Source: Polaromonas sp. (lineage in GTDB: Bacteria; Pseudomonadota; Gammaproteobacteria; Burkholderiales; Burkholderiaceae_C). From it: a DNA stretch of 64,000 nucleotides. A model generated the notes under the pieces. The model did not search any database, was not told where the DNA came from, and saw nothing but the letters and a program-made list of their open reading frames with translations. Positions 1 to 64,000 of this stretch are shown piece by piece (within the stretch, counting starts at the first letter, position 1; each line of letters begins with the position of its first letter). The position numbers and the translations under genes were made by a program. The stretch covers positions 2,743 through 66,742 of the forward strand of contig JANLPQ010000056.1 of assembly GCA_031367325.1 (NCBI GenBank). The letters are read 5' to 3'.

Positions 1-115
1 ATGGCGGTCCCGCTGGAAAAGGTTAAACCCTAGAACAGTTGATCGCTGAAGATGGGCGCAAATAGTAGGGTGGTTGATAAGCTGCTTAGAAATTTGCAAA
101 TTAAGGAGAAAGACT

Positions 116-610
116 TTGAGTCTCAATCGCAGTGAGAAACAAGCCGTCATTGAAGAAGTGACCGGACTCGCAGCAAAAGCTCAAACGCTTGTGATGGCGG
201 AGTACCGTGGTATCACGGTCGCTGACATGACCAAGTTGCGTGTAGACGCGCGTAGCAAAGGCGTAACGCTCAGTGTGTTGAAAAACACTCTGGCACGCCG
301 TGCTATGGCCGGAAGCAGCTTCGAGATCGTGTCCGACCAGATGACCGGTCCGCTAATCTACGGTTTTTCTACCGATGCAGTGTCTGCCGCAAAAGTGGTA
401 GCAGACTTCGCGAAAACTAACGACAAGTTAGTAATTCGCGGTGGCGCATTCGGTGGTAAGGCTTTGGATGTGGATGGCGTTAAGCAATTGGCTAGTATCC
501 CTTCTCGCGAAGTGCTACTGGCGCAAATTTGCGGCTTGTTACAGTCGCCAATCGCGCGTACGGCACGTGTGCTGTTCGCTTTGGCTGAAAAGAAAACTGT
601 TGCTGCCTAA
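116..610 (+). CDS. rplJ: 50S ribosomal protein L10
   Basis: ORF 74..610. From [14 protein letters not shown] onward it is canonical L10. I place the start at TTG 116 (AGGAG at 104-108) rather than TTG 74. Followed by rplL-rpoB-rpoC. Confidence 0.93.
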
Positions 611-652
611 AGCGGTGACCTTTGATCAACTGAAAACTTTTAGGAAATAAAA

Positions 653-1033
653 ATGGCATTCGATAAAGACGCATTTTTGACCACGCTAGATAGCATGTCG
701 GTCATGGAACTCAACGAACTGGTGAAAGCCATCGAAGAGAAATTTGGTGTAAGCGCTGCTGCTATGTCTGCTCCTGCAGCTGGTGGTGCAGCAGGCGGTG
801 GCGCTGCTGCTGCTGAAGAGAAGACCGAGTTCAACGTGATGCTTTTAGAAACTGGCGCTAACAAAGTGTCCGTGATTAAAGCAGTTCGTGAAATTACCGG
901 CTTGGGCCTGAAAGAAGCTAAAGACCTAGTTGACGGCGCACCTAAGGCTGTTAAAGAAGGCATGCCGAAGGCTGATGCTGAAGCAGCTAAGAAAAAGCTC
1001 GAAGAAGCTGGCGCTAAAGCTGAACTCAAGTAA
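653..1033 (+). CDS. rplL: 50S ribosomal protein L7/L12
   Basis: 126 aa. Starts MAFDKDAFL, has an Ala/Gly hinge and a C-terminal domain [16 protein letters not shown]...[14 protein letters not shown]. Confidence 0.97.
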
Positions 1034-1045
1034 TTGAGTTTTTGT

Positions 1046-1085
1046 AAGGCTGGCGTCCCCAAAAGGCCGCCAGCCTTTGGTGTTT
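1046..1085 (+). terminator. rplL-rpoB intercistronic hairpin (attenuator-type partial terminator)
   Basis: Perfect 10 bp stem AAGGCTGGCG (1046-1055) / CGCCAGCCTT (1068-1077) followed by TGGTGTTT. It sits where the rplL-rpoB attenuator lies in other proteobacteria. Confidence 0.6.
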
Positions 1086-1327
1086 ATACACCACTACTTG
1101 TAGATGCCTAAATGTGTATCTACAAGAGGGCACAGAAAAGTACCGCAGGTCGATATTTTTCTGTGTTCTCTGACGTGACTGCAGAGACATTCTTGGTTCG
1201 GGCTTTGTGCAACGCAAAGTCGTCCGCCAACGGTTGGTAGTGGCCAACCGCCAAGGTTCATGGCATCTGTGATGGATGTTTATGAGCATGCCAGTCGCCT
1301 TTAGACCTCACCACACTCGGAGATCTC

Positions 1328-4300
1328 ATGGCCAACGCTACAAGCTATTCTTACACCGAACGCAAACGTATCCGAAAAAGTTTCGGTACGCGCGACGAAG
1401 TTCTTGAAATTCCATATCTGCTGCAAATGCAAAAAGACGCATATACCGTGTTTTTGCAGTCGGGCATTCCATCTCAAAAACGTATCGATGAGGGTTTGCA
1501 AGCTGCATTTACAGCTGCGTTCCCTATCGTCTCGCACAACGGTTTTGTTGAGATGAAATTCTTGGAGTACAACCTTGCTAAACCAGCTTTTGATGTACGC
1601 GAATGTCAAACACGTGGTTTAACATTCGGTTCTGCTGTTCGCGCACGCGTTCAGCTCATCATTTACGATCGCGAGTCTTCAACACCGCAATCGAAGGTTG
1701 TTAAAGAAGTTAAAGAGCAAGAAGTCTACATGGGCGAAGTACCCTTGATGACGGAAAAAGGCTCGTTTATTATCAACGGTACTGAGCGCGTGATCGTGTC
1801 GCAGTTGCATCGTTCTCCAGGCGTGTTCTTTGAGCACGATAAGGGCAAAACGCATAGTTCAGGCAAGCTGCTATTCTCGGCGCGAATTATTCCTTACCGT
1901 GGGTCATGGCTCGATTTTGAATTCGATCCCAAAGACGTGCTGTACTTCCGTGTAGACCGTCGACGCAAAATGCCAGTGACGATTTTGCTCAAGGCGATCG
2001 GCATGAATCCCGAGTCGATTTTGGCAAACTTTTTCGTGTTCGACAATTTCCGCCTAATGGACAGCGGCGCACAAATGGAATTTGTGTCTGAACGCTTACG
2101 TGGTGAAGTCGCACGTTTTGACGTGACCGACAAAGCAGGCAAAGTCATCATCGCCAAAGACAAGCGTGTCACCGCACGCCATACGCGTGAGCTGGAGCAG
2201 TCCGGCACCACACATATCAGCGTTCCGGAAGACTTTTTGGTCGGCCGAGTTATAGCACGCAACATCATCGACGCTGAAACAGGCGAAATCATTGCTAAAG
2301 CTAACGAAGAGTTGACGGAAGCGCTGCTGAAAAAACTCCGCCTGTCTGGTGTGAAAGATTTGCAGTGCATCTATACCAACGAACTCGATCAAGGCGCGTA
2401 CATGTCGCAAACGCTACGCGTTGACGAAACGGTGGACGATTTTGCTGCTCGTGTGGCTATCTACCGCATGATGCGTCCTGGTGAGCCACCTACAGAAGAC
2501 GCTGTGCAAGCACTCTTCCACCGTTTGTTCTATAACCCAGACACCTACGATTTATCGCGTGTGGGTCGCATGAAGTTCAACGCTAAAGTTGGTCGCAACG
2601 AATCTACTGGTGACATGGTACTGTCTAACGAAGACATCTTGTCGGTGGTGAAGATTTTGGTGGACCTGCGCAACGGCCGCGGTGAAGTGGATGATATTGA
2701 CCACCTAGGCAACCGCCGTGTGCGCTGTGTTGGCGAGCTGGCTGAAAACCAATATCGTACAGGTTTGGCACGTATCGAGAAAGCCGTGAAAGAGCGTTTG
2801 GGTCAGGCAGAGCAAGAGCCTCTGATGCCGCACGACTTGATTAACAGCAAGCCTATCTCCGCTGCACTTAAAGAGTTCTTTGGTGCATCGCAGTTGTCGC
2901 AGTTTATGGACCAAACCAACCCATTGTCTGAGATCACGCACAAGCGCCGTGTCTCGGCCCTTGGCCCTGGTGGCTTGACGCGTGAACGTGCAGGCTTTGA
3001 AGTGCGTGACGTGCACGTGACGCATTACGGTCGTGTTTGCCCTATTGAAACGCCGGAAGGCCCGAACATTGGCTTGATCAACTCTTTGGCGCTGTATGCG
3101 CGCTTGAACGAGTATGGCTTCATTGAGACACCATACCGCCGCGTGAAAGACAGTAAAGTTACCAGCGAAATTGATTATTTATCTGCTATCGAAGAAGGTA
3201 AATACGTTATAGCTCAAGCCAACACTGTTTTGGACAAAGATGGGCGTTTGACGGGCGAGTTAATTTCTGCACGTGACAAAGGTGAATCCATTTTGGTGGG
3301 TGCCGAAGCTATCCAGTACATGGACGTGTCGCCATCGCAAATAGTCTCAGTAGCAGCATCTTTGGTGCCGTTCTTGGAGCACGACGATGCTAACCGCGCG
3401 CTCATGGGCGCCAACATGCAGCGTCAAGCTGTGCCGATTCTGCGCCCTGAAAAAGCACTGGTAGGTACCGGTATTGAGCGTGTGTCTGCCATTGACTCGG
3501 GTACCGTGGTCACTGCAACCCGTGGTGGCGTGGTGGACTATGTCGACGCTACCCGTATCGTAGTGCGTGTCAACGACAAAGAAGCACAAGCAGGCGAAGT
3601 GGGCGTAGACATCTACAACCTCATTAAGTACCAGCGTTCTAACCAAAACACCAACATTCACCAGCGCCCTATCGTTCAACGCGGCGACAAGATTGCCAAG
3701 GGTGATGTGGTGGCTGACGGCGCATCAACTGACTTGGGTGAACTGGCCTTGGGCCAGAACATGCTGGTCGCTTTCATGCCGTGGAACGGCTATAACTTCG
3801 AAGACTCGATTTTGATCAGTGAGCGCGTGGTATCGGAAGATCGCTACACGTCAATCCATATCGAAGAACTCGTGGTCATGGCGCGCGACACCAAGCTGGG
3901 AGCCGAAGAAATTACGCGCGATATTCCTAACCTGTCTGAGCAGCAGCTCAACCGTTTGGACGAGTCAGGCATCATCTACGTGGGTGCAGAAGTGCAACCT
4001 GGCGATACTTTGGTTGGTAAGGTCACGCCTAAAGGCGAGACCACACTCACACCAGAGGAAAAATTATTGCGCGCCATCTTTGGTGAAAAAGCCAGCGATG
4101 TGAAAGATACCTCGCTACGCGTAGATCAAGGCTCACAAGGTACTGTGATTGACGTTCAGGTCTTCACCCGTGAAGGCATAGTGCGCGACAAGCGTGCACA
4201 GCAAATTATCGATGATGAGCTCAAGCGTTTCCGTTTGGACTTGAACGATCAGCTGCGCATTGTCGAAGCCGATGCATTTGACCGTATTGCCAAGTTACTA

Positions 4301-5452
4301 GACGGCAAAGTTGCTAACGGTGGCCCAGCCAAGTTGGCCAAGGGTACTAAGATCGACAAAGCCTATTTGGCTTCTGTAGAAAAGTACCACTGGTTTGATG
4401 TACGCCCAGCGGACGAAGAAGCGGCTAACCAGCTTGAGTCGATTAAAAATTCACTCGAGCAGACACGCCACAGTTTCGATCTGGCTTTTGAAGAAAAGCG
4501 CAAGAAATTAACCCAAGGTGATGAGTTGCCAGCAGGCGTACTCAAGATGGTCAAAGTCTACTTGGCAGTCAAGCGTCGCTTGCAGCCCGGTGACAAGATG
4601 GCCGGCCGCCACGGTAACAAAGGCGTGGTGTCTAAGATCGTTCCGGTTGAAGACATGCCCTACATGGCCGACGGCACACCGTGCGATATCGTGTTGAACC
4701 CATTAGGCGTGCCATCGCGCATGAACGTGGGGCAGGTGCTAGAAGTGCACTTGGGCTGGGCAGGCAAAGGCATCGGCCAGCGCATCGGCGATATGCTGCA
4801 AGCTGAGGCGAAAACTGCTGAGCTGCGTAAGTATCTTGAAGGTGTGTACAACGCTTCAGGCCGTAAAGAAGATCTGAGCAAATTGGCTGACAGCGAAGTC
4901 ACCGAAATGGCACAGAACTTAACCAGCGGCATGCCATTTGCAACCCCGGTGTTTGACGGTGCATCCGAAGAAGAAATTCGCACGATGCTGAAATTGGGTT
5001 ACCCCGATGCCGTGGCGCAAGTCAAAGGCCTCACCGCTACACGCACCCAGGCGCACTTATTCGATGGCCGCACAGGCGATCAGTTTGAACGTCCTGTCAC
5101 GGTGGGTTACATGCATGTACTGAAGTTGCACCACTTGGTCGACGACAAAATGCACGCCCGCTCTACTGGCCCCTACAGCTTGGTCACGCAGCAACCGCTG
5201 GGCGGCAAAGCGCAGTTTGGTGGTCAGCGTTTTGGCGAGATGGAGGTATGGGCGCTAGAAGCATATGGCGCTGCTTACACCTTGCAAGAAATGCTAACTG
5301 TTAAATCCGACGACGTGCAAGGCCGTACCAAGGTGTACGAAAGCATCGTCAAAGGTGAACACACCATTACCGCGGGCATGCCCGAATCGTTCAACGTCTT
5401 GGTCAAGGAAATTCGTTCCTTGGGCATTGATATTGAACTAGAACGTTCTTAA
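1328..5452 (+). CDS. rpoB: DNA-directed RNA polymerase subunit beta
   Basis: 1374 aa ORF with hallmark beta-subunit blocks ([27 protein letters not shown]), upstream of rpoC. Confidence 0.99.
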
Positions 5453-5473
5453 TTCAGAAGGGAAAGAATCACT

Positions 5474-8400
5474 ATGAAATCTTTACTCGACTTATTCAAA
5501 CAATTTACACCGGATGAGCATTTTGATGCGATCCGTATTGGTATTGCATCTCCGGAAAAAATTCGCTCATGGTCTTTTGGCGAAGTCAAAAAACCTGAGA
5601 CGATCAACTACCGTACCTTCAAGCCTGAGCGTGATGGTTTGTTTTGCGCCAAAATTTTTGGCCCTATCAAAGACTATGAATGCTTGTGCGGTAAGTACAA
5701 ACGTCTCAAGCACCGTGGGGTGATCTGCGAGAAGTGCGGCGTTGAAGTCACACAAACCAAAGTGCGTCGTGAACGTATGGGCCACATCGACCTGGCTGCG
5801 CCTTGCGCGCACATTTGGTTCTTGAAGTCATTGCCATCGCGTTTGGGCCTAGTGCTCGATATGACCTTGCGTGATATTGAACGTGTCTTGTATTTCGAGG
5901 CATACGTTGTTACCGATCCAGGCATGACACCGTTGAAGAAATTCAGCATCATGACTGAAGATGATTTCGATGCCAAAGAAAAAGAATACGGCGATGAGTT
6001 CACCGCCAAAATGGGCGCTGAGGGCATACAAGAACTGTTGGCCGGTATTGACCTCGACTCTGAGATCGAAAAACTGCGCAACGACCTGACCGGCTCGGAA
6101 GTCAAGATCAAGAAAAACGCCAAGCGTCTTAAAGTACTCGAAGCGTTTAAAAAATCTGGCATGAAGCCTCAGTGGATGGTGATGGAAGTACTGCCTGTAC
6201 TGCCGCCAGATCTGCGTCCGTTGGTGCCCCTGGATGGTGGCCGTTTTGCGACGTCTGACCTGAACGATCTGTACCGCCGTGTGATCAACCGCAACAGCCG
6301 TCTGCGCCGTTTGCTAGAGCTGAAAGCACCCGAGATCATTGCACGCAACGAAAAGCGCATGCTGCAAGAAGCCGTAGATAGTTTGCTAGACAACGGCCGT
6401 CGGGGTAAAGCGATGACTGGTGCTAACAAGCGTACGCTCAAATCCTTGGCCGACATGATCAAAGGCAAGAGCGGTCGTTTCCGTCAGAACTTGCTGGGCA
6501 AGCGCGTGGACTACTCTGGTCGCTCCGTGATCGTGGTGGGCCCTACGCTCAAACTGCACCAGTGCGGTTTACCTAAGCTGATGGCGCTTGAGCTATTCAA
6601 ACCCTTCATCTTTTCGCGTTTAGAAGCCATGGGTATTGCTACCACCATCAAGGCTGCTAAGAAAGAAGTTGAATCTGGTACGCCTGTAGTGTGGGACATT
6701 TTGGAAGAGGTGATTAAAGAGCACCCCGTGATGTTGAACCGTGCGCCTACTTTGCACCGCTTAGGCATTCAGGCATTCGAGCCAATTTTGATCGAAGGCA
6801 AGGCCATTCAGCTGCATCCCTTGGTGTGTTCTGCGTTTAACGCCGACTTTGACGGTGACCAAATGGCCGTGCACGTACCTTTGTCTGTGGAAGCGCAGAT
6901 GGAGTGCCGCGCACTGATGCTGGCGTCTAACAACATCATCTTCCCTGCGTCGGGCGAGCCATCCATTGTGCCGTCGCAAGACGTGGTGCTGGGCTTGTAC
7001 TACACCACGCGCGACCGTATCAACGGCAAGGGTGAGGGTTTGATCTTCTCCGACATTGGCGAGGTGCTGCGTGCACTGGATGCCAAGCAAGTGGAACTAA
7101 CAGCCAAAATTGCAGTGCGTATTACTGAGTACACCAAGAACAAAGAGACGGGTGAATTTACCCCGTCAACTAAGTTGGTGGACACCACAGTAGGTCGCGC
7201 GTTGTTGTCAGAAATCTTGCCTAAAGGCTTGCCTTTCTCCAACATCAATAAGGCACTCAAGAAGAAAGAAATTTCCAAACTGATCAACGTCTCTTTCCGT
7301 AAGTGCGGATTGAAAGAAACTGTGGTGTTTGCTGACAAGCTGCTGCAAAGCGGTTTCCGCTTGGCAACACAAGCAGGCATTTCTATTGCGATTGACGACA
7401 TGTTGGTGCCTAAAGAAAAGCAAAGCATCATTGACCGCGCAGAAAAAGAAGTCAAAGAAATTGCTAATCAATACTCATCAGGCTTAGTGACCGCAGGTGA
7501 GCGCTACAACAAAGTAGTGGACATTTGGGGTAAAGCGGGAGATGAAGTATCCAAAGTGATGATGGCCCAACTGTCTAAAGAAATGACCACGGACCGTCAT
7601 GGTAAGCAAGTTGAGCAAGAGTCGTTTAACTCCATTTACATGATGGCCGACTCTGGCGCACGCGGTTCTGCTGCGCAGATTCGCCAGGTGGCAGGTATGC
7701 GCGGTTTGATGGCCAAGCCAGATGGCTCGATCATTGAAACGCCTATTACCGCTAACTTCCGTGAAGGCTTGAATGTGCTGGAGTACTTTATCTCCACCCA
7801 CGGTGCACGCAAAGGCTTGGCCGACACAGCGCTGAAAACCGCTAACTCGGGCTACCTCACACGCCGCTTATGCGATGTGGTACACGATTTGGTAGTCACT
7901 GAACTAGATTGCGGCACGCAAGAAGGCCAAGTCATGCGCGCTATCGTCGAAGGCGGCGAAGTGATTGAGTCGTTGCGTGACCGCATCTTGGGTCGCACGG
8001 CAATCGACGATATTTTGCATCCGGAAAATCGTTCGGTACTGGTCAAAGCAGGTCAAATGCTCGAAGAAGACGAGATTGACGAAATCGAAGCAACTGGCCT
8101 AGACGAAGTGAAAGTACGTACCGTGCTGAACTGCGAGACGCGCTATGGCCTGTGCGCTAAGTGCTACGGGCGAGATTTGGGCCGTGGTGGTTTGATCAAT
8201 AACGGCGAAGCAGTAGGTATTATTGCAGCGCAGTCGATCGGCGAGCCAGGCACCCAGCTGACCATGCGTACCTTCCACATCGGTGGCGCAGCGTCGCGTG
8301 CCTCCATTGCCTCTAGCGTAGAAGCTAAGAGCAACGGCGTGATTGGATTTAACGCTACTATGCGCTACGTGACCAACAGCAAGAAAGACTTGGTCGTGAT

Positions 8401-9688
8401 TGCGCGTTCGGGCGAGATTGTCATCAGTGACGATAACGGTCGTGAGCGCGAGCGTCACAAGGTGCCGTACGGCGCAGTGTTGACGGTGAAGGCCGATCAG
8501 CAGATCAAAGCGGGCGCAATTTTGGCTAACTGGGATCCACTGACACGCCCCATCATTACCGAGTTTGCAGGTAAGGCAAAGTTTGAGAACGTAGAAGAAG
8601 GCCTCACTGTAGCCAAGCAGGTTGACGATGTCACCGGCTTGTCTACTATGGTGGTCATCGATCCTAAGCGCCGCGGCGCGACCAAGATCGTGCGTCCGCA
8701 AATCAAACTGATTGATGCATCGGGTAACGAAGTGAAGATCCCGGGCACTGACCACTCAGTGACTATTGGTTTCCAGGTCGGCTCGCTGATCCAGGTGCGT
8801 GATGGCCAAGACGTAGGTCCTGGCGAGGTGCTGGCACGTATTCCGGTCGAAGGCCAGAAGACGCGTGACATTACCGGCGGCTTGCCACGTGTGGCCGAAC
8901 TGTTTGAAGCTCGCTCGCCTAAAGACAAAGGCATGCTGGCTGAGATGACCGGTACCGTGTCGTTTGGTAAAGAGACTAAAGGCAAAGTACGCTTGCAGAT
9001 CACCGACCCAGAAGGCAAAGTGTGGGACGAGCTGATTCCAAAAGAGAAAAGCATTCTTGTGCACGAAGGCCAAGTGGTCAACAAAGGCGAGAGCGTAGTT
9101 GACGGCCCAGCTGACCCGCAAGACATTCTGCGCCTGCTAGGTGTAGAAGAGCTGGCCCGCTATGTGGTGGACGAAGTGCAAGACGTGTACCGCTTGCAAG
9201 GCGTGAAGATCAACGACAAACACATTGAGGTGATTGTGCGTCAGATGCTGCGCCGTGTCGTGGTAGAGAACGCAGGCGATTCAAGCTACATCAATGGCGA
9301 GCAAGTTGAGCGCTCTGAGATGCTGGACAAGAACGATGCATTGCGTGCTGATGGCAAGCTGCCTGTAACGTACACCAACTTGCTGCTGGGTATTACCAAG
9401 GCATCGCTGTCGACCGACAGCTTTATCTCTGCCGCGTCGTTCCAAGAGACCACCCGTGTGCTGACCGAGGCTGCCATTATGGGCAAGCGCGATACGCTGC
9501 GCGGTCTGAAGGAAAACGTGATTGTGGGTCGTTTGATTCCTGCAGGTACCGGTATCGCGTACCACAACGCACGCAAAGCCAAAGAGTCTATGGACGAGGC
9601 CGAGCGTCACGCGATTGCCGAGTCTGAAGCCGCAGAGCTGGCAGGCAGCACGTCGGAAGAAGTTGCACCGTCAGAAGCTGCCGAGTAA
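5474..9688 (+). CDS. rpoC: DNA-directed RNA polymerase subunit beta prime
   Basis: 1404 aa ORF with N-terminal zinc-binding cysteines, the NADFDGD catalytic motif and the trigger-loop region. Confidence 0.99.
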
Positions 9689-9760
9689 TACGCAGATACC
9701 CCCGCACAAGCAATACATATGTTTTGCTGGTGCGGCCAAGTCACTACTCAGCTCATAAAA

Positions 9761-9794
9761 TAGCGCCTTGCCAAAAGCAAGGCGCTATTTTTTT
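9761..9794. terminator. Rho-independent terminator shared by convergent rpoC and uvrA
   Basis: 11 bp stem TAGCGCCTTGC / GCAAGGCGCTA, loop CAAAA, then T7 on the plus strand and an A4 run on the other side. Confidence 0.85.
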
Positions 9795-9840
9795 AATAGC
9801 TGCTTGAGCATGTTCTACGGCCTAGAAGCACTAAAACACT
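9794..9840 (+). repeat. Dual-palindrome intergenic repeat, copy A (left palindrome truncated)
   Basis: TAATAGCTGCTTGAGCATGTTCTACGGCCTAGAAGCACTAAAACACT matches copies B-F. Confidence 0.8.
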
Positions 9841-9877
9841 GCGAATTTTGGTACTTCTAGGCATGGAGAACGGCTAT

Positions 9878-12800
9878 TCATGCAACTGGCAGCAAGCGCT
9901 TTAAATAGCGACCCGTGTGGCTGGCCTCATTGGCCGCTACGTCTTCTGGTGTGCCCACTGCCACTACGGTACCGCCGCCGTCGCCACCCTCTGGGCCCAT
10001 GTCTATCAGCCAGTCAGCAGTTTTGATAACGTCTAGGTTGTGTTCGATGATGACGATGGTATTACCTGCATCACGCAAATGCTGCAGTACTTTGAGCAGC
10101 AGTTCAATGTCGGCAAAGTGCAGGCCCGTGGTGGGTTCGTCCAAGATGTAAAGCGTGCGGCCCGTGTCGCGTTTGCTCAACTCCAGCGCCAGCTTCACGC
10201 GCTGCGCCTCACCGCCAGACAAGGTAGTGGCCGCTTGGCCTAGCTTGATGTACGACAGGCCCACGTCGAGCAGGGTTTGCAGTTTGCGTGCAATGGTGGG
10301 CACGGCTTTAAAAAACTCGTGCGCTGCTTCTACCGTGAGGTCGAGCACCTGCCAAATATTTTTGCCTTTGTACAACACCTCTAGTGTTTCGCGGTTGTAG
10401 CGCGCACCTTTGCATACATCGCAGGGCACGTACACGTCAGGCAAAAAGTGCATTTCTACTTTCACCATGCCATCGCCTTGGCAGGCTTCGCACCGCCCGC
10501 CGGCTACGTTAAAGCTAAAACGCCCCGGGCCGTAGCCACGCTCGCGTGCCATGGGCACATCGGCCAGCAGCTCGCGGATGGGGGTGAACAAGCCGGTGTA
10601 AGTGGCTGGGTTGCTGCGCGGCGTGCGGCCAATCGGCGACTGGTCTACGTTGATGACTTTGTCAAAATGTTCAATGCCTTGAATCTCCTCGTGCGCTGCA
10701 GGCTCGTCATGCGCCCGATACAACGACTTGGCAACCGCTGAATACAGCGTGTCATTAACCAAAGTAGATTTGCCGGAGCCCGACACACCCGTCACGCAGG
10801 TGAGCAGGCCCACAGGAAACTGCGCATCTACATTACGCAAATTATTGCCAGTCGCGTTCAAAATGCGAATGGCTTGCATGTCGCCTTGTGTGGCCAGGTG
10901 GTGCGCATTGCGTTCTGCCCAAGCCAGCGCTTGGCGGCTAGGCGCAGCCTTGTGTTTAGATGCTGTAGATTTTTTGGTCGGTGCAGCAATAGGTTTGACA
11001 GTAGGCAACCATTTGTGGCGCTTGGTAGGTATGGGGATGCTGCGTGCACCGCTCATGTACTGGCCAGTCAGAGAAGCTGGGTTAGCCTGCACTTCGTCAG
11101 GCGTGCCTTGCGCCAGCACGCGCCCGCCGTGCACGCCTGCACCAGGGCCTAGGTCAATCACGTGGTCGGCAGCGCGAATCATGTCTTCATCGTGCTCTAC
11201 CACCAGTACGCTGTTACCAATATTGCGCAGGTGCTTTAGCGTGTCAATCAATCGGTCATTGTCGCGCTGGTGCAGTCCGATACTGGGCTCATCCAGCACA
11301 TACATCACGCCGGTCAAGCCACTGCCAATTTGCGAGGCCAAGCGAATACGCTGCGACTCGCCACCGCTTAAGGTTTCGGCGCTACGATTTAAGCTTAGGT
11401 AGTTCAAACCCACGTCGTTTAAAAATTTCAAGCGAGCTGCAATTTCGCTGATCACTTTACTGGCAATCTCAGCCTTGGCACCTTGCAGCTTGAGCGTAGA
11501 AAAATAGGCGTAGCATTCGCGCAAAGTAGAGGCGCTGATTTCGTACAAGCGCTTGGCCTGTGGACCTTCGCCCAGCTTCACGCTACGCGCCTCGCGGCGC
11601 AGGCGTGTGCCCTCGCAGCTCACGCACGCCTGCACGCTGCGATAGCGCGCTAGATCTTCGCGCACGATGACCGAATCTGTCTCCGCATAACGGCGCTGCA
11701 TATTGGGAATGATGCCTTCGAACGGATGCTTTTTAGTGATCTTCTTGCCCTGTGATGCGCCAGATTCCATCGTGTAGTTGAACTTAATCTCTTCGTCGCC
11801 GCTGCCTACCAGCATAGCCAGTTGCACTTTTTCGTCCAGATCTTCAAACGGCTTTTCAATGTCTGCGCCGTAGTGCTTGGCTACGCTTTCTAGCATGCTG
11901 AAGTAGTAGCCGTTGCGCCGGTCCCAGCCCTTCACTGCACCGCTGGCCAAGCTGAGCGAAGGGAAGGCCACCACGCGTGCTGGGTCAAAAAACTCCATCG
12001 TGCCCAGGCCGTCACACGTAGGGCAGGCACCCACTGGCGAGTTAAATGAGAACAGGCGTGGCTCTAGCTCGCTGATGGAATAGCTGCAGATAGGGCAGGC
12101 AAATTTGGCGTTGAACAAATGCTCAACGTTGCTGTCCATTTCTAGCGCAATGGCGCGGCCCTCGGCCAAGCGCAGCGCCGCTTCAAAGCTCTCGGCCAAG
12201 CGTTGTTTCATCTCGGGCTTGGTCTTTAAGCGGTCCACCACCACGTCAATGTCGTGCTTCTCGGCCTTCTTAAGTTTAGGCAGCGCGTCAAACTCTACCA
12301 GCGCTGCATCGGCACCGCGCCCTATGCGAAATCGCACATAGCCGCGTGCTTGCATGTCTTCAAACACGTCAATAAACTCGCCCTTTTTCTCGCGCGCAAT
12401 CGGCGCAAGGATCATCAGCTTAGTGTCTTCAGGCAGCGCCAGTACCGCGTCCACCATTTGCGACACGGTTTGTGCCTTCAGCGGCACGTCGTGGTCTGGG
12501 CAGTGCGGCGTACCTGCGCGGGCAAACAGCAGGCGCAGGTAGTCGTGGATCTCGGTCACAGTGCCTACTGTAGATCGTGGGTTATGGCTGGTAGCTTTTT
12601 GCTCAATCGAAATCGCAGGCGACAGGCCTTCAATTACATCGACATCGGGCTTGTCCATCAGCTGCAAAAATTGCCGTGCGTAGGTTGACAAGCTCTCCAC
12701 GTAACGGCGCTGGCCTTCAGCGTACAGCGTGTCAAACGCCAGCGACGATTTACCCGACCCCGACAAACCCGTAATAACCACCAACTGGTTACGCGGAATA

Positions 12801-12913
12801 TCCAAGTCAATATTTTTAAGGTTGTGCGTGCGCGCACCGCGAATTGAGATTTGCTGGAGCGCCAGCGATCCTAAATATTTACCGTCAGTAGAAGTATTCA
12901 CAGCCACAGCCAA
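9878..12913 (-). CDS. uvrA: Excinuclease ABC subunit A
   Basis: 1011 aa with two ABC modules (Walker [10 protein letters not shown] and GVSGSGKST, two LSGGE signatures) and zinc-finger cysteine clusters. Confidence 0.98.
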
Positions 12914-13039
12914 ATTGAGAACAACCTAGCATCATAGCCCGAAGGTGCAGTAGGCGCATGCGCTGGTTCATTGGTTGCCACCAGTTCGCAGACAATAGCG
13001 GGTTGCTGCCTGTTGGTGGCTGATTTGTAAGCCATTATT

Positions 13040-14272
13040 TTGCCCACCCCTTCCCCTTCCGTGTCTACGGCCGCTGCCTCCGACAGCACCATGCTGCCCG
13101 CAGAGCGCCGCGCCAGCGCCAGCCTGGCGTTTATCTTTGGGCTGCGTATGCTGGGCCTGTTTTTGGTGCTGCCTGTCTTTGCATTGGAGGCGGCCAAATA
13201 CCCTGGCGGGGACAACCCAGCTTGGGTGGGTTTGGCGATGGGTATCTATGGTTTGACGCAAGCGGTGTTGCAAATTCCGTATGGTGTGGCGTCCGACAGG
13301 TTTGGGCGTAAACGGGTGATTGTGATCGGGTTGATTATTTTTGCTGCTGGTAGCTTGCTGGCAGCCGCAGCCAGCAGCCTGCCTTGGCTGCTAGCGGGCA
13401 GGGCGCTGCAAGGTGCGGGGGCGGTGTCGGCAGCGGTTACGGCGCTACTGGCTGACCTGACGCGCGATGCCGTGCGAACCAAGGCGATGGCGCTGGTGGG
13501 GGCCAGTATTGGGCTGATGTTTGCATTGTCTTTGGTGGTAGCACCACCGCTAGCGGCGGCCATTGGTTTGTCAGGTTTGTTTGTACTTACTGGCGTTTTA
13601 TCTGTTACTGGTATTGGTGTGGTGATATGGGTAGTGCCGCCAGTGCCTTTGCTGTTACCCCCGGCTGGCGTGCGCCTTGCCGGCTTGTCGCAGGTGCTAG
13701 CCAACCCCGCTTTGCTGCGGCTGAACGTGGGGGTGTTTGTGCTGCACGCGGTGCAGTTGGCCATGTGGGTGGCGGTGCCTGCGCTCTTGGTGCAGGCGGG
13801 GCTGCCCAAGGGCGGGCACTGGCAGGCGTATTTGCCAGCGGTGGTGCTGTCTTTTGGTTTTATGGGGATGGTATTTGCGCTAGAACGGCGCGGGCAGCTA
13901 CGGGGCGTGTTTTTACTCAGCATTGGGTTGATTTTTTTGGCGCAACTAGGTTTTGCGGCTGCAGTGGGGCAAGCTGCAGGCAGCTGGCTGCTGTGGGCGT
14001 TGGGCTTGCTGCTGTTTGTGTTTTTCTGCGGTTTTAACGCGCTAGAGGCTAGCCAGCCTAGCTTGGTCACGCGCCTGGCCCCAGCGGCCTCGCGCGGGGC
14101 GGCGCTGGGGGTGTACAACACGCTGCAGTCGCTAGGGTTTTTTACGGGGGGTGCGCTAGGCGGCTGGCTGGCCAAAAGCTGGGGCGCGCAGGGCCTGTTT
14201 GCGGCTTGTGCCGTGGCTACGGCGCTATGGCTGTGGATGGCGTGGGGCATGCGCGTGCCGCCCAAGGCTTAG
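13040..14272 (+). CDS. MFS transporter
   Basis: 410 aa, hydrophobic throughout with about 12 helices, and the MFS loop motif SDRFGRKRVI. Divergent from uvrA and upstream of ssb. The start could be the internal Met near 13091. Confidence 0.85.
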   Translation: MPTPSPSVSTAAASDSTMLPAERRASASLAFIFGLRMLGLFLVLPVFALEAAKYPGGDNPAWVGLAMGIYGLTQAVLQIPYGVASDRFGRKRVIVIGLIIFAAGSLLAAAASSLPWLLAGRALQGAGAVSAAVTALLADLTRDAVRTKAMALVGASIGLMFALSLVVAPPLAAAIGLSGLFVLTGVLSVTGIGVVIWVVPPVPLLLPPAGVRLAGLSQVLANPALLRLNVGVFVLHAVQLAMWVAVPALLVQAGLPKGGHWQAYLPAVVLSFGFMGMVFALERRGQLRGVFLLSIGLIFLAQLGFAAAVGQAAGSWLLWALGLLLFVFFCGFNALEASQPSLVTRLAPAASRGAALGVYNTLQSLGFFTGGALGGWLAKSWGAQGLFAACAVATALWLWMAWGMRVPPKA

Positions 14273-14442
14273 CCTAGCTTGCGCAGGCGCTGGCGGCTGG
14301 TTTATGGGTTGTTGTGGGCGCGCAATGCGCCTTAGCTGCAATTAGTCACCTAAGCCAGCCACCCGCCTGCCCAGCGGGTGGATAAAGCGCGATAATCATA
14401 CCCAGTCAATTTAAGTCGACAACCTACAAGGACGTACACACC

Positions 14443-14937
14443 ATGGCATCGGTCAATAAAGTCATTTTGATGGGCAACTGCGGGCGCGACCCCGAAATTC
14501 GTTACCTGCCGTCGGGCCAAGCGGTGGCCAACGTCAGCATTGCCACCACCACCCGCCGCAAAGACAAAACCAGCGGCGAAAACGTAGAAACCACCGAGTG
14601 GCACCGCGTTACCTTTTTTGACCGCCTGGCCGAAATCGCCGGCGAGTACCTGAAAAAAGGCAACCCCGTGTACATCGAAGGCCGCTTGAAATACGGCAAG
14701 TTCACCAACAAAGACGGCCTAGAGCAAAACACCTGCGACATCGTGGCGCAAGAAATGCAGCTGCTAGGCACCCGCCAAGGCGCTGGCGCACCGGGTGGCG
14801 ACGAGGGCGGTGGCGGCAGCTATGCCCGCGCACCGGCACCCGCCTCACGCCCACCCGCAGCGCGCCCCGCGCCTGCACCGGCTGCCAGCAAAGCAGGCAG
14901 CGGCTTTGACGACATGGATGACGATATTCCGTTTTAA
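14443..14937 (+). CDS. ssb: Single-stranded DNA-binding protein
   Basis: 164 aa with OB-fold N-terminus [21 protein letters not shown], a Gly/Pro-rich linker and the acidic tip DDDIPF. Confidence 0.97.
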
Positions 14938-14962
14938 ACCCACGCTGCAAAGTACCCTGTTC

Positions 14963-14988
14963 AAAAGAGGCCTTGCAGGCCTTTTTTG
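14963..14988. terminator. Rho-independent terminator after ssb
   Basis: AGGCCT-TGC-AGGCCT hairpin extended by A/T pairs, flanked by an A-run and T6. Confidence 0.8.
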
Positions 14989-15019
14989 CATTAAAAATAT
15001 ATAAGAAATAGCCATTCAA

Positions 15020-15060
15020 GCCCGTAGAACCTGCTCAAGCAGCTATCTAATTAATAGTAC
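15020..15060 (-). repeat. Dual-palindrome intergenic repeat, copy B
   Basis: Reverse complement reads GTACTATTAATTAGATAGCTGCTTGAGCAGGTTCTACGGGC. Confidence 0.85.
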
Positions 15061-15122
15061 TTAAATTGTAGATGGTGTCGTTACCAACTCATTTTATTAC
15101 TGCGTCAATCCATCCGCCTGCC

Positions 15123-16037
15123 ATGCCCCGCCGCCTTGCACTGTACCTAGACTTGATCCGCTGGAGCCGCCCTGCAGGCTGGCTGTTGCTGCTGTGGCCC
15201 ACGCTGTCGGCACTGTGGATAGCGGCGGGCGGCTGGCCCGGGTGGCATCTGGTTATTGTGTTCACTTTGGGCACCATTCTTATGCGCAGCGCGGGCTGCT
15301 GCATTAACGATGTGGCCGATGCAGAGTTTGACAAACACGTCCAACGCACAGCGGGGCGGCCTGTGACCAGCGGCCTAGTGAGCAAGCGTGAGGCGTTACT
15401 GCTGGGCGCAGCGCTGGCGCTGTGCGCATTCGCGCTGGTGCTGACCACCAACGTCACCACCATTTTGTATTCTTTCTTGGCGCTCGCTATTGCGGTTGCT
15501 TATCCGTTTGCAAAACGGTTTTTTGTTATGCCGCAAGCGGTGCTGGGCATAGCATTTAGCTTTGGTATACCTATGGCATTTGCTGCCGTGCATGGCAACC
15601 TTTTGTGGCAAGACTGGCGCTTAGCAGGCGAGTTGGAGACAACCCTCAATTTTGCAGGCTGGCTGCTAGCGGGCAACCTGTTTTGGGTGCTGGCTTACGA
15701 CACCGAATACGCCATGGTGGACCGCGAAGACGATCTTAAGATCGGCATGAAGACATCTGCCATCACCCTAGGCCGATGGGATGTACCGGCAGTGATGGCT
15801 TTCTATGCCATTTACATCGTTATTTTTACAGCAGTATTGGCGTTTCAGGCCGTAGAACCTGCTCAAGCAGCTATTCTTTTAATAGTATTTCTTACGGCTC
15901 TGGCGCAGGTGGTTTGGCACTACACGCTGATCCGCACCCGTTCGCGCGAGGGCTGTTTTGCGGCTTTCCGGGCAAACCACTGGCTGGGTTTTACTTTTTT
16001 TGCGGGTTTTGTTGCGGTGTATGCATTGCACGCCTAG
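15123..16037 (+). CDS. ubiA: 4-hydroxybenzoate polyprenyltransferase
   Basis: UbiA motifs NDVADAEFD and [13 protein letters not shown], and a C-terminal [15 protein letters not shown] block resembling E. coli UbiA. The ORF opens at 15072 but ATG 15123 ([11 protein letters not shown]) is the likely start. Confidence 0.9.
15848..15887 (-). repeat. Dual-palindrome repeat, copy C, inside the ubiA reading frame
   Basis: GGCCGTAGAACCTGCTCAAGCAGCTATTCTTTTAATAGTA. It shares a 24 nt exact run with copy B and is translated as [13 protein letters not shown]. Confidence 0.8.
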
Positions 16038-16056
16038 CAGGTTTCAGCTAGGCGTG
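16029..16056. terminator. Hairpin between convergent ubiA and the LysR gene
   Basis: Perfect 10 bp stem CACGCCTAGC / GCTAGGCGTG with an 8 nt loop. Both stop codons lie in the stem. No clear T-run. Confidence 0.45.
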
Positions 16057-16965
16057 CAGAGCTTTGTTATTTGCAAAGTTGCTAGATAGAAAATCAACCA
16101 GCACCCGCACACGCGGTGCCAAGCCTGCCCGGTGTGGGTAAAACATAGCCATGCTGGCGTCGCCGCGCTGGTGCTGGCGCGGCAGTACCTCCACCAAATC
16201 GCCCCGTTGCAGCGCCAAAAATGTATGGTGCCGCGCCATGCGCGCAATGCCCATATGCAGCAGCGCAGCGTCCAAAATCACCTCAGGGTCAGAAATCAGC
16301 AGTTTGGGTTGCACTTGCAGCGCCATCACATGGCCTTTGTCTTTAAACAGCCATGGTGTAACGAGTCCTGTGAGAAATTTCACCTGCAGAACATCGTGCC
16401 CTGCGAGATCTCGGTAGTGCTGCGGGGTGCCCCGCGCCTTCAAATACTGGGGGGTAGCCACCAGTACGGTGGTTAAATCGCAAATCTTGCGTGCCACCAT
16501 GCCCTCGGGCGGTTGCGAGCCGCCGCGTATGCCCACATCAAATCCTTCGCGCACCAAGTCTACTTTTTGATCGTTCAGATTAAGCTCTAAGCGCACATCA
16601 GCATACTGCGCATAAAACGCCGGTAGCAATGGCAGTACATAGCGCCTGCCAAAGCCCACCGAGCAATTGACCCGCACCAAGCCCTGGGGTGCCAGGCCTT
16701 GCGTGGCTTGCACCGAAGCGGCCTCCAGCGTGATCAACCCCTGGCGCGTTTGCGTGATAAACGCTTTGCCCTCTTCAGTGAGCGACAGCTGGCGCGTGGT
16801 GCGGTTAAACAGCCGCACCTGCAGCAATGCCTCGAGAGCAGCTACGTTTTTGCTCACCGCTGCGGGTGTCAGGTTAAGCACCTTGGCCGCCGCGGTAAAG
16901 CTGCCACTGTCAGCCGCTTGCACCGCGCTGATCAAACCGGGAAGAGTGGTTTGTAGTTGTTTCAT
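16048..16965 (-). CDS. LysR family transcriptional regulator
   Basis: 305 aa with N-terminal HTH FTAAAKVLNLTPAAVSKNVAALE and a LysR substrate-binding region. Divergent from the 17085 gene. Confidence 0.92.
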   Translation of the reverse strand: MKQLQTTLPGLISAVQAADSGSFTAAAKVLNLTPAAVSKNVAALEALLQVRLFNRTTRQLSLTEEGKAFITQTRQGLITLEAASVQATQGLAPQGLVRVNCSVGFGRRYVLPLLPAFYAQYADVRLELNLNDQKVDLVREGFDVGIRGGSQPPEGMVARKICDLTTVLVATPQYLKARGTPQHYRDLAGHDVLQVKFLTGLVTPWLFKDKGHVMALQVQPKLLISDPEVILDAALLHMGIARMARHHTFLALQRGDLVEVLPRQHQRGDASMAMFYPHRAGLAPRVRVLVDFLSSNFANNKALHA

Positions 16966-17084
16966 GAGCTGTCTTATTTCAACTTTAGGTTGTTAATGAT
17001 AGGAGTAATTATGTCTTTTTTAAACCTGCATGCAAGCCCACAATTGACCCCATCAACAACCTGTTTTATTTTTAGGAGTTCATC

Positions 17085-17771
17085 ATGAAAATCGCAATTT
17101 TAGGTACCGGCATGGTCGGTAAGGGCTTGGCTTTGGCTTTGCAAGCGCAAGGACACGACATAGTTTTTGGTACGCGTGACGTAGTCGCATCGCTGGCAAA
17201 TACGCAGCCTAGTGCGTACGGCTTGCCTTCGTTTGGAGTGTGGCACAAAGAGCACGCAGACATGCGTGTAGCCACCTTTGCAGAGGCGGCACAAGCGGGT
17301 GATGTACTGATTAATGCCAGCAACGGTAGCGTGTCGCTGGAGGTGCTTCGGCTAGCCAAGCTCCAGACCGTAGGCAACAAAGTGCTGATAGATGTGGCTA
17401 ACGATTTAGACGCCAGCAAAGGCATGCCACCGATCTCTCGCAGCAGTGATATTGCTGGGGCGGGGCTGGCAGAGCAAATTCAGGCCGGGTATCCGCAGTT
17501 GCGCGTGGTTAAAACCTTCAACACGATGAACGTGCGCGTCATGGTCAATCCAGGTTTGGTAGCAGGCGGCGACAGCACTATATTTATGAGTGGTAACGAT
17601 AGAGATGCTAAGCAAACCGTGCAAGGTATTTTGCAGTCCTTTGGCTGGAAGGACATCTTGGATTTGGGCGATATTTCCAGTAGCCGCGCCGTAGAAATGC
17701 TGATGCCTGTTTGGCTGCGCATTATGGGTGTGGTGGGCCAAGCGCCGTTTAACTTCAAAATCGCACGTTAA
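17085..17771 (+). CDS. NAD(P)-binding oxidoreductase (NADPH-dependent F420 reductase-like family)
   Basis: 228 aa with Rossmann motif MKIAILGTGMVG. Length and layout resemble the F420_oxidored/ProC-like family. Confidence 0.7.
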   Translation: MKIAILGTGMVGKGLALALQAQGHDIVFGTRDVVASLANTQPSAYGLPSFGVWHKEHADMRVATFAEAAQAGDVLINASNGSVSLEVLRLAKLQTVGNKVLIDVANDLDASKGMPPISRSSDIAGAGLAEQIQAGYPQLRVVKTFNTMNVRVMVNPGLVAGGDSTIFMSGNDRDAKQTVQGILQSFGWKDILDLGDISSSRAVEMLMPVWLRIMGVVGQAPFNFKIAR

Positions 17772-17822
17772 ACAGCGCTTTACGATGTAGCGTGGTCGTA
17801 GTGCCCAAGTAAAATTGGCACT

Positions 17823-18677
17823 ATGACCTTTTTAGCCCAGCTTAGCGCAGCCGCAGCCCACAACCAGTCCATGCTGTGTGTAGGCCTAGACCCCGAACCC
17901 AGCAAATTCCCAGGTGCGCTCAAAGGCCATGCCAACAAAATCTACGATTTTTGCGCTGCCATTGTCGATGCTACCGCCGACACCGTAGTGGCTTTCAAAC
18001 CCCAAATCGCCTACTTTGCCGCCCACCGCGCCGAAGACCAGCTAGAGCGCCTGATGCAGCACATGCGCCGCGCCGCGCCCCTGGTGCCCATCATTTTGGA
18101 CGCCAAGCGCGGCGACATTGGTAGCACCGCCGAGCAATACGCCATCGAAGCGTTTGAGCGCTATGGTGCGGACGCCGTCACCTTGTCGCCCTTTATGGGC
18201 TTTGATTCGGTCGCCCCCTATTTAAAGCACCATGACAAAGGCGCGTTTTTGCTGTGCCGCACATCTAACCCCGGTGGCGATGATTTGCAAAACCAGCGCT
18301 TGGCCAGCGTGGATGGTCAGCCACGGCTTTATGAGCATATTGCCCAACTGGCCCAAGGCCCATGGAACTTAAATGGCCAGCTCGGATTGGTGGTAGGTGC
18401 CACCTATCCTGCAGAGATCGAGCGTGTGCGAGCGTTGGCACCCACCCTGCCTTTGCTCATCCCCGGCGTAGGCGCGCAAGGCGGCGATGCACTGGCCACG
18501 GTGCGCGCAGGCTGGCGTGGTGACGCCAACGCTACAGCAGGGCCGATCATCGTCAACTCGTCGCGGGCCATTTTGTACGCATCTTCAGGTGACGACTTTG
18601 CCGCTGCTGCGCGGCACGCGGCACAGGCAACGCGGAGTGTTTTGAATTCTGCGAAACCGTTCAATCTAGCGCTGTAA
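17823..18677 (+). CDS. pyrF: Orotidine 5'-phosphate decarboxylase (type 2)
   Basis: 284 aa with motifs [10 protein letters not shown] and [16 protein letters not shown]. Confidence 0.93.
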
Positions 18678-18865
18678 TTAGCTAGACCGTTGCGGCATAA
18701 GCCCTGGCCGGATATGGAAGATCCCTCTCAGTGGCGTAGCATCCCTGACAGGCGGTAATGGCGCAGACAGTCGGTAACATTTGTTGCGTTTTGTGCGAGA
18801 ACTTGTCTTAAGCTTTACCTAAGGCTTGGCTATTCTGTAGAGCTTCTTGATTAGCATATGCCCTC

Positions 18866-20827
18866 ATGACTACAGAACAAGTACTTCACCCCACCTCCAT
18901 ATCTGCAGACAGCGCTGCCGCAGAACCTCCTATTTCTTATGTGCAAGACAACGGTGCCACCGATGACACTGCGAGCACCAGCGCAGGCCTGGCTCCGGCC
19001 GCCCTGTCATTGCTAGGCGCAGCCTTGTTGGCTGCTTGCGGCGGAGGCGGTGGTGGTGGGGAAGCAGATAGTGTTGACAATGGCGATTTGCCTTCTGCTC
19101 CCGGCTTTAACAACTATCCCACTGCCAATAAAGATGAAGAGGCTGCACGGTTTTTGCAGCAAGCGCAGTTTTCTTCGACTATTGCAGATATGTCAGGTGC
19201 CCGCAGCGGCAGTTTTGCAGCTTGGCTGCGCAAAGAATTTGACAAACCGATTGCACAAACCGCGTGGGATTGGATGGAGTCACGCGGTTATGGCGCAGAC
19301 GCGAATACCGCCAAATATGTTTACAACACTACGATTGGTGAATTCGCAGTTTGGAGCCAGTTGTTCAGCGCGCCGGACGCCATGCGCAAACGTATTGCAT
19401 TAGCACTGTCAGAGTTTTTTGTGGTGTCGTTCCAGTCGATGGAGATTGACTGGCGCGGCTACACCATTGCGGCGTACTGGGATATTCTGAACAAATATGC
19501 GTTTGAAAATTTTCGCAGTTTGCTCGAAGAAGTCACTCTCAGCCCTGCAATGGGTCACTACCTCAACACCCGAGGCAACCAAAAAGAAGACGCTGCTAAA
19601 GGACGCTTGCCCGACGAAAATTATGCACGTGAGGTGATGCAGTTATTTACCATTGGCTTATACGAGCTTAATTTGGACGGGACAGTGAAAACCGCCAACG
19701 GTAAAGACGTTGAGTCCTATACAGCTGACGATGTAAGTCAACTAGCCCGAGTGTTCACTGGCTACGACTTCAACCCTGCGTACCGCAACAAACAACCGTA
19801 TATCGAAAATGGCGCTAGAAAATATGATGTTTACAGCCGCGAATATGCGCGCCAACGCATGACGCTGGATGTTACCAAGCACTCTAACTTAGCGGTCAAA
19901 TGTACGAACTACATCAATATTCCTGCAGGTACGCCTGGTCCAGAAGCGCTTAGACTGGCATTAGATGGGTTGTTCAATAACCCCAACGCTGGCCCCTTCT
20001 TTGCCAAACAGATGATCCAGCGTTTGGTAACCAGCAATCCAAGCCCAGCTTATGTAGCGCGCGTAGCCAGCGCTTTTAATAAAGACGCTAGCGGCCAGCG
20101 CGGCAATCTTAGAGCCGTGTGGAGGGCCATATTATTGGACGATGAAGCGCGCGGGCCGCAGGGTTTGACCGATCCAGGTTTTGGCAAAGTGCGCGAACCC
20201 ATCGTGCGTTTTGTGCAGTGGGGGCGTACATTCAACGCCCGTTCTATCGAAAATTCTTGGAAGATTGGTGACCTTAGCAATACGCAGTACAGTTTAGGGC
20301 AAAGTCCCTTCCAGTCCCCCTCGGTGTTTAACTTTTTCCGGCCCGGTTATGTGCCTGCGGGCACCGATCTGGCTAAGCGCGGCGCGACTGCGCCAGAGAT
20401 GCAAATTGTCAACGAGACCACGGTTGGCACCTATATCAACTTCATGTATGACAAAGTTCGTAATGGCATACGAACTAACTCACCTAAACTGCCTGATCCA
20501 AGCTATGTAGGTGGTGCTGACATAGTTGACATCGTGCCAGATTACAAAACGGAACTCAATTTAATCACCAACACCGATCTGACAGACGCTCAGACGGCAC
20601 CTGTTGCTAAAGCGTTAGCAGATCGCTTAAATTTAACTTTGTGTGCGGGGCAAATGAGCGCTGCAACTTTGACTGCCCTGCAAACGGGTTTGCAAGGTGC
20701 ACTAAAGAGCTACAAAAAAATCACAATGAATGTGAAAAGTCCCGATAAAGAAGACTACAAGCTCGATTGGGTTGCCTCTGGCGTTCTTCTTGCGATGGCC
20801 AGTCCCGACTACCTCGTACAAAAATAA
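18866..20827 (+). CDS. DUF1800 domain-containing protein
   Basis: 653 aa. The block DENYAREVMQLFTIGLYEL...YTADDVSQLARVFTGY matches the DUF1800 signature as I recall it. Lipobox-like LLAAC-GGGG near aa 57, so the true start may be downstream. Confidence 0.75.
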   Translation: MTTEQVLHPTSISADSAAAEPPISYVQDNGATDDTASTSAGLAPAALSLLGAALLAACGGGGGGGEADSVDNGDLPSAPGFNNYPTANKDEEAARFLQQAQFSSTIADMSGARSGSFAAWLRKEFDKPIAQTAWDWMESRGYGADANTAKYVYNTTIGEFAVWSQLFSAPDAMRKRIALALSEFFVVSFQSMEIDWRGYTIAAYWDILNKYAFENFRSLLEEVTLSPAMGHYLNTRGNQKEDAAKGRLPDENYAREVMQLFTIGLYELNLDGTVKTANGKDVESYTADDVSQLARVFTGYDFNPAYRNKQPYIENGARKYDVYSREYARQRMTLDVTKHSNLAVKCTNYINIPAGTPGPEALRLALDGLFNNPNAGPFFAKQMIQRLVTSNPSPAYVARVASAFNKDASGQRGNLRAVWRAILLDDEARGPQGLTDPGFGKVREPIVRFVQWGRTFNARSIENSWKIGDLSNTQYSLGQSPFQSPSVFNFFRPGYVPAGTDLAKRGATAPEMQIVNETTVGTYINFMYDKVRNGIRTNSPKLPDPSYVGGADIVDIVPDYKTELNLITNTDLTDAQTAPVAKALADRLNLTLCAGQMSAATLTALQTGLQGALKSYKKITMNVKSPDKEDYKLDWVASGVLLAMASPDYLVQK

Positions 20828-20851
20828 ACTGTTGCACAAAGAGATTCCACC

Positions 20852-22381
20852 ATGTATTTAATCCGACCTGATCTGCACACTCGGCGCGCTTTTTTACGCC
20901 GCTCTGCCCAATTGGCTGCCACTGGCGTAGCGCTGCCCACAGCACTGAACCTGGCTGCAATGGGAGAGGCGGCGGCTTTCAATGCCAACGATTACAAAGC
21001 CTTAGTTTGCGTATTTTTATACGGTGGCAACGACTATGCCAACACCGTGGTGACCTACGATACCGCAAGCTACGACCTGTATACCAAAGCGCGGGGAGTG
21101 CCAGGGGCGGGGGGTAGTATCTCAATTGACCGAAACGCTTTGACGCCCACATTGCTCAACGCTGCGCCCTTGAACGATGGCAATAGACAGTTCGCGCTCC
21201 ACCCGGCTATGGGCGGATTGGCCGGCTTGTTTAATAGTGGTAAAGCGGCAGTCCAGCTTAACGTAGGGCCCTTGGTGGTGCCCATGGACAAAGTGGGATA
21301 CCAAAGCAGTAACCGCACCAGCTACCCACTCCCGCCCAAACTGTTCTCGCATAACGACCAGCAGTCCATCTGGCAATCTTCGTCTCCCGAGGGCTCGACC
21401 AAAGGCTGGGGTGGTGAGATGGGTGACTTGGCACTTCAATCCAACGGAGGCAGCTCGCTTTTCACTTGTATGTCAGTTACAAGCAACTCCGTATTTTTAA
21501 CTGGTGACAGCGCGCAGTCTTACCAAGTTGGTTCGGATGGACCCGTAGAAATCTACAGTATTGGCATGCCTGGCACGCCGCGCTATCCGTACGGGTTTGA
21601 AGAGATGGGCAAGGCCATGGGCACCGTGACCACTGGCGTTGGCATGAACAATCAGCTTGAGAAAGCCTACAACACAGTGACCAAGCGTGCAGTGGAGTCA
21701 CAAGCGACGATCAGTGCAGCGATTAAATCCACCGACGACGTAAATAACATCTATCCCAAACCTTTTGATAAATTTGTTTCAAAAGATGCTCAAGGCAATG
21801 TGCTTAGAAACCCATTGAACGATCAACTCCGTATGGTGGCCCGACTGATCGCCGCACGCACGGCCTTAGGTGACCCTAAACGCCAAGTTTTCATGGTCTC
21901 GCTAGGTGGCTTTGACTTGCACGACAACTTGATACAAAGACAGCCCGTGCTGATGCAGTATCTTAGCGACGCGATGACTGCGTTTTACCAAGCTACTTTT
22001 GACTTGGGCGTGGCAGACAAAGTAACGGCTTTCACGGCCTCTGATTTTGGCCGCACACTCAATAACAACGGAGATGGCTCTGACCATGGCTGGGGTAGCC
22101 ACCACATGGTGGTGGGCGGAGCGGTCAAAGGCAAATCGTTTTACGGCTACGCCCCCCCGGTGGGTAATGGCGACCTTAGAAGCACGGCCGATGTGGACCA
22201 GTGGCATGTGGGCCAAGGGCGTTTGCTGCCCACCACCTCAGTGGACCAATACGCCGCTACTTTGGCAAAGTGGTTTGGCGTAGACGATGGTGAACTCAAC
22301 GGCATTTTGCCTAACCTGCGTAACTTCACAGCGCAGACGCAAAGCGGGATTGTCTATCCGCGTACTGTCGGGTTCGTCTAA
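20852..22381 (+). CDS. DUF1501 domain-containing protein (Tat-exported, sulfatase-like fold)
   Basis: 509 aa with twin-arginine signal TRRAFLRRSAQLAATG and the blocks SLGGFDLHDN and DHGWGSHHMVVGGAVKG typical of DUF1501. Usual partner of DUF1800. Confidence 0.8.
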   Translation: MYLIRPDLHTRRAFLRRSAQLAATGVALPTALNLAAMGEAAAFNANDYKALVCVFLYGGNDYANTVVTYDTASYDLYTKARGVPGAGGSISIDRNALTPTLLNAAPLNDGNRQFALHPAMGGLAGLFNSGKAAVQLNVGPLVVPMDKVGYQSSNRTSYPLPPKLFSHNDQQSIWQSSSPEGSTKGWGGEMGDLALQSNGGSSLFTCMSVTSNSVFLTGDSAQSYQVGSDGPVEIYSIGMPGTPRYPYGFEEMGKAMGTVTTGVGMNNQLEKAYNTVTKRAVESQATISAAIKSTDDVNNIYPKPFDKFVSKDAQGNVLRNPLNDQLRMVARLIAARTALGDPKRQVFMVSLGGFDLHDNLIQRQPVLMQYLSDAMTAFYQATFDLGVADKVTAFTASDFGRTLNNNGDGSDHGWGSHHMVVGGAVKGKSFYGYAPPVGNGDLRSTADVDQWHVGQGRLLPTTSVDQYAATLAKWFGVDDGELNGILPNLRNFTAQTQSGIVYPRTVGFV

Positions 22382-22405
22382 AGGCTATTTGGTAGGTCGT
22401 ACGCG

Positions 22406-22465
22406 TACTATTAATTAAATAGCTGCTTGAGCAGGATTTACTTGGGTTGCAAGCCTAAAACACTT
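22406..22465 (+). repeat. Dual-palindrome intergenic repeat, copy D (long-tail subtype)
   Basis: TACTATTAATTAAATAGCTGCTTGAGCAGGATTTACTTGGGTTGCAAGCCTAAAACACTT. Confidence 0.85.
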
Positions 22466-22466
22466 A

Positions 22467-22495
22467 TAAAACAGGCCTTCAAGGCCTGTTTTTCT
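22467..22495. terminator. Rho-independent terminator after the DUF1501 gene
   Basis: ACAGGCC-TTCAA-GGCCTGT hairpin flanked by A4 and T5. Confidence 0.8.
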
Positions 22496-22598
22496 TGGTG
22501 CTTTGGCGCACCGCTTCCGTAAACCCTAGCGCTGCAACACAGCAGAGAACGTATCATTCACGGTATCTACAGTAATTGACAACTCGTCTCTATTTTTT

Positions 22599-23171
22599 GT
22601 GTTCAGTCCCACTATTATTTTTTGGATTGCTTTAGCCGTGTTGGTGTTTTGGGCGCTGGGCGCCTACAACCGCCTGGTCGGTTTGCGTGGGCAGCTGCTA
22701 CGTACGCTGCATGCATTAACGGCGCAGTGGCAGGCCAATGCGCAGGCGCTGCGCCAAGCTTTGGCAGATTTGTCGCGCGTGCCCGAGACGGATTCGGCAT
22801 GGGCCAGTTTGGGTGATGAGGCGTCGAGCTGGCGACCGTTGGGGCAGGCTACCAAGCAGTTTCAAGCGTGTGTGGGCGCAGTAGCCGCCAAACCCCATGC
22901 GGTTCCACCCGTGGACGACATGGCGTCAGTGCGCGCAGCACACGCGGTGATGGAAGGGGCATGGCAGCGCTTGGCCAACACCAGCGATGACTTGGCAGGC
23001 GAGGCGGTGCCACAAAATTTAACTTTGCTGTGGCAGCACCAGCAAATGCAAGTACAAGAAAAATTACGCGACTACAACACCAGTGCCCAGCTGTATAACC
23101 AAGCCGTAAGGCAATTCCCGGCCGTCTTGATTAGTTGGATTTTTGGCTTTGGCACGGCGCAGGTGTTGTAA
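22599..23171 (+). CDS. LemA family membrane protein (divergent)
   Basis: 190 aa with GTG start, an N-terminal TM helix followed by GAYNRLVGLR, and the C-terminal YNQAVRQFPAVLISWIFGF pattern of LemA. Confidence 0.65.
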   Translation: MFSPTIIFWIALAVLVFWALGAYNRLVGLRGQLLRTLHALTAQWQANAQALRQALADLSRVPETDSAWASLGDEASSWRPLGQATKQFQACVGAVAAKPHAVPPVDDMASVRAAHAVMEGAWQRLANTSDDLAGEAVPQNLTLLWQHQQMQVQEKLRDYNTSAQLYNQAVRQFPAVLISWIFGFGTAQVL

Positions 23172-23178
23172 TGGTCTG

Positions 23179-24777
23179 ATGCCACTTGCCCCACACTCCG
23201 CGCGTCACACCGCTTTTAAAACTGCAACCTCTACCGTAGCGAGCGCCCCGCATGCGGGGCAGGGCGGCAATTCGGTACCTTTATGGCGTCAGCTTAACGC
23301 CACCGCAGGCGTGTTGATCGCCGTGCGCAATGGGCGGTCGTGGACTACTGCGCAACTGGATGTTGAACCTGCGCTACGCCCCGGGGTGCAAGCGCTGTCG
23401 TTTGCGGTGCTGCGCCAGTACGGCATGGCCCAGGCGCTGCGCAGCCAGCTAGCGCAGCGCGCGCCTAGCCCGGCGGCAGACGCTTTGCTGTGCTGCGTAC
23501 TGGCACTTGCGGTAACGACATCGGCGGCGGCAGCTTCACCCAGTGCGTCTGATAACACTACAAATAGCGGCAGCAACACACCCAGCAGCGATTTAGCCAG
23601 CACGAATGCAACCAGCTACGAACCTCATACGCTGGTCAATCAAGCGGTAGAAGCTGCCAAGCGCAACCCTGCCACGCGTGCCCAAGCTAACTTTATCAAC
23701 GCCTGCTTACGCCGCTTTTTACGTGAACGTGACGCACTGGTCAGCACAGCGTTGCAGCAACCCACAGCGCAGTGGAACCACCCTGCTTGGTGGCTGCAAC
23801 GCTTGCAGCAAGACTACCCCAGCCAGTGGCAGGCGATTGCCCAAGCCAATGCACAGGCCGCGCCATTAACGCTGCGTGTTAATACCAGTGTGACCACAGT
23901 GGCCGCGTACCAAGACGCTCTGCAAGCCCAGGGCCTGCCATCTATAGCGGTGGGCAGCAGCGGCCTAGAGCTGGCACGCAGCACCTATGTACCCGGCTTG
24001 CCTGTCTACGCGCAAGGCTGGTTTTCTGTGCAAGACGCCGCTGCACAAATGGCAGCGCCGCTGTTGTTGGACGAAGCCTTTGGTAAAGCGCCCATTCCGC
24101 TGCGCGTGCTGGACGAAGCATTCGGTAAAGCGTCCATCCCGCTGCGCGTGCTGGACGAAGCCCTCGAAAAAGCGCCAGCCCCGCTACGCGTGCTGGACGC
24201 TTGTGCCGCACCAGGCGGTAAAACCGCCCATTTGCTAGAGTACGCAGCCACGCGTGGTCGGGCTATCGAAGTGATTGCGCTAGACGTAGACGCCGCCCGT
24301 TGCCAGCGTATCCATGACAACCTCGATCGGCTTAACTTAAAGGCCACCGTGCTGGCCGCAGATGCCGCGCAGCCCAGCACTTGGTGGGATGGCCAGCCGT
24401 TTGACGCTATTTTGCTAGATGCGCCTTGCTCGGCATCCGGCATTGTGCGCCGCCACCCCGACATACGGTGGCTGCGCCGCGAAACCGATATTGCGCAGCT
24501 AGGCCAGCTGCAGCAAACGCTGCTTAAAGCACTGTGGCCCTTGCTCAAGCCCGCCGCCCCTTTGCTGTACTGCACCTGCTCGGTTTTTAAGGCCGAAGGC
24601 CAAGGGCAGATACAAACGTTTGTTACGCACCACACCGATGCGGTTTTACGCCCCTCCCCAGGCCATTTATTACCCCAAATTACGTCGCATCCCGAAGCCA
24701 TGGCTGACAATCATTTGGGTGGACATGATGGCTTTTTTTACGCACTGCTGGTTAAGGCTGCGTTGTTACCCAGCTAG
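23179..24777 (+). CDS. rsmB: 16S rRNA (cytosine967-C5)-methyltransferase
   Basis: NusB-like N-terminus, SAM motif VLDACAAPGGKT, and catalytic Cys motifs LLDAPCSASG and LYCTCS. ATG 23179 follows the LemA stop; the ORF opens at 23143. Confidence 0.9.
   Translation: MPLAPHSARHTAFKTATSTVASAPHAGQGGNSVPLWRQLNATAGVLIAVRNGRSWTTAQLDVEPALRPGVQALSFAVLRQYGMAQALRSQLAQRAPSPAADALLCCVLALAVTTSAAAASPSASDNTTNSGSNTPSSDLASTNATSYEPHTLVNQAVEAAKRNPATRAQANFINACLRRFLRERDALVSTALQQPTAQWNHPAWWLQRLQQDYPSQWQAIAQANAQAAPLTLRVNTSVTTVAAYQDALQAQGLPSIAVGSSGLELARSTYVPGLPVYAQGWFSVQDAAAQMAAPLLLDEAFGKAPIPLRVLDEAFGKASIPLRVLDEALEKAPAPLRVLDACAAPGGKTAHLLEYAATRGRAIEVIALDVDAARCQRIHDNLDRLNLKATVLAADAAQPSTWWDGQPFDAILLDAPCSASGIVRRHPDIRWLRRETDIAQLGQLQQTLLKALWPLLKPAAPLLYCTCSVFKAEGQGQIQTFVTHHTDAVLRPSPGHLLPQITSHPEAMADNHLGGHDGFFYALLVKAALLPS
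24067..24198 (+). repeat. In-frame 42 bp tandem repeat (3 units plus a partial fourth) inside rsmB
   Basis: Units at 24067-24108, 24109-24150 and 24151-24192 encode LDEAFGKAPIPLRV / LDEAFGKASIPLRV / LDEALEKAPAPLRV and run directly into LDACAAPGGKT. Confidence 0.9.
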
Positions 24778-24844
24778 CAACGTAGAGGCCGCGCGCGCGC
24801 GCAGCGCCGGCCGGATAGCGCTAGCAGCCCACAGCTTGCACAAT

Positions 24845-25441
24845 TTGACGGTACTAAACCGATGGGCAACTGCCGTGACGCTGGCCGCGCTGTTAGGTAG
24901 TACCAGCGCATGGGCAGCCGCAGACGTTACCTCGGTTCGCGTAGAGTACAGCGACGAGGGATTTCACCTCAGTGCCACTGTCAAGTTTGACTTGCCGGTT
25001 GTAGTAGAAGAAGCCTTGCTTAAAGGCGTGCCTATGTCGTTTGTCAGCGAGGTGCAGGTTTTTCGTGACCGTTGGTATTGGTATGACAAGCGCATCAATA
25101 CCGCTACCCGTACCGTGCGCCTAGCCTACCAGCCGCTAACCCGGCGCTGGCGGGTAGGGGTAGCCAGTGGCACCGTAGCTGCTGCAGCCACCGGTATAGC
25201 TCTGACACAGCAGTTTGACAGCTTGCCCGACGCCTTGGCTACTATCCGCCGCGTATCGCGCTGGAAGATAGCCGATGCTGCCGATCTAGACATTGACGCA
25301 CGTTACAACATCGACTACAGCTTCAGGCTAGACCTGTCGCAGTTGCCCAGGCCGTTGCAAATTGGTGTGTTGGGCCAATCAGAATGGGACATTAGCGCAC
25401 AACGTTATTTGCGGCCAGAGCCACGCTCTGAAGTCAAATGA
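24845..25441 (+). CDS. DUF4390 domain-containing protein (secreted)
   Basis: ORF 24620..25441 overlaps the rsmB 3' end. Start codons after the rsmB stop are TTG 24836, TTG 24845 and GTG 24875, giving a signal peptide ...LAALLGSTSAWAA. It sits between rsmB and the kinase, where I recall DUF4390 in beta-proteobacteria. Confidence 0.6.
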   Translation: MTVLNRWATAVTLAALLGSTSAWAAADVTSVRVEYSDEGFHLSATVKFDLPVVVEEALLKGVPMSFVSEVQVFRDRWYWYDKRINTATRTVRLAYQPLTRRWRVGVASGTVAAAATGIALTQQFDSLPDALATIRRVSRWKIADAADLDIDARYNIDYSFRLDLSQLPRPLQIGVLGQSEWDISAQRYLRPEPRSEVK

Positions 25442-27783
25442 GTACCTTGCGTGCACCCATAGGCGGCACCCACAGGGCGCGCAATCTGTCTTGGTTGCTG
25501 GGTGTAGGGGCCGCCGCCATGGGCGCCATAGTGCTGGTGCTGATGTTTTTGCTAACCCAGGCCACCAACAACCAAGCCCTGTACGAAGAAAACTACGCCC
25601 GCTTGTTTTTGTTTAACGTGGCTATTGCGGGCATGCTGCTGCTGGTGATTGGGTGGATCGCATGGCGCTTGGTATGGCGGCTGCGGCGCGGCAAGTTTGG
25701 CAGCCGGTTGTTGATCAAACTAGCCGCTATTTTTGCTTTAGTAGGCTTTGGGCCCGGAGCGTTGATTTATGTAGTGTCGTACCAGTTTGTCACGCGCTCG
25801 ATTGAAAGCTGGTTTGACGTCAAGGTAGAAGGCGCGTTGGACGCTGGCCTGAATCTTGGGCGCTCTACGCTGGACACTTTGTCGAATGATTTAAGCGCCA
25901 AAACGCGTGTCGCAGCCGAACAGCTAAGCCAAGCTACTGATGCAGGGGCTGCGGTCGCGCTAGAACGCCTGCGCGAGCAGCTGTCAGCCAGCGATGTGGT
26001 GCTATGGGGCAGCAATGGCCAGGTTATTTCAAGTGCCGGAGATTCGCGTTTTAGCCTGCAGCCAGAGCGACCCACCGCCAGCCAGTTCAGGCAAGTACGC
26101 ACACTGCGCGTGATCACCCAAATCGACGGCTTGGAAGAAGCCAGTGCGGCCAACCCTGCCAAGATGCGCGCACTGGCGCTGGTAGGTGGCAGCCGCATTG
26201 GCCTAGTGTCTGAGTCGCGTTTTTTGCAGGTAGTGCAAGAACTGCCGCCTGCTTTAGTGGCCAATGCGTTGGCGGTGCAAACTGCGTACAAAGAGTACCA
26301 AGAGCGTGCTTTGGCACGTGGTGGTTTGCGCAAAATGTACATCGGCACACTGACCTTGAGTTTGTTTTTAGCGGTATTTGCCGCGGTGCTGTTGGCGGTA
26401 TTGCTGGGCAACCAGATTGTGCGGCCACTGCTGGTGCTGGCCGACGGTGTAGCGCGCGTGGCCGCTGGCGACTTAACCCCTAAAGCCGCCTTGCAAACAC
26501 GCGACGAGCTGGGGGGGCTTACGCGCTCGTTTGCCGACATGACCCAGCAGCTGCTAGATGCCCGCAGCCAAGTGCAGCGCAGCATGACGCAGGTGGACGC
26601 CGCGCGTGCTAATTTACAAACGATTTTAGACAACCTCACCTCGGGCGTCATCGTGTTGGACGAACAAGGCAACATCTTGTCGTCTAACCCCGGAGCCACC
26701 CGTGTATTGCGCTTGCCACTAGCTGCGTACCAAGGCCAGCCCTTGCATGAAGTGGCAGGTCTTGAGGACTTTGCGCAAGGCGTAGCTCACCAGTTCAAAG
26801 CATTTTTGGGCGATCGGTCCTCGCACGGGCTAGACCATTGGCAACATGCGTTTGAGCTGGCCTACCACGCAGGGCCTGCTGCCGCTGCGCAAGCGTTTGA
26901 CCCGCAGGGTCCGAGTAGTGCGCCCACTATTAGTTTAATAGCACGCGGCGCACAGTTGCCTGAGGCGCGCCGCCTGCTGGTGTTTGACGATATCTCGGAG
27001 ATAGTGTCTGCCCAACGCGCGCAAGCGTGGGGCGAGGTGGCACGTCGCGTAGCGCATGAGATTAAGAACCCACTCACCCCTATCCAGCTATCGGCCGAGC
27101 GGATAGAGATGAAGCTGCACGACAAGCTAGAGCCCGCCGACAGCGCCATGCTGACCAAATCAGTCAAAACTATTGTGGACCAAGTAGATGCCATGAAGCG
27201 ACTGGTCAATGAGTTTAGAGACTACGCCCGCTTACCCAGTGCCGACCTTAAACCGCTAGACTTGAATAGTCTGGTAACCGACGTGTTGCAGCTGTATGCA
27301 CCGGACGCTTCGGAGGTAATGGTAACTAGCCAACTGGCCCCAGACTGCCCCCCGATTTTAGGCGACGCACAGCAACTGCGGCAAGTCATTCACAACTTGC
27401 TGCAAAACGCGCAAGACGCCAGTTTGGCCAGAGGGCGCATGGGCTACGACGGCCACCCACAAGAACCCAGCGTCAGCATCAGCACCCAGCGCAGCCCTGA
27501 CGGCACCCGTGTGCGCCTTACCGTGCGCGACAGTGGCACTGGGTTCGCGCCCCACATCTTGCAGCGCGCGTTTGAGCCCTATGTCACCACTAAATCCAAG
27601 GGCACAGGATTGGGTTTGGCAGTGGTCAAAAAAATAGCCGATGAGCACGGCGCGCGCATTGATTTGTCCAACCGATACGCGGCTAACCCTAGCCATAGCC
27701 CTCGCTTGGCAACCAAGGCTGGGGAAAACGATGAAAAAATGGTCTTAGGCGCTCAGGTAATAGTGTCATTTACTGTGGTTTAA
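25438..27783 (+). CDS. NtrY-like sensor histidine kinase (TM-HAMP-PAS-HisKA-HATPase)
   Basis: 781 aa with N-terminal TM helices, H-box HEIKNPLTPIQLSAE, N box HNLLQNA and G boxes DSGTGF and GTGLGLAVVKK. 4 nt overlap with the upstream gene. Confidence 0.9.
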   Translation: MSTLRAPIGGTHRARNLSWLLGVGAAAMGAIVLVLMFLLTQATNNQALYEENYARLFLFNVAIAGMLLLVIGWIAWRLVWRLRRGKFGSRLLIKLAAIFALVGFGPGALIYVVSYQFVTRSIESWFDVKVEGALDAGLNLGRSTLDTLSNDLSAKTRVAAEQLSQATDAGAAVALERLREQLSASDVVLWGSNGQVISSAGDSRFSLQPERPTASQFRQVRTLRVITQIDGLEEASAANPAKMRALALVGGSRIGLVSESRFLQVVQELPPALVANALAVQTAYKEYQERALARGGLRKMYIGTLTLSLFLAVFAAVLLAVLLGNQIVRPLLVLADGVARVAAGDLTPKAALQTRDELGGLTRSFADMTQQLLDARSQVQRSMTQVDAARANLQTILDNLTSGVIVLDEQGNILSSNPGATRVLRLPLAAYQGQPLHEVAGLEDFAQGVAHQFKAFLGDRSSHGLDHWQHAFELAYHAGPAAAAQAFDPQGPSSAPTISLIARGAQLPEARRLLVFDDISEIVSAQRAQAWGEVARRVAHEIKNPLTPIQLSAERIEMKLHDKLEPADSAMLTKSVKTIVDQVDAMKRLVNEFRDYARLPSADLKPLDLNSLVTDVLQLYAPDASEVMVTSQLAPDCPPILGDAQQLRQVIHNLLQNAQDASLARGRMGYDGHPQEPSVSISTQRSPDGTRVRLTVRDSGTGFAPHILQRAFEPYVTTKSKGTGLGLAVVKKIADEHGARIDLSNRYAANPSHSPRLATKAGENDEKMVLGAQVIVSFTVV

Positions 27784-27861
27784 TACACACAGTCGCTAAA
27801 CCGCCACAAGCAGCGGTGCGATGTAAAGAATCCTAATACTAAAGACACAGGTCAAAGCGCT

Positions 27862-28551
27862 ATGGCAAATATTTTGGTGGTGGACGACGAGCTGGGTATT
27901 CGTGACTTGCTCATGGAAATTCTTAACGATGAAGGTCACAACGTAGAAACTGCAGAGAACGCCGGCCAAGCCCGCCAAGCCCGCCAGCGTTTCACACCCG
28001 ACCTGGTGCTGCTGGATATTTGGATGCCCGATACTGACGGCGTCACGCTGCTCAAAGAATGGGCCGCCTCCGGTTTGCTCAGCATGCCCGTCATCATGAT
28101 GAGCGGACACGCCACGATCGACACGGCTGTCGAAGCCACCAAAATTGGCGCGCATTCGTTTTTAGAAAAACCCATCACCTTGCAAAAACTGCTCAAAGCA
28201 GTCAACGAAGGCTTAGCCAAAGGTGGGCGTGCCAAAGCCCAAGTGCTGGCCGCAGCCAACCTAGCGCAGCCCAAAACGCCCGACCTCACCGTCGAATCCG
28301 CCATGATGGGCGGCCAGACTTTGCCCGAAGTGATGGACATTGGCCCAGTGGCCATCCAAAACTTCTCGCTAGACAAGCCACTGCGCGAGGCGCGTGATGA
28401 GTTTGAAAAAGCCTACTTTGAATTTCACCTGTCCAAAGAAGGTGGCTCCATGACCCGCGTGGCCGAAAAGACCGGTCTAGAGCGCACCCACCTGTACCGC
28501 AAGCTCAAGCAATTGGGCGTAGACCTGAGCCGCAACAAACGCAGTAGTTAA
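27862..28551 (+). CDS. Response regulator, receiver plus Fis-type HTH (NtrX-like but lacking the AAA+ domain)
   Basis: 229 aa with receiver motifs (VVDDELGIRDLL, LLDIWMPDTDG) and C-terminal HTH MTRVAEKTGLERTHLYRKLKQLG. No Walker motifs between them. Confidence 0.88.
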   Translation: MANILVVDDELGIRDLLMEILNDEGHNVETAENAGQARQARQRFTPDLVLLDIWMPDTDGVTLLKEWAASGLLSMPVIMMSGHATIDTAVEATKIGAHSFLEKPITLQKLLKAVNEGLAKGGRAKAQVLAAANLAQPKTPDLTVESAMMGGQTLPEVMDIGPVAIQNFSLDKPLREARDEFEKAYFEFHLSKEGGSMTRVAEKTGLERTHLYRKLKQLGVDLSRNKRSS

Positions 28552-28673
28552 GATACAAGCCAAGGTCACCGCAGGCCAACGTACCTTACTTGCAAGTACG
28601 CATTACACGGCCAATAAAATCGCATCCAGTTAAGTTATAATTTAAGGCTGTTCTTAAAATATAAGAACACTTT

Positions 28674-28749
28674 GGCCCGGTAGCTCAGTCGGTAGAGCAG
28701 AGGATTGAAAATCCTTGTGTCGGTGGTTCGATTCCGCCCCAGGCCACCA
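28674..28749 (+). tRNA. tRNA-Phe (anticodon GAA)
   Basis: 76 nt cloverleaf: acceptor GGCCCGG, D-arm GCTC/GAGC, anticodon loop TTGAAAA, T-arm GGTGG-TTCGATT-CCGCC, 3' CCAGGCC-A-CCA. Acceptor pair 5:68 is a C:A mismatch. Confidence 0.95.
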
Positions 28750-28936
28750 TTTATTCATCTCCAGCAATCCATAGACACTTCGATAAGTTTTTGTGTGATC
28801 AGACTAGGCCGCAAAAGCTGCCAAATGGAATTGTTTGAGTCTGCGGCACTGCAAATTCAACAACGCTGCCAGAGACTGTGTATGTATTTCTTCAAGATTG
28901 TGGATTCATAGATGTTCAATTACTCCAACATAGTCG

Positions 28937-29434
28937 CTAGTCAAGCTCAATAATTGCAGCGCCGCACATCTGTGACAGTGCCATAACAACGATGGCGTGG
29001 TCTTTGCGTTGGGGAAGCCCTGATACTGTGACAACGCCCACGTTACCCATACCGATAACTTGAATTGGAAAACTTCCACCGTGCGAGGCGTAATCCCTTA
29101 GCGGCAACCCCATGCTTTCTTCTAGTGAGCCACCTTCGATTTGAAACGATAGTCCAACTCCATAAGAACTGCGATGCAACAACTCGACTGTATTGCGTTT
29201 GCGCCGCGCCCAGTCAGCGTTAGCAGGGGAAGTGCCAGACATAGCATGAAAAAAAACTGTTTCACATGACAATCTAATCTCAATGGCAACAGAAACTTTT
29301 TTAGCTGTACACATTTCATGAATGCTTGCACCAAGAATCCAAGCGGTTGCGTTATCAAAATGTGAAAAGACGAGAGATTTTTCTTGCGAAACAATACGTT
29401 CTAAGTCTTGTGTGATGGTAGTCATGGATTTCAT
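28937..29434 (-). CDS. UPF0303 family heme-degrading-domain protein
   Basis: 165 aa. The blocks ANADWARRKRNTVELLHRSSY and HGGSFPI...VTVSGLPQRKDH match the UPF0303/GlcG-like family as I recall it. Confidence 0.7.
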   Translation of the reverse strand: MKSMTTITQDLERIVSQEKSLVFSHFDNATAWILGASIHEMCTAKKVSVAIEIRLSCETVFFHAMSGTSPANADWARRKRNTVELLHRSSYGVGLSFQIEGGSLEESMGLPLRDYASHGGSFPIQVIGMGNVGVVTVSGLPQRKDHAIVVMALSQMCGAAIIELD

Positions 29435-29736
29435 TTTTAAAAATTACACGACCTAGATAGGTCTGAAATAATTGATATTGGTATGTTTTGGCCAAGCATT
29501 CACAAGACTTCCAAAAGCTTGTAAAAGTGCGGCACTATGAGCGTTTTCTAATGGTCGGCAGCATGACTTTGAATGCTTGTTTGGTGTAAGTTATTGGCCA
29601 CATCTTTGCGCTAGCAACACCTGCGAATCTGTTTAATCTATATGTTGCATCAGAGGCCCCGATGCAACGAAAGACGTTTTATCTTCGGGTATGCATGAGT
29701 TCAGCAGCATCAACGCCGAGTTTGCCATAGCTTTTG

Positions 29737-30912
29737 TTAATTGCTGATACCGCAGTGCACATACAGCCATTGGCGCATACGGGCACGGGCTAAATCTGGG
29801 TCACGTAAAACGCCGCATGCATCTGCCAGCTCAAATACGCGGGCGTAATGTGCTACGCCGCGCGCGGCCTGCAAGCCACCCGCCATAGAAAAATGCGCTT
29901 GGTGTCCGTTGAGCCAAGCTAAAAATATAACACCTGCTTTGTAATGGCGCGTTGGGGCCTTAAAAATCTCGCGGGACAAAGCTACAGTGGGGTCTAAAAG
30001 CGCGCGAAAACTTGCCTTGTTGCCTTTCGCAAGTTCTCCTAATGCCACGGCTGCGACAGGTGCTATTGGGTCGAAAATCCCCAGCAGTCCGTGCGAAAAA
30101 CCACTGTCGTCACCTTCTATCAATTCAGCGTAATTGAAATCATCTCCTGTGTACATCTTTACGCCCCCGGGCAATCTGCGGCGCAATTCAATCTCCCATT
30201 TAGCCTCTAGCAAAGATACTTTGATGCCCTCTACTTTAGATGTATTGGCGCGAATGAGTGCGGCCACCGTGTCAAGTGCTGTTGGTATGTCGCTTGAACC
30301 CCAGTAGCCTTTTAGAGCGGGATCGAACATTTCACCCAGCCAATGCAAAATGACGGGCTGGTCGCTATCCTGTAATAAGCGACCATAGACTTTGAAATAG
30401 TCATCTGCACTGACGGCTGCACGGGCCATGGCCCTACTGGCCATCAAAATGGCACGTCCACCCTCCGTTTGCACAACATCAAATTGCTCACGGTAGGCCC
30501 GCTCAACCTGGTCTAGAGTGACATCTGTACCAGCTACTAATTGGTCAGTGCCTACGCCACACGCCAAGTCGGCACCGGGCACAGTACGTGCATGGCGCAG
30601 CGAGCGCTGAATCAACTCACGCGCTACAGGCCAGTCCACGCCCATGCCACGTTGTGCTGTATCCATCGCCTCGGCAACACGAAACCCTAGACCATAAAGG
30701 TGGTCTCTAAAAGCCAGCGTGGTGTCCCAGTCTACTTTCGGTGAAGCATCAAAAGGATCTGTGGTGGCAATCGGGTCAATCACCAAATGTGCGGCAGCAA
30801 ATACGGTGCGGTTGAATGTGCCGACTGCCCCGACAGGGGTAATGGGCTGTCCTACCAAAGTGTATTTCTTGAGAGAACCGTCAGATCGGGGGAGTTGCAA
30901 AGTGTGCGACAT
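29737..30912 (-). CDS. DUF993 family protein (DapA-like TIM barrel)
   Basis: 391 aa. The block VDWDTTLAFRDHLYGLGFRVAEAMDTAQRGMGVDW matches the DUF993 signature as I recall it. Confidence 0.65.
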   Translation of the reverse strand: MSHTLQLPRSDGSLKKYTLVGQPITPVGAVGTFNRTVFAAAHLVIDPIATTDPFDASPKVDWDTTLAFRDHLYGLGFRVAEAMDTAQRGMGVDWPVARELIQRSLRHARTVPGADLACGVGTDQLVAGTDVTLDQVERAYREQFDVVQTEGGRAILMASRAMARAAVSADDYFKVYGRLLQDSDQPVILHWLGEMFDPALKGYWGSSDIPTALDTVAALIRANTSKVEGIKVSLLEAKWEIELRRRLPGGVKMYTGDDFNYAELIEGDDSGFSHGLLGIFDPIAPVAAVALGELAKGNKASFRALLDPTVALSREIFKAPTRHYKAGVIFLAWLNGHQAHFSMAGGLQAARGVAHYARVFELADACGVLRDPDLARARMRQWLYVHCGISN

Positions 30913-30927
30913 AGATTGTAATAACTA

Positions 30928-32541
30928 TCAAATTTTGCCGAGAATATGGTCTGCGCCTTTTTCAGCCACCATGATGGTGGGCGCATTGGTGTTGCAAGAG
31001 GGAACCCGTGGCATCACTGAAGCGTCTACTACGCGCAGGCCTTGAATGCCTATCAATTTAAGATCAGGCGTGACCACGCTAAGCGGATCGGCAGCCGCCC
31101 CCATCTTGCAAGTGCCTACCGGGTGATGGTCGGTTTTACTGTGCTGGCACGCATAGTCAAAAAGATCTGCATCGCTGGTCAAACCATCTCCAGGCAAAAC
31201 CTCGGATTTAACATAGCGCCTCAACGCAGGCTGGCGCAATAGCTCCCTTGCTAATCGCAGGCCTTTAATGGCCATTGTGCGGTCATGAGGGTCAGCCCAA
31301 TAATTAGGATCGAGCAAAGGTGCCTGCGCTGGGTCATTACTTGCCAGCCGCACTGTGCCACGTGAGCGGGGCCGAAGGTAGGCGGTATTCAAGGTAACAC
31401 CTGCGTTTTGCATCTTGGCCACACCCGCTTCAATTCCTGAACCTAGGCCGAGGTGGAATTGAATATCTGGTGAACGCGCTTTCTCTGCGGCATCGGCATA
31501 CCAAAAGCCACCGGTCTCAAACAAACTAGATGCCACAGGACCCTTCTTCAGCAGTAAATACTGAAGTCCTGCCCAAGCTGCATGGTGCGGCTTGTTGTAC
31601 TTATCGTAAGTATGGTCGCCCGTACATTCTGCAATCACAAACAGATCTAAATGGTCTTGTAAATTCTCACCTACACCCGGCAAGTCGTGCACCACGGGCA
31701 CCCCTACTGACTGCAGGTGGTTAGCAGGGCCAATGCCAGATTGCAACAGCAATTTGGGAGAACCCATCGCACCTGACGAAACTGCCACTTCGCGGTCGGC
31801 TAAGAGACGGATGGGTGAGTTTTTACCGCGTTGTAGTACTTCAACACCTACTGCGCGACCATTCTCAACCAACACCCGTGTTGCCATGGTTTGCATCATG
31901 ACCGTCAAGTTACTGCGACTTCGGATGGGGTGCAAGTAGGCTACAGACGTAGACGAGCGACGCGCGTTGAGCTGCGTCAGCTGGTAGTAGCCCAGCCCAG
32001 CTTGGTACTCTCCATTGAAATCAGGATTAAACGGAATGCCCAGTTCTTGTCCTGCTTGAAAGTAAGCTTCGCATATTGGCAGCGGACTGATGGGGTTAGA
32101 AACACCTAAAGGTCCGCTGTATCCATGGTAACGATTGGCATAGCGCTGGTTATTCTCAGAGCGCTTGAAATACGGCAGTACATCTTCGTAGCCCCAGCCC
32201 ACAGCACCTTCTTGCGTAACCCAATCATCGTAGTCAGCAGGCACACCGCGCGTATACAACTGCGCATTGATCGATGAACCTCCACCAATAACCTTGGCTT
32301 GGGTAAAACGTAAAACACGGTTTTTCAAATGTTTTTGAGGCACGGTATGCCACCCCCAAGAACCAATACCTTTGGTCATTTTGGCAAAACCTGCTGGCCA
32401 ATGAAAGAAGGGATGGCCGTCTGATCCGCCTGCTTCCAGCAAAAGCACTTTCACCTTAGGATCTTCACTGAGCCTATTTGCGAGTACGCAACCTGCAGAG
32501 CCACCCCCAGTGATGATGTAGTCGTAACTTGCGATTTTCAT
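30928..32541 (-). CDS. GMC family FAD-dependent oxidoreductase (choline/alcohol dehydrogenase-like)
   Basis: 537 aa with YDYIITGGGSAGCVLANRLSE and the C-terminal HPVGTCKMG block. Confidence 0.9.
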   Translation of the reverse strand: MKIASYDYIITGGGSAGCVLANRLSEDPKVKVLLLEAGGSDGHPFFHWPAGFAKMTKGIGSWGWHTVPQKHLKNRVLRFTQAKVIGGGSSINAQLYTRGVPADYDDWVTQEGAVGWGYEDVLPYFKRSENNQRYANRYHGYSGPLGVSNPISPLPICEAYFQAGQELGIPFNPDFNGEYQAGLGYYQLTQLNARRSSTSVAYLHPIRSRSNLTVMMQTMATRVLVENGRAVGVEVLQRGKNSPIRLLADREVAVSSGAMGSPKLLLQSGIGPANHLQSVGVPVVHDLPGVGENLQDHLDLFVIAECTGDHTYDKYNKPHHAAWAGLQYLLLKKGPVASSLFETGGFWYADAAEKARSPDIQFHLGLGSGIEAGVAKMQNAGVTLNTAYLRPRSRGTVRLASNDPAQAPLLDPNYWADPHDRTMAIKGLRLARELLRQPALRRYVKSEVLPGDGLTSDADLFDYACQHSKTDHHPVGTCKMGAAADPLSVVTPDLKLIGIQGLRVVDASVMPRVPSCNTNAPTIMVAEKGADHILGKI

Positions 32542-32675
32542 AGTTTTAGACGTTTTAAAATTAAAAATAATTTTTGTTGAACAATAGGGCCTAGTGATTA
32601 GCTTGAGATCAAATAGTTAACTCCATTCCATTGGTAGCGCCATTTTTTCTCAACAGCGCAATGGCGATTGGAGAT

Positions 32676-33443
32676 TCATAATCTTGGAATAGACAAAGCG
32701 CCATCCACATGGAGAACGCTTCCGGTCGAAAACCCCAGTTTTCCATCTATTAACGCAGCCACTGCTAGCGCAACATCTGTCGGGTATCCCCAGCGACCCA
32801 TGGGCACTAGGCCGTCGGCAATACGCTTGCTGTACACGGTGGATACGCTTTCTGTCATGGGTGTACGGATAACACCGGGGCGCACTTCAAATACGGCGAT
32901 ACCCAATGGCGCTAGTCTCAAGGCGAACAGCTTGGTCAGCATGCCAAGCCCTGCCTTGGAAACACAGTACTCCGCCCTCTCAATCGAGGCCAAGTCAACG
33001 CTCACCGAGGACACAGTCACTATCGATCTTGGGAAATCACATGCCGTTGTGGTCATATGAAGAGCTACTGTTTGTGTAAAGAAAAAGGTTCCCCGTAAAT
33101 TAACACCCAGCACGCGATCAAATGACTGCGCAGTCACATCCAAAATATCACCTCTTTGGGGCGCTGGAATGCCTGCGTTATTCACCAAGCAGGCTATAGG
33201 TCCACCCCATTGCTGTATTTCATCAACGACACTGCAGTGATCTTCCACGCGGCCAAGATCTGACACAAACAACCTTACGCTAGCGCCACGCCCCTCAAGA
33301 GCTCGTAGCGTTTCTTCGCAATCAGCGCTTTCGATGTCAGTCAATGCCAAGTTAAATCCACGCTCAGCCAGTTCTACAGCTATAGCAGCCCCAATACCTC
33401 GACGTGCACCGGTTACTATTGCCAAGGGGCGCTGCGGGTTCAT
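32676..33443 (-). CDS. SDR family oxidoreductase
   Basis: 255 aa with TGARRGIG cofactor motif and catalytic YCVSK. 4 nt overlap with the upstream GMC gene. Confidence 0.9.
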   Translation of the reverse strand: MNPQRPLAIVTGARRGIGAAIAVELAERGFNLALTDIESADCEETLRALEGRGASVRLFVSDLGRVEDHCSVVDEIQQWGGPIACLVNNAGIPAPQRGDILDVTAQSFDRVLGVNLRGTFFFTQTVALHMTTTACDFPRSIVTVSSVSVDLASIERAEYCVSKAGLGMLTKLFALRLAPLGIAVFEVRPGVIRTPMTESVSTVYSKRIADGLVPMGRWGYPTDVALAVAALIDGKLGFSTGSVLHVDGALSIPRL

Positions 33444-34960
33444 TGGAAAACTTCCTTGCGCAAATGGTTTCCAACACGCAAACCTTGTGCGGCAATGGTC
33501 AAAGCCGGGTTGACTGCCGCTGACGACGGGAAAAATCCAGCATCAACGACATATAAATTGTCGTGATCCCAAGCCTTGCAATTTGTGTCCAATGCAGAAG
33601 TTGCAGGGTCGTTGCCAAACCGTACGGTGCCACATTGGTGTGAAACTACATCAGTACCAAACGATTGGGCTAATACGATGGGATACCCTGTAGCACGTAG
33701 AATTTCTTTGCACTTAGCTACCCAACGACCATGGGCCTTTAGATTGCTGCGATGCCAATTGAGGTTGATGGCACCATCAGATCGGACAGTAACCCGACTA
33801 TCAGGATGGGGTAGGTCTTCACTTTGAGCGTACCAATCTACACTGCGTGATGCCAGTGCCGTGCGAATAAGTTTTGGCACTGATCGCAGCGGCCCGCGCA
33901 ACATAGGTTCACGGATTTTCCCTAGCAATTGGAGGCTACCTAGCGGTGTTGTAATCCCATCGCCACCAAAATAGTAATCGTGCACGGCCAAAGTTTTGGG
34001 GAATTGTGTGTCGTTAATTTTAAATGGATGGATGGCCATTAGCGCGCTGGTGTTGTGGGTCATGTAGTTGCGCCCCACAACATCAGAGCTGTTGGCTAAT
34101 CCTCTTGAGTTACTTGTATTAGCCGATCGCAACAACAGAGCAGCTGAATTAACCGCACCGGCACTTAAAACGAATGTATCTGCCGTAATTCTTTGATTTA
34201 TGCCATTAATCAGAACATCGACAGAAACGATTTTTCTTCCAGCAGGATCCGTCTGCAATTTTCGAACATATGCATTTGAAACCAGCTCGATATTCGAATG
34301 CTTCAAGGCGGGCTGAATTAATATAGTCTCAGCGTCGCCTTTAGCATCAATTTTGCATGGGAATGCATCACAATTTGCACATCGTTGGCATCGTCCTTTT
34401 GGGCCGTAATCCACTGCACTCGGCATAGAAAATGGTGTTAAACCCTGCGCACGCAATCGCTTTGCGATTTGGTCAATCATAGGCTCGTGAGGAATTGGCC
34501 CATGGGAATAAGGGGTGCTGCGTGGTGGATCTGTAGGGTCTACCCCAGCTTGTCCACGTACTCCAAACAAAGACTCTGCTTGGCAATACCAAGGCTCAAG
34601 ATCACCGTATTTGATAGGCCATGCAGGTGAAACACCCTCCTCATGCGTAAGCGAATCAAAGTCTTTTTCACGAAAACGAAACATCGCTGTACCGTAAAAC
34701 TTGGTATTGCCGCCTACGAAGTAAAACATACCAGGATTAAAGGGCCGTTCATTGGCCCACCAAGTCTCATTTGCATGGTAACGACGGTCGCAAAATACAG
34801 CCTCTGGCTGCCAATTTTGCGCCTCTCTGGGCATTACAGGACCACGCTCTAAAACCAATACCCGCGCATTACTACCAGCGAGTTGCAGCGCTACTGAGCC
34901 ACCGCCTACGCCAGAACCAATGATGACCACATCGTATGCTTGGTGTTTCATGGTAATCAT
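33440..34960 (-). CDS. GMC family FAD-dependent oxidoreductase (second, divergent paralog class)
   Basis: 506 aa with YDVVIIGSGVGGGSVA and C-terminal HQCGTVRFG...LYVVDAGFFPSS. 4 nt overlap with the ABC ATPase gene. Confidence 0.85.
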   Translation of the reverse strand: MITMKHQAYDVVIIGSGVGGGSVALQLAGSNARVLVLERGPVMPREAQNWQPEAVFCDRRYHANETWWANERPFNPGMFYFVGGNTKFYGTAMFRFREKDFDSLTHEEGVSPAWPIKYGDLEPWYCQAESLFGVRGQAGVDPTDPPRSTPYSHGPIPHEPMIDQIAKRLRAQGLTPFSMPSAVDYGPKGRCQRCANCDAFPCKIDAKGDAETILIQPALKHSNIELVSNAYVRKLQTDPAGRKIVSVDVLINGINQRITADTFVLSAGAVNSAALLLRSANTSNSRGLANSSDVVGRNYMTHNTSALMAIHPFKINDTQFPKTLAVHDYYFGGDGITTPLGSLQLLGKIREPMLRGPLRSVPKLIRTALASRSVDWYAQSEDLPHPDSRVTVRSDGAINLNWHRSNLKAHGRWVAKCKEILRATGYPIVLAQSFGTDVVSHQCGTVRFGNDPATSALDTNCKAWDHDNLYVVDAGFFPSSAAVNPALTIAAQGLRVGNHLRKEVFQ

Positions 34961-36072
34961 GCGATTAGCTTCTCAGTTTCTGCATCAAAGCACACTAATT
35001 TGGATAAATCCAGCAAAAATCTTGCATCCGCTCCAACCGTAACTCTTGCCTCAGGCTCTAGTCTTGCAGTAAATTCATACCCACCCAAATCCATGACGAT
35101 CAAGGTGTCAGCCCCTGTGGGTTCAATGACCTCAACGCGAGCGGTCACTGCGCGTTGCATGCTTGTTATCGCGACATCATCACGCGCTAGGCTAATGGCT
35201 TCAGCTCGGATGCCAACAATTACTTCTTTACCTAGGTACGCAGCCAAGCCTGCGGGCTTGCTGGGTAGTTCAATGGCGACTTTAGTGCGGTAGTCGTTTT
35301 GCAGTTCAATTACAAATACACCTGCTTGTTCTACCACCCGTCCTTTGACAAGGTTCATTCTGGGTGAACCCATGAAACTGGCTACAAAAGTATTGGCAGG
35401 GCGGTTATACACCTCGCTAGGCGCGCCAAGTTGTTGTACCACGCCACCCTTCATCACGGCAATACGTGTTGCTAGAGTCATAGCCTCAATTTGATCGTGG
35501 GTTACATAGACGATGGTGGATTTGAGCCGCTGGTGTAGTTTCTTGATTTCAGTACGCATATCTAAACGCAATTGCGCGTCAAGATTAGACAGCGGTTCAT
35601 CAAATAAGTACAGCTTAGGTTCGCGCGCTAAAGCACGGCCAATGGCGACCCGCTGGCGTTGACCGCCAGACAGCTGCTTAGGTTTGCGGTCCATCAGGTG
35701 CTCAATTTGCAACAGCTTCGCTACACTTTGAACGCGCTCAGTGCGAATCTCTTTAGCCACCTTGCGCATCTGCAATGGAAACTCAATATTCTTAGCCACT
35801 GTCATATTGGGGTAGAGCGCGTAAGACTGAAAGACCATAGAGATATTTCGCTCTGCAGGTGCCACATCTGTGATGTCTTGGCCATCAAGGCGCAACATAC
35901 CTCCACTGGGTTCTTCCAAACCCGCAATGATGTTCATCAGAGTGCTTTTACCGCAGCCGCTGGGGCCGACCAAAACTAAAAATTCACCATCAGACAAGGT
36001 AATAGAAACATCATGAAGGATTTGTACCGCACCAAAACTTTTTTTAATACTAATTAGATCAAGCGAAGACAT
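34957..36072 (-). CDS. Sugar ABC transporter ATP-binding protein (MalK/UgpC-like)
   Basis: 371 aa with Walker A GPSGCGKST, signature LSGGQRQR, Walker B LYLFDEPLS, and a C-terminal MalK-type regulatory domain. Confidence 0.93.
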   Translation of the reverse strand: MSSLDLISIKKSFGAVQILHDVSITLSDGEFLVLVGPSGCGKSTLMNIIAGLEEPSGGMLRLDGQDITDVAPAERNISMVFQSYALYPNMTVAKNIEFPLQMRKVAKEIRTERVQSVAKLLQIEHLMDRKPKQLSGGQRQRVAIGRALAREPKLYLFDEPLSNLDAQLRLDMRTEIKKLHQRLKSTIVYVTHDQIEAMTLATRIAVMKGGVVQQLGAPSEVYNRPANTFVASFMGSPRMNLVKGRVVEQAGVFVIELQNDYRTKVAIELPSKPAGLAAYLGKEVIVGIRAEAISLARDDVAITSMQRAVTARVEVIEPTGADTLIVMDLGGYEFTARLEPEARVTVGADARFLLDLSKLVCFDAETEKLIA

Positions 36073-36076
36073 GCTA

Positions 36077-36976
36077 TTACCCTTTGACTGAGCCGGCCAT
36101 CAGACCGCGCACAAAATATTTACCAGAAACCATATAGACCACCAATGTCGGCAAGGCCGCAATAAATGCTCCTGCAAAATGCACGTTGTATTCCTTAACT
36201 CCCGTAGAACTGCTTACTAAATTGTTCAGTGCTACCGTAAGGGGGAACGATGTGTAATCGCTGAAAGAAGCCCCAAACAAAAACTCATTCCAGATATTGG
36301 TGAACTGCCAAATGACGGTGACCACGATAATGGGGGCGCTGTTAGGCAACAGAATGCGAAATAGCACACCAAAAAAACCTGCGCCGTCCATGCGCGCAGA
36401 ACGCACCAATTCATTGGGAAACGCAGCATAGTAGTTTCTAAAAAACAGTGTGGTAAATCCAATACCGTAGACAACGTTCACGAAGACGAGTCCTTTTACA
36501 GTCCCAGCTAGTCCTAAAAAACCCAATGTTTTAGCCATGGGTATCAGAACAATTTGAAATGGTATAAAAACAGAAAAAAGCATGGCTGCAAAAATCAAAC
36601 TTGCACCACGCATATTGAACTGGGTCAAGATATAGCCATTGAATGCACCAATCAAAGTTGAGATAATGACTGCCGGCACCACCAGTAGGAACGAATTGAT
36701 AAAGTAAGGTTTCAGCCCTGTGGGCTGTACCCCAATCTGCGCTGTACTCCAAGCAGTCAGCCAAGGCTCAAACGTCCATGCTATTGGCATCGCCATTAAA
36801 TCGCCGCTGCGTATTTCGCCTAAGGGCTTGAGGGAGTTCACCAGCATGACATAGACTGGCAAAATGAAAAGAACAGCCGCAGCGACGAGAATCGCATACA
36901 ACACAAATCGTCCTAAATGCATTGTCCAGCGATTGCTCTTTGAACTGCCTAGCAGTACAGAGGGAGTGTTAGCCAT
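36077..36976 (-). CDS. Carbohydrate ABC transporter permease
   Basis: ORF to 37027. Likely start is the Met of MANTPSVLL (36976), overlapping the upstream permease stop. EAA-type loop SARMDGAGFFGVLFRILLP. Confidence 0.88.
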   Translation of the reverse strand: MANTPSVLLGSSKSNRWTMHLGRFVLYAILVAAAVLFILPVYVMLVNSLKPLGEIRSGDLMAMPIAWTFEPWLTAWSTAQIGVQPTGLKPYFINSFLLVVPAVIISTLIGAFNGYILTQFNMRGASLIFAAMLFSVFIPFQIVLIPMAKTLGFLGLAGTVKGLVFVNVVYGIGFTTLFFRNYYAAFPNELVRSARMDGAGFFGVLFRILLPNSAPIIVVTVIWQFTNIWNEFLFGASFSDYTSFPLTVALNNLVSSSTGVKEYNVHFAGAFIAALPTLVVYMVSGKYFVRGLMAGSVKG

Positions 36977-37835
36977 TTTTAACTTTCCGCATTTCGCTGT
37001 ATAAATAAGGCAGCACCACGACACCAATTGCCACCAGCATCAGTACCGAACTGGCAGCACCTATCGCCATCTCGTTGCGCGTGAATGTGTACTGATACAT
37101 GAACACCGAAGGCAACCAAGTGGAGCGGCCCGGGCCTCCGTTTGTAAGCGCAATTACCAAGTCGTAGGATTTAATAGCCATGTGTGCCAGTATTACAAAC
37201 GATGATACAAATACTGGGCCAAGTTGCGGAATGATGATGTGTAAATAGATCTGCCATGTCTTTGCGCCGTCTAGCCTTGCAGCATTGATTTGCTCTGAGT
37301 CCACACCACGTAAACCGGCTAGAAACATTGCCATTACGAAGCCGGCGGTCTGCCAGACAGCGGCGATGACCACGCAATAAATGGCCATTTCAGAGCTTTT
37401 AATCCACCCAAAAGTGAAATTGTCCCAGCCTAAGCCTTGTATGGTGTGCTCTAAACCCACACCCGGATCTAACAGCCACTTCCAAGCAGTCCCCGTGACG
37501 ATAAAAGACAAAGCCATCGGGTATAAAAAGATAGATCGGAACGCACTTTCAGCCCGAACTTTTTGATCTATCAAAATTGCCAGTGCCAAGCCAATAGCCA
37601 TAGCAAAAACAATATATAAACTGGCAAAAACCCACAAATTCGACAATGAAACTGCCCAGTTTTCCAAGCCGATCAAGCGGCTGTAATTTGCGCTACCAGC
37701 CCACTCATAAGAAGGCATCATCGTAGAACTGGTGAACGACAAATACACAGTGAACATGATGTATCCATACACACATAACAGTACCAAAATAGTACTGGGA
37801 CTGAGCAATAGCTTGGGCAAGAGTCCGGCACGCAT
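36969..37835 (-). CDS. Carbohydrate ABC transporter permease
   Basis: 288 aa multi-TM protein with EAA-type loop AARLDGAKTWQIYLHIIIPQLGP. Confidence 0.9.
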   Translation of the reverse strand: MRAGLLPKLLLSPSTILVLLCVYGYIMFTVYLSFTSSTMMPSYEWAGSANYSRLIGLENWAVSLSNLWVFASLYIVFAMAIGLALAILIDQKVRAESAFRSIFLYPMALSFIVTGTAWKWLLDPGVGLEHTIQGLGWDNFTFGWIKSSEMAIYCVVIAAVWQTAGFVMAMFLAGLRGVDSEQINAARLDGAKTWQIYLHIIIPQLGPVFVSSFVILAHMAIKSYDLVIALTNGGPGRSTWLPSVFMYQYTFTRNEMAIGAASSVLMLVAIGVVVLPYLYSEMRKVKNG

Positions 37836-37871
37836 AACTCAATTCCTTTTCATATTTATTGCAGGGAGAAC

Positions 37872-37899
37872 GTTTACTGCAGCACCTCAGACAGTAAAC
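37872..37899 (-). other. Intercistronic hairpin between the binding-protein and permease genes
   Basis: GTTTACTG / CAGTAAAC 8 bp stem with a 12 nt loop. Outer GAACG (37868-72) / CGTTC (37905-09) could extend it. Confidence 0.5.
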
Positions 37900-37937
37900 A
37901 ACACCGTTCGCTAGGCAGCGTTGTTTAGTTCTTGCGT

Positions 37938-37983
37938 TAGCTACTAGCTACTAGCTATTAGCTATTAGCTATTAGCTCTTAGC
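37938..37983. repeat. Heptanucleotide microsatellite (TAGCTAY, 6 units plus a partial one)
   Basis: TAGCTAC TAGCTAC TAGCTAT TAGCTAT TAGCTAT TAGCTCT TAGC. It overlaps the last two codons and the stop codon of the binding-protein gene (stop at 37972-37974). Confidence 0.9.
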
Positions 37984-39210
37984 AGCCGCGGCTAGCTCTG
38001 TTGCAGCCTTCTTAGCATCTATTTGACCGTTGAAGTTACGTGTAATGACGTCATAGAACGCGTTTTTGATGGATGCCGGAACGGTATGACCTTGCGCCAT
38101 CGAGCCCACTAAAGTATTTTTCTTGTCTGCTTCAGCTAAGTCTTTGATGGCCTTTTTGCCGCAATCGTCAAAAGCTGTATCAGCTACATCAGAGCGTGCT
38201 GGTGCCGAGCCTTTAACGACGTTAAAGGCAGATTGGAATCCTGGGTTTAAAATTGCCGAGGCTAATTTTGTTTGTGCCGCCATCTTGTCAGCGCCAACTT
38301 TGAAGATTGCAAATTGATCTGCGTTAAACGACACAATGCCTTGTGAACCGGGGACTCTGAAGCAAAGGAAATCTTTACCAGGAGATTTTTTGGCCGCTAT
38401 GAACTCACCCTTAGCCCAATCGCCCATGATTTGGAAGGCTGCTTTGCCGCTGATAACCATGCCTGCAGCAACATTCCAGTCGCGCCCAGAAAAATCTTTG
38501 TCTGCATACTGTCGAAGTTGCGCCATGCGCTCAAACGATTTCACCATGGTTGGTGAGTTAAGTGATGCTGGGTCCAAATCAATAAAGGCTTTTTTGTAAA
38601 ACTCTAAACCACCGGTGGACAACACTACACCGTCGAACATAGTGGCCTCTTGCCATGGTTGACCGCCTTGTGCCAGACCAATGAAGCCCGCTTTTTTAAC
38701 CTTGTCCAACGCAGAAATGAACTCTTCCCAAGTTTTGGGTTCCGTTTTAACCCCAGACTTGTCGAGTACATCTTTATTGGCCCATACCCAGTTGGTTGAG
38801 TGAACGTTTACAGGCGCAGCAACCCATTTACCATTGTATTTAGAGAATCTTTGCAATGCTGAAGGCACTGTTTTTTCCCAGCCTTCTTTTGCAGCCAGTT
38901 CACTCAAATCGGCTAGTACGCCTTGCTTTGCCCAGTCCTGAATATCAAACCCAAGCATTTGTACTGCAGTTGGTGGATTGCCAGAAGTTACGCGGGCGCG
39001 TACTGCTGTCATGGCCTGTTCACCACCGCCACCCGCTACCGGCATATCATTCCATTTGACGCCCTCTTTTTCTAAGTTACCCTTAAGAACACCTAAAGCG
39101 GCGGCTTCGCCACCAGAAGTCCACCAGTGCAACACCTCTACGGCTTGTTGCGCCATTGCTGGAGCGCTAACTACGGCCGCTATCGCTAAACTTATAATTT
39201 TCTTTTTCAT
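37972..39210 (-). CDS. ABC transporter substrate-binding protein (extracellular solute-binding family 1)
   Basis: 412 aa with signal peptide [20 protein letters not shown]. First gene of the transporter block. Confidence 0.88.
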
Positions 39211-39317
39211 AAAATATCTCCGATTTAGTAAATAAACAGGGCATCGACTTCGTTAGCCCCAGTGGTATGCCACACGAATATGGCGTGAACATTCAAACTG
39301 CTACCAGTTCAAATGAA

Positions 39318-40838
39318 TTACTTTTGCGCTGCGCGCGGGATGTACCAGTCGGTACGTGACCCTAGGTGCATATGCAATGTTTTGGTTTCTGTGTAATCCT
39401 CGGTTGCAAAGCGACCCAGCTCGCGGCCAATACCGCTCTCGCGGTAGCCCCCAAATGGCAACTCTGCGTGGCCCTCCAGAAAAGTGTTGATCCAAATAGT
39501 GCCCGCCTTAATGCGACGTGCTGCCGTCATGCAAGTATTAAAGTCTTGACTCCAAACTGCAGCAGACAAGCCATACAAAGTACTGTTAGCCAGATCGATA
39601 GCCTCATCCAGAGTTTTAAAAGTCAGTACGGCCAATACAGGGCCAAATACTTCTTCGCGCGCAATGGCCATGTCTCGGGTTACACCAGTCACCACGGTGG
39701 GTTCTATGTACATGCCAATGCCTGCGATACGTGCACCCCCAAGCTCTACTCTGGCTCCCTGCTCTTGAGCGCAGCGAATGTGGGCAAGGATAGTTTCTAG
39801 TTGTCTTTCAGTGGTGATAGCGCCTACTTGAATGCCTGCAAGCAATGGATCGCCTACTTTGACCAACCTTGACCGAGCAATAACCTCTGCTACAAATCTT
39901 GGCGCGATGGACTCTTGCACCAAGATGCGACTGCCACTGTTGCAACATTGGCCCGCATTGAAGTAGATTCCGTAGACGGCAGCATCCACTGCAGCGTCCC
40001 AATCGCAATCTGCAAAGATAATTTGCGGATTTTTTCCGCCCAGTTCCATAGATACTTTTTTCAAGGTGGCGGCTGATTTAGCAACTGCCGCTTTGCCGAT
40101 AGCGGTAGAGCCTGTGAACGACAACATGTCAACATCTGCATGTGTCACCATGACTTCACCAACGATGTTTCCTTGGCCTACCAGTATATTGACTACCCCT
40201 GCAGGCACGCCTGCATCGATCAGGATTTGGCCCAGCATGACGGTGGAGCCTGAAGTAACTTCTGCTGGCTTAACTACGGCCGTACAACCTGCCGCCAAGG
40301 CAAAGGGTAATTTTTGGCTGACGATGAGAAAAGGGAAATTCCATGGAGTGATCACGCTGACCACGCCAATAGGATCGCGCAATACAACGCCTAAAGTATT
40401 TTCACCCAAGGTGTTGTAGCTATCGCCATGCAGATTACGCGCTAACGTCGCAGCGTAGTGCCAAAGGTCTGCGGCTCCTTCCACTTCGGCCAACGATTGG
40501 GCTAGTGGCTTGCCATTTTCTAAAGTCTCAATTTGCGCAATAGTGTGCTTACGTTCAAGAATGAGATCTGCCACTTTGCGCAAAATTCTGGCACGATCAG
40601 CGCCTTTCATGCGAGGCCAAGGGCCGTGGTCAAACGCCTTACGTGCAGCAGCGATTGCCAACTTGGTGTCTGCTGCACTCGCTTGTGCATAGACTGCTAC
40701 CAATTGATCGTGTGCTGGTGATTTGCGTTGCAGTTTACTTCCATCAATAGCATCTACCCATACACCATCAATCAGTAATTTTCCTTCGAATGGTGGACTG
40801 CTAGATAAGTCTGCTGCGGTAAGAGGTAGTGTGCTCAT
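39318..40838 (-). CDS. Aldehyde dehydrogenase family protein
   Basis: 506 aa with catalytic Glu block ELGGKNP and Cys block FNAGQCCNSGSR. Confidence 0.93.
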   Translation of the reverse strand: MSTLPLTAADLSSSPPFEGKLLIDGVWVDAIDGSKLQRKSPAHDQLVAVYAQASAADTKLAIAAARKAFDHGPWPRMKGADRARILRKVADLILERKHTIAQIETLENGKPLAQSLAEVEGAADLWHYAATLARNLHGDSYNTLGENTLGVVLRDPIGVVSVITPWNFPFLIVSQKLPFALAAGCTAVVKPAEVTSGSTVMLGQILIDAGVPAGVVNILVGQGNIVGEVMVTHADVDMLSFTGSTAIGKAAVAKSAATLKKVSMELGGKNPQIIFADCDWDAAVDAAVYGIYFNAGQCCNSGSRILVQESIAPRFVAEVIARSRLVKVGDPLLAGIQVGAITTERQLETILAHIRCAQEQGARVELGGARIAGIGMYIEPTVVTGVTRDMAIAREEVFGPVLAVLTFKTLDEAIDLANSTLYGLSAAVWSQDFNTCMTAARRIKAGTIWINTFLEGHAELPFGGYRESGIGRELGRFATEDYTETKTLHMHLGSRTDWYIPRAAQK

Positions 40839-40873
40839 AGTGATCTTAATTAAATTTAAGTTGCGACTGTTGC

Positions 40874-41653
40874 TTAACGGCCAAGATAATGAGGTTTACG
40901 TTTTTCACGAAAACTGTTGATGCCTTCTGCGGCATCTTGGGTGGTAGCAGCCAATGCCCCTGCCATAGCTTCCAAAGTTGCCGCTGCGTCTTCGCCTGAA
41001 GACGCATTGATTAACTGCTTGGTAAGCTGCATGGAAACAGGGGCTTTGCTGGCCATCTCTTGCGCTAGTTCGTACGCTCTGCCCAGCAGGTTGCTCGAAT
41101 CGACTACCTCGTGTACCAAGCCAGTTCTGAGAGCATCACCCGCATGGAGTCTTTGTCCGCTTAAAGCCAAGTATTTTGCATGGCTTGCTCCAACCAAACG
41201 CACTAATCTTTGGGTGCCCGACCATCCTGGACAGGTTGCAATAGATGCCTCTGGCAATGCAAACTGTGCGCCATCAGACGCTATGCGCACGTCGCCCACA
41301 ATTGCCAGCTCAAGACCGCCTCCAAATGCATGACCATTGATAGCGCTAATCACTGGCTGGCGCAGCCGTGCCCATTGGTCAAATACTTGGTGACCACGGC
41401 GCACCCAGTTACGCCACATGTCCAGCGGCTCTAGCGAAGCCCACTCGTTGATGTCAGCACCTACACAAAATGCTTTGTTGCCCGATCCCGTCAAGATGAT
41501 GACTCGCACCACGGCATCTGCCTCCAGTTCACGGGCGCAGTTCTCTAGCTGGTTCAGCATCGCAGATGTCAAGCTATTGAGCTTGGCTGGCCGGTTCAAT
41601 GTCACTGTTGCAATCTCGCCATCACAGACCAGTTCAATGAATTTTTCAACCAT
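40874..41653 (-). CDS. Enoyl-CoA hydratase/isomerase family protein
   Basis: 259 aa crotonase fold (FCVGADI, INGHAFGGGLELA). 8 nt overlap with the CoA-transferase gene. Confidence 0.9.
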   Translation of the reverse strand: MVEKFIELVCDGEIATVTLNRPAKLNSLTSAMLNQLENCARELEADAVVRVIILTGSGNKAFCVGADINEWASLEPLDMWRNWVRRGHQVFDQWARLRQPVISAINGHAFGGGLELAIVGDVRIASDGAQFALPEASIATCPGWSGTQRLVRLVGASHAKYLALSGQRLHAGDALRTGLVHEVVDSSNLLGRAYELAQEMASKAPVSMQLTKQLINASSGEDAAATLEAMAGALAATTQDAAEGINSFREKRKPHYLGR

Positions 41654-43244
41654 GATGGGCCTTATGAGGTTTAAGTGTTAGCCCAAAAGGTATGTCACGG
41701 TACAGTGCTGCGTCCATGAGGCACAGATTGGGACTGACACGCAGTGACATATCTGCTTGGTCAAGCACATCACGCTGCAAATCTATGCCTGGCGCAATTT
41801 CACGGATTACCAGTGCGTCATGTTCAAGGTCGATCACACAACGCTCAGTCACATACGTCACTCTTTGGCCGCGCTGTCTACCGATCACGCCACTGAAGGT
41901 AATGTGCCCAGAAGTTTTAACAAACTTTCGCGTTTTTCCCTCTTTGATAATGGTCAGCTTGCCATCGCCCACTTGGAGCTCGGCGCCTGCTGTAAAGAAA
42001 CCCGAAAATACGATGTGACGCGCATGGGCTGATATGTCTACAAATCCGCCGCAGCCAGCAGTGAGGTAAGGTTTAGCCTCTAGCTTGGACACATTGACAC
42101 TGCCGTTTTCATCGACTTGCAAGAACGACAGCAAGGTGGTGTCAAACCCAGCGCCTTGAAAATAGGTAAACTGATATGGCGAAGCCATGATGGCATCCGC
42201 ATTTGATGCACAGCCAAATGCAAACCCTAGCAACGGCATACCGCCTACGGCACCTTGCTCGATTGTCCAAGTAACTTGTCCGTGCAAACCTTCTTCTAAA
42301 AGGATGCGCGGCACGTTGGCCGATATGCCGAACCCCAGGTTTACTGCCGAGCCTTGGGCCAATTCCATAGCGGCTCTTCGTGCAATGACCTTCTCGGGTC
42401 CAAAAGCTTGCATTTCAAATGATTGCAATGGCTGCGCAATCTCGCCACTGATCGCAGGGTCGTAGGGGGTTTGGGTGGTTTGCCACTGGTCTGGGTCCAC
42501 CACAATGAAATCCACCAAGTTGCACGGTATGCGCACATCGTGCGGGCGCAGGCTGCCCGCTTTCACCAAGCGCTTAACCTGCGCTATGACAATGCCGCCG
42601 TTGTTGCGCGCAGCAAGCGCTTGGTCTAACCCACCCAACAACGCACCTTCGTGTTCGTAGGTTAAATTACCGTTTTCGTCAGCTGTGGTGGCCCGAATGA
42701 TGGCGACATGGGGTGCAATTGCGGGGAAATACAGCCACTCCTGGCCATCAAAATTTTCTTTACGCACAACGGGTTTGGCCGCTGCCGCTGCATTCATCGC
42801 GCAACCTTGAAAGGCGGGATCGACAAAGGTACCTAAGCCGATTTTGGTCAATACCCCCGGCCGTTTTGCAGCGGCATCGCGGTGCATGTCAAACAGTATG
42901 CCGCTGGGGATGTTGTAAGCTTCTATTTGATTGTCTACCACCATACGCCATATGGCGGGCATGGGCATGGATGACGGCCCACTAGGGTAGGAGCCTGCCA
43001 GCACACGGCTGAGTAGACCGGGCTTGGCAATATGGTCAATGCCCTTGATGCCATACATGTCACCTGCAGCGATGGGGTTGAGCGAAGTGAGATTGCTAGG
43101 CGCACCCTCTGCATCAAAGCGCTCGCCCAAGGCTTGTAGCACCTTGTCTGGACAGCCCAAGCCACTACTCGAGCTAATGCTGACGACATCGTTATTTTTG
43201 ATTAACTGAGCAGCTTGGGCTGCTGTAATGACCTTGTTTTTCAC
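41646..43244 (-). CDS. Acyl-CoA:acetate/3-ketoacid CoA-transferase (fused family I, YdiF-like)
   Basis: 532 aa with fused alpha/beta halves and a catalytic-Glu-type motif VDENGSVNVS. Confidence 0.8.
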   Translation of the reverse strand: MKNKVITAAQAAQLIKNNDVVSISSSSGLGCPDKVLQALGERFDAEGAPSNLTSLNPIAAGDMYGIKGIDHIAKPGLLSRVLAGSYPSGPSSMPMPAIWRMVVDNQIEAYNIPSGILFDMHRDAAAKRPGVLTKIGLGTFVDPAFQGCAMNAAAAAKPVVRKENFDGQEWLYFPAIAPHVAIIRATTADENGNLTYEHEGALLGGLDQALAARNNGGIVIAQVKRLVKAGSLRPHDVRIPCNLVDFIVVDPDQWQTTQTPYDPAISGEIAQPLQSFEMQAFGPEKVIARRAAMELAQGSAVNLGFGISANVPRILLEEGLHGQVTWTIEQGAVGGMPLLGFAFGCASNADAIMASPYQFTYFQGAGFDTTLLSFLQVDENGSVNVSKLEAKPYLTAGCGGFVDISAHARHIVFSGFFTAGAELQVGDGKLTIIKEGKTRKFVKTSGHITFSGVIGRQRGQRVTYVTERCVIDLEHDALVIREIAPGIDLQRDVLDQADMSLRVSPNLCLMDAALYRDIPFGLTLKPHKAHHG

Positions 43245-43256
43245 CCTGAGCTCCGT

Positions 43257-44363
<1,107 letters not shown>

Positions 44364-44385
44364 CTAGGGAAAACACCTAAACGCT

Positions 44386-45402
44386 ATGAATGACAACCCA
44401 TCTCCCTCACGCGCAATTACGATCGTGCAAGTTGCTGCAGAGGCCAACGTATCCAAATCCACCGTTTCTTTGGTTCTCAAAGGTAGCCTCTTGATCAAGG
44501 GAGACACTGCCGAGCGGGTTCGCGCTGCCGCCATCAAGCTGGGCTATGTTTACAACCGTCGTGCGGGTGAGCTAAGGGGCAATGCATCGAACGCCATAGG
44601 GGTCATCATCAATGACTTGATGAATCCATTTTTCGCAGAAATTCTGGTGGGTATTGAACGCAAGCTAGTCGAGGCAGGCTATGTGGTTTTGATGGCGCAC
44701 ACCAATGAAAGTGTAGAAATCCAAACGAAAGTTTTGATGTCTATGCGTGAGCAAAATGCAGCCGGAATCCTGTTATGCCCCGCACTCAACACACCACGTA
44801 CATTGCTAAAAGCCATCGAGTCTTGGGGCATTCCACTGGCTGTGTTTGTGCGTAACTTAGGGCCAGGAGATTACGACTTTGCAGGCTCGGATAATGAACT
44901 CGGCGTGTCTTTAGCCACCACACATTTACTCAACGCTGGGCACACCAAAATTGCTTTTTTAGGCGGCCTAAAAGGTGTGGTGCAAACCCAGAGGCTAGCA
45001 GGCTTCAAGGCTGCTTTAGCTAAAAAGTCTATGGCTTTTGATGCTGATTGGGTGCTACCCGCCAAACCCAATCGGCAGGGCGGCTACGACACTATGAGTG
45101 CACTGCTGAGCCAAAAAACAGACGTTACTGCGGCTGTGTGTTACAACGATATCGTCGCATTTGGTGCTCTGTCCGCATTAGGTGAGCGTGGCCTTCGTGC
45201 GGGATCAGACTTTGCATTGATTGGGTTTGACAATGTACTGGACTCAGCCCATTCCAATCCACCGCTGAGCACAGTGGATATTCGACCCAGCGAGCTGGGA
45301 GAGCAATGTGCACAAGTTTTATTGCACCGGATCCGAAATCCCGGCGCAGACCGTCAACTCTATTTGGCTACACCAAGCTTGTTATTGCGGCAAACGGCTT
45401 AA
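44386..45402 (+). CDS. LacI family transcriptional regulator
   Basis: 338 aa with N-terminal HTH VTIVQVAAEANVSKSTVSLVLKG and a periplasmic-binding-protein-like sugar-binding core. Confidence 0.93.
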   Translation: MNDNPSPSRAITIVQVAAEANVSKSTVSLVLKGSLLIKGDTAERVRAAAIKLGYVYNRRAGELRGNASNAIGVIINDLMNPFFAEILVGIERKLVEAGYVVLMAHTNESVEIQTKVLMSMREQNAAGILLCPALNTPRTLLKAIESWGIPLAVFVRNLGPGDYDFAGSDNELGVSLATTHLLNAGHTKIAFLGGLKGVVQTQRLAGFKAALAKKSMAFDADWVLPAKPNRQGGYDTMSALLSQKTDVTAAVCYNDIVAFGALSALGERGLRAGSDFALIGFDNVLDSAHSNPPLSTVDIRPSELGEQCAQVLLHRIRNPGADRQLYLATPSLLLRQTA

Positions 45403-45427
45403 ATAAGCTAAGCGCGGCCGGTAAATA

Positions 45428-45565
45428 GGATTCGAACCACACCTGATCGAAAACACAACATTTCTGCGCCTGTACCCCAGTCTGTAACCTAACTTTTACA
45501 AAAAAACCGAGATCCAATGCCGATGCGGGTGACAGAGGATTTTTCGAAGTGGCCCCAGGCCACCA
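45428..45565 (+). repeat. Direct repeat DR1 (att-like; ends in a decayed tRNA-Phe 3' half)
   Basis: About 138 nt, alignable with 47924-48061. It ends CAGAGGATTTTTCGAAGTGGCCCCAGGCCACCA, and its last 13 nt are identical to tRNA-Phe 28737-28749. Confidence 0.8.
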
Positions 45566-46141
45566 TTTCTTTTTCTCAGACGATCCCATGACAGCCCAGC
45601 AAGTCCTTTTCGCTCCAAGGATTTAGCCTGTAAAAGCTGCTCAAGCGGACCCGTTTGATTCCACAGCCTCCTAAATTTATCCCTAACTTGCACGTTTGCA
45701 ACCGGGGTACTGCTGTGAGTACGGTTTTTGCTCTGTTCTATATTAGGCTTAATAAGTCAACCCACTTCGCTGGAGATTGTCTGCCCGTTTCATATGCAAA
45801 AACCCAGTCTTTTTGTCTATTTTTGCATATGATTTGGGCACGTCTCGGAGTGCCTTTGGCCATACCAGCCATCCGGCGCTTATTCGCATGTGGGATAAGC
45901 GCCAGCGTGGTTATCGGGCGATGGGGTATCGTATTGGATCGACTGTTGTCGACCCCGCAATTGAGTCCGAAATAGAGCTACATTTTTCGGACAAATGAGC
46001 CGCACTCCAAGGAAAGTGTTCTCCGCTTTACTCGAGAGACACTGATTAAATAATGCGTCTAAAGTAATGCATGGATATAATAAAGAGACGAAATTCAATC
46101 TTAACCTTGAATTTGTTTGGCATATGTGCTATTTTGCAAAT

Positions 46142-46900
46142 ATGGATACAACTCCACGATACGCTTTAATCAAAAATCTTCAGATCAGTTTGCCGCGCGG
46201 GATGCCGTTCGACCTGGCCGCTTTGGAGCGTATAGAAGTGTCTGCCCAACTGGCGGCGCACTACGTTGAAAGCGGCTGGCTAGACCGATTGGGTCAAGGC
46301 ATCTATGCGTTTGCCGGTGACACCTTGACAGCGCACGGTGCTGTCAAGTTGCTGCAAACACGCGTCACGGGTTTGCATGTGGGCGGCAAAAGCGCCCTCG
46401 CGCTGCAGGGCGTACGCCACAACCTCGCGAGACAGGAAACACTGGTGCTGTGGGGTGATGCACGCTTCACGCTGCCAGAGTGGTTTACATCGCGATTTCC
46501 ATCGCGGTATGTGGCCGCTCAATTGTTCGGCACGCTAGAAGCAGGGCAGCTTGCTAAAAGTCTGACCACGCCGCCTGGCGTGAGCGATGGTTTGCGCGTC
46601 TCTGTCCCAGAGCGCGCCGTGCTTGAATTGCTGTACGACGTTGGTACACACCAAGGCTTAGAAGAGGCACGTAATCTATTCGATGGCGTGCGCAATCTGC
46701 GCAAAGATGTTTTAGGCGGGTTATTGCAATCTTGCACCAGCGTCAAAACCATCCGCCTGTTTTTGACCTGGGCACGCGAAACCAGCTTGGTCGACGTCGA
46801 GGCCTTGCGGCGCGACTACGTTTTGCCCGTCGGCAGCGAGAAACGATGGATCAGCCGCATGAAAGATGGCCAGCTACTGAGTCTGCAACCCTATGGATAA
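46142..46900 (+). CDS. Type IV toxin-antitoxin system AbiEi family antitoxin
   Basis: ORF from 46067; likely start is MDTTPRYALIKNL (46142). The N-terminal winged-helix pattern ...AAHYVESGWLDRLGQGIYAF fits AbiEi. 8 nt overlap with the downstream AbiEii gene. Confidence 0.75.
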   Translation: MDTTPRYALIKNLQISLPRGMPFDLAALERIEVSAQLAAHYVESGWLDRLGQGIYAFAGDTLTAHGAVKLLQTRVTGLHVGGKSALALQGVRHNLARQETLVLWGDARFTLPEWFTSRFPSRYVAAQLFGTLEAGQLAKSLTTPPGVSDGLRVSVPERAVLELLYDVGTHQGLEEARNLFDGVRNLRKDVLGGLLQSCTSVKTIRLFLTWARETSLVDVEALRRDYVLPVGSEKRWISRMKDGQLLSLQPYG

Positions 46901-47807
46901 AACCTATGCCGATACCGTACGCTTGCTACTGAGCGTAGCGCCCGATGTATTTGCCAACAACATCTTCGCGATGAAAGGCGGTACGGCCATCAACCTGTTT
47001 GTGCAAGACATGCCGCGACTGTCAGTCGATATCGATGTGGTCTACACGCCGTGGCAAACGCCGCGCGAACAAGCCTTGAAAGCCATTAGCGATGAGCTTG
47101 ACGCTATCGCAGCTCAACTGAGCCGATCAGGTCTCAGCACACGCAAGGTTCACTCCAAGGATCTAAGTGAAACCAAACTACTGATCGACAATGCCGACAC
47201 ACAGGTCAAGGTTGAAGTCAATGCGGTTTTTCGAGGCACGGTGCTCCCTGTCGAGCAGCATCCCTTGAGCCCGAAGACCGCCGATCTGTTCAGTGTAGCC
47301 CTAGAACTACCAATTCTGGCACCTGCAGAGTTGTACGGCAGCAAACTGGTCGCTGCAATGGATCGCCAGCATCCTCGTGATTTGTTCGACGTGTTGAAAA
47401 TGTTCGAATCTGGCGGCTTGTCGGATGCAGCCGTGGAATGCTTCGTGACCTACCTGGCTGGACACAACCGACCTATCCACGAGGTGCTGTTCGGCAACGA
47501 AAAAGACATCACTCATGAGTACCATCAGCATTTCGTTGGTATGACCATGGAGTCGGTAGGTCTTGACGTGTTGCTGGAGACACGCACCCGTTTGCGCGAG
47601 GAGCTTGCGCAGCAGCTAACAGAAAAGCATAGGCAGTTCTTGATAGGTTTAGCCCGCGCACAGCCTGATTGGACATTGCTCCAGTGCCCCCATGCGTCGG
47701 AGCTACCCGCACTGCGCTGGAAATTGAATAACTTGCAAACCTTCAGCCAGCGTCGGCCTGCAGACTTTGAGCAGCAAGCATCAACGCTAGAGAGGTTGCT
47801 GGGTTAA
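46893..47807 (+). CDS. Nucleotidyltransferase AbiEii/AbiGii family toxin
   Basis: 304 aa with NTase motifs MKGGTAINLF and LSVDIDVVY, typical of AbiEii. Confidence 0.85.
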   Translation: MDKTYADTVRLLLSVAPDVFANNIFAMKGGTAINLFVQDMPRLSVDIDVVYTPWQTPREQALKAISDELDAIAAQLSRSGLSTRKVHSKDLSETKLLIDNADTQVKVEVNAVFRGTVLPVEQHPLSPKTADLFSVALELPILAPAELYGSKLVAAMDRQHPRDLFDVLKMFESGGLSDAAVECFVTYLAGHNRPIHEVLFGNEKDITHEYHQHFVGMTMESVGLDVLLETRTRLREELAQQLTEKHRQFLIGLARAQPDWTLLQCPHASELPALRWKLNNLQTFSQRRPADFEQQASTLERLLG

Positions 47808-47923
47808 GTTACGGTCAGCTGATCGAAGTCGCTCTTTAACTTGGCCAATTACCATCGTTTCGAAAGCGTGTTTTTCCGTGCAATGATGGATTCAGTCACT
47901 GGTTCAAACTGCTTGTGGTCTAT

Positions 47924-48061
47924 GTTTCGAGTCCACTTCTCGCTGTAAAAACAACGACTGAAGGGTTGTACCCCAGCCTGTACCCCAACTTTTACAAAAA
48001 AGTTGAAACCTAGCGCTGGTGGGGCTTCCCAAGGATTTTGCGAAGTGGCCCCAGGCCACCA
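47924..48061 (+). repeat. Direct repeat DR2 (att-like; ends in a decayed tRNA-Phe 3' half)
   Basis: Alignable with DR1. Contains TGTACCCCA-GCC-TGTACCCCA and ends AAGGATTTTGCGAAGTGGCCCCAGGCCACCA. Confidence 0.8.
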
Positions 48062-48070
48062 AATGCAAAA

Positions 48071-48096
48071 GGGCCGTCTTTCGACGGCCCTTTTTT
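48071..48096. terminator. Bidirectional Rho-independent terminator (ompW / island end)
   Basis: GGGCCGTC-TTTC-GACGGCCC hairpin flanked by A4 and T6. Confidence 0.85.
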
Positions 48097-48115
48097 ATGC
48101 GCGTTTTAAAAGTGC

Positions 48116-48781
48116 TTAAAACTTATAGCCAACCGCGATACTAAAAGCATTTGGATTAAGTTTTATGTCTTGCTTTTGACCCGTAGAGAAAGTAGTTTTC
48201 GCGGTGATAAAAGTTTTGGTGTAGTGCGCGTTGACAAACCACTGTTCGTTGATGTTGAAAATAGCGCCCAGCTGAATCACTGGTGCAATTCTGGATTCAA
48301 CAGACAGGGTGACTGGCGTACCACCCGGGTTTGTCAAAGCGGTCAGGGCTGCACTACCGGTTTCTTTATAAAATTTAACGTACGCTAAGCCACCACCCAA
48401 GTAGGGGCGAAACACTGCATTTGCATCAGCAAAACGGTACTGTCCTAGCAAGGTAATCGGCAAAGCCCGTACCTCGGCTATCTTGCCAAAGCCATCTGCA
48501 CGGCCCGCGCCGGTAATATTGTGCTTAAAGCCCAAGCCTAGAGGCACGTTAAGCGCGATATTGTCGGTCACCATGTAGTTTGCAGCACCGCTTAGCGCCG
48601 TATCGCTGGAAACGTCGGCCTTGGTGTTGGGAAATGCTGGTGCGCTTAAGTCACCGCTGCTGACCTGAGGCGATAGTTTGGTAACTCCCACCTCCAAAGA
48701 AATGGTGCCAGCTTTTTGTGCTGAAGCGCCGCCTGCGGCAAGTGCCAAAGCAACCGCTAGGCTGATGTGTGTGATTTTCAT
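48116..48781 (-). CDS. ompW: OmpW family outer membrane protein
   Basis: 221 aa with signal peptide MKITHISLAVALALAAGGASA, beta-strand alternation and C-terminal ...AVGYKF. Confidence 0.88.
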   Translation of the reverse strand: MKITHISLAVALALAAGGASAQKAGTISLEVGVTKLSPQVSSGDLSAPAFPNTKADVSSDTALSGAANYMVTDNIALNVPLGLGFKHNITGAGRADGFGKIAEVRALPITLLGQYRFADANAVFRPYLGGGLAYVKFYKETGSAALTALTNPGGTPVTLSVESRIAPVIQLGAIFNINEQWFVNAHYTKTFITAKTTFSTGQKQDIKLNPNAFSIAVGYKF

Positions 48782-48820
48782 ATTAGTATTCCTTAGATTG
48801 TGTACGCTGGGGTTTGGGTA

Positions 48821-49906
48821 TTACAGCAAACCTGCCTTGATCATTTCAGACAGCACGAACTTTGCCAGCAGCTCGTAGCCGTAAGGAGTAGGGTGAACGC
48901 CGTCGGCGTACTGGTAACGAGATACGTCGCCGGGAATGAGGGTGGTACTGTTGCAAAATAGCGAGCCTGTAGTGCCGCAGGCTTTATCGGTCACATTAGT
49001 CAAACCATAGGGCCCGGGGTTTGTGGCCTGGGTAGTACTCTCGGTATAAGCGTCTGCCAGCACTACACCCGGTACACCTGCCAAACCTTGTTTTAGCTGG
49101 TCGTTAAAAACCGTATTCAACTGGTTTGTAAAAGCTTGCCCCGCAGCGCCTGACGCTATGGAGTCAGGGGTTTTGCTGACGTTAGGCAGGTTCACTACCA
49201 CCACGTTTTTAGCGCCCTTACCTACTACCAAAGCTTTGACGTATCCAGCCAGTTCAGCACCAGCAGTTCCCATGGCTAGCCCTGCAGCATTGCCGGCGGT
49301 GGCTTGCGCAGCGGCTGGCGTCTGGCCAGAGCCTATCAGTGCGGCCACAGTGGCTTGGAAAACAGCAGCTTGAATGAATAAATCGTTGCCACCAGCCAGC
49401 ACCGTGACTAATTCTTTGCCAGTGTAAGCACCGCCTACTTTTGCTAGGTGGGCCAACATTTGTTCTTTAACAGGGACAGTCAGTTGACCTAAAACAGCGT
49501 TTTGACCACCTAACAATTTATTACCAGGGCCAGGCTGCAAAGTTACCCGTGAGCCGCCTTGTGCATAGCTAAAGCAATTGGCTATATTGGTTACTGGCAC
49601 TGAAAAGCCTTGCGATGCTAAGCCATCTAAGCCTGTTTGGGCAGCACACGGTGCAGGCAAAGCATATGCTTTGGCGACCACAGCTGTCCAGTTCAGCGCG
49701 GTGTCGCTATTAACGGTGTACTGGCCGCCTTTTAGGGCCGCGACAGTACCTACTTTGTAAGAGCCCACATCACTCAAGCTATCGCCAAAATTCACAAAGC
49801 CGGTAAAGCTGGCTTTGGTGGTTTGGTCGCCTGCGCCGCCACCGCCACAACCCGCCAAGACTAAAGCTGCGCCCAAGGCGCTGAGTGCGTATTTCCATGT
49901 TTTCAT
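48821..49906 (-). CDS. SGNH/GDSL hydrolase family lipoprotein
   Basis: ORF to 49939; likely start is MKTWKYALSALGAALVLAGC (lipobox). GDSL block FGDSLSD, and a C-terminal DGVHPT block. Confidence 0.85.
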   Translation of the reverse strand: MKTWKYALSALGAALVLAGCGGGGAGDQTTKASFTGFVNFGDSLSDVGSYKVGTVAALKGGQYTVNSDTALNWTAVVAKAYALPAPCAAQTGLDGLASQGFSVPVTNIANCFSYAQGGSRVTLQPGPGNKLLGGQNAVLGQLTVPVKEQMLAHLAKVGGAYTGKELVTVLAGGNDLFIQAAVFQATVAALIGSGQTPAAAQATAGNAAGLAMGTAGAELAGYVKALVVGKGAKNVVVVNLPNVSKTPDSIASGAAGQAFTNQLNTVFNDQLKQGLAGVPGVVLADAYTESTTQATNPGPYGLTNVTDKACGTTGSLFCNSTTLIPGDVSRYQYADGVHPTPYGYELLAKFVLSEMIKAGLL

Positions 49907-50080
49907 CGAGGTATCTCCAAATAATATTAAAACTGCCAAACCAGATGTGGCTCAGAAAAGAACGGTCGTACTATTCTGTAAGGGAATGTTAAGCTAAACC
50001 CCACTGCCAACGCAGCGGGTAAATACTAGGCTGGGCTAGGGCTAGGGGTCTAAGTGCAGGGTAAAAAGCTTGAGACATTT

Positions 50081-50130
50081 AGCTATTAATTAAATAGCTG
50101 CTTGAGCAGGTTCTACGGCCTGCAAGGCAG
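50081..50130 (+). repeat. Dual-palindrome intergenic repeat, copy E (most complete)
   Basis: AGCTATTAATTAAATAGCTGCTTGAGCAGGTTCTACGGCCTGCAAGGCAG. Confidence 0.88.
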
Positions 50131-50199
50131 ATTACCCGTATAAAAATACCCTGAATTTAAATGCGATTTAAGTACAGTGATTTAGCTTGATTACATCTT

Positions 50200-51762
50200 T
50201 CATGGGGTGTCTTTAATCGTCCACTCCACCAGCTTGTCCAGCGCGCTGCGGGCGGCTGGGGCGTTGGGGTGGTTGATGATGGCGACGACGCAGTAGCGTT
50301 GGCCAGACAGGCCTGTGGCGTAGCCTGCTACGGCTACCACATCGCGCAGGGTGCCGGTTTTCAGCTGGGCGTTGCCTAGGGCGATGGATTCGGCGTTGCG
50401 GTCTTTCATGCGCTGCACGGTGCCGTCTACACCAGCCAAGCCTAGCGAGCTGGCAAACACGGCGGCCTGCGGGCTGGCGGCGGCGTGTTGCAGCAGCGCG
50501 GTAAGCGACGCGACGCTGGTGCGCTCTTTGCGCGACAGGCCTGAGCCATTCTCGATCAGCGGCGCGGCAACACCGGGCAGGGTTTTCTTCCACCAATTGG
50601 CCACAAAGCGTTGCGACGCCTCAAAACTGGCGCGCTTGCCTTGGGCCGACAGGGTTAAAAACACCTGCTGCGCCATGACGTTGTTAGAAAATTTGTTGAT
50701 GTCGGCAATGATGTCAGCCAGCGGCAGCGATTCAGCGTTAAACAGCACTTTGGTGGTGCGCGGGCTGGCGTCTTCGCGCACGGTGCCCGTCAGTGTGCCG
50801 CCCGAGGCCAACCACATGGCCTGGATGACGCGGGCGGCGTAGGCGCGCGGCTCGCTGTAGGCCACAGGCCACACTTTTTCGCCGCAGGCGGCGCTGTAGC
50901 GGCCCGCAAAGCTGACTTTGGTGGGGGTGAAAAAGTCAGCTTTTAAATTGGCTTTCCAGTCGCCACAGTTGCCGTTGGCAAGGGGCAGCTCGGTGGGGAT
51001 GTCTACGCCAGCAATGGGCGGCTCGTACTTGACCAGCACACGCTGGTTAGCCAGATCGGGGGTGAAGGTAAAGATCAGCGATTTAAAGTTGACCAGCAGG
51101 CCGTCGGGCGCGGCGTTGTAGGGGCGCAAAGGCTCGTCGTCAAAGTCGGCGGGGTTTTTGTCGGGCACATTAAAAATGCTGCGGTCCAAAATAATGTCGC
51201 CGCGAATCTCGCGGATGCCTTTGGCCTGCACTTTGGCAAACAGGGCCTGCAGGCGCTCTAGCACCAGCTTGGGGTCGCCGCTGCCCCGCACCACCAAGTT
51301 ACCCTCCAGTATGTTGCCCGCTACGATGATGCCGTCAATGCCGATGCGGTTCTTCCAGGTGTAGTCAGCACCCAGCGTGTTCAGTGCGGTGTAGGTGGTG
51401 ACTAGCTTCATCACCGAGGCGGGGTTTTGGCGGGCGTCTTCGCGGTGGGTTAAACGGTATGCCGCTGGACTGGTGGGCTGTGGCGCTGCGCTGGGGTCTG
51501 CAGCCGTGGCCGAATTCGTTGCGGAAGTTGCCACCAAGCTCACAGATTTTGCGCTGCCTGCCTCTGGTGCCTGCACGGCTTGTACCATCACGCTCATGGC
51601 GTCGCGCGGCACTCCAGCGCGGGCCAGTGCGGCTAGCACGTCGGCGGGCAAAGCCCCTGCGGCCTGACTGCCCAGCGCACACAGCAGCAGGCTGCTGGCC
51701 AGCACGCTATGGCGTATGGCCACAACTGGGGTCGTCAGGGTGCGAAGCGGATAAAAATGCAT
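50200..51762 (-). CDS. dacB: D-alanyl-D-alanine carboxypeptidase/endopeptidase (PBP4)
   Basis: 520 aa with a signal peptide and SxxK motif PASVMKLVT. PBP4 family length and layout. Confidence 0.88.
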   Translation of the reverse strand: MHFYPLRTLTTPVVAIRHSVLASSLLLCALGSQAAGALPADVLAALARAGVPRDAMSVMVQAVQAPEAGSAKSVSLVATSATNSATAADPSAAPQPTSPAAYRLTHREDARQNPASVMKLVTTYTALNTLGADYTWKNRIGIDGIIVAGNILEGNLVVRGSGDPKLVLERLQALFAKVQAKGIREIRGDIILDRSIFNVPDKNPADFDDEPLRPYNAAPDGLLVNFKSLIFTFTPDLANQRVLVKYEPPIAGVDIPTELPLANGNCGDWKANLKADFFTPTKVSFAGRYSAACGEKVWPVAYSEPRAYAARVIQAMWLASGGTLTGTVREDASPRTTKVLFNAESLPLADIIADINKFSNNVMAQQVFLTLSAQGKRASFEASQRFVANWWKKTLPGVAAPLIENGSGLSRKERTSVASLTALLQHAAASPQAAVFASSLGLAGVDGTVQRMKDRNAESIALGNAQLKTGTLRDVVAVAGYATGLSGQRYCVVAIINHPNAPAARSALDKLVEWTIKDTP

Positions 51763-51875
51763 AGCCCGATTATCACTGCCAACTGGTGGCGTGCCAGGCT
51801 ACTTTGCTGGTTGCGCCGCACTGTTTATATTGCGCATGAAATTCTAGTTTTCAAATTTAACGCTACGATCAACCC

Positions 51876-52301
51876 ATGACCATCTGGACACAACCCATCA
51901 GCACCGACCTGCTTAACCGCCTGCACGACAAAACGGCCGTGGCGCACCTAGGCATTGAATTTACCGAAGTGGGCGACGATTTCATCACCGCCCGTATTGC
52001 GGTGAATGAGCACACCCGCCAGCCATTTGGCCTGCTGCACGGCGGTGTTAGCGTGGTGCTGGCCGAAACCTTGGGCTCGTGTGGCGCTAACTATTGCTGC
52101 CCGCCCGGTTACCGCGCCGTGGGCTTGGACATCAACGCCAACCACCTGCGCGGCGCCACCAGCGGCTACGTCACGGGCACTACACGGCCTGTGCACATTG
52201 GGCGCACGACACAGGTATGGCAGATTGACCTGTTCAACGATGCCGGGCAAATGACTTGCGCTAGCCGCATCACTATGGCGGTGCTGGCTATCAAGAGCTA
52301 G
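51876..52301 (+). CDS. Hotdog-fold thioesterase (PaaI family)
   Basis: 141 aa. The core LLHGGVSVVLAETLGS is typical of PaaI/YigI-type thioesterases. Confidence 0.85.
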   Translation: MTIWTQPISTDLLNRLHDKTAVAHLGIEFTEVGDDFITARIAVNEHTRQPFGLLHGGVSVVLAETLGSCGANYCCPPGYRAVGLDINANHLRGATSGYVTGTTRPVHIGRTTQVWQIDLFNDAGQMTCASRITMAVLAIKS

Positions 52302-52303
52302 AC

Positions 52304-52360
52304 GCTATTAATTAAATAGCTGCTTGAGCAGGTTTTACTTGGGTTACAGGCCTAAAAGCA
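52304..52360 (+). repeat. Dual-palindrome intergenic repeat, copy F (long-tail subtype)
   Basis: GCTATTAATTAAATAGCTGCTTGAGCAGGTTTTACTTGGGTTACAGGCCTAAAAGCA, between the convergent thioesterase and fur genes. Confidence 0.88.
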
Positions 52361-52390
52361 TACAAATTGATGCCCGCAGCGACTGTTTTA

Positions 52391-52825
52391 CTATCTGCGT
52401 ACCGTCCGATAGCTGCAATTGTCTTTAGTGCAGTGGGCATACAAACTTAGCGCATGGTCGGCAATGGCAAAGCCTTTGGTTTTGGCTACTAAGTGCTGGC
52501 GCGCTTCAATCTCAGCGTCATAAAACTCTTCTACCCGGCCGCAGTCCAGGCACACCAAATGGTCGTGGTGCTGCCCTTCGTTCAGCTCGTACATTGCCTT
52601 GCCTTGCTCAAAATGGTTGCGGCTCAAAATACCGGCTTGCTCAAACTGGGTGAGCACGCGGTACACCGTAGCTAGGCCAATGTCGGTGCGCTCTTGTAAC
52701 AGGATACGAAACACGTCCTCGGCTGTCATGTGCCGCTGCGCGCTGGTTTGAAAAATCTCCATAATCTTCAGGCGCGGCAAAGTGGCTTTAAGTCCGGTGC
52801 TTTTAAGTTCATCAATATTAGACAT
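52391..52825 (-). CDS. fur: Ferric uptake regulator
   Basis: 144 aa with [26 protein letters not shown] and a C-terminal Cys pair. Confidence 0.95.
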
Positions 52826-52942
52826 AGATCGCCTTCAATGGTCATCGTGCAGCGCACGCTACAATGGATTTATCATAACCTCCTACGCTGGGCGCAGCAG
52901 CCCGGCATGCTTGCCATGTCAGTGTTTTCTTCTCGATCGCCA

Positions 52943-53509
52943 ATGACCCAGAATGTGTCGACAAGTGCGCTGCGGCGTGTACCGTGCAGCGCGTTGGCCA
53001 CTGCCGTGCTGGGTGCGCTTAGTGCTTGCGGCAGCTTCAACAGCGCCAGCAACGGCTTGGCGACTGCCATCACCCCCTACAAAGTCGAGGTAGTGCAAGG
53101 CAACTTTGTGTCCAAAGAGCAAGTGGATGCCTTGCGCCCCGGTATGGCGCGTGCGCGGGTGCGTGACATTTTGGGCTCGCCCTTAGTCACTAGCGCCTTT
53201 CGCGAAGACCGCTGGGACTATGTTTTTACCATTCGCCGTCAGGGGATAGAGTCGCAAAGCCGCAAGCTGGCTGTGTACTTTAAAGGTGACGAGTTTGACA
53301 AAGCCGAAGGTGACGAGATGCCGTCGGAGGCCGACTTTGTGGCCACGCTAGACAATAAGCGCGCGCTGGGCAAAGTGCCTAATTTAGAAGCCAACGAAGC
53401 CCAGCTAGAAAAATCAAAAAGCAACGCTCCTAGCAGCCCACCTGACACTGCCAACACACTGCCTGCCGCCCCCACCAGCTACCCGCCGCTAGAGCCTGCG
53501 GCACGCTAA
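52943..53509 (+). CDS. bamE: Outer membrane protein assembly factor BamE (SmpA/OmlA)
   Basis: ORF opens at 52730, overlapping fur. Plausible starts are 52907, 52916 and 52943. Lipobox LSAC, then [23 protein letters not shown], which is typical of BamE. Pro-rich tail. Confidence 0.82.
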
Positions 53510-53528
53510 GCAGACCGCGCACCACACT

Positions 53529-54332
53529 ATGCAACACGCCATTTGTATTGCCGGGGCCAGTGGCCGCATGGGCCGCATGCTGATCGAAGCCGTGCACCAA
53601 GCCGACGACTGCACCGTATCGGGCGCGCTGGATGTGCCGGGCAGCGCTGGCATTGGGCTAGATGCCAGTGGATTTTTAGGCCACGCCAGCGGCATCACCA
53701 TCACGTCGAACACCGCCTTTGGGTTGAAAGGCAGCCAAGCGCTGATCGACTTTACCCGCCCCGAGGGCACCATGGCGCACCTAGCACTGTGCCGCGAGAT
53801 GGGTGTCAACATGGTGATTGGCACCACGGGTTTTAGCGACGCGCAAAAGGCCGAGATTCAATCGGCCAGCCAAGACATAGCCATCATGCTAGCGCCCAAT
53901 ATGAGCGTGGGCGTTAACGTCACGCTCAAGCTGCTGGAAATGGCCGCCAAAGCCATGAGCGAGGGTTACGACATTGAAGTGATCGAGGCGCACCACCGCC
54001 ACAAGGTAGACGCCCCCAGCGGCACCGCGCTCAAAATGGGCGAGGTGATGGCCCACGCCATGGGCCGCGATTTAAAGCAATGCGCCGTCTACACCCGCCA
54101 GGGCCACACCGGCGAGCGTGACCCGTCTAGCATTGGCTTTGCCACCATTCGCGGTGGCGACATTGTGGGCGACCACACCGTGCTGTTTGCAGGTATTGGC
54201 GAGCGCATTGAAATTACCCACAAATCGTCCAGCCGCAGCACCTACGCGCAGGGCGCGTTGCGTGCCGTGCGCTTTGTAGCGGGGCGCAAGAGCGGGTTGT
54301 TTGACATGTTTGACGTGCTCAATCTACGCTAA
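53529..54332 (+). CDS. dapB: 4-hydroxy-tetrahydrodipicolinate reductase
   Basis: 267 aa with [24 protein letters not shown] and [13 protein letters not shown]. Confidence 0.96.
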
Positions 54333-54379
54333 TGTTCTGCGCTAATTTATTGGCTTAATTTTTACCACTATTTCACACC

Positions 54380-55042
54380 ATGAGTGCATTCCAATTTATC
54401 TCGCAAGGCGACGCTATCAGTAAATTTGTTGCGCTGCTGCTGCTGGCTATGTCGGTGGCCAGCTGGGTGGTGATTGTGTGGAAAGCCTGGATGATCAAAC
54501 GTGCCGTGCCCGATGTGGCGCGCAGCATTGCCGCGTTTTGGCAAGCGCCTGATTTAGCGCAAGCGCAAGCCACGGTAGCCAGCCTAGACCGCGAAGGCTT
54601 GGTGCTACCGCTCATAGAAGCCAGCCATGCGCGCGCCGCCGGCACGCTGGCCACTGTAGGCGACAAAGCCCAGCAGCTCACCCGCGTGCTGCGCGATGCC
54701 TTGCACGCTGTGCTGCTGAAGTTGCAATTTGGCCAAGTGCTGCTGGCCACCGTCGGCTCCACCGCGCCGTTCGTGGGGCTGCTGGGTACAGTGTGGGGCA
54801 TCTACCATGCGCTTATTGGCATCAGCGGCGCAGGCCAATTGACCATTGACAAAGTAGCTGGCCCCGTAGGCGAGGCGCTGATTATGACGGCCGCAGGCTT
54901 GGCCGTGGCCATCCCTGCCGTGCTAGCGTACAACCTGTTTGGTCGCTATGTAGGCCGTATCGAAGCTGACCTAGAAGGCTTTGCACGAGACCTGCGTGAA
55001 CTGATCGCGCACCACGCCCCCAAGTCCTCCGTATCGGAATAA
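54380..55042 (+). CDS. exbB: MotA/TolQ/ExbB proton channel family protein
   Basis: 220 aa with three TM helices and the block TAPFVGLLGTVWGI. Followed by an ExbD-type gene. No tolA/tolB/pal or tonB is adjacent, so the exbB symbol is tentative. Confidence 0.75.
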   Translation: MSAFQFISQGDAISKFVALLLLAMSVASWVVIVWKAWMIKRAVPDVARSIAAFWQAPDLAQAQATVASLDREGLVLPLIEASHARAAGTLATVGDKAQQLTRVLRDALHAVLLKLQFGQVLLATVGSTAPFVGLLGTVWGIYHALIGISGAGQLTIDKVAGPVGEALIMTAAGLAVAIPAVLAYNLFGRYVGRIEADLEGFARDLRELIAHHAPKSSVSE

Positions 55043-55045
55043 AAG

Positions 55046-55483
55046 ATGTCATTTGGCCGCCTAGAACGCACAAAAAGCGCCCAGCCCATGAGCGAGATCA
55101 ACGTCACGCCGCTGGTGGATGTGATGATGGTGCTGCTGGTGATTTTTATCATCACCGCACCACTATTGGCCAGCAGCATCAAGCTAGATTTGCCCAAGAC
55201 CGAAGCCGCCAAACCCAACGACGCCCCCAAGTTTGTTACCGTAGTGGTCGACAAAGCCGCGCAAGTTTTTTTAAACGACAAACCCATTGAACTGCCCGCG
55301 CTGGCTGAATCATTGCAGCAGTCCGCCAAAGCCAACCCCGACACCGAAGTGCAACTGCGCGCCGATGCTACTGTGCCCTATGGCAAAGTGGTCGAGGTGA
55401 TGGGCATTGCACAAAAAGCAGGCTTAAATCGTATAGGTTTTGTCGCTGACAAGCCTGCCACTGGAACACCCAGCACCCCCTGA
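55046..55483 (+). CDS. exbD: ExbD/TolR family biopolymer transporter
   Basis: 145 aa. INVTPLVDVMMVLLVIFII and the periplasmic domain are typical of ExbD/TolR. Confidence 0.8.
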   Translation: MSFGRLERTKSAQPMSEINVTPLVDVMMVLLVIFIITAPLLASSIKLDLPKTEAAKPNDAPKFVTVVVDKAAQVFLNDKPIELPALAESLQQSAKANPDTEVQLRADATVPYGKVVEVMGIAQKAGLNRIGFVADKPATGTPSTP

Positions 55484-55490
55484 ATAAATT

Positions 55491-55509
55491 GGGCTTCGCG
55501 CCGAAGCCC
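55491..55509 (+). terminator. Stem-loop after exbD (no T-run)
   Basis: GGGCTTCG-CGC-CGAAGCCC, 8 bp stem. Confidence 0.4.
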
Positions 55510-55571
55510 AGGCCCCAACCCTCATTAGCAAAGATATACAATACTGTGGTGTATATCAATGGAGTATTCAA

Positions 55572-55814
55572 ATGCAAGTAGCTAAGTGGGGCAACAGTTT
55601 GGGTGTTCGCCTGCCCATGGCACTAGTGCAAAAGCTGGGCATCTCCGAGGGCGACGAGTTGGTGGTGCTGCCCGCTGCGCGCCGCGCAGGAGCGCCTGTG
55701 GTGCAGATCAGCCGCCAGCCTAGCAAACTAGAGCGCTTGCACGCCATGCGCCGCTACCGCGCTGCTATGCCTGCCGGTTTTAAATTTGACCGTGAAGAAG
55801 CCAACGCGCGCTGA
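55572..55814 (+). CDS. vapB: AbrB/MazE/SpoVT family antitoxin (VapB-type)
   Basis: 80 aa. MQVAKWGNSLGVRLP is the SpoVT-AbrB swapped-hairpin signature. The stop overlaps the vapC ATG (TGATG). Confidence 0.85.
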   Translation: MQVAKWGNSLGVRLPMALVQKLGISEGDELVVLPAARRAGAPVVQISRQPSKLERLHAMRRYRAAMPAGFKFDREEANAR

Positions 55815-56227
55815 TGAAAATATTTCTTGACACCAATGTGCTGATTTATTGGCTTGACCTAAGCCCGCGCGCGGATGTGGTTGAACAGCTGTTAGCGCAA
55901 GATGCCGTCATTAGCGTGCAAGTACTCAACGAGTTTGCCAACGTGCTGCGCAAAAAGCGCAACATGCCCTTTGCAGCCATTAATGAACTGGTAGAGACTT
56001 TATTGCAAACCTGCGATGTGGGTGACCTGACCGTGCGTGTGCACCAAGGCGCGCTAGAGCTGGCGGCGCGCTATAAACTCAGCATTTACGATGCTAATAT
56101 TTTGGCTGCTGCTGCAGAAATGGGTTGCGCTACCGTGTATTCAGAAGACATGCAACACGGCATGAGCATCAAGCACCCTAAATCAATTGGCAGTGGCTCA
56201 CTGTCTATTAAAAACCCGTTTATTTAA
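55814..56227 (+). CDS. vapC: Type II toxin VapC (PIN domain ribonuclease)
   Basis: 137 aa with FLDTNVLIY (first acidic residue), a conserved E in VLNEFANV and D in IYDANILAAA. Confidence 0.85.
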   Translation: MKIFLDTNVLIYWLDLSPRADVVEQLLAQDAVISVQVLNEFANVLRKKRNMPFAAINELVETLLQTCDVGDLTVRVHQGALELAARYKLSIYDANILAAAAEMGCATVYSEDMQHGMSIKHPKSIGSGSLSIKNPFI

Positions 56228-56608
56228 TTTTTCAGTTTTAGTTTTTAAGCTAAATCTATTTCCGATGTCGATAGCGCGGCCTGCGCTGCAATCACCGGAC
56301 TTGCAACTGATGCAATCTTGAGATTGATTTTGGCAGCCTGTGCTTGATCCGAGCCGGTGGCTGGTCCGACCATGATGATCTCTACTAGGAGCGTAGAGAC
56401 TATATTCTTTGCTAGTTTGTTTGGAATAAAAATCAAGCGTAGTCCGCACGGCTAAAATTTATGTTTTGGTGTACGACTGTGTCTGGCTATGAGTGGTGCC
56501 AAACCGTCTTTAAAAATAGCTGTCAAGTGGTGTCTGTGCGGCACAGCAATGTAGTTGCAGGTAGCCACTTTGGCCTCTCGTGGCTGTGTAAAGGTAATTC
56601 GTTTGAAT

Positions 56609-56624
56609 CTGACACACTTGACAC
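56609..56624 (+). promoter_or_regulatory. Direct-repeat motif S1 (CTGACACACTTGACAC)
   Basis: 90 nt upstream of the 56699 start codon. Shares the TGACAC-N3-TGACAC arrangement with S2 and S3. Confidence 0.55.
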
Positions 56625-56698
56625 TTTACACCGCACGCAACGTAAGTTGCAATACGTTACAGATAATATTTTCTGCAAAACCCTCTGGAGCAATTAAG

Positions 56699-57298
56699 GT
56701 GAGTAAGTTGAAAATTATTTTTAATGTGGTGTTGGTACTTGCATTGACAGCGTGTGGCGGTGGTGGAAGCGATGTTGACCCAACTTCGTTGGCAGTGTCT
56801 GGCGGTGGTTCAGTTACAGCGCCTGTAAGCCCACCCACCGAAACAACCACTTCATCCACTACTAGCGGCTACACTAAAGCAACGCTTAACGGCGTTTATA
56901 GCCGCTGTCCAATAAAACAAGTTCTCGCCGCTACAAGTGATGCATGGTGGACCTGCATTGCAGGATTGGAGTTTGTTGGTTTGACCGCATTTGGTGGTAA
57001 AGCTTGCTCATTGATTGTGCGCAGCGACGGTGCGTTTGAATACACCAGCAATGGCGTTAAAAGAACAACACCGACAGCTAGTAACAATCTTGCAACGGCA
57101 GCGAGTACATACCAGCACGCAATCATTGGTACCGCTGGATATCACAACTTTCGTGCGTCATCAAACTTTGTTAACCAAGCGCTTATACAGTCAGGCATAA
57201 GCGTGCTGGCAGTAGAGGTTGTATTGAGCCAGGTGCCTGATCTTGTGTCTTTTGAGGTAAGTTATCAGGGAGAATCTTGCAGCTTGAATATTCAATAA
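56699..57298 (+). CDS. Hypothetical lipoprotein
   Basis: ORF from 56555. GTG 56699 is preceded by AAGG and gives VSKLKIIFNVVLVLALTAC-GGGG (lipobox) plus a Thr/Ser/Pro linker. I do not recognise a family. Confidence 0.65.
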   Translation: MSKLKIIFNVVLVLALTACGGGGSDVDPTSLAVSGGGSVTAPVSPPTETTTSSTTSGYTKATLNGVYSRCPIKQVLAATSDAWWTCIAGLEFVGLTAFGGKACSLIVRSDGAFEYTSNGVKRTTPTASNNLATAASTYQHAIIGTAGYHNFRASSNFVNQALIQSGISVLAVEVVLSQVPDLVSFEVSYQGESCSLNIQ

Positions 57299-57516
57299 CC
57301 GCAGGTTAGGAGTCTGGGCGGTAAAAGGATGGTTAATCACCTCAAGCACTCTCAAGCCGTCTCGGTGATGCTTGGTGATTGCAATAGCGTCCGCGTAAGT
57401 GGAAATAGGAGCATTTAATACCCTATCAGAACTTCAAATATGCCTTCACACACCTTTTTTTCTTCTTAAACCATCCTTTTCATAGAATTCTAGATAAAAA
57501 GAAATAAGCTTTAAAT

Positions 57517-57532
57517 TTGACACAATTGACAC
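57517..57532 (+). promoter_or_regulatory. Direct-repeat motif S2 (TTGACACAATTGACAC)
   Basis: 83 nt upstream of ATG 57600. Identical 16-mer to S3. Confidence 0.55.
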
Positions 57533-57599
57533 AGTTGAGAACTATTAAATATAGTTAAGCTTTATAACTAACAAATATTTCTTGACCAAGTCATACTCC

Positions 57600-57959
57600 A
57601 TGAAAACGCTACCCCATTTAATCCTGTTGTCGTCATTTACTGTGCTGGTTGGTTGTGCCACCACCACGACTAAAAACATCTCTTATACAACCACGGCAGA
57701 CCGCGCCTATGAATGCGCACTGGGCGCAGCCAGAGATGGAGGTTTACAAGTGGCAATGTCAGATACCAAAGCCGGTATTTTTTCAGTGATCACTGGTGGT
57801 GGGTTTGCAGGCGGGATGCAAATATCGTTTGCTGTGGATAAGCAGGCAAAAGTTGTAAACGTCATTGCAACTAACCACGGTGCGGGCATGCCTGGCGCTA
57901 GCAACTCCGAGAAGATAGTTGCTGATTTTCAGTCCGCATTTTCTAAACGTTGCAAATAA
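57600..57959 (+). CDS. Hypothetical small lipoprotein
   Basis: ORF from 57582. ATG 57600 gives MKTLPHLILLSSFTVLVGC-ATT (lipobox). I do not recognise a family. Confidence 0.65.
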   Translation: MKTLPHLILLSSFTVLVGCATTTTKNISYTTTADRAYECALGAARDGGLQVAMSDTKAGIFSVITGGGFAGGMQISFAVDKQAKVVNVIATNHGAGMPGASNSEKIVADFQSAFSKRCK

Positions 57960-58087
57960 AAATATTTGATGTGCTTATACATAGTTTTTTAGGACTTTGC
58001 ACGACCGAGAAAGCCAAAGTCTCGAAAGGCAGGGTATTTTTTTAGGCTTTGACTTGCAAACGGCAGCAGGCTGCAATGTTTCCATCA

Positions 58088-59512
58088 TCAACCGCAAGCA
58101 AACCCATCTTTTTGCATATCAATAACAATCTCTTCGTGCCGCGCCATCAGCGCGTCTCGCTCTGCGCGTGCAGCTTGTCTGGGCACGATGCAATGCCGCA
58201 TGTGTAGAAAACTTGCAAGTTGATTTAAGGCAATAATTTCTTGTCGTGGTCCGCCATGGTTGCGCGCCAGTTCAAGTGCCCGTGCATAAAAGGCTTGGTT
58301 GTTAGGGCTGGTTTGCTCGGGCCAAACCAGCGCATCTTGTTCAATCAGGGCGCGCGCCTTGGACGAACTGAGGTAAATGTCGCCCAACATTAAAAAGTCC
58401 CAAGCGCTGTCTTGCGGTAGTTCAAAGCGGTCTACCAATGTGTGTGACAGCTTAAACCATGCGATAGAGGCCGCTAGTCCGTCATACAGACCTTTGCTGT
58501 CTAACCAATACAACGAGTAGGCAAAATTGCAGGCTACAGCCTGGCAGTGGTAATGGTCTTTTGCAAGGCTGGCCCAAAAATAAGCCGCACCAAAAGTTTG
58601 CATTGCCTCATTTACTAAGTGTTGTACTGTTTGAGGTTGCGCATTAGCTTGCAGTTGCCGTTCTATTTGTCGCCTAAAAGCCAGCGCCCGCAAGTTGCAC
58701 CACTCCCACTGCAAATTAATGTTGGGCGCTGTGTCCACCACGGTCCTTAGCTTTTCAAAATCTACGCTCAAAGAGGCTTGCAGCGGCAGTGCGTCAAATG
58801 CTGCACGTGCTGTCAGTAGCCCAGTTTTGCTAGCCACATAGGCCCTCATACGCCAAGGTAGCGCCGCAGAGCGCTTTTGCAGCAGCAACAAAAGCGCATT
58901 TGCCTGCGCATATTGCCCTAAGCGCCGCTGCACACGTGCTAGCCGAATGGCCCACATACACCAGCCTGCATCGCTGAGCCCTAAGGTTTGCAGCTGTGAC
59001 TCTAGCAATTTGATCGCTTCTGGGTATTGGCCCGCTGCCAGCATTACGTCTGCCACAGCCAGCGCGTTGGCTGCATGGCACCAAGCAGTGGGGTCGGTAT
59101 GCTGGGTGAAGTTAGGCTCTGGGTTGGCGGTAGGTGCATGGCATCCGTCTACTTGCCATTCTTCGCTGGGCAATATAACTAAACGCCATGGCCCGGTAGT
59201 TAGTGCCCGCGTTTCGGTCTCAACCCTGCTGGCACCGTTGGGCAACACGACAGCCAGTGCTGCGCGCACTGTTTGCACGATACGGCTAATAGCCGTTCGG
59301 TCAGGTACTGCCTGTACATCGTGCGCAGCCCAAGATGACAAGAAATCAGCCTTGGTGTAAGCCCGGCCTTGCATAGCTGCTGTTATCAGCCCGTCTAAAA
59401 ATAAGGCGGCCTTATGGTGTTTTAGTGGGGCAGTAACACCATTGCTGCTTAATAAATTAGCTTTTAAATGCAAGCTGACGAGAGTAAATGGTACTTTTGA
59501 CACAATTGACAC
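58088..59512 (-). CDS. Putative transcriptional regulator: N-terminal OmpR/CadC-like winged helix plus helical-repeat (TPR-like) region
   Basis: 474 aa. Residues 10-95 follow the trans_reg_C spacing pattern (L-L...G..V.L..K..ALFL..L......YTKADFLSSW.........ISRIVQTVRAAL). The remainder is Ala/Leu-rich helical repeats (QYPEAIKLLESQL, LGQYAQANALL). The domain call is by eye only, and the GTG 59512 start is uncertain. Confidence 0.5.
   Translation of the reverse strand: MSIVSKVPFTLVSLHLKANLLSSNGVTAPLKHHKAALFLDGLITAAMQGRAYTKADFLSSWAAHDVQAVPDRTAISRIVQTVRAALAVVLPNGASRVETETRALTTGPWRLVILPSEEWQVDGCHAPTANPEPNFTQHTDPTAWCHAANALAVADVMLAAGQYPEAIKLLESQLQTLGLSDAGWCMWAIRLARVQRRLGQYAQANALLLLLQKRSAALPWRMRAYVASKTGLLTARAAFDALPLQASLSVDFEKLRTVVDTAPNINLQWEWCNLRALAFRRQIERQLQANAQPQTVQHLVNEAMQTFGAAYFWASLAKDHYHCQAVACNFAYSLYWLDSKGLYDGLAASIAWFKLSHTLVDRFELPQDSAWDFLMLGDIYLSSSKARALIEQDALVWPEQTSPNNQAFYARALELARNHGGPRQEIIALNQLASFLHMRHCIVPRQAARAERDALMARHEEIVIDMQKDGFACG
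59497..59512 (+). promoter_or_regulatory. Direct-repeat motif S3 (TTGACACAATTGACAC)
   Basis: 87 nt upstream of ATG 59584. On the other strand it overlaps the predicted start codon of the regulator gene. Confidence 0.55.
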
Positions 59513-59583
59513 TTTACGACAATCTCGCCTTCGTTTTCAATACGTTACAGAAAAATACTTTTCAATTCATTTAAAGGCGCGCT

Positions 59584-61293
59584 ATGAAAAAATATAAAAG
59601 CTCAATATTGTTGAGCGCTGTTTTGTCAGCATTATTAGTGGGATGTGGTGGAGGTGGCGACCCAGTTGCGCCTACAGGTGGCTCTTCAGAACCTACTGGC
59701 ACATCAGTTACTGACACCACGGGTACTACACCTACGGGCACTACACCCACGGGGACTACACCCGGCGGTTCACCAGGACCAATTCCGCCCACACTCGAAA
59801 CAGTTAACTTAGCAGTTCAATTCTTAGCCGCCTACGATGCACAACGCGCTACAGCTATACCCACATCCGCAGCCAGTTTGTATGCTGCTACTGACAGCTG
59901 TAGCCTCAGCGGAGGTAACACTAAGGCATTGCTAACAGCGGCATTCAATGCTGATGCAGCATTAGTAATCGGTTCCAAACAATTTGATATAGGGTCAGTT
60001 AGAAAGAATATTGAGGTCTTGGCTGAGCGCAACAGCACCAACGCCGATGGCAGTACACGCCGCGAGATCGATATTAAGTACGATGTTTTATATACAGATG
60101 GCTCCGCTGACACTGCAGCAACCACCACATTGATAACCGGTAGCTCTTATGGCAGCTGTGGTGCACCGCAAACTGGTGCAGATGTGCGCTTTTTCGGCAA
60201 CCGCCGCGTAGTTGATGTGTATATGCAAGGGCGTAACCTCAGCACTATCAACTTATACAGACAGAACACGTCTGTGCCAGTAGCCAGTGCACCTGCAGGC
60301 CTGCCTTATCCCACCGCAACATCCACAATATCAGGCGTGCCCACAACTGTGTATTTAGTTCCTGCAGGCAGCCCATCTGTGAACGCACCGGTCACCTATA
60401 GACGCGATGTATTGTTTGGTATCAACGACCCGTCGGGCAAAGCTACCTACCTTGTGGTTACGGGCCCGGGGCCAGCAACCTCAGTGGCTGGCGTAACCAA
60501 GACTTTCAGCGTAAAGATGATTTCTCCTAGGCTGCTGCGCGACGACGCGCTGCTAGCTGGCAAGCGAGGTAACTTTGCTAATTGGAAGGATGATGACAGT
60601 TTTCGCTTTTGCAGTAGTGTCGCTAGCGGGATTTTAAATGCTGAGCTTTCTGATTGCGTAACTAACGGCGGAGCAGGTAATAACTTTGGCTGGAATCGTG
60701 CGTCTACATCACCTAACACTGTAGCCTCGTCTGACGCTGGTTTTGATGCTTATGGCTTTCAGGTAGGCAACTACACCTTCAATATTTACAACGACGACGG
60801 ATGGAAAACGGTAAACGGCCAAGCTGGCAAAACACCCATAGCCACCTACACGGCAAGACTTGAAAAGTTGCCATACTCATTTGCAGACATGGGCGTAACT
60901 TTAAATACAGCCTACGCCATCCCGACCAGCAAGTTTCCACAATTTAGTAATGCTAGTTTATCAACGGCTGATATAGCTGCAAGGTTACAACTCTCTACCG
61001 CTACGACTTTTACCAGCACGTGGACAGCTCCAGTGGTGCCCGGTGCAGATGTTTGGCGTTTAAGCAGCGGAGGTGAGTATTTTGATGGTGCCAAATCTAC
61101 CAATACATTGGGCGCATTTTGGCCTGCACTAAGATTTTTCACACCCGCATACCCCAGCAGTACAGCACTTGCAGGCACCACTACCATTTCAGCTAAACCT
61201 GCAGAAATAAGCGTCAAAAACTACTCTGAATTTTCGTTAACGTATACCAACCGCAACGGCGGAAGAATTCAAAGTGCAGTAGCGTTTAACTAA
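59584..61293 (+). CDS. Hypothetical large lipoprotein
   Basis: 569 aa. MKKYKSSILLSAVLSALLVGC-GGGG lipobox, a TGTTP-repeat linker, then a Thr/Ser/Asn-rich body. I do not recognise a family. Confidence 0.75.
   Translation: MKKYKSSILLSAVLSALLVGCGGGGDPVAPTGGSSEPTGTSVTDTTGTTPTGTTPTGTTPGGSPGPIPPTLETVNLAVQFLAAYDAQRATAIPTSAASLYAATDSCSLSGGNTKALLTAAFNADAALVIGSKQFDIGSVRKNIEVLAERNSTNADGSTRREIDIKYDVLYTDGSADTAATTTLITGSSYGSCGAPQTGADVRFFGNRRVVDVYMQGRNLSTINLYRQNTSVPVASAPAGLPYPTATSTISGVPTTVYLVPAGSPSVNAPVTYRRDVLFGINDPSGKATYLVVTGPGPATSVAGVTKTFSVKMISPRLLRDDALLAGKRGNFANWKDDDSFRFCSSVASGILNAELSDCVTNGGAGNNFGWNRASTSPNTVASSDAGFDAYGFQVGNYTFNIYNDDGWKTVNGQAGKTPIATYTARLEKLPYSFADMGVTLNTAYAIPTSKFPQFSNASLSTADIAARLQLSTATTFTSTWTAPVVPGADVWRLSSGGEYFDGAKSTNTLGAFWPALRFFTPAYPSSTALAGTTTISAKPAEISVKNYSEFSLTYTNRNGGRIQSAVAFN
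59719..59763 (+). repeat. 15 bp tandem repeat x3 encoding TGTTP
   Basis: ACGGGTACTACACCT ACGGGCACTACACCC ACGGGGACTACACCC. The units differ only at third codon positions. Confidence 0.9.
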
Positions 61294-61300
61294 AAATTTG

Positions 61301-61327
61301 CAGGCCAGTATCTAAATTACTGGCCTG
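61301..61327 (+). terminator. Hairpin between the 59584 and 61355 genes
   Basis: Perfect 10 bp stem CAGGCCAGTA / TACTGGCCTG with a 7 nt loop, followed by TAATTTG (weak T-run). Confidence 0.5.
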
Positions 61328-61354
61328 TAATTTGCAAGAAAATTGACCTAGAAA

Positions 61355-62017
61355 ATGAACATACTAAAATTACTGATGGTAGCCGTAGGGCTTGCGCTAG
61401 GTACTTCTCAGTTGCTTGCCCAAACTGCAGAGCGTCCCATTTGGGATATCAAGGACCGGTGGGAATACCAGTTCACTAAAAAAAATGACGGCAACAAAGT
61501 CAGCGAATATTCTCATGAGATCGAAAAACTAGAAGATGGCAAAATCACAGTCCGCAGACAAAACAAAAATGCAGAAGGTGCGTTTACCAGTGGCGGCAGA
61601 GTAATCTACAGTGCTGACATGAACTACGTGTCAGCTTCTGCAACTGAATCCGTTGTTACGCCAGATTCGCGCACACTGCAATGGCCCTTAGAGGTTGGCA
61701 AAAAGTATGCGGTCGAATATGAATGGACCAACGCTAGCAACGCCCAAAAAGGAAACTTTGAATACAAGGCCACAGTTGAAAGCTACGAAGACATCACAGT
61801 GCCGGCTGGCACGTTCAAGGCTTACAAAATAGTGTTCAAAGGTTTTTGGAACCGCCGAGATAGCCAATACAGCGGCAGTGGACGATCAAACCACATCCTG
61901 TGGTATGCGCCTGATGTAAAGCGCTGGGTTAGGTGGACGATAGAAGATCGTACATCTAATGGACAACTCTACAACGATAACGTCGCAGAATTAGTCAAGT
62001 ACAATCCCGCAAAATAA
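61355..62017 (+). CDS. Hypothetical secreted protein (beta-rich)
   Basis: 220 aa with signal peptide MNILKLLMVAVGLALGTSQLLA-QT and alternating beta-strand-like sequence (VPAGTFKAYKIVFKGFW). I do not recognise a family. Confidence 0.7.
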   Translation: MNILKLLMVAVGLALGTSQLLAQTAERPIWDIKDRWEYQFTKKNDGNKVSEYSHEIEKLEDGKITVRRQNKNAEGAFTSGGRVIYSADMNYVSASATESVVTPDSRTLQWPLEVGKKYAVEYEWTNASNAQKGNFEYKATVESYEDITVPAGTFKAYKIVFKGFWNRRDSQYSGSGRSNHILWYAPDVKRWVRWTIEDRTSNGQLYNDNVAELVKYNPAK

Positions 62018-62071
62018 TCGCTAACACTGGTTTTGATTATCTTGCGAGACTCATATTAAATACGATGACAG

Positions 62072-63070
62072 CTAACGCATTAAAATTTTTTTGCGCCAAT
62101 GGGTTTGCTTCACAAATTTGTCTTGCAGTAAGGCGTCAGTTATGCGGCCTTGGTTTTTGAGTTGCTCCAGGCGTTGCAGCAGGCTGACAGTGACAGCCTG
62201 GCGCGAAGAAATAATCAGATCTACATTGGTAAAAATTTGCAGCAAATCATCATCAGTCAGCATTAGGGTTGCTACATCGTCGGCAACCAACAATGCATTA
62301 GGCTGTGCAGTGCGCGCCATAGCTACCAGCTCGGGGCTTAGCACAGCAGGTTGGTTGCCATAGGATTTAAAAATCGCAACGCTTAGCATTAAAAACGCAG
62401 GCATGTTGCTATTAAAAGCTTTTGATACATTTGCCAGATGCTGCTGGCTGGCATGGTCTACGGCGGCTTCTTTATGGCCCGCTGGAAACCAGCGTTGATC
62501 GCTCAAATCACTTGCCTGCATGATGCGTGTGCTGCTGCTGTGGCCGGGATAATGCTTCCATGTAGGCACCACACCACCGCTGCGCATGGCACGGGCAAAT
62601 GCACTGGCGTATTGGCCTGCTAGCGCGGGCTCGCTGGCGTAGCCGCGGTGAATGTAAATATCTGCCTCGGGTGTTGCGTCAAGCGCTGGCTGCGTGTCAG
62701 CAACAGGCGCTAAATTAACTGTAACGCATGCAAACCGCAATGCTTTAGCAGCTGACAAAGCAATCGCTTCGAAATTTTCTAGACTTTTTGTTTGCGCTGT
62801 CGCTGGATCTGGCGGTGCGAACTGTGGCCCCTTCAATCTGCGCACAATACCGCCTTCTTGGTCTACCGCTTGCAACTGCTGTGGTTGCAGCTTAGTGGTT
62901 TGGCACGGCGCATCTGGCGTACGTGCTAGTTCTGCACCGTAGTACACGCGGCCAGCCCATGGCCCGGCCCCTTCGCTGATGAAAAACTGGGCAAAGTCCG
63001 GGGTTTGTGCCCAGCTGTGGTTGGCCGTAAACAAGGCAAAGCAAATGCAAGCAATAGTTGAAAAATTCAT
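62072..63070 (-). CDS. Glycoside hydrolase family 3 N-terminal-domain protein (NagZ-like, with signal peptide)
   Basis: 332 aa with signal peptide ...FTANHSWA-QT and GH3 blocks DQEGGIVRRL, KHYPGHS and LLVADDVATLML. Confidence 0.65.
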   Translation of the reverse strand: MNFSTIACICFALFTANHSWAQTPDFAQFFISEGAGPWAGRVYYGAELARTPDAPCQTTKLQPQQLQAVDQEGGIVRRLKGPQFAPPDPATAQTKSLENFEAIALSAAKALRFACVTVNLAPVADTQPALDATPEADIYIHRGYASEPALAGQYASAFARAMRSGGVVPTWKHYPGHSSSTRIMQASDLSDQRWFPAGHKEAAVDHASQQHLANVSKAFNSNMPAFLMLSVAIFKSYGNQPAVLSPELVAMARTAQPNALLVADDVATLMLTDDDLLQIFTNVDLIISSRQAVTVSLLQRLEQLKNQGRITDALLQDKFVKQTHWRKKILMR

Positions 63071-63159
63071 ATACGTTTAGTTTGAAACTATGCAGCGCAG
63101 ATGATCTTCACATCTGTATGACAGTAACGCAACAATCTCGCAAACAGTATTCGCACAGA

Positions 63160-64000
63160 TCAAAACGCGGTATCAGCCCATATTTTCATATTGCGTCTAG
63201 GGCCTTGCCACACGTTGTCTGCGCCTGTCAATGACCTGACGTATCGCTTATCCGTTACGTTTTCAATAACAGCCCCCCAACTTATGCCGCCGTTATTGGC
63301 TGTTGATGTTATGCCCAGACCTAAAATGCCGTAGCCTGGTGACCGAAAGCTGGCCTTGTCGTCGCCGGGGCGGCTGGTGGCTGCCTGAAGGCGTGCCCAG
63401 GTGGTAAGCCCTGCGCTAATAGGCCAGCTGGCTTTGATGCTGCCATAACCGTCGGGGCTACCTGTTAAAAAACCGCCTTGTGTGCTGCTCACGCGGTCTT
63501 GCACGCGTGCATGTAATCGGGTTAATGCGGCCTGCCAATGCACACTGGCCCATTGAAAGTCAGCTCTGGCTTCAAAGCCCTTGGACCGGTTGCTACCTAT
63601 TAGCACCAGCGCATCCGGGTCCTTAGGGTCTTTGGCGGGCAGGTTAGATTGTTGCAAATCAAACAAAGCTAGCGAAAAACTTTGCTTGTCTTTTGTATAA
63701 AGCCATCCTAACTCGTACTGCGAGCTAACGCTTGGTGGCAAAAACGCGCCGCCAGACAGCTTGCCACGGTTAGGCAGAAAAGACTCTGCGCGACTGGACC
63801 ACACGCGTTGGGTGTCGCTGAGCTGATAACCTAAACCCACTGATGTGCTGGCGTGGCCCGCGTCGGCTGCCGGGGCGGGCGCTAGGCTTGGGCTAGTACT
63901 GCTGGCTAGCAGGTAGTTACTGCGGCGTAGGCCTAAGCGCAGTTCCCAGCCACCTAGTCGCGCAGTATCAGCAAGAGCGATACCGCGTTCACGGTAATGC
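63160..64000 (-). CDS. TonB-dependent receptor (partial; C-terminal part, continues beyond the window)
   Basis: The frame stays open from 63160 to the window edge; I checked that no stop triplet occurs in 63841-64000. Beta-barrel-type sequence ending in the terminal aromatic ...KIWADTAF. Confidence 0.8.
   Translation of the reverse strand, partial: HYRERGIALADTARLGGWELRLGLRRSNYLLASSTSPSLAPAPAADAGHASTSVGLGYQLSDTQRVWSSRAESFLPNRGKLSGGAFLPPSVSSQYELGWLYTKDKQSFSLALFDLQQSNLPAKDPKDPDALVLIGSNRSKGFEARADFQWASVHWQAALTRLHARVQDRVSSTQGGFLTGSPDGYGSIKASWPISAGLTTWARLQAATSRPGDDKASFRSPGYGILGLGITSTANNGGISWGAVIENVTDKRYVRSLTGADNVWQGPRRNMKIWADTAF

Follow-up and report, generated by a model that had tools for sequence, protein, structure and literature searches.

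The 64-kb stretch of DNA analysed here (the window) carries an intact tRNA-Phe(GAA) gene at 28674-28749 on the forward strand, which was called by ARAGORN and scored 66 bits in Rfam against a gathering score of 29. In its acceptor stem 5' GGCCCGG faces 3' CCAGGCC, which makes pair 5:68 a C:A, and RNAfold still gave a cloverleaf, in which C5 and A68 form a 1x1 mismatch, with an energy of -27.6 kcal/mol as compared with -32.3 when position 5 is U; the gene caller, Rfam, the folding and the sequence itself agree with the original prediction of a canonical fold bearing this mismatch. The 13-mer CCCCAGGCCACCA was expected to recur twice downstream in the same orientation, and exact copies were found on the forward strand at 28737, 45553 and 48049. 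The true common core is one nucleotide longer: 14 nt (GCCCCAGGCCACCA), the last 14 nt of the tRNA (28736-28749, tRNA positions 63-76), repeated at 45552-45565 (DR1) and 48048-48061 (DR2), all on the forward strand. With one mismatch allowed, CCCCAGGCCACCA gave four matches against 0.09 expected; the fourth, at 25555, lies inside a histidine-kinase gene and is conserved there in relatives, and we therefore rejected it as an att core and regard it as a coincidence.

The cores divide the locus into an array in the order tRNA-Phe (attL), island 1 (16.8 kb), core (DR1, the internal junction attI), island 2 (2.5 kb), core (DR2, attR), terminator and ompW. Directly after DR2, as had been proposed, come a native bidirectional terminator hairpin (GGGCCGTC TTTCG GACGGCCC and a T-run, 48066-48097), which in relatives stands immediately 3' of tRNA-Phe, and ompW (48116-48781, reverse strand, Pfam OmpW). 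GC content and tetranucleotide usage, which were to be checked in windows, deviate across 28-48 kb.

Island 1 is a catabolic and transport cluster. Its tRNA-proximal (left) arm (28750-28936, forward) is weakly related by alignment to the left arms of the element family described below, and has neither an integrase gene nor tandem TGTACCC sites in the motif scan. The claimed resemblance between the right flanks of the tRNA and of DR1 holds in a fixed register (18 of 28 positions equal, binomial p = 4e-5) but is invisible to BLAST, which detected no similarity between them. The cargo (28937-45402, reverse strand apart from its regulator) comprises, according to Pfam, an HbpS-like protein, DUF993, two GMC oxidoreductases, an SDR, a sugar-type ABC transporter (ATPase, two permeases and binding protein), an aldehyde dehydrogenase, an enoyl-CoA hydratase, a CoA-transferase, a Gfo/Idh/MocA oxidoreductase and a divergent LacI regulator (44386-45402, forward), and its GC content is 0.497 versus 0.558-0.560 in the adjacent flanks. 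From 34337 to 45402 it is collinear with congeners at 81.6%, where the cluster adjoins hexR-zwf, and the homology stops exactly at the LacI stop codon. Because this divergence equals that of the core genome (about 82%) and the counterpart in congeners is an ordinary chromosomal locus rather than tRNA-Phe, the comparison suggests that island 1 may not simply descend from a self-mobile element. The distal (right) arm (45403-45551, forward) contains a putative arm-type tandem, TGTACCC-N5-TGTAACC, at 45471-45489 (motif scan, alignments).

Island 2 starts with a non-coding left arm (45566-45857, forward), which blastn and alignments matched to loci L147, L148, L119, L003 and L004; it is 86-89% identical to its counterparts in elements of this type from other hosts, and the ~60 nt next to DR1 match the arm between tRNA-Phe and int of the integrative conjugative elements (ICEs) in L003 and L004. 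It is followed on the same strand by a remnant of an AEP primase/helicase gene for 804 aa, reduced to its 47 terminal codons (45855-45995; in tblastn these match the L147 protein at residues 758-804 with 78.7% identity), by the AbiEi antitoxin/regulator (46142-46900; Pfam AbiEi_3_N and AbiEi_3, PADLOC AbiEi, 94.8% identity to the AbiEi of L147; the start at 46142 is suggested by homologues, the mechanical ORF opening at 46067), by the AbiEii nucleotidyltransferase toxin (46893-47807; Pfam, PADLOC; homologues at 83-94% identity in other Comamonadaceae elements) and by a right arm (47808-48047) with the tandem TGTACCC-N5-TGTACCC at 47967-47985 (motif scan, alignments). Elements of 4.9 kb in L147 and L148-L151, consisting of left arm, primase-helicase, AbiEi, AbiEii and right arm, are collinear with island 2 in blastn save for a gap of ~2.4 kb, by which the rest of the primase-helicase gene was lost; they are integrase-less too and likewise stand in tandem arrays at tRNA-Phe. 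By this collinearity, island 2 is a deletion derivative of a recurrent integrase-less element.

The left arms of DR1 and DR2, predicted to align for about 125 nt, do so significantly over 95 nt (79% identity, E = 2e-18), with weaker similarity reaching about 125-200 nt in multiple alignments. They had also been taken for decayed 3' halves of tRNA-Phe, a view we abandon: identity to the tRNA is confined to the 14-nt core and a TTCGA, and Rfam, with a cutoff of E <= 1, did not recognise the arms as tRNA-like. Both carry a tandem TGTACCC-N5-TGTAMCC 58 nt left of the core; the tandem is absent elsewhere in the window, and the same tandem lies between tRNA and int start in L003 and L004. Searching for the tandem followed after 50-75 nt by the core, which is thus present by design, yielded 48 metagenomic tRNA-Phe attR loci, some preceded within a few kb by TrbI and DUF2274 and some with the next left arm or an integrase gene directly after the core, i.e., tandem arrays. 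By position and recurrence, we infer that the TGTACCC repeats are putative arm-type sites of the integrase.

Relatives show the tRNA-Phe site both empty and occupied. In congeneric metagenome contigs (congeners, not the same species; syntenic, with flanks at 82-91% nucleotide identity) a response regulator, tRNA-Phe, the AAATGCAAAAGGGCCG terminator and ompW follow one another, and in L001 and L002 the junction falls exactly at the core end, identical to the one after DR2; the empty site thus has the predicted junction, but not the predicted G68, since all of them carry A68. L003 and L004 contain an ICE directly after the same tRNA, with AlpA, Trb/VirB genes and a P4-like, 428-aa integrase (Arm-DNA-bind_3, Phage_int_M and Phage_integrase; PRK09692-like in NCBIfam). 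Nothing of this kind remains in the window: tblastn with the integrase and AlpA of same-site relatives against all 64 kb gave no match and no fragment, and Pfam assigned the ORFs of both islands to metabolic, transport and AbiE genes only, with no mobility genes, which bears out the proposed lack of an integrase between the repeats. Since the islands are devoid of integrase, excisionase and transfer genes, both are CIME-like remnants.

We therefore consider it highly probable that the array consists of two integrase-less, att-flanked insertions in tandem at the 3' end of tRNA-Phe, formed by CIME-like accretion at a hot spot; the exact repeats, the empty and integrase-occupied sites and the arm homology uphold the original prediction of two successive insertions of related elements. 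Integrase-less islands behind a tRNA gene are an already known kind of mobile-element leftover. On this reading the tRNA-Phe 3' end is a hot spot for elements with P4-like tyrosine integrases having an N-terminal arm-binding domain, part of them Trb-type conjugative. Their attP would match the end of the tRNA exactly over 14-23 bp, between arms with tandem TGTACCC sites. Recombination of attP with the tRNA would integrate the element, regenerating the gene and leaving a core copy at the far end; the order of the two integrations and the route by which the integrase modules were lost we infer. Any further movement of the islands would need the integrase of a related element integrating beside them, which might excise the composite in cis or recombine the islands in trans.

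The islands had been described as fossils or as mobilisable only in trans, which is reasonable; for the type of island 2 there is indirect evidence of horizontal spread, one of the two more interesting by-products of this analysis. Possibly, the islands, above all the primase-helicase/AbiE type, are working CIME hitchhikers rather than fossils: tRNA-Phe ICEs would carry them from one species to another with their integrase and conjugation apparatus, either once the units have accreted in tandem or in trans, a reading we entertain tentatively. Identity to island 2 is 93% for the element of L147 and 85% for that of L148, and stays at 86-89% in the non-coding left arm, whereas the chromosomal genes beside these elements reach no more than 76-77% identity to the window; three host backgrounds share one integrase-less architecture, and in each of them both arms are intact and the units form tandem arrays. 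L148 even has two successive integrase-less units with left arms 94% identical, integrase-bearing ICEs occur at the same tRNA in the same metagenome series, and CIME accretion with cis-mobilisation is documented in Streptococcus (PMC5704250, PMC6323972). However, the contigs yielded neither a composite of an ICE and an integrase-less AbiE element nor a complete element that has an integrase together with both arm types of island 2, the copy in the window has lost its primase-helicase gene, decay has affected the left arm in island 1, and selection on the toxin-antitoxin genes could explain part of the higher identity.

It is rather unlikely that only one true integration took place and that island 1 is a chromosomal catabolic cluster recombined into an att-flanked remnant or captured between duplicated arms, in which case the array would record the capture of cargo instead of two integrations in succession. 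The core-genome-like divergence of its cargo, the copy beside hexR-zwf in congeners, the sharp end of homology, the weak left arm and the missing remnants of mobility genes would fit such a history, but island 1 is bounded by a right arm of its own, complete with tandem sites and a perfect core. This arm shares 79% identity with that of island 2, too little for a recent duplicate; moreover, the left flank of island 1 is still in the family register beside the core, and separate units are commonly arrayed in tandem in the tRNA-Phe element family.

The C5:A68 mismatch had been attributed to an element that supplied the A68 3' end to a native C5:G68 tRNA-Phe. In principle, the part of the tRNA right of the crossover does come from the element, and all three cores carry A68, but for this locus that origin is refuted: among 78 tRNA-Phe genes at this locus in Comamonadaceae and neighbouring Burkholderiales, 52 have C5:A68 (in Polaromonas, Hydrogenophaga, Acidovorax, Limnohabitans, Comamonas, Ottowia and others), 16 others have U5:A68 and just one has G68, paired there with U5. 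The partner that varies across genera is therefore position 5, outside the att core, and DR2, which should carry the original chromosomal 3' end, has A68 too. C5:A68 is thus an inherited family trait and not an insertion scar; it is older than both insertions and normal for tRNA-Phe in most Comamonadaceae, the element cores merely matching it, and this family-wide mismatch is the other more interesting by-product. That A68 relatives share the downstream genes and lack the repeats counts against the mismatch argument only; the insertion itself is upheld, because these same repeat-less contigs are the empty sites that prove it. A generic dispersed repeat or a local duplication, unconnected with site-specific recombination, is next to impossible as an account of the ~100-140 nt repeats: their bare existence is all that speaks for it, while within the window such arms occur at DR1 and DR2 only, those of the occupied loci L147-L154 all end in the tRNA-Phe 3' core, and empty and integrase-occupied sites exist.

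Two tandem integrase-less insertions at tRNA-Phe can be compared with several known systems. ICEMlSymR7A of Mesorhizobium and the pheV/pheU islands of enterobacteria, with P4-type integrases, insert at the 3' end of tRNA-Phe, regenerate the gene and leave a short tRNA-end direct repeat at the far boundary, the integrase normally lying beside the tRNA. Likened by description, the present array shares the target and the far-boundary repeat; unlike them, the window has no integrase, and the core, A68 included, is specific to the tRNA-Phe of Comamonadaceae. The overlapping AbiEi/AbiEii pair of island 2, with strong Pfam and PADLOC matches, corresponds to the type IV toxin-antitoxin/abortive-infection system AbiE, but it is cargo only and accounts for persistence or defence, not for the array. 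In the tycheposon arrays at tRNA genes of Prochlorococcus (bioRxiv 10.1101/2020.12.28.424599), too, successive insertions at one tRNA leave partial tRNA copies between them, degenerate remnants and cargo accumulate into an island, and primase/helicase replication modules occur as in this element family; phylum and integrase lineage differ, however, the related complete elements here include Trb-type conjugative ones, and each repeat consists of a 14-23 nt core next to long conserved arms. The CIMEs of Streptococcus thermophilus, accreted in tandem with ICESt1/ICESt3 (Pavlovic 2004; Bellanger 2011; review PMC5704250) and listed in ICEberg 2.0 (PMC6323972), differ in that the host here is a proteobacterium (Comamonadaceae), the target a tRNA 3' end instead of the fda gene and the integrase family P4-like with putative arm-type sites, and in that both units of the array are integrase-less and known from sequence alone. 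Like the islands, these CIMEs have lost integration and transfer genes and kept attL and attR, they stand in tandem with related elements sharing an internal att site, and their mobility is expected solely via the integrase of the neighbouring element.

The last 14 nt of the tRNA-Phe gene (GCCCCAGGCCACCA) occur three times in the window, at the end of the gene itself (core start 28736; gene 28674-28749) and in two downstream direct repeats, DR1 (45552-45565), an internal att site, and DR2 (48048-48061), the attR. The original prediction had named the 13-mer CCCCAGGCCACCA as recurring twice downstream of the gene in the same orientation, and its three exact + strand copies, at 28737, 45553 and 48049, confirm this, the shared core being one nucleotide longer. 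Tolerating one mismatch raises the count to four, vs. 0.09 expected; the additional copy, at 25555, lies inside a histidine-kinase gene, is kept there in relatives, and was discarded as a coincidence. Because tRNA positions 59-62 differ from the DR copies, the crossover is placed within positions 63-76. The repeats delimit island 1 (28750-45565; 16.8 kb) and island 2 (45566-48061; 2.5 kb), with GC contents of 0.497 and 0.519, respectively, vs. 0.558 and 0.560 for the DNA on either side, and tetranucleotide usage deviates across the same span, so both windowed measures proposed for 28-49 kb set the islands apart.

In 8 of the 10 places listed, relatives possess an empty site with the order response regulator, tRNA-Phe, AAATGCAAAAGGGCCG terminator, ompW, GDSL lipase and S13 peptidase, which corresponds to the flanks of the window joined precisely where the core ends. 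The empty-site contigs are 82% identical to the left and 84-91% identical to the right flank, and are therefore congeners belonging to other species. A response regulator identical to the upstream one is encoded on many metagenome contigs. Its best GTDB match is just 79% identical, too distant to fix the genus within Comamonadaceae. Logan contigs encoding the exact OmpW, Fur, LacI, HbpS-like and AbiEii proteins are short, apparently derive from the same strain and end near the repeats, and are thus uninformative on polymorphism at the locus. One of the empty-site contigs (L001) is 82% identical to the left flank (17864-28749) vs. 91% to the right flank (48062-58000), which may reflect a recombination breakpoint at a hot spot. 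Its homology to the window stops at 56252, just past a PIN toxin gene, where L001 continues with a class I aminoacyl-tRNA synthetase gene and the window with at least 7.7 kb of low-GC DNA (56253-64000; GC 0.43-0.51) encoding lipoprotein-like hypothetical proteins; this looks like a second insertion. A tRNA-Pro(CGG) called there by ARAGORN (58282-58358; anticodon at position 37) overlaps with a 474-aa ORF read from the other strand, was not reported by Rfam at the gathering score and is probably a false positive.

Two of the 10 places listed (L003 and L004) are occupied by integrative conjugative elements (ICEs), with a 428-aa PRK09692-like integrase (Arm-DNA-bind_3, Phage_int_M, Phage_integrase) immediately after tRNA-Phe, and AlpA, DUF2274, TrbI, TrbG, TrbF, TrbL and TrbE among the further genes. 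Trb genes were confined to the related loci L003, L004, L110, L115, L123, L141 and L142. The integrase and AlpA from the same site in relatives gave no tblastn match in the whole 64 kb, an integrase pseudogene next to the tRNA or DR1 being likewise ruled out since tblastn left no trace of one, and Pfam revealed no integration/excision, conjugation or mobilisation genes among the island ORFs, and no type IV secretion, coupling protein or relaxase genes in 28750-48061. The predicted lack of integrase, excisionase and relaxase ORFs between the repeats is thus borne out.

The left arms of DR1 and DR2 share 79% identity across 95 nt (E = 2e-18), with a fainter likeness farther out, so that the alignment of about 125 nt claimed originally stands in its core-proximal part and weakens beyond it. 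The right flanks of the tRNA and DR1 share 18 of 28 nucleotides when compared in fixed register (p = 4e-5), in agreement with the similarity seen earlier, and the first ~60 nt past the core in L003 and L004 resemble the right flank of DR1. A TGTACCC-N5-TGTAMCC tandem lies 58 nt upstream of both DR1 and DR2 and nowhere else in the window, and recurs in L003 and L004 in the stretch that separates the tRNA from the int start codon; these tandems are putative arm-type integrase sites. The exact 21-mer CGAAGTGGCCCCAGGCCACCA had no match in a metagenome scan; a looser structural pattern (tandem motif, 50-75 nt, core) found 48 metagenome loci, in many of which the identity to the tRNA is lengthened to 23 nt (TTCGATTCCGCCCCAGGCCACCA). 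Four of them carry TrbI-DUF2274 a few kb upstream, and several are tandem arrays in which another left arm or an integrase gene follows directly. The locus thereby provides an att architecture that can be searched for, TGTACCC sites in tandem combined with a tRNA-Phe core, as a mark of a widespread element family of freshwater and soil Comamonadaceae.

That the repeats terminate decayed 3' halves of tRNA-Phe, as had been proposed, was rejected for everything past the 14-23 nt core: at E <= 1, Rfam found no tRNA-likeness in the arms of the window or in ten related arms, and the CAGAGGATT match of DR1 is absent from DR2 and the remaining family. In right arms, a T-arm-like motif precedes the cores by ~130 nt (GTGGTTCGAATCCAC in the related loci L118 and L142; GTTTCGAGTCCAC at DR2, 47897-47915; inverted at DR1, GGATTCGAACCAC, 45423-45445), without a tRNA call by Rfam. 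Left arms contain a short hairpin ~35-50 nt past the core (window 28750-28830 and 45566-45650; L003 10890-10950) with differing stems (ACTT/AAGT in island 1, TCCTT/AAGGA in island 2, TCCTTG/CAAGGA in L003), which may be a stand-in for the tRNA terminator or a protein-binding site. Among other related contigs, L091 (10850-10990) contains a second tRNA-Phe 3' half (anticodon stem to CCA) 126 bp downstream of the gene, a minimal att remnant, and L130 (2339-2410) a 71-nt near-perfect palindrome, whose identification as mir-1791 (Rfam, 47 bits, below gathering, on both strands) was dismissed as an artefact of the hairpin shape. In another bacterium (L107, 1-6478), 6.2 kb without an integrase lie downstream of a tRNA-Phe (U5:A68) that has a terminator of its own, and end at an attR of the family type; they carry Septu PtuA/PtuB together with a truncated helicase and a PIN toxin-antitoxin pair, and form a further integrase-less defence island.

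The tRNA-Phe(GAA) identified by ARAGORN obtained 66 bits in Rfam, and its minimum free energy fold is a cloverleaf with a 1x1 mismatch (-27.6 kcal/mol; -32.3 for a U5 variant), so that these three lines of evidence agree with the predicted canonical fold except at pair 5:68, where the acceptor strands GGCCCGG and CCAGGCC oppose C to A and the stem is not fully paired. The original prediction attributed this mismatch to an integrated element that replaced the 3' end of the gene, and accordingly expected empty sites with G68. The predicted junction of tRNA-Phe, terminator and ompW exists in relatives; all of these have A68 and none G68, and C5:A68 is present in every empty-site relative, and therefore the mismatch is native and old. 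We compared 78 tRNA-Phe genes (taken from GTDB species representatives and related metagenome contigs, where each adjoins the orthologue of the response regulator, and from the window): 52 show the same strands with C5:A68 (Polaromonas, Hydrogenophaga, Acidovorax, Limnohabitans, Comamonas, Ottowia, Simplicispira, Tepidicella, Hylemonella and others), which refutes the element as its cause. U5:A68 (GGCCTGG/CCAGGCC) is found in 16 (Ramlibacter, Methylibium, Rubrivivax, Leptothrix and others), A5:U68 (GGCCAAG/CTTGGCC) in eight (Rhizobacter, Caldimonas, Piscinibacter), U5:G68 (GGCCTGG/CCGGGCC) in a single uncultured betaproteobacterium (L028), and a further C5:A68 variant (GGCCCGA/CCAGGCC) in Limnohabitans sp. 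WS1 (L069). In the survey of loci L018-L097 and the window, position 5 switches between C and U within Ramlibacter, Ottowia and Comamonas, with A68 constant. The mismatch is lineage-wide, so that this is the functional form of tRNA-Phe here; position 5, outside the core, is the variable partner of the pair, and the element cores just match the host tRNA. Without a check of relatives, an acceptor mismatch beside att repeats cannot be taken as a sign of damage by an element; here it belongs to the normal tRNA of the lineage. In the literature that was searched, a conserved C:A pair is nowhere described for the acceptor stem of bacterial tRNA-Phe, which does not in itself prove novelty; the retention of C5:A68 over many genera is a minor oddity of tRNA biology that can be tested. 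The D-arm region of the tRNA (28679-28698) contains a direct repeat CGGTAG...CGGTAG with a 12-nt period, the same period as that of the TGTACC...TGTACC arm tandems (45471-45489 and 47967-47985), which may be a coincidence or a hint to the origin of the arm sites.

Island 1, between the tRNA core and DR1, encodes two GMC oxidoreductases, an SDR, an aldehyde dehydrogenase, a Gfo/Idh/MocA oxidoreductase, an HbpS-like protein, DUF993, an enoyl-CoA hydratase, a CoA-transferase, a LacI regulator and a sugar-type ABC transporter (Pfam). This cargo is collinear with congener contigs at 81.6%, and thus represents a normal catabolic cluster of Comamonadaceae, placed between att sites in this lineage; in the congeners hexR and zwf follow LacI, and the homology stops precisely at the LacI stop codon. 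Its left arm, with a weak kinship to the ICE att arms, is the weakest part of the array.

Island 2 carries adjacent AbiEi and AbiEii genes of the type IV toxin-antitoxin system (Pfam PF17194, PF11459, PF08843; PADLOC 1e-64 and 3e-115, respectively). Through close AbiEii homologues we reached two sets of related loci. In L148-L151, response regulator, tRNA-Phe and a left arm are followed by an 804-aa AEP primase/helicase, AbiEi, AbiEii, right arm and core, past which the same left arm is repeated, succeeded by an EVE-domain protein. In L147, the order begins with a phage-like element that encodes a 325-aa integrase, followed by a 46-nt tRNA-Phe 3' fragment, the same 4.9 kb primase-helicase/AbiE unit and the core, past which lie GDSL lipase and S13 peptidase. 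L148 (6260-11500) contains two consecutive integrase-less units behind tRNA-Phe, the second carrying the EVE-domain protein, with left arms 94% identical (235/250 nt). Island 2 is collinear with the 4.9 kb units of both sets apart from a 2.4 kb deletion that spared just 47 codons at the 3' end of the primase-helicase gene (45855-45995), and is a deletion derivative of a recurrent integrase-less element. Its identity reaches 93% to L147 and 85% to L148 (86-89% in the non-coding left arms), and exceeds that of the chromosomal genes flanking these elements (76-77% to the window), suggesting that the integrase-less AbiE unit moved between hosts. AbiE fragments also occur between TrbL and attR in L142. 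Ramlibacter sp. 2FC, considered as a complete tRNA-Phe ICE with this module, was rejected, its integrase being 28% identical and the ICE not located at tRNA-Phe; this ICE is unrelated and carries its intact AbiE pair behind trbI-DUF2274. It is conceivable, if rather doubtful, that primase-helicase, AbiEi and AbiEii form a dedicated integrase-less hitchhiker of the tRNA-Phe conjugative elements of Comamonadaceae, with att arms of ~300 nt and ~200 nt under selection, borrowing the P4-like integrase of neighbouring ICEs, spreading between species and building integrase-free tandem arrays. If so, the 14-23 nt at the end of tRNA-Phe, A68 among them, may evolve in step with the element pool, and such co-evolution could help to keep C5:A68 unrepaired on the 3' side.

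In summary, the original observation is confirmed and its interpretation partly supported: repeats, empty sites and arms support the successive integration of two related elements at tRNA-Phe, and the proposed cause of the mismatch fails. The locus is ordinary in kind and leaves current concepts unchanged, with two modestly interesting by-products, the family-wide occurrence of C5:A68 in tRNA-Phe and an AbiE element that lacks an integrase and seemingly moves between species. Lacking type IV secretion and relaxase genes, it is not a Trb/MPF-T ICE. With P4-like tRNA islands it shares insertion at the 3' end of an intact tRNA with a distal repeat, empty sites in relatives and an atypical composition (GC 0.50-0.52 vs. 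0.56), but it differs in missing the expected integrase beside the tRNA, which is present in L003 and L004. In its sequence organization the locus has the structural features of a cis-mobilizable element (CIME): 14-bp direct repeats (28736, 45552, 48048) flank it at a defined target that is empty in relatives, integration/excision, conjugation and mobilisation genes are absent (tblastn, Pfam), and its att sites are akin to those of the integrase-bearing ICEs L003 and L004 at the same target, in the core-proximal arm and the TGTACCC tandem. For CIMEs, tandem accretion with related elements that share an internal att site has been documented (PMC5704250, PMC6323972), as have tycheposons, arrays of elements and remnants set apart by partial tRNAs (bioRxiv 10.1101/2020.12.28.424599), and the array described here belongs to the same known kind, and adds a tRNA locus of a proteobacterium to the cases of CIME-like tandem accretion.

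Follow-up and report, generated by a model that had tools for sequence, protein, structure and literature searches.

Genes and repeat sites

The window analyzed here, a 64-kb stretch of Polaromonas sp. DNA (64,000 nucleotides), contains a gene for a putative 474-aa regulator flanked by three lipoprotein genes (lipo1 to lipo3) and a gene for a secreted 220-aa protein, together with three copies of a direct repeat, S1 to S3 (Table 1). The preliminary description of this locus assigned export signals to four of the proteins, and these were confirmed in the translations: with the lipobox pattern [LVI][ASTVI][GAS]C ending the signal peptide, LTAC is found in lipo1 and LVGC in both lipo2 and lipo3, from which lipidation is predicted, and the 220-aa protein has the signal LLA-QT. 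Divergent neighbors of the regulator in related loci carry lipoboxes too, most of them followed by GGG(G).

Table 1. Features of the locus, with positions counted from the first nucleotide of the window
Feature	Coordinates	Strand	Basis or remark
Segment with S1-lipo1 and S2-lipo2	56253..58083	.	1.83 kb, missing from closest relative L001
Decayed regulator 5'-end remnant, left of S1	56470..56608	-	tblastn and DNA alignment
S1, CTGACACACTTGACAC	56609..56624	+	90 nt 5' of lipo1
lipo1, 199-aa lipoprotein (...VLALTAC-GGGGS)	56699-57298	+	lipobox in translation; accessory cargo
S2, TTGACACAATTGACAC	57517..57532	+	83 nt 5' of lipo2
Near-consensus sigma-70 promoter of lipo2, TTGACA-N18-TATAGT (11/12)	57526..57555	+	consensus scan
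lipo2, 119-aa lipoprotein (...TVLVGC-ATTT)	57600-57959	+	lipobox in translation; accessory cargo
Regulator gene, 474 aa from GTG 59512	58088..59512	-	ORF translation
S3, TTGACACAATTGACAC, candidate direct-repeat operator	59497..59512	+	divergent regulator/lipo3 control region
Putative sigma-70 promoter of regulator, TTGAAA-N18-TAAAGT	59511..59540	-	consensus scan
lipo3, 569-aa lipoprotein (...ALLVGC-GGGGD, then Pro/Thr-rich linker)	59584-61293	+	lipobox
Secreted 220-aa protein (...SQLLA-QT)	61355-62017	+	signal in translation
Exported GH3 N-terminal-domain (NagZ-like) protein	62072..63070	-	downstream of receptor
TonB-dependent receptor, C-terminal part of ~670 aa, truncated by window edge	63160..64000	-	orthologues

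A 16-mer or its variant had been reported at three sites and nowhere else in the window, and the pattern scan and shuffles bear this out. The pattern TGACACNNNTGACAC, corresponding to TGACAC-N3-TGACAC, was matched at 56610, 57518 and 59498, always on the + strand, and found no further match in the entire 64 kb, while the expectation from shuffled sequence was 0.02 and none of 100 shuffles gave three or more matches. The distances from the start of the 16-mer to the lipoprotein start codons, re-measured as 90 nt (S1-lipo1), 83 nt (S2-lipo2) and 87 nt (S3-lipo3), agree with those given previously; counted from the 15-mer, they are 89, 82 and 86 nt, respectively. The single heptamer TTGACAC occurs 15 times in the window versus 8.9 expected, and is not enriched once S1-S3 are left out; looser matches to the repeat pattern elsewhere in the window fall only within ORFs/coding sequence (for example, at 18955 and 20518). 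An independent repeat search also returned the S1-S3 motif, as a 20-nt family, and a second element common to the S1 and S3 leaders, TT(G/T)CAATACGTTACAGA(T/A)AA, at 56647 and 59535. A degenerate third repeat, TGAGAA, possibly follows S2.

The overlap of S3 with the predicted start of the regulator, also noted earlier, extends to both of its GTG start codons, at 59512 and 59503, of which the latter is more likely and would give a protein of 471 aa. Read as its reverse complement, S3 gives GTG TCA ATT GTG TCA, so that the regulator ORF opens with M S I V S.

The regulator family and its predicted fold

With 175 clusters out of 1.84 billion representatives, most of them from Polaromonas metagenome-assembled genomes, the regulator family is a rare one. 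Neither Pfam nor NCBIfam assigns the 474-aa protein to a family. This protein had been read as a winged helix followed by TPR-like repeats, with no receiver domain or transmembrane (TM) segment, a layout that agrees with the predicted fold; for the winged helix, no sequence profile picks up Trans_reg_C. In the AlphaFold2 models (pLDDT 86 and 85), the predicted winged helix occupies residues ~10-122 and the TPR-like solenoid about 330 residues (~141-468), with residues 1-6 unstructured (pLDDT <50). The N-domain topology is of the OmpR/ToxR type, b-b-b, a1, (b), a2, a3, b-hairpin (E10-15, E20-23, E26-29, H35-47, E52, H54-64, H72-89, hairpin E109-111/E117-122), and its best Foldseek match in PDB is DNA-bound ToxR, 8b4d_B (TM-scores 0.52/0.62 over 105 columns, weak E-value of 0.49), followed by other winged helices. 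At the sequence level, Pfam did not detect Trans_reg_C (PF00486) in the window protein and 69 family members, nor was BTAD detected by profile in 69 members; a PDB sequence search with the N-domain profile and the full profile yielded no OmpR-family chain, and hhalign of the family against a small OmpR/PhoB alignment gave a probability of 0.1. For the C-terminal domain, Pfam TPR_12/14/7 matches are sub-threshold (aa 148-213), the family profile matches consensus TPR proteins (E=7.6e-5 to 1.6e-3), and Foldseek returns LGN/Pins, Rap, NprR and OGT TPRs with a probability of 1.0.

Members of the close subfamily (A2/A3) share 39-75% identity with the window protein, and D71, R72, R77, R96, R102, T105 and G107-P108-W109 do not vary among them. 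These residues belong to helix a3 and to the wing, where N-terminal conservation in this subfamily is highest, and would match the near-invariance of the candidate operator; G107 and W109 are the only ones still invariant when the family is widened to A4. The proteins make up a previously undescribed family of cytoplasmic regulators, with DNA binding predicted, that occurs in Polaromonas and bacteria related to it.

Linkage of the repeat and turnover of neighboring genes

In all 14 distinct related loci, from 94% down to 34% protein identity, the repeat adjoins the regulator start, either as exact TGACAC-N3-TGACAC or with one to two mismatches, and in all of them its orientation is fixed towards the divergent gene for an exported protein, the start codon of which lies 82-112 nt away in 11 of 15 sites. 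Indeed, the link between motif and regulator that had been proposed from the window holds for every homologue examined, and the motif is missing from the lipo3 homologues that occur without the regulator (L014, L017, L018, L019). In its distribution, the repeat behaves like the candidate operator of the regulator.

The genes around it are far from constant, and the initial picture of a self-contained, co-conserved five-gene regulon could not be upheld: L001 has 246 bp in place of the segment with lipo1 and lipo2, and in other loci the divergent lipoprotein is swapped for unrelated lipoproteins. Lipo3 belongs to an uncharacterized Burkholderiales family of at least 224 members, mostly without the regulator. 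The remnant left of S1 is recognized by a weak tblastn match to regulator aa 17-42 at 56577-56500, and its DNA aligns both with the S3 region and with a partial duplicate in L005, indicating that S1-lipo1 is a duplicated control region; no such remnant adjoins S2. An orthologous copy of S1, CGACACAATTGACAC, sharing its left flank, is present in L003 at 16784. A second repeat site in L003 lies 8.8 kb off, 5' of another lipoprotein gene and a decayed copy of lipo2. There, as with S1 and S2 in the window, the motif goes along with cargo located apart from the regulator.

The secreted 220-aa protein recurs beside the regulator in five distinct contexts; a TonB-dependent receptor just outside the described coordinates had been missed. 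The DUF3108-like score of the 220-aa protein is 21.4 bits, and that of its L003 homologue 20.1, both under the cut-off of 27, and its family alignment had no match among PDB sequences. DUF3108 and DUF3108_like comprise outer-membrane proteins with the YmcC fold (PMC4364669).

The receptor fragment has the C-terminus ...WADTAF, closing with an aromatic residue as TonB-dependent receptors do. Its orthologues, 44-95% identical, are encoded near the regulator in six different contexts and in most loci having enough flank: in L022 and L023 the receptor gene follows on the same strand after 33 and 41 nt, and in L013 it comes after the lipo3 homologue. No receptor is nearby in L006, L007 and L008, which have long flanks, and the sequence 5' of the receptor gene yielded no motif in L001, L003 and L016. 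Precomputed Pfam matches of the orthologues are Plug and TonB_dep_Rec_b-barrel, in keeping with the plug and 22-strand barrel of such receptors, and they align with TIGR01783 over its full length at 81-134 bits (below the subfamily cut-off of 223.5). In the 670-aa orthologues the signal peptide leads straight into the plug region, with no STN signaling extension, and the loci contain no ECF sigma or anti-sigma genes; a FecA-type TonB-dependent transducer was rejected on these grounds. The GH3/NagZ-like neighbor is found only here and in L001.

Proposed operation of the repeat and comparison with known regulators

The consensus scan places the -10 of the putative regulator promoter directly against the repeat, with the predicted TSS inside it. 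Both hexamers of this promoter recur with unchanged placement in L001, L004, L005, L008 and at the second L003 site, and near versions occur in L006 and L020. As the repeat would cover the regulator's own -10, TSS and start codon, binding of the regulator there would repress its gene, so that the autoregulation suggested previously is plausible. At S2, the second repeat forms the -35 of the lipo2 promoter. At S1 and S3 there is no recognizable sigma-70 promoter, and no -10 is found 16-19 nt 3' of either repeat; most related loci have no -10 at this distance either.

TTGACA is the sigma-70 -35 consensus. The repeat could accordingly be mere promoter architecture, a doubled -35 or a -35 joined to the regulator -10 and start, copied by duplication and having no dedicated binder. 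A simple duplicated -35, already considered at the outset, does fit S2, where TATAGT follows the second repeat after an 18-nt spacer; moreover, S1 demonstrably arose by duplication of a control region, and the conserved flanks TTTAC and TTTCAA are best explained as the -10 and -35 of the regulator. It fails at S1, S3 and most related loci, which have no suitable -10, and it does not account for the fixed orientation relative to the regulator, for the fact that at 34-44% protein identity, with the remaining intergenic DNA diverged, the two hexamers are still present and still 3 nt apart, or for the tolerated variants cTGACAC and gTGACAC, which break TTGACA and keep TGACAC; we regard this as quite unlikely. 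Conservation might instead reflect coding constraint on the N-terminus MSIVS, leaving S1 and S2 as functionless relics of duplication, given that the first five codons fall within S3, that MSIVS or VS opens several homologues, and that S1 and L005 retain the decayed remnant and the partial duplicate. Coding constraint cannot explain the motif in L007, L013, L016 and L020, where 6-118 nt separate the repeat from the regulator ORF downstream, and S2 adjoins no regulator remnant; since residues 1-6 are unstructured in the model, a strong protein-level constraint is unlikely, and the explanation as a whole is very improbable.

An unlikely alternative, somewhat easier to entertain, is that the repeat serves as the operator of another factor encoded elsewhere, the 474-aa protein being a TPR scaffold or adaptor with an N-domain that does not bind DNA. 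The protein indeed has no sequence-level match to any DNA-binding family, its structural match to ToxR is weak, and the tandem repeats, though present and conserved, have a period of 9 bp, which is unusual for OmpR-type proteins; OmpR/PhoB/SARP-type sites typically have a period of 10-11 bp, about one helical turn. However, the repeat is found only where the regulator gene occurs, over 34-94% identity and in differing genomic backgrounds, and not with regulator-less lipo3 homologues, while the N-domain topology, the DNA-bound ToxR as top PDB match and the conservation of helix a3 and the wing all favor DNA binding. There is hardly any chance that a structured RNA in lipoprotein mRNA 5' leaders accounts for the shared sequence: its position 5' of three genes and the second block at S1 and S3 would suit one, but no Rfam match was obtained at E<=1, leader folding z-scores are about 0 at S1 and S3, the S2 fold is unrelated, and the element is probably upstream of the transcription start.

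We consider it probable, with room for doubt, that the repeat is bound by a one-component regulator that represses its own gene and governs a changeable set of envelope genes close by; in the following scheme, DNA binding, the signal, the substrate and whether control is positive or negative are inferred. The 474-aa, or probably 471-aa, protein would be a cytoplasmic transcription factor of an undescribed family, its OmpR/ToxR-like winged helix binding TGACAC-N3-TGACAC and its TPR solenoid taking in the signal, either a ligand or a partner protein. Bound over its own -10/TSS/start codon, it would repress its gene, and the same site, ~82-112 nt 5' of the divergent start codon, would serve the exported-protein gene as well. 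Extra copies of the repeat 5' of other lipoprotein genes would place a variable envelope regulon under the regulator, with probable activation from roughly -50 to -60 at S1 and S3, which have no recognizable sigma-70 promoter, and possible repression at S2, where a repeat is the -35 hexamer. Such a regulon may expand and contract by duplication of the control region and replacement of cargo.

SARP regulators (AfsR, DnrI, ActII-ORF4, EmbR) are cytoplasmic and receiver-independent, with an N-terminal OmpR-type winged helix directly followed by an all-helical TPR-like domain; at promoters of neighboring gene clusters they bind tandem direct repeats, which have a spacing of 11 or 22 bp and whose 3' copy is separated by 8 bp from the -10 (PMC10936776). 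The window family resembles them in its predicted winged helix and TPR-like domain, cytoplasmic location, absence of a receiver, and tandem repeats near the cargo. In contrast, neither BTAD nor Trans_reg_C is matched by its 69 members, the top 50 Foldseek hits of the window regulator include neither EmbR nor AfsR, its repeats have a 9-bp spacing, the family is found in Betaproteobacteria, and its cargo is made up of exported proteins, not of antibiotic biosynthesis. At S1 and S3, the position 8 bp 3' of the second repeat holds no -10-like hexamer. SARP membership was rejected in view of the missing BTAD, the generic TPR C-domain, the 9-bp period and the lack of a -10 at 8 bp.

Salmonella HilA combines an N-terminal DNA-binding domain, recognizable by sequence as OmpR/ToxR type, with a TPR-like C-terminus and has no receiver or TM segment; it binds a direct-repeat box and activates neighboring envelope/secretion operons. 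Compared by description only, the window family has the same predicted layout, but its putative DNA-binding domain is not recognizable by sequence; it resembles SARP and HilA and belongs to neither. ToxR/CadC/TcpP, which include the best structural match of the N-domain, also bind direct repeats and regulate envelope proteins, but are membrane-anchored with periplasmic sensors, whereas the window protein has no TM segment and a cytoplasmic TPR domain. RRNPP proteins (PlcR, NprR, Rap, Rgg) are likewise one-component, with a signal-binding TPR solenoid fused to a DNA-binding domain, and Rap and NprR are among the C-domain matches; they live in Firmicutes and sense imported peptides, while a peptide gene is not evident here. 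RRNPP membership was rejected, as these use an XRE-type HTH and the window N-domain is a predicted winged helix.

Substrate-responsive regulation of TonB-dependent receptors is carried out by AraC-type PchR/YbtA/AlcR and by FecIR-type ECF signaling. The present arrangement shares with them a dedicated regulator gene beside a TonB-dependent receptor and accessory envelope proteins, but the protein families are entirely different and, unlike FecIR-type systems, the receptor has no N-terminal signaling extension and no ECF sigma/anti-sigma genes nearby. The novelty lies in the regulator family, rather than in a new kind of system. Very probably, the conserved repeat is used for control of the regulator, of changeable exported lipoproteins and, in several relatives, of a TonB-dependent transporter of the outer membrane. 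As the regulon in these relatives would take in the orthologous receptor, TonB-dependent acquisition of some substrate is the likeliest physiological theme.

The tandem repeat and its surroundings in the window

The repeat TGACAC-N3-TGACAC is found exactly three times in the whole window, before the genes of the predicted lipoproteins lipo1, lipo2 and lipo3 (copies S1, S2 and S3, respectively), against an expectation of 0.02 matches in shuffled windows, and none of 100 shuffles reached three. A de novo repeat search of the window independently yielded the same 20-nt family, and both this search and an alignment revealed that S1 and S3 share a second block at an equal 37-nt offset from the repeat. 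Looser matches elsewhere in the window fall only within ORFs or coding sequence, and away from the three repeat sites the window shows no enrichment of the heptamer TTGACAC on its own. Thus, the presence of the repeat beside the lipoprotein genes is real, and the motif is indeed confined to these three sites in the window, as the preliminary description had it; inspection of the window ORFs and their translations likewise confirmed its gene models, the lipoboxes LTAC, LVGC and LVGC and the type-I signal, as well as repeat-to-start distances of 90, 83 and 87 nt for the three lipoprotein genes.

The proposed overlap of S3 with the start of the regulator gene could also be read directly from the sequence: its reverse complement, GTG TCA ATT GTG TCA, represents codons 1-5 of the 474-aa ORF. 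On the regulator strand, a consensus scan located a sigma-70-like TTGAAA-N18-TAAAGT ending at the edge of the repeat, and the same hexamers occupy equal positions in the related loci L001, L004, L005 (both copies) and L008 and at the second site of L003; L006 and L020 have near matches to them. Since these promoter hexamers are conserved, the TTTAC that follows the repeat and the TTTCAA about 22 nt beyond it would be the -10 and -35 of the regulator rather than operator sequence. The repeat also contains the predicted transcription start, about 7 nt ahead of a GTG at 59503 which aligns with the start of L008-type proteins, suggesting that the true regulator is probably 471 aa long, with little or no leader. 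Judging from these consensus matches, transcription from the regulator's own promoter would be blocked whenever the operator is occupied.

Coordinates of features in the window and in related loci
Feature	Sequence	Coordinates	Remarks
exbD-exbB-dapB	window	53529-55483	
VapB (MazE-type antitoxin) and VapC (PIN) pair	window	55572-56227	directly adjoins the variable segment
Segment absent from L001	window	56253-58083	S1-lipo1 and S2-lipo2
S1	window	56609	TGACAC-N3-TGACAC from 56610 (+)
S2	window	57517	TGACAC-N3-TGACAC from 57518 (+)
S3	window	59497	TGACAC-N3-TGACAC from 59498 (+)
Regulator ORF	window	58088-59512 (-)	474 aa
Putative regulator promoter	window	59540-59511	TTGAAA-N18-TAAAGT
Pro/Thr-rich linker of lipo3	window	59659-59831	TGTTPTGTTPTGTTPGGSPGPIPP...
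Hairpin, 16-nt arms	window	61295-61333	between lipo3 and the 220-aa gene
Receptor, C-terminal fragment	window	63160 to end	95% identical to L001
Palindrome	L001	~2420-2450	GTATATTGTTTC-GA-GAAACAATATAC
Cargo with C-terminal Lcl_C	L003	13118-16057	
Partial regulator duplicate	L005	373-648	first 92 codons
Four-gene cargo	L006	1829-7775	divergent from regulator
Cargo with C-terminal Lcl_C	L007	2393-5926	
exbD-exbB-dapB	L008	9454-12471	
Tandem 10-mers and duplicated ~35-nt block	L016	1230-1345	CCAATTAACA(C)
Cargo with C-terminal Lcl_C	L021	3-2279	

The regulator family and its associated DNA site

In Pfam, the 474-aa protein produced sub-threshold TPR matches alone (aa 148-213), and it had no match in NCBIfam or PADLOC. 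Its relatives form a small family with conserved length: a word-indexed search of 5.8 billion proteins returned 29, all unnamed or hypothetical and none (0/29) with a Pfam domain, and when 1.84 billion representatives were searched exhaustively with a profile, 175 clusters (50% identity) were obtained. Six regulator loci are present in the genomes of 185,579 species, five of them in Polaromonas MAGs and one in an unclassified proteobacterium, and scanning metagenomes contributed no more than two further loci, both L006-like.

An AlphaFold2 model of the whole regulator, built with 22 homologues (pLDDT 86), is all-helical between residues 141 and 468. Its Foldseek matches are the TPR proteins LGN/Pins, Rap, NprR and OGT, and the full family profile matches consensus TPR proteins (E=7.6e-5), making the C-terminal TPR assignment solid. 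In residues 10-122, three beta-strands are predicted ahead of helix a1 (35-47); a bridge of one residue leads on to a2 (54-64), and the long helix a3 (72-89) is followed by a beta-hairpin (109-122). When this N-domain was modelled alone (pLDDT 85), its best PDB match was the DNA-bound DNA-binding domain of ToxR (8b4d_B; TM 0.52/0.62 over 105 columns), with other winged helices ranking next, at Foldseek E-values that were weak throughout, the lowest being 0.49, for ToxR. At the sequence level, nothing was returned for the N-domain by Pfam, including Trans_reg_C (window protein and 69 family members), by NCBIfam, by the N-domain or full profile against PDB sequences, or by hhalign against an OmpR/PhoB/response-regulator alignment. 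Of the winged helix-TPR architecture originally claimed, the TPR part therefore stands on profile and Foldseek matches, while the winged helix is seen in the predicted fold but not at the sequence level; predicted topology and the best structural match support assignment of the N-domain to the OmpR/ToxR type. In the close subfamily, N-terminal conservation is highest in a3 and the wing (D71, R72, R77, R96, R102, T105 and G107-P108-W109).

The repeat was compared in 14 distinct related loci. In all 14 it is located beside the regulator start and constantly oriented to the divergently transcribed gene, and in 11 of 15 sites it begins 82-112 nt 5' of the start codon of the downstream exported protein. 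L003 carries a second copy 8.8 kb away, before a different lipoprotein gene and the decayed remains of a lipo2; the left flank of this copy is that of window S1.

Regulator identity to the window protein, repeat sequence and divergent gene in related loci (the divergent gene of the window is lipo3-type)
Locus	Identity	Repeat	Divergent gene
L001	94%	TGACACAACTGACAC	lipo3-type
L002/L003	75% / 74%	TGACACAAGTGACAC	L003: unrelated 961/976-aa protein, as in L008
L004	63%	AGACACAACTGACAC	
L005	60%	TGACACAACTGACAC, two copies	
L022/L023	59% / 61%	TGACACAGGTGACAC	L022: other lipoprotein
L007	53%	TGACACAATTGACAC and TGACACCCATGACAC	other lipoprotein
L020	44%	TGACACCGTTGACAC	lipo3-type
L008-L010	40%	TGACACTTTTGTAAC	L008: unrelated 961/976-aa protein, as in L003
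L013	40%	TGACACAATTGACAC	lipo3-type
L021	39%	TAACACGTTTGACACAAATGACAC (three repeats)	other lipoprotein
L016	34%	AGACACAAGTGACAC	lipo3-type
L006/L011/L012	34%	TGACACATTTGACAT	L006: secreted protein, lipoprotein, caspase-like protein

These comparisons are strong evidence for pairing the regulator family with the repeat as its cognate site. The core of the preliminary description, a regulator acting through the repeat, holds up well, and we consider it fairly probable that the 474-aa protein binds the repeat and regulates its neighbours and itself. The 474-aa protein might instead be only a TPR scaffold, with some other factor binding the repeat; with the repeat next to the regulator in every locus compared, and with none in the four lipo3 homologues that have no adjacent regulator (L014, L017, L018 and L019), this is rather improbable.

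It is also unlikely that the repeat represents nothing but promoter architecture. At S2, its second half does form the -35 of TTGACA-N18-TATAGT, an 11/12 match to the consensus; at S1, S3 and most related sites, a promoter scan found no suitably spaced -10 for either half, which fits activator-dependent promoters with the repeat centre at roughly -50 to -60. We find it very unlikely that a motif which at S3 runs into the regulator ORF is a coding or duplication relic: in L007, L013, L016 and L020 it is located 5' of that ORF, and coding constraint therefore does not account for its conservation. An RNA element was considered as well and is extremely improbable, as Rfam returned nothing and no shared or unusually stable fold was found.

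Exported cargo, locus turnover and receptor linkage

The gene divergent from the regulator nearly always codes for a lipoprotein, Gly-rich after the lipobox cysteine, and otherwise for a secreted protein, and its family differs between loci. The lipo3 family, with at least 224 members, is spread over Comamonadaceae and other Burkholderiales and mostly occurs alone; no relatives were found in PDB by phmmer and profile searches, or in Pfam with 36 homologues scanned. The Pro/Thr-rich linker of lipo3 is a 42-residue insertion in comparison with L001, and the remainder of the protein is about 80% identical to L001, versus 94-98% for neighbouring proteins. The 220-aa secreted protein encoded 3' of lipo3 gave a sub-threshold DUF3108-like match and no PDB relative in phmmer and profile searches; it recurs in the window, L001, L003, L020 and L021 (30-96% identity), and a 199-aa neighbour in L022 and a 351-aa neighbour in L007, tried as its remote relatives, showed no significant relatedness. 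The hairpin between lipo3 and the 220-aa gene might act as a partial terminator or in mRNA processing inside the transcription unit of the two. In L006, the most distant locus, the products of the divergent genes are a secreted protein of 256 aa, a lipoprotein of 341 aa and two proteins of 410 and 994 aa which, by eye, are caspase-like and tubulin/FtsZ-like (GGTGG motif), respectively. Several large cargo proteins of L003, L007 and L021 end in Lcl_C (DUF1566), some also with PKD domains, a hint that some of the variable cargo may resemble adhesins.

The idea of a self-contained five-gene regulon had to be abandoned: L001, the closest relative, whose dapB, exbB, exbD, vapBC, GH3 and receptor genes share 94-98% protein identity with those flanking the module in the window, lacks S1-lipo1 and S2-lipo2, and the family of the divergent gene varies. 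To the left of S1 there is a decayed remnant of the regulator 5' end. The partial duplicate in L005 (59% identity) has its own exact repeat and, on the other side of it, the start of an exported-protein gene, and looks like a fresher example of the duplication behind S1. These two cases suggest that the regulon gains members when the divergent control region is duplicated as a whole.

The regulator module adjoins exbD-exbB-dapB in the window, L001 and L008, where bamE and fur follow. The L008 dapB, exbB and exbD products are 81-90% identical to those of the window, while its regulator is only 40% identical, indicating that the chromosomal site stays the same while the regulator-cargo module in it is exchanged. 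In L003, L008, L009, L022 and L023, too, the module has PIN/MazE or PemK pairs beside it, and such toxin-antitoxin flanks suggest an island-like, recombination-prone site. A defence system, which the VapBC flanks and the variable cargo could bring to mind, was not recognized by PADLOC in any of seven proteins.

An orthologous TonB-dependent receptor of about 670 aa is present in the window, L001, L003, L013, L016, L022 and L023; it follows the lipo3 homologue in L013 and, in L022/L023, comes 33/41 nt after the regulator on the strand of the latter. These orthologues are siderophore-receptor-like but score under the subfamily cut-off, and have no signalling extension. Linkage is frequent, not universal, since L006, L007 and L008 have no such receptor in their long flanks. 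The DNA upstream of the receptor gene in L001, L003 and L016 contains no TGACAC repeat. In L001, a perfect 12+12 palindrome, different from the TGACAC repeat, is found about 20 nt before the receptor start codon and might serve as operator for some other, perhaps metal-responsive, repressor. In L016, the 10-mers and the duplicated block between the Y1-transposase (IS200/RAYT-like) and receptor genes are probably REP-type elements.

Candidate mode of action and relation to known regulators

We infer a one-component regulator in which the winged helix would sit on the tandem repeat and the signal would reach the TPR domain. It would repress its own promoter and control the divergent and satellite exported-protein genes, probably as an activator where no sigma-70 promoter is recognisable and perhaps as a repressor at S2. 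Because of the receptor linkage, TonB-dependent uptake of a substrate is the likeliest theme, and the lipoproteins and the DUF3108-like protein would then be accessory envelope components. More tentatively, and with considerable doubt, regulator and operator might constitute a portable cassette recruiting exported genes through duplication of its own divergent control region, which would leave regulator stubs such as those at S1 and in L005, and the TPR domain might sense the receptor-imported substrate in the cytoplasm. TonB-dependent receptors are coupled to their substrates through ECF signalling, AraC-type regulators or two-component regulators; if true, this would be a fourth, previously unknown coupling, and the winged helix would be one too diverged for any profile to recognise, reading a repeat with a 9-bp period.

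The nearest systems in architecture and logic are the SARPs, which combine an OmpR-type with a helical domain and act on direct repeats at cluster-situated genes (PMC10936776). Unlike SARPs, the regulator family has no BTAD, its repeat period is 9 bp as opposed to 11 or 22 bp, and there is no -10 at 8 bp from its repeat. The likeness to ToxR is limited to the fold of the DNA-binding domain and that to RRNPP proteins to the TPR sensor, and the regulator cannot be placed in Trans_reg_C by sequence. These mismatches argue for a new family working in a known manner. HilA also resembles the regulator in architecture and logic, and winged helix-TPR fusions reading direct repeats are already known from SARP and HilA, so that no concept is overturned. 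An unannotated protein family is now paired with a sharply defined, phylogenetically conserved DNA site, which makes a new transcription-factor family readily testable. One control circuit would tie together the lipo3 family, the DUF3108-like secreted protein and a distinct clade of TonB-dependent receptors, with gain and loss of its cargo visible between close relatives in cold freshwater Polaromonas.
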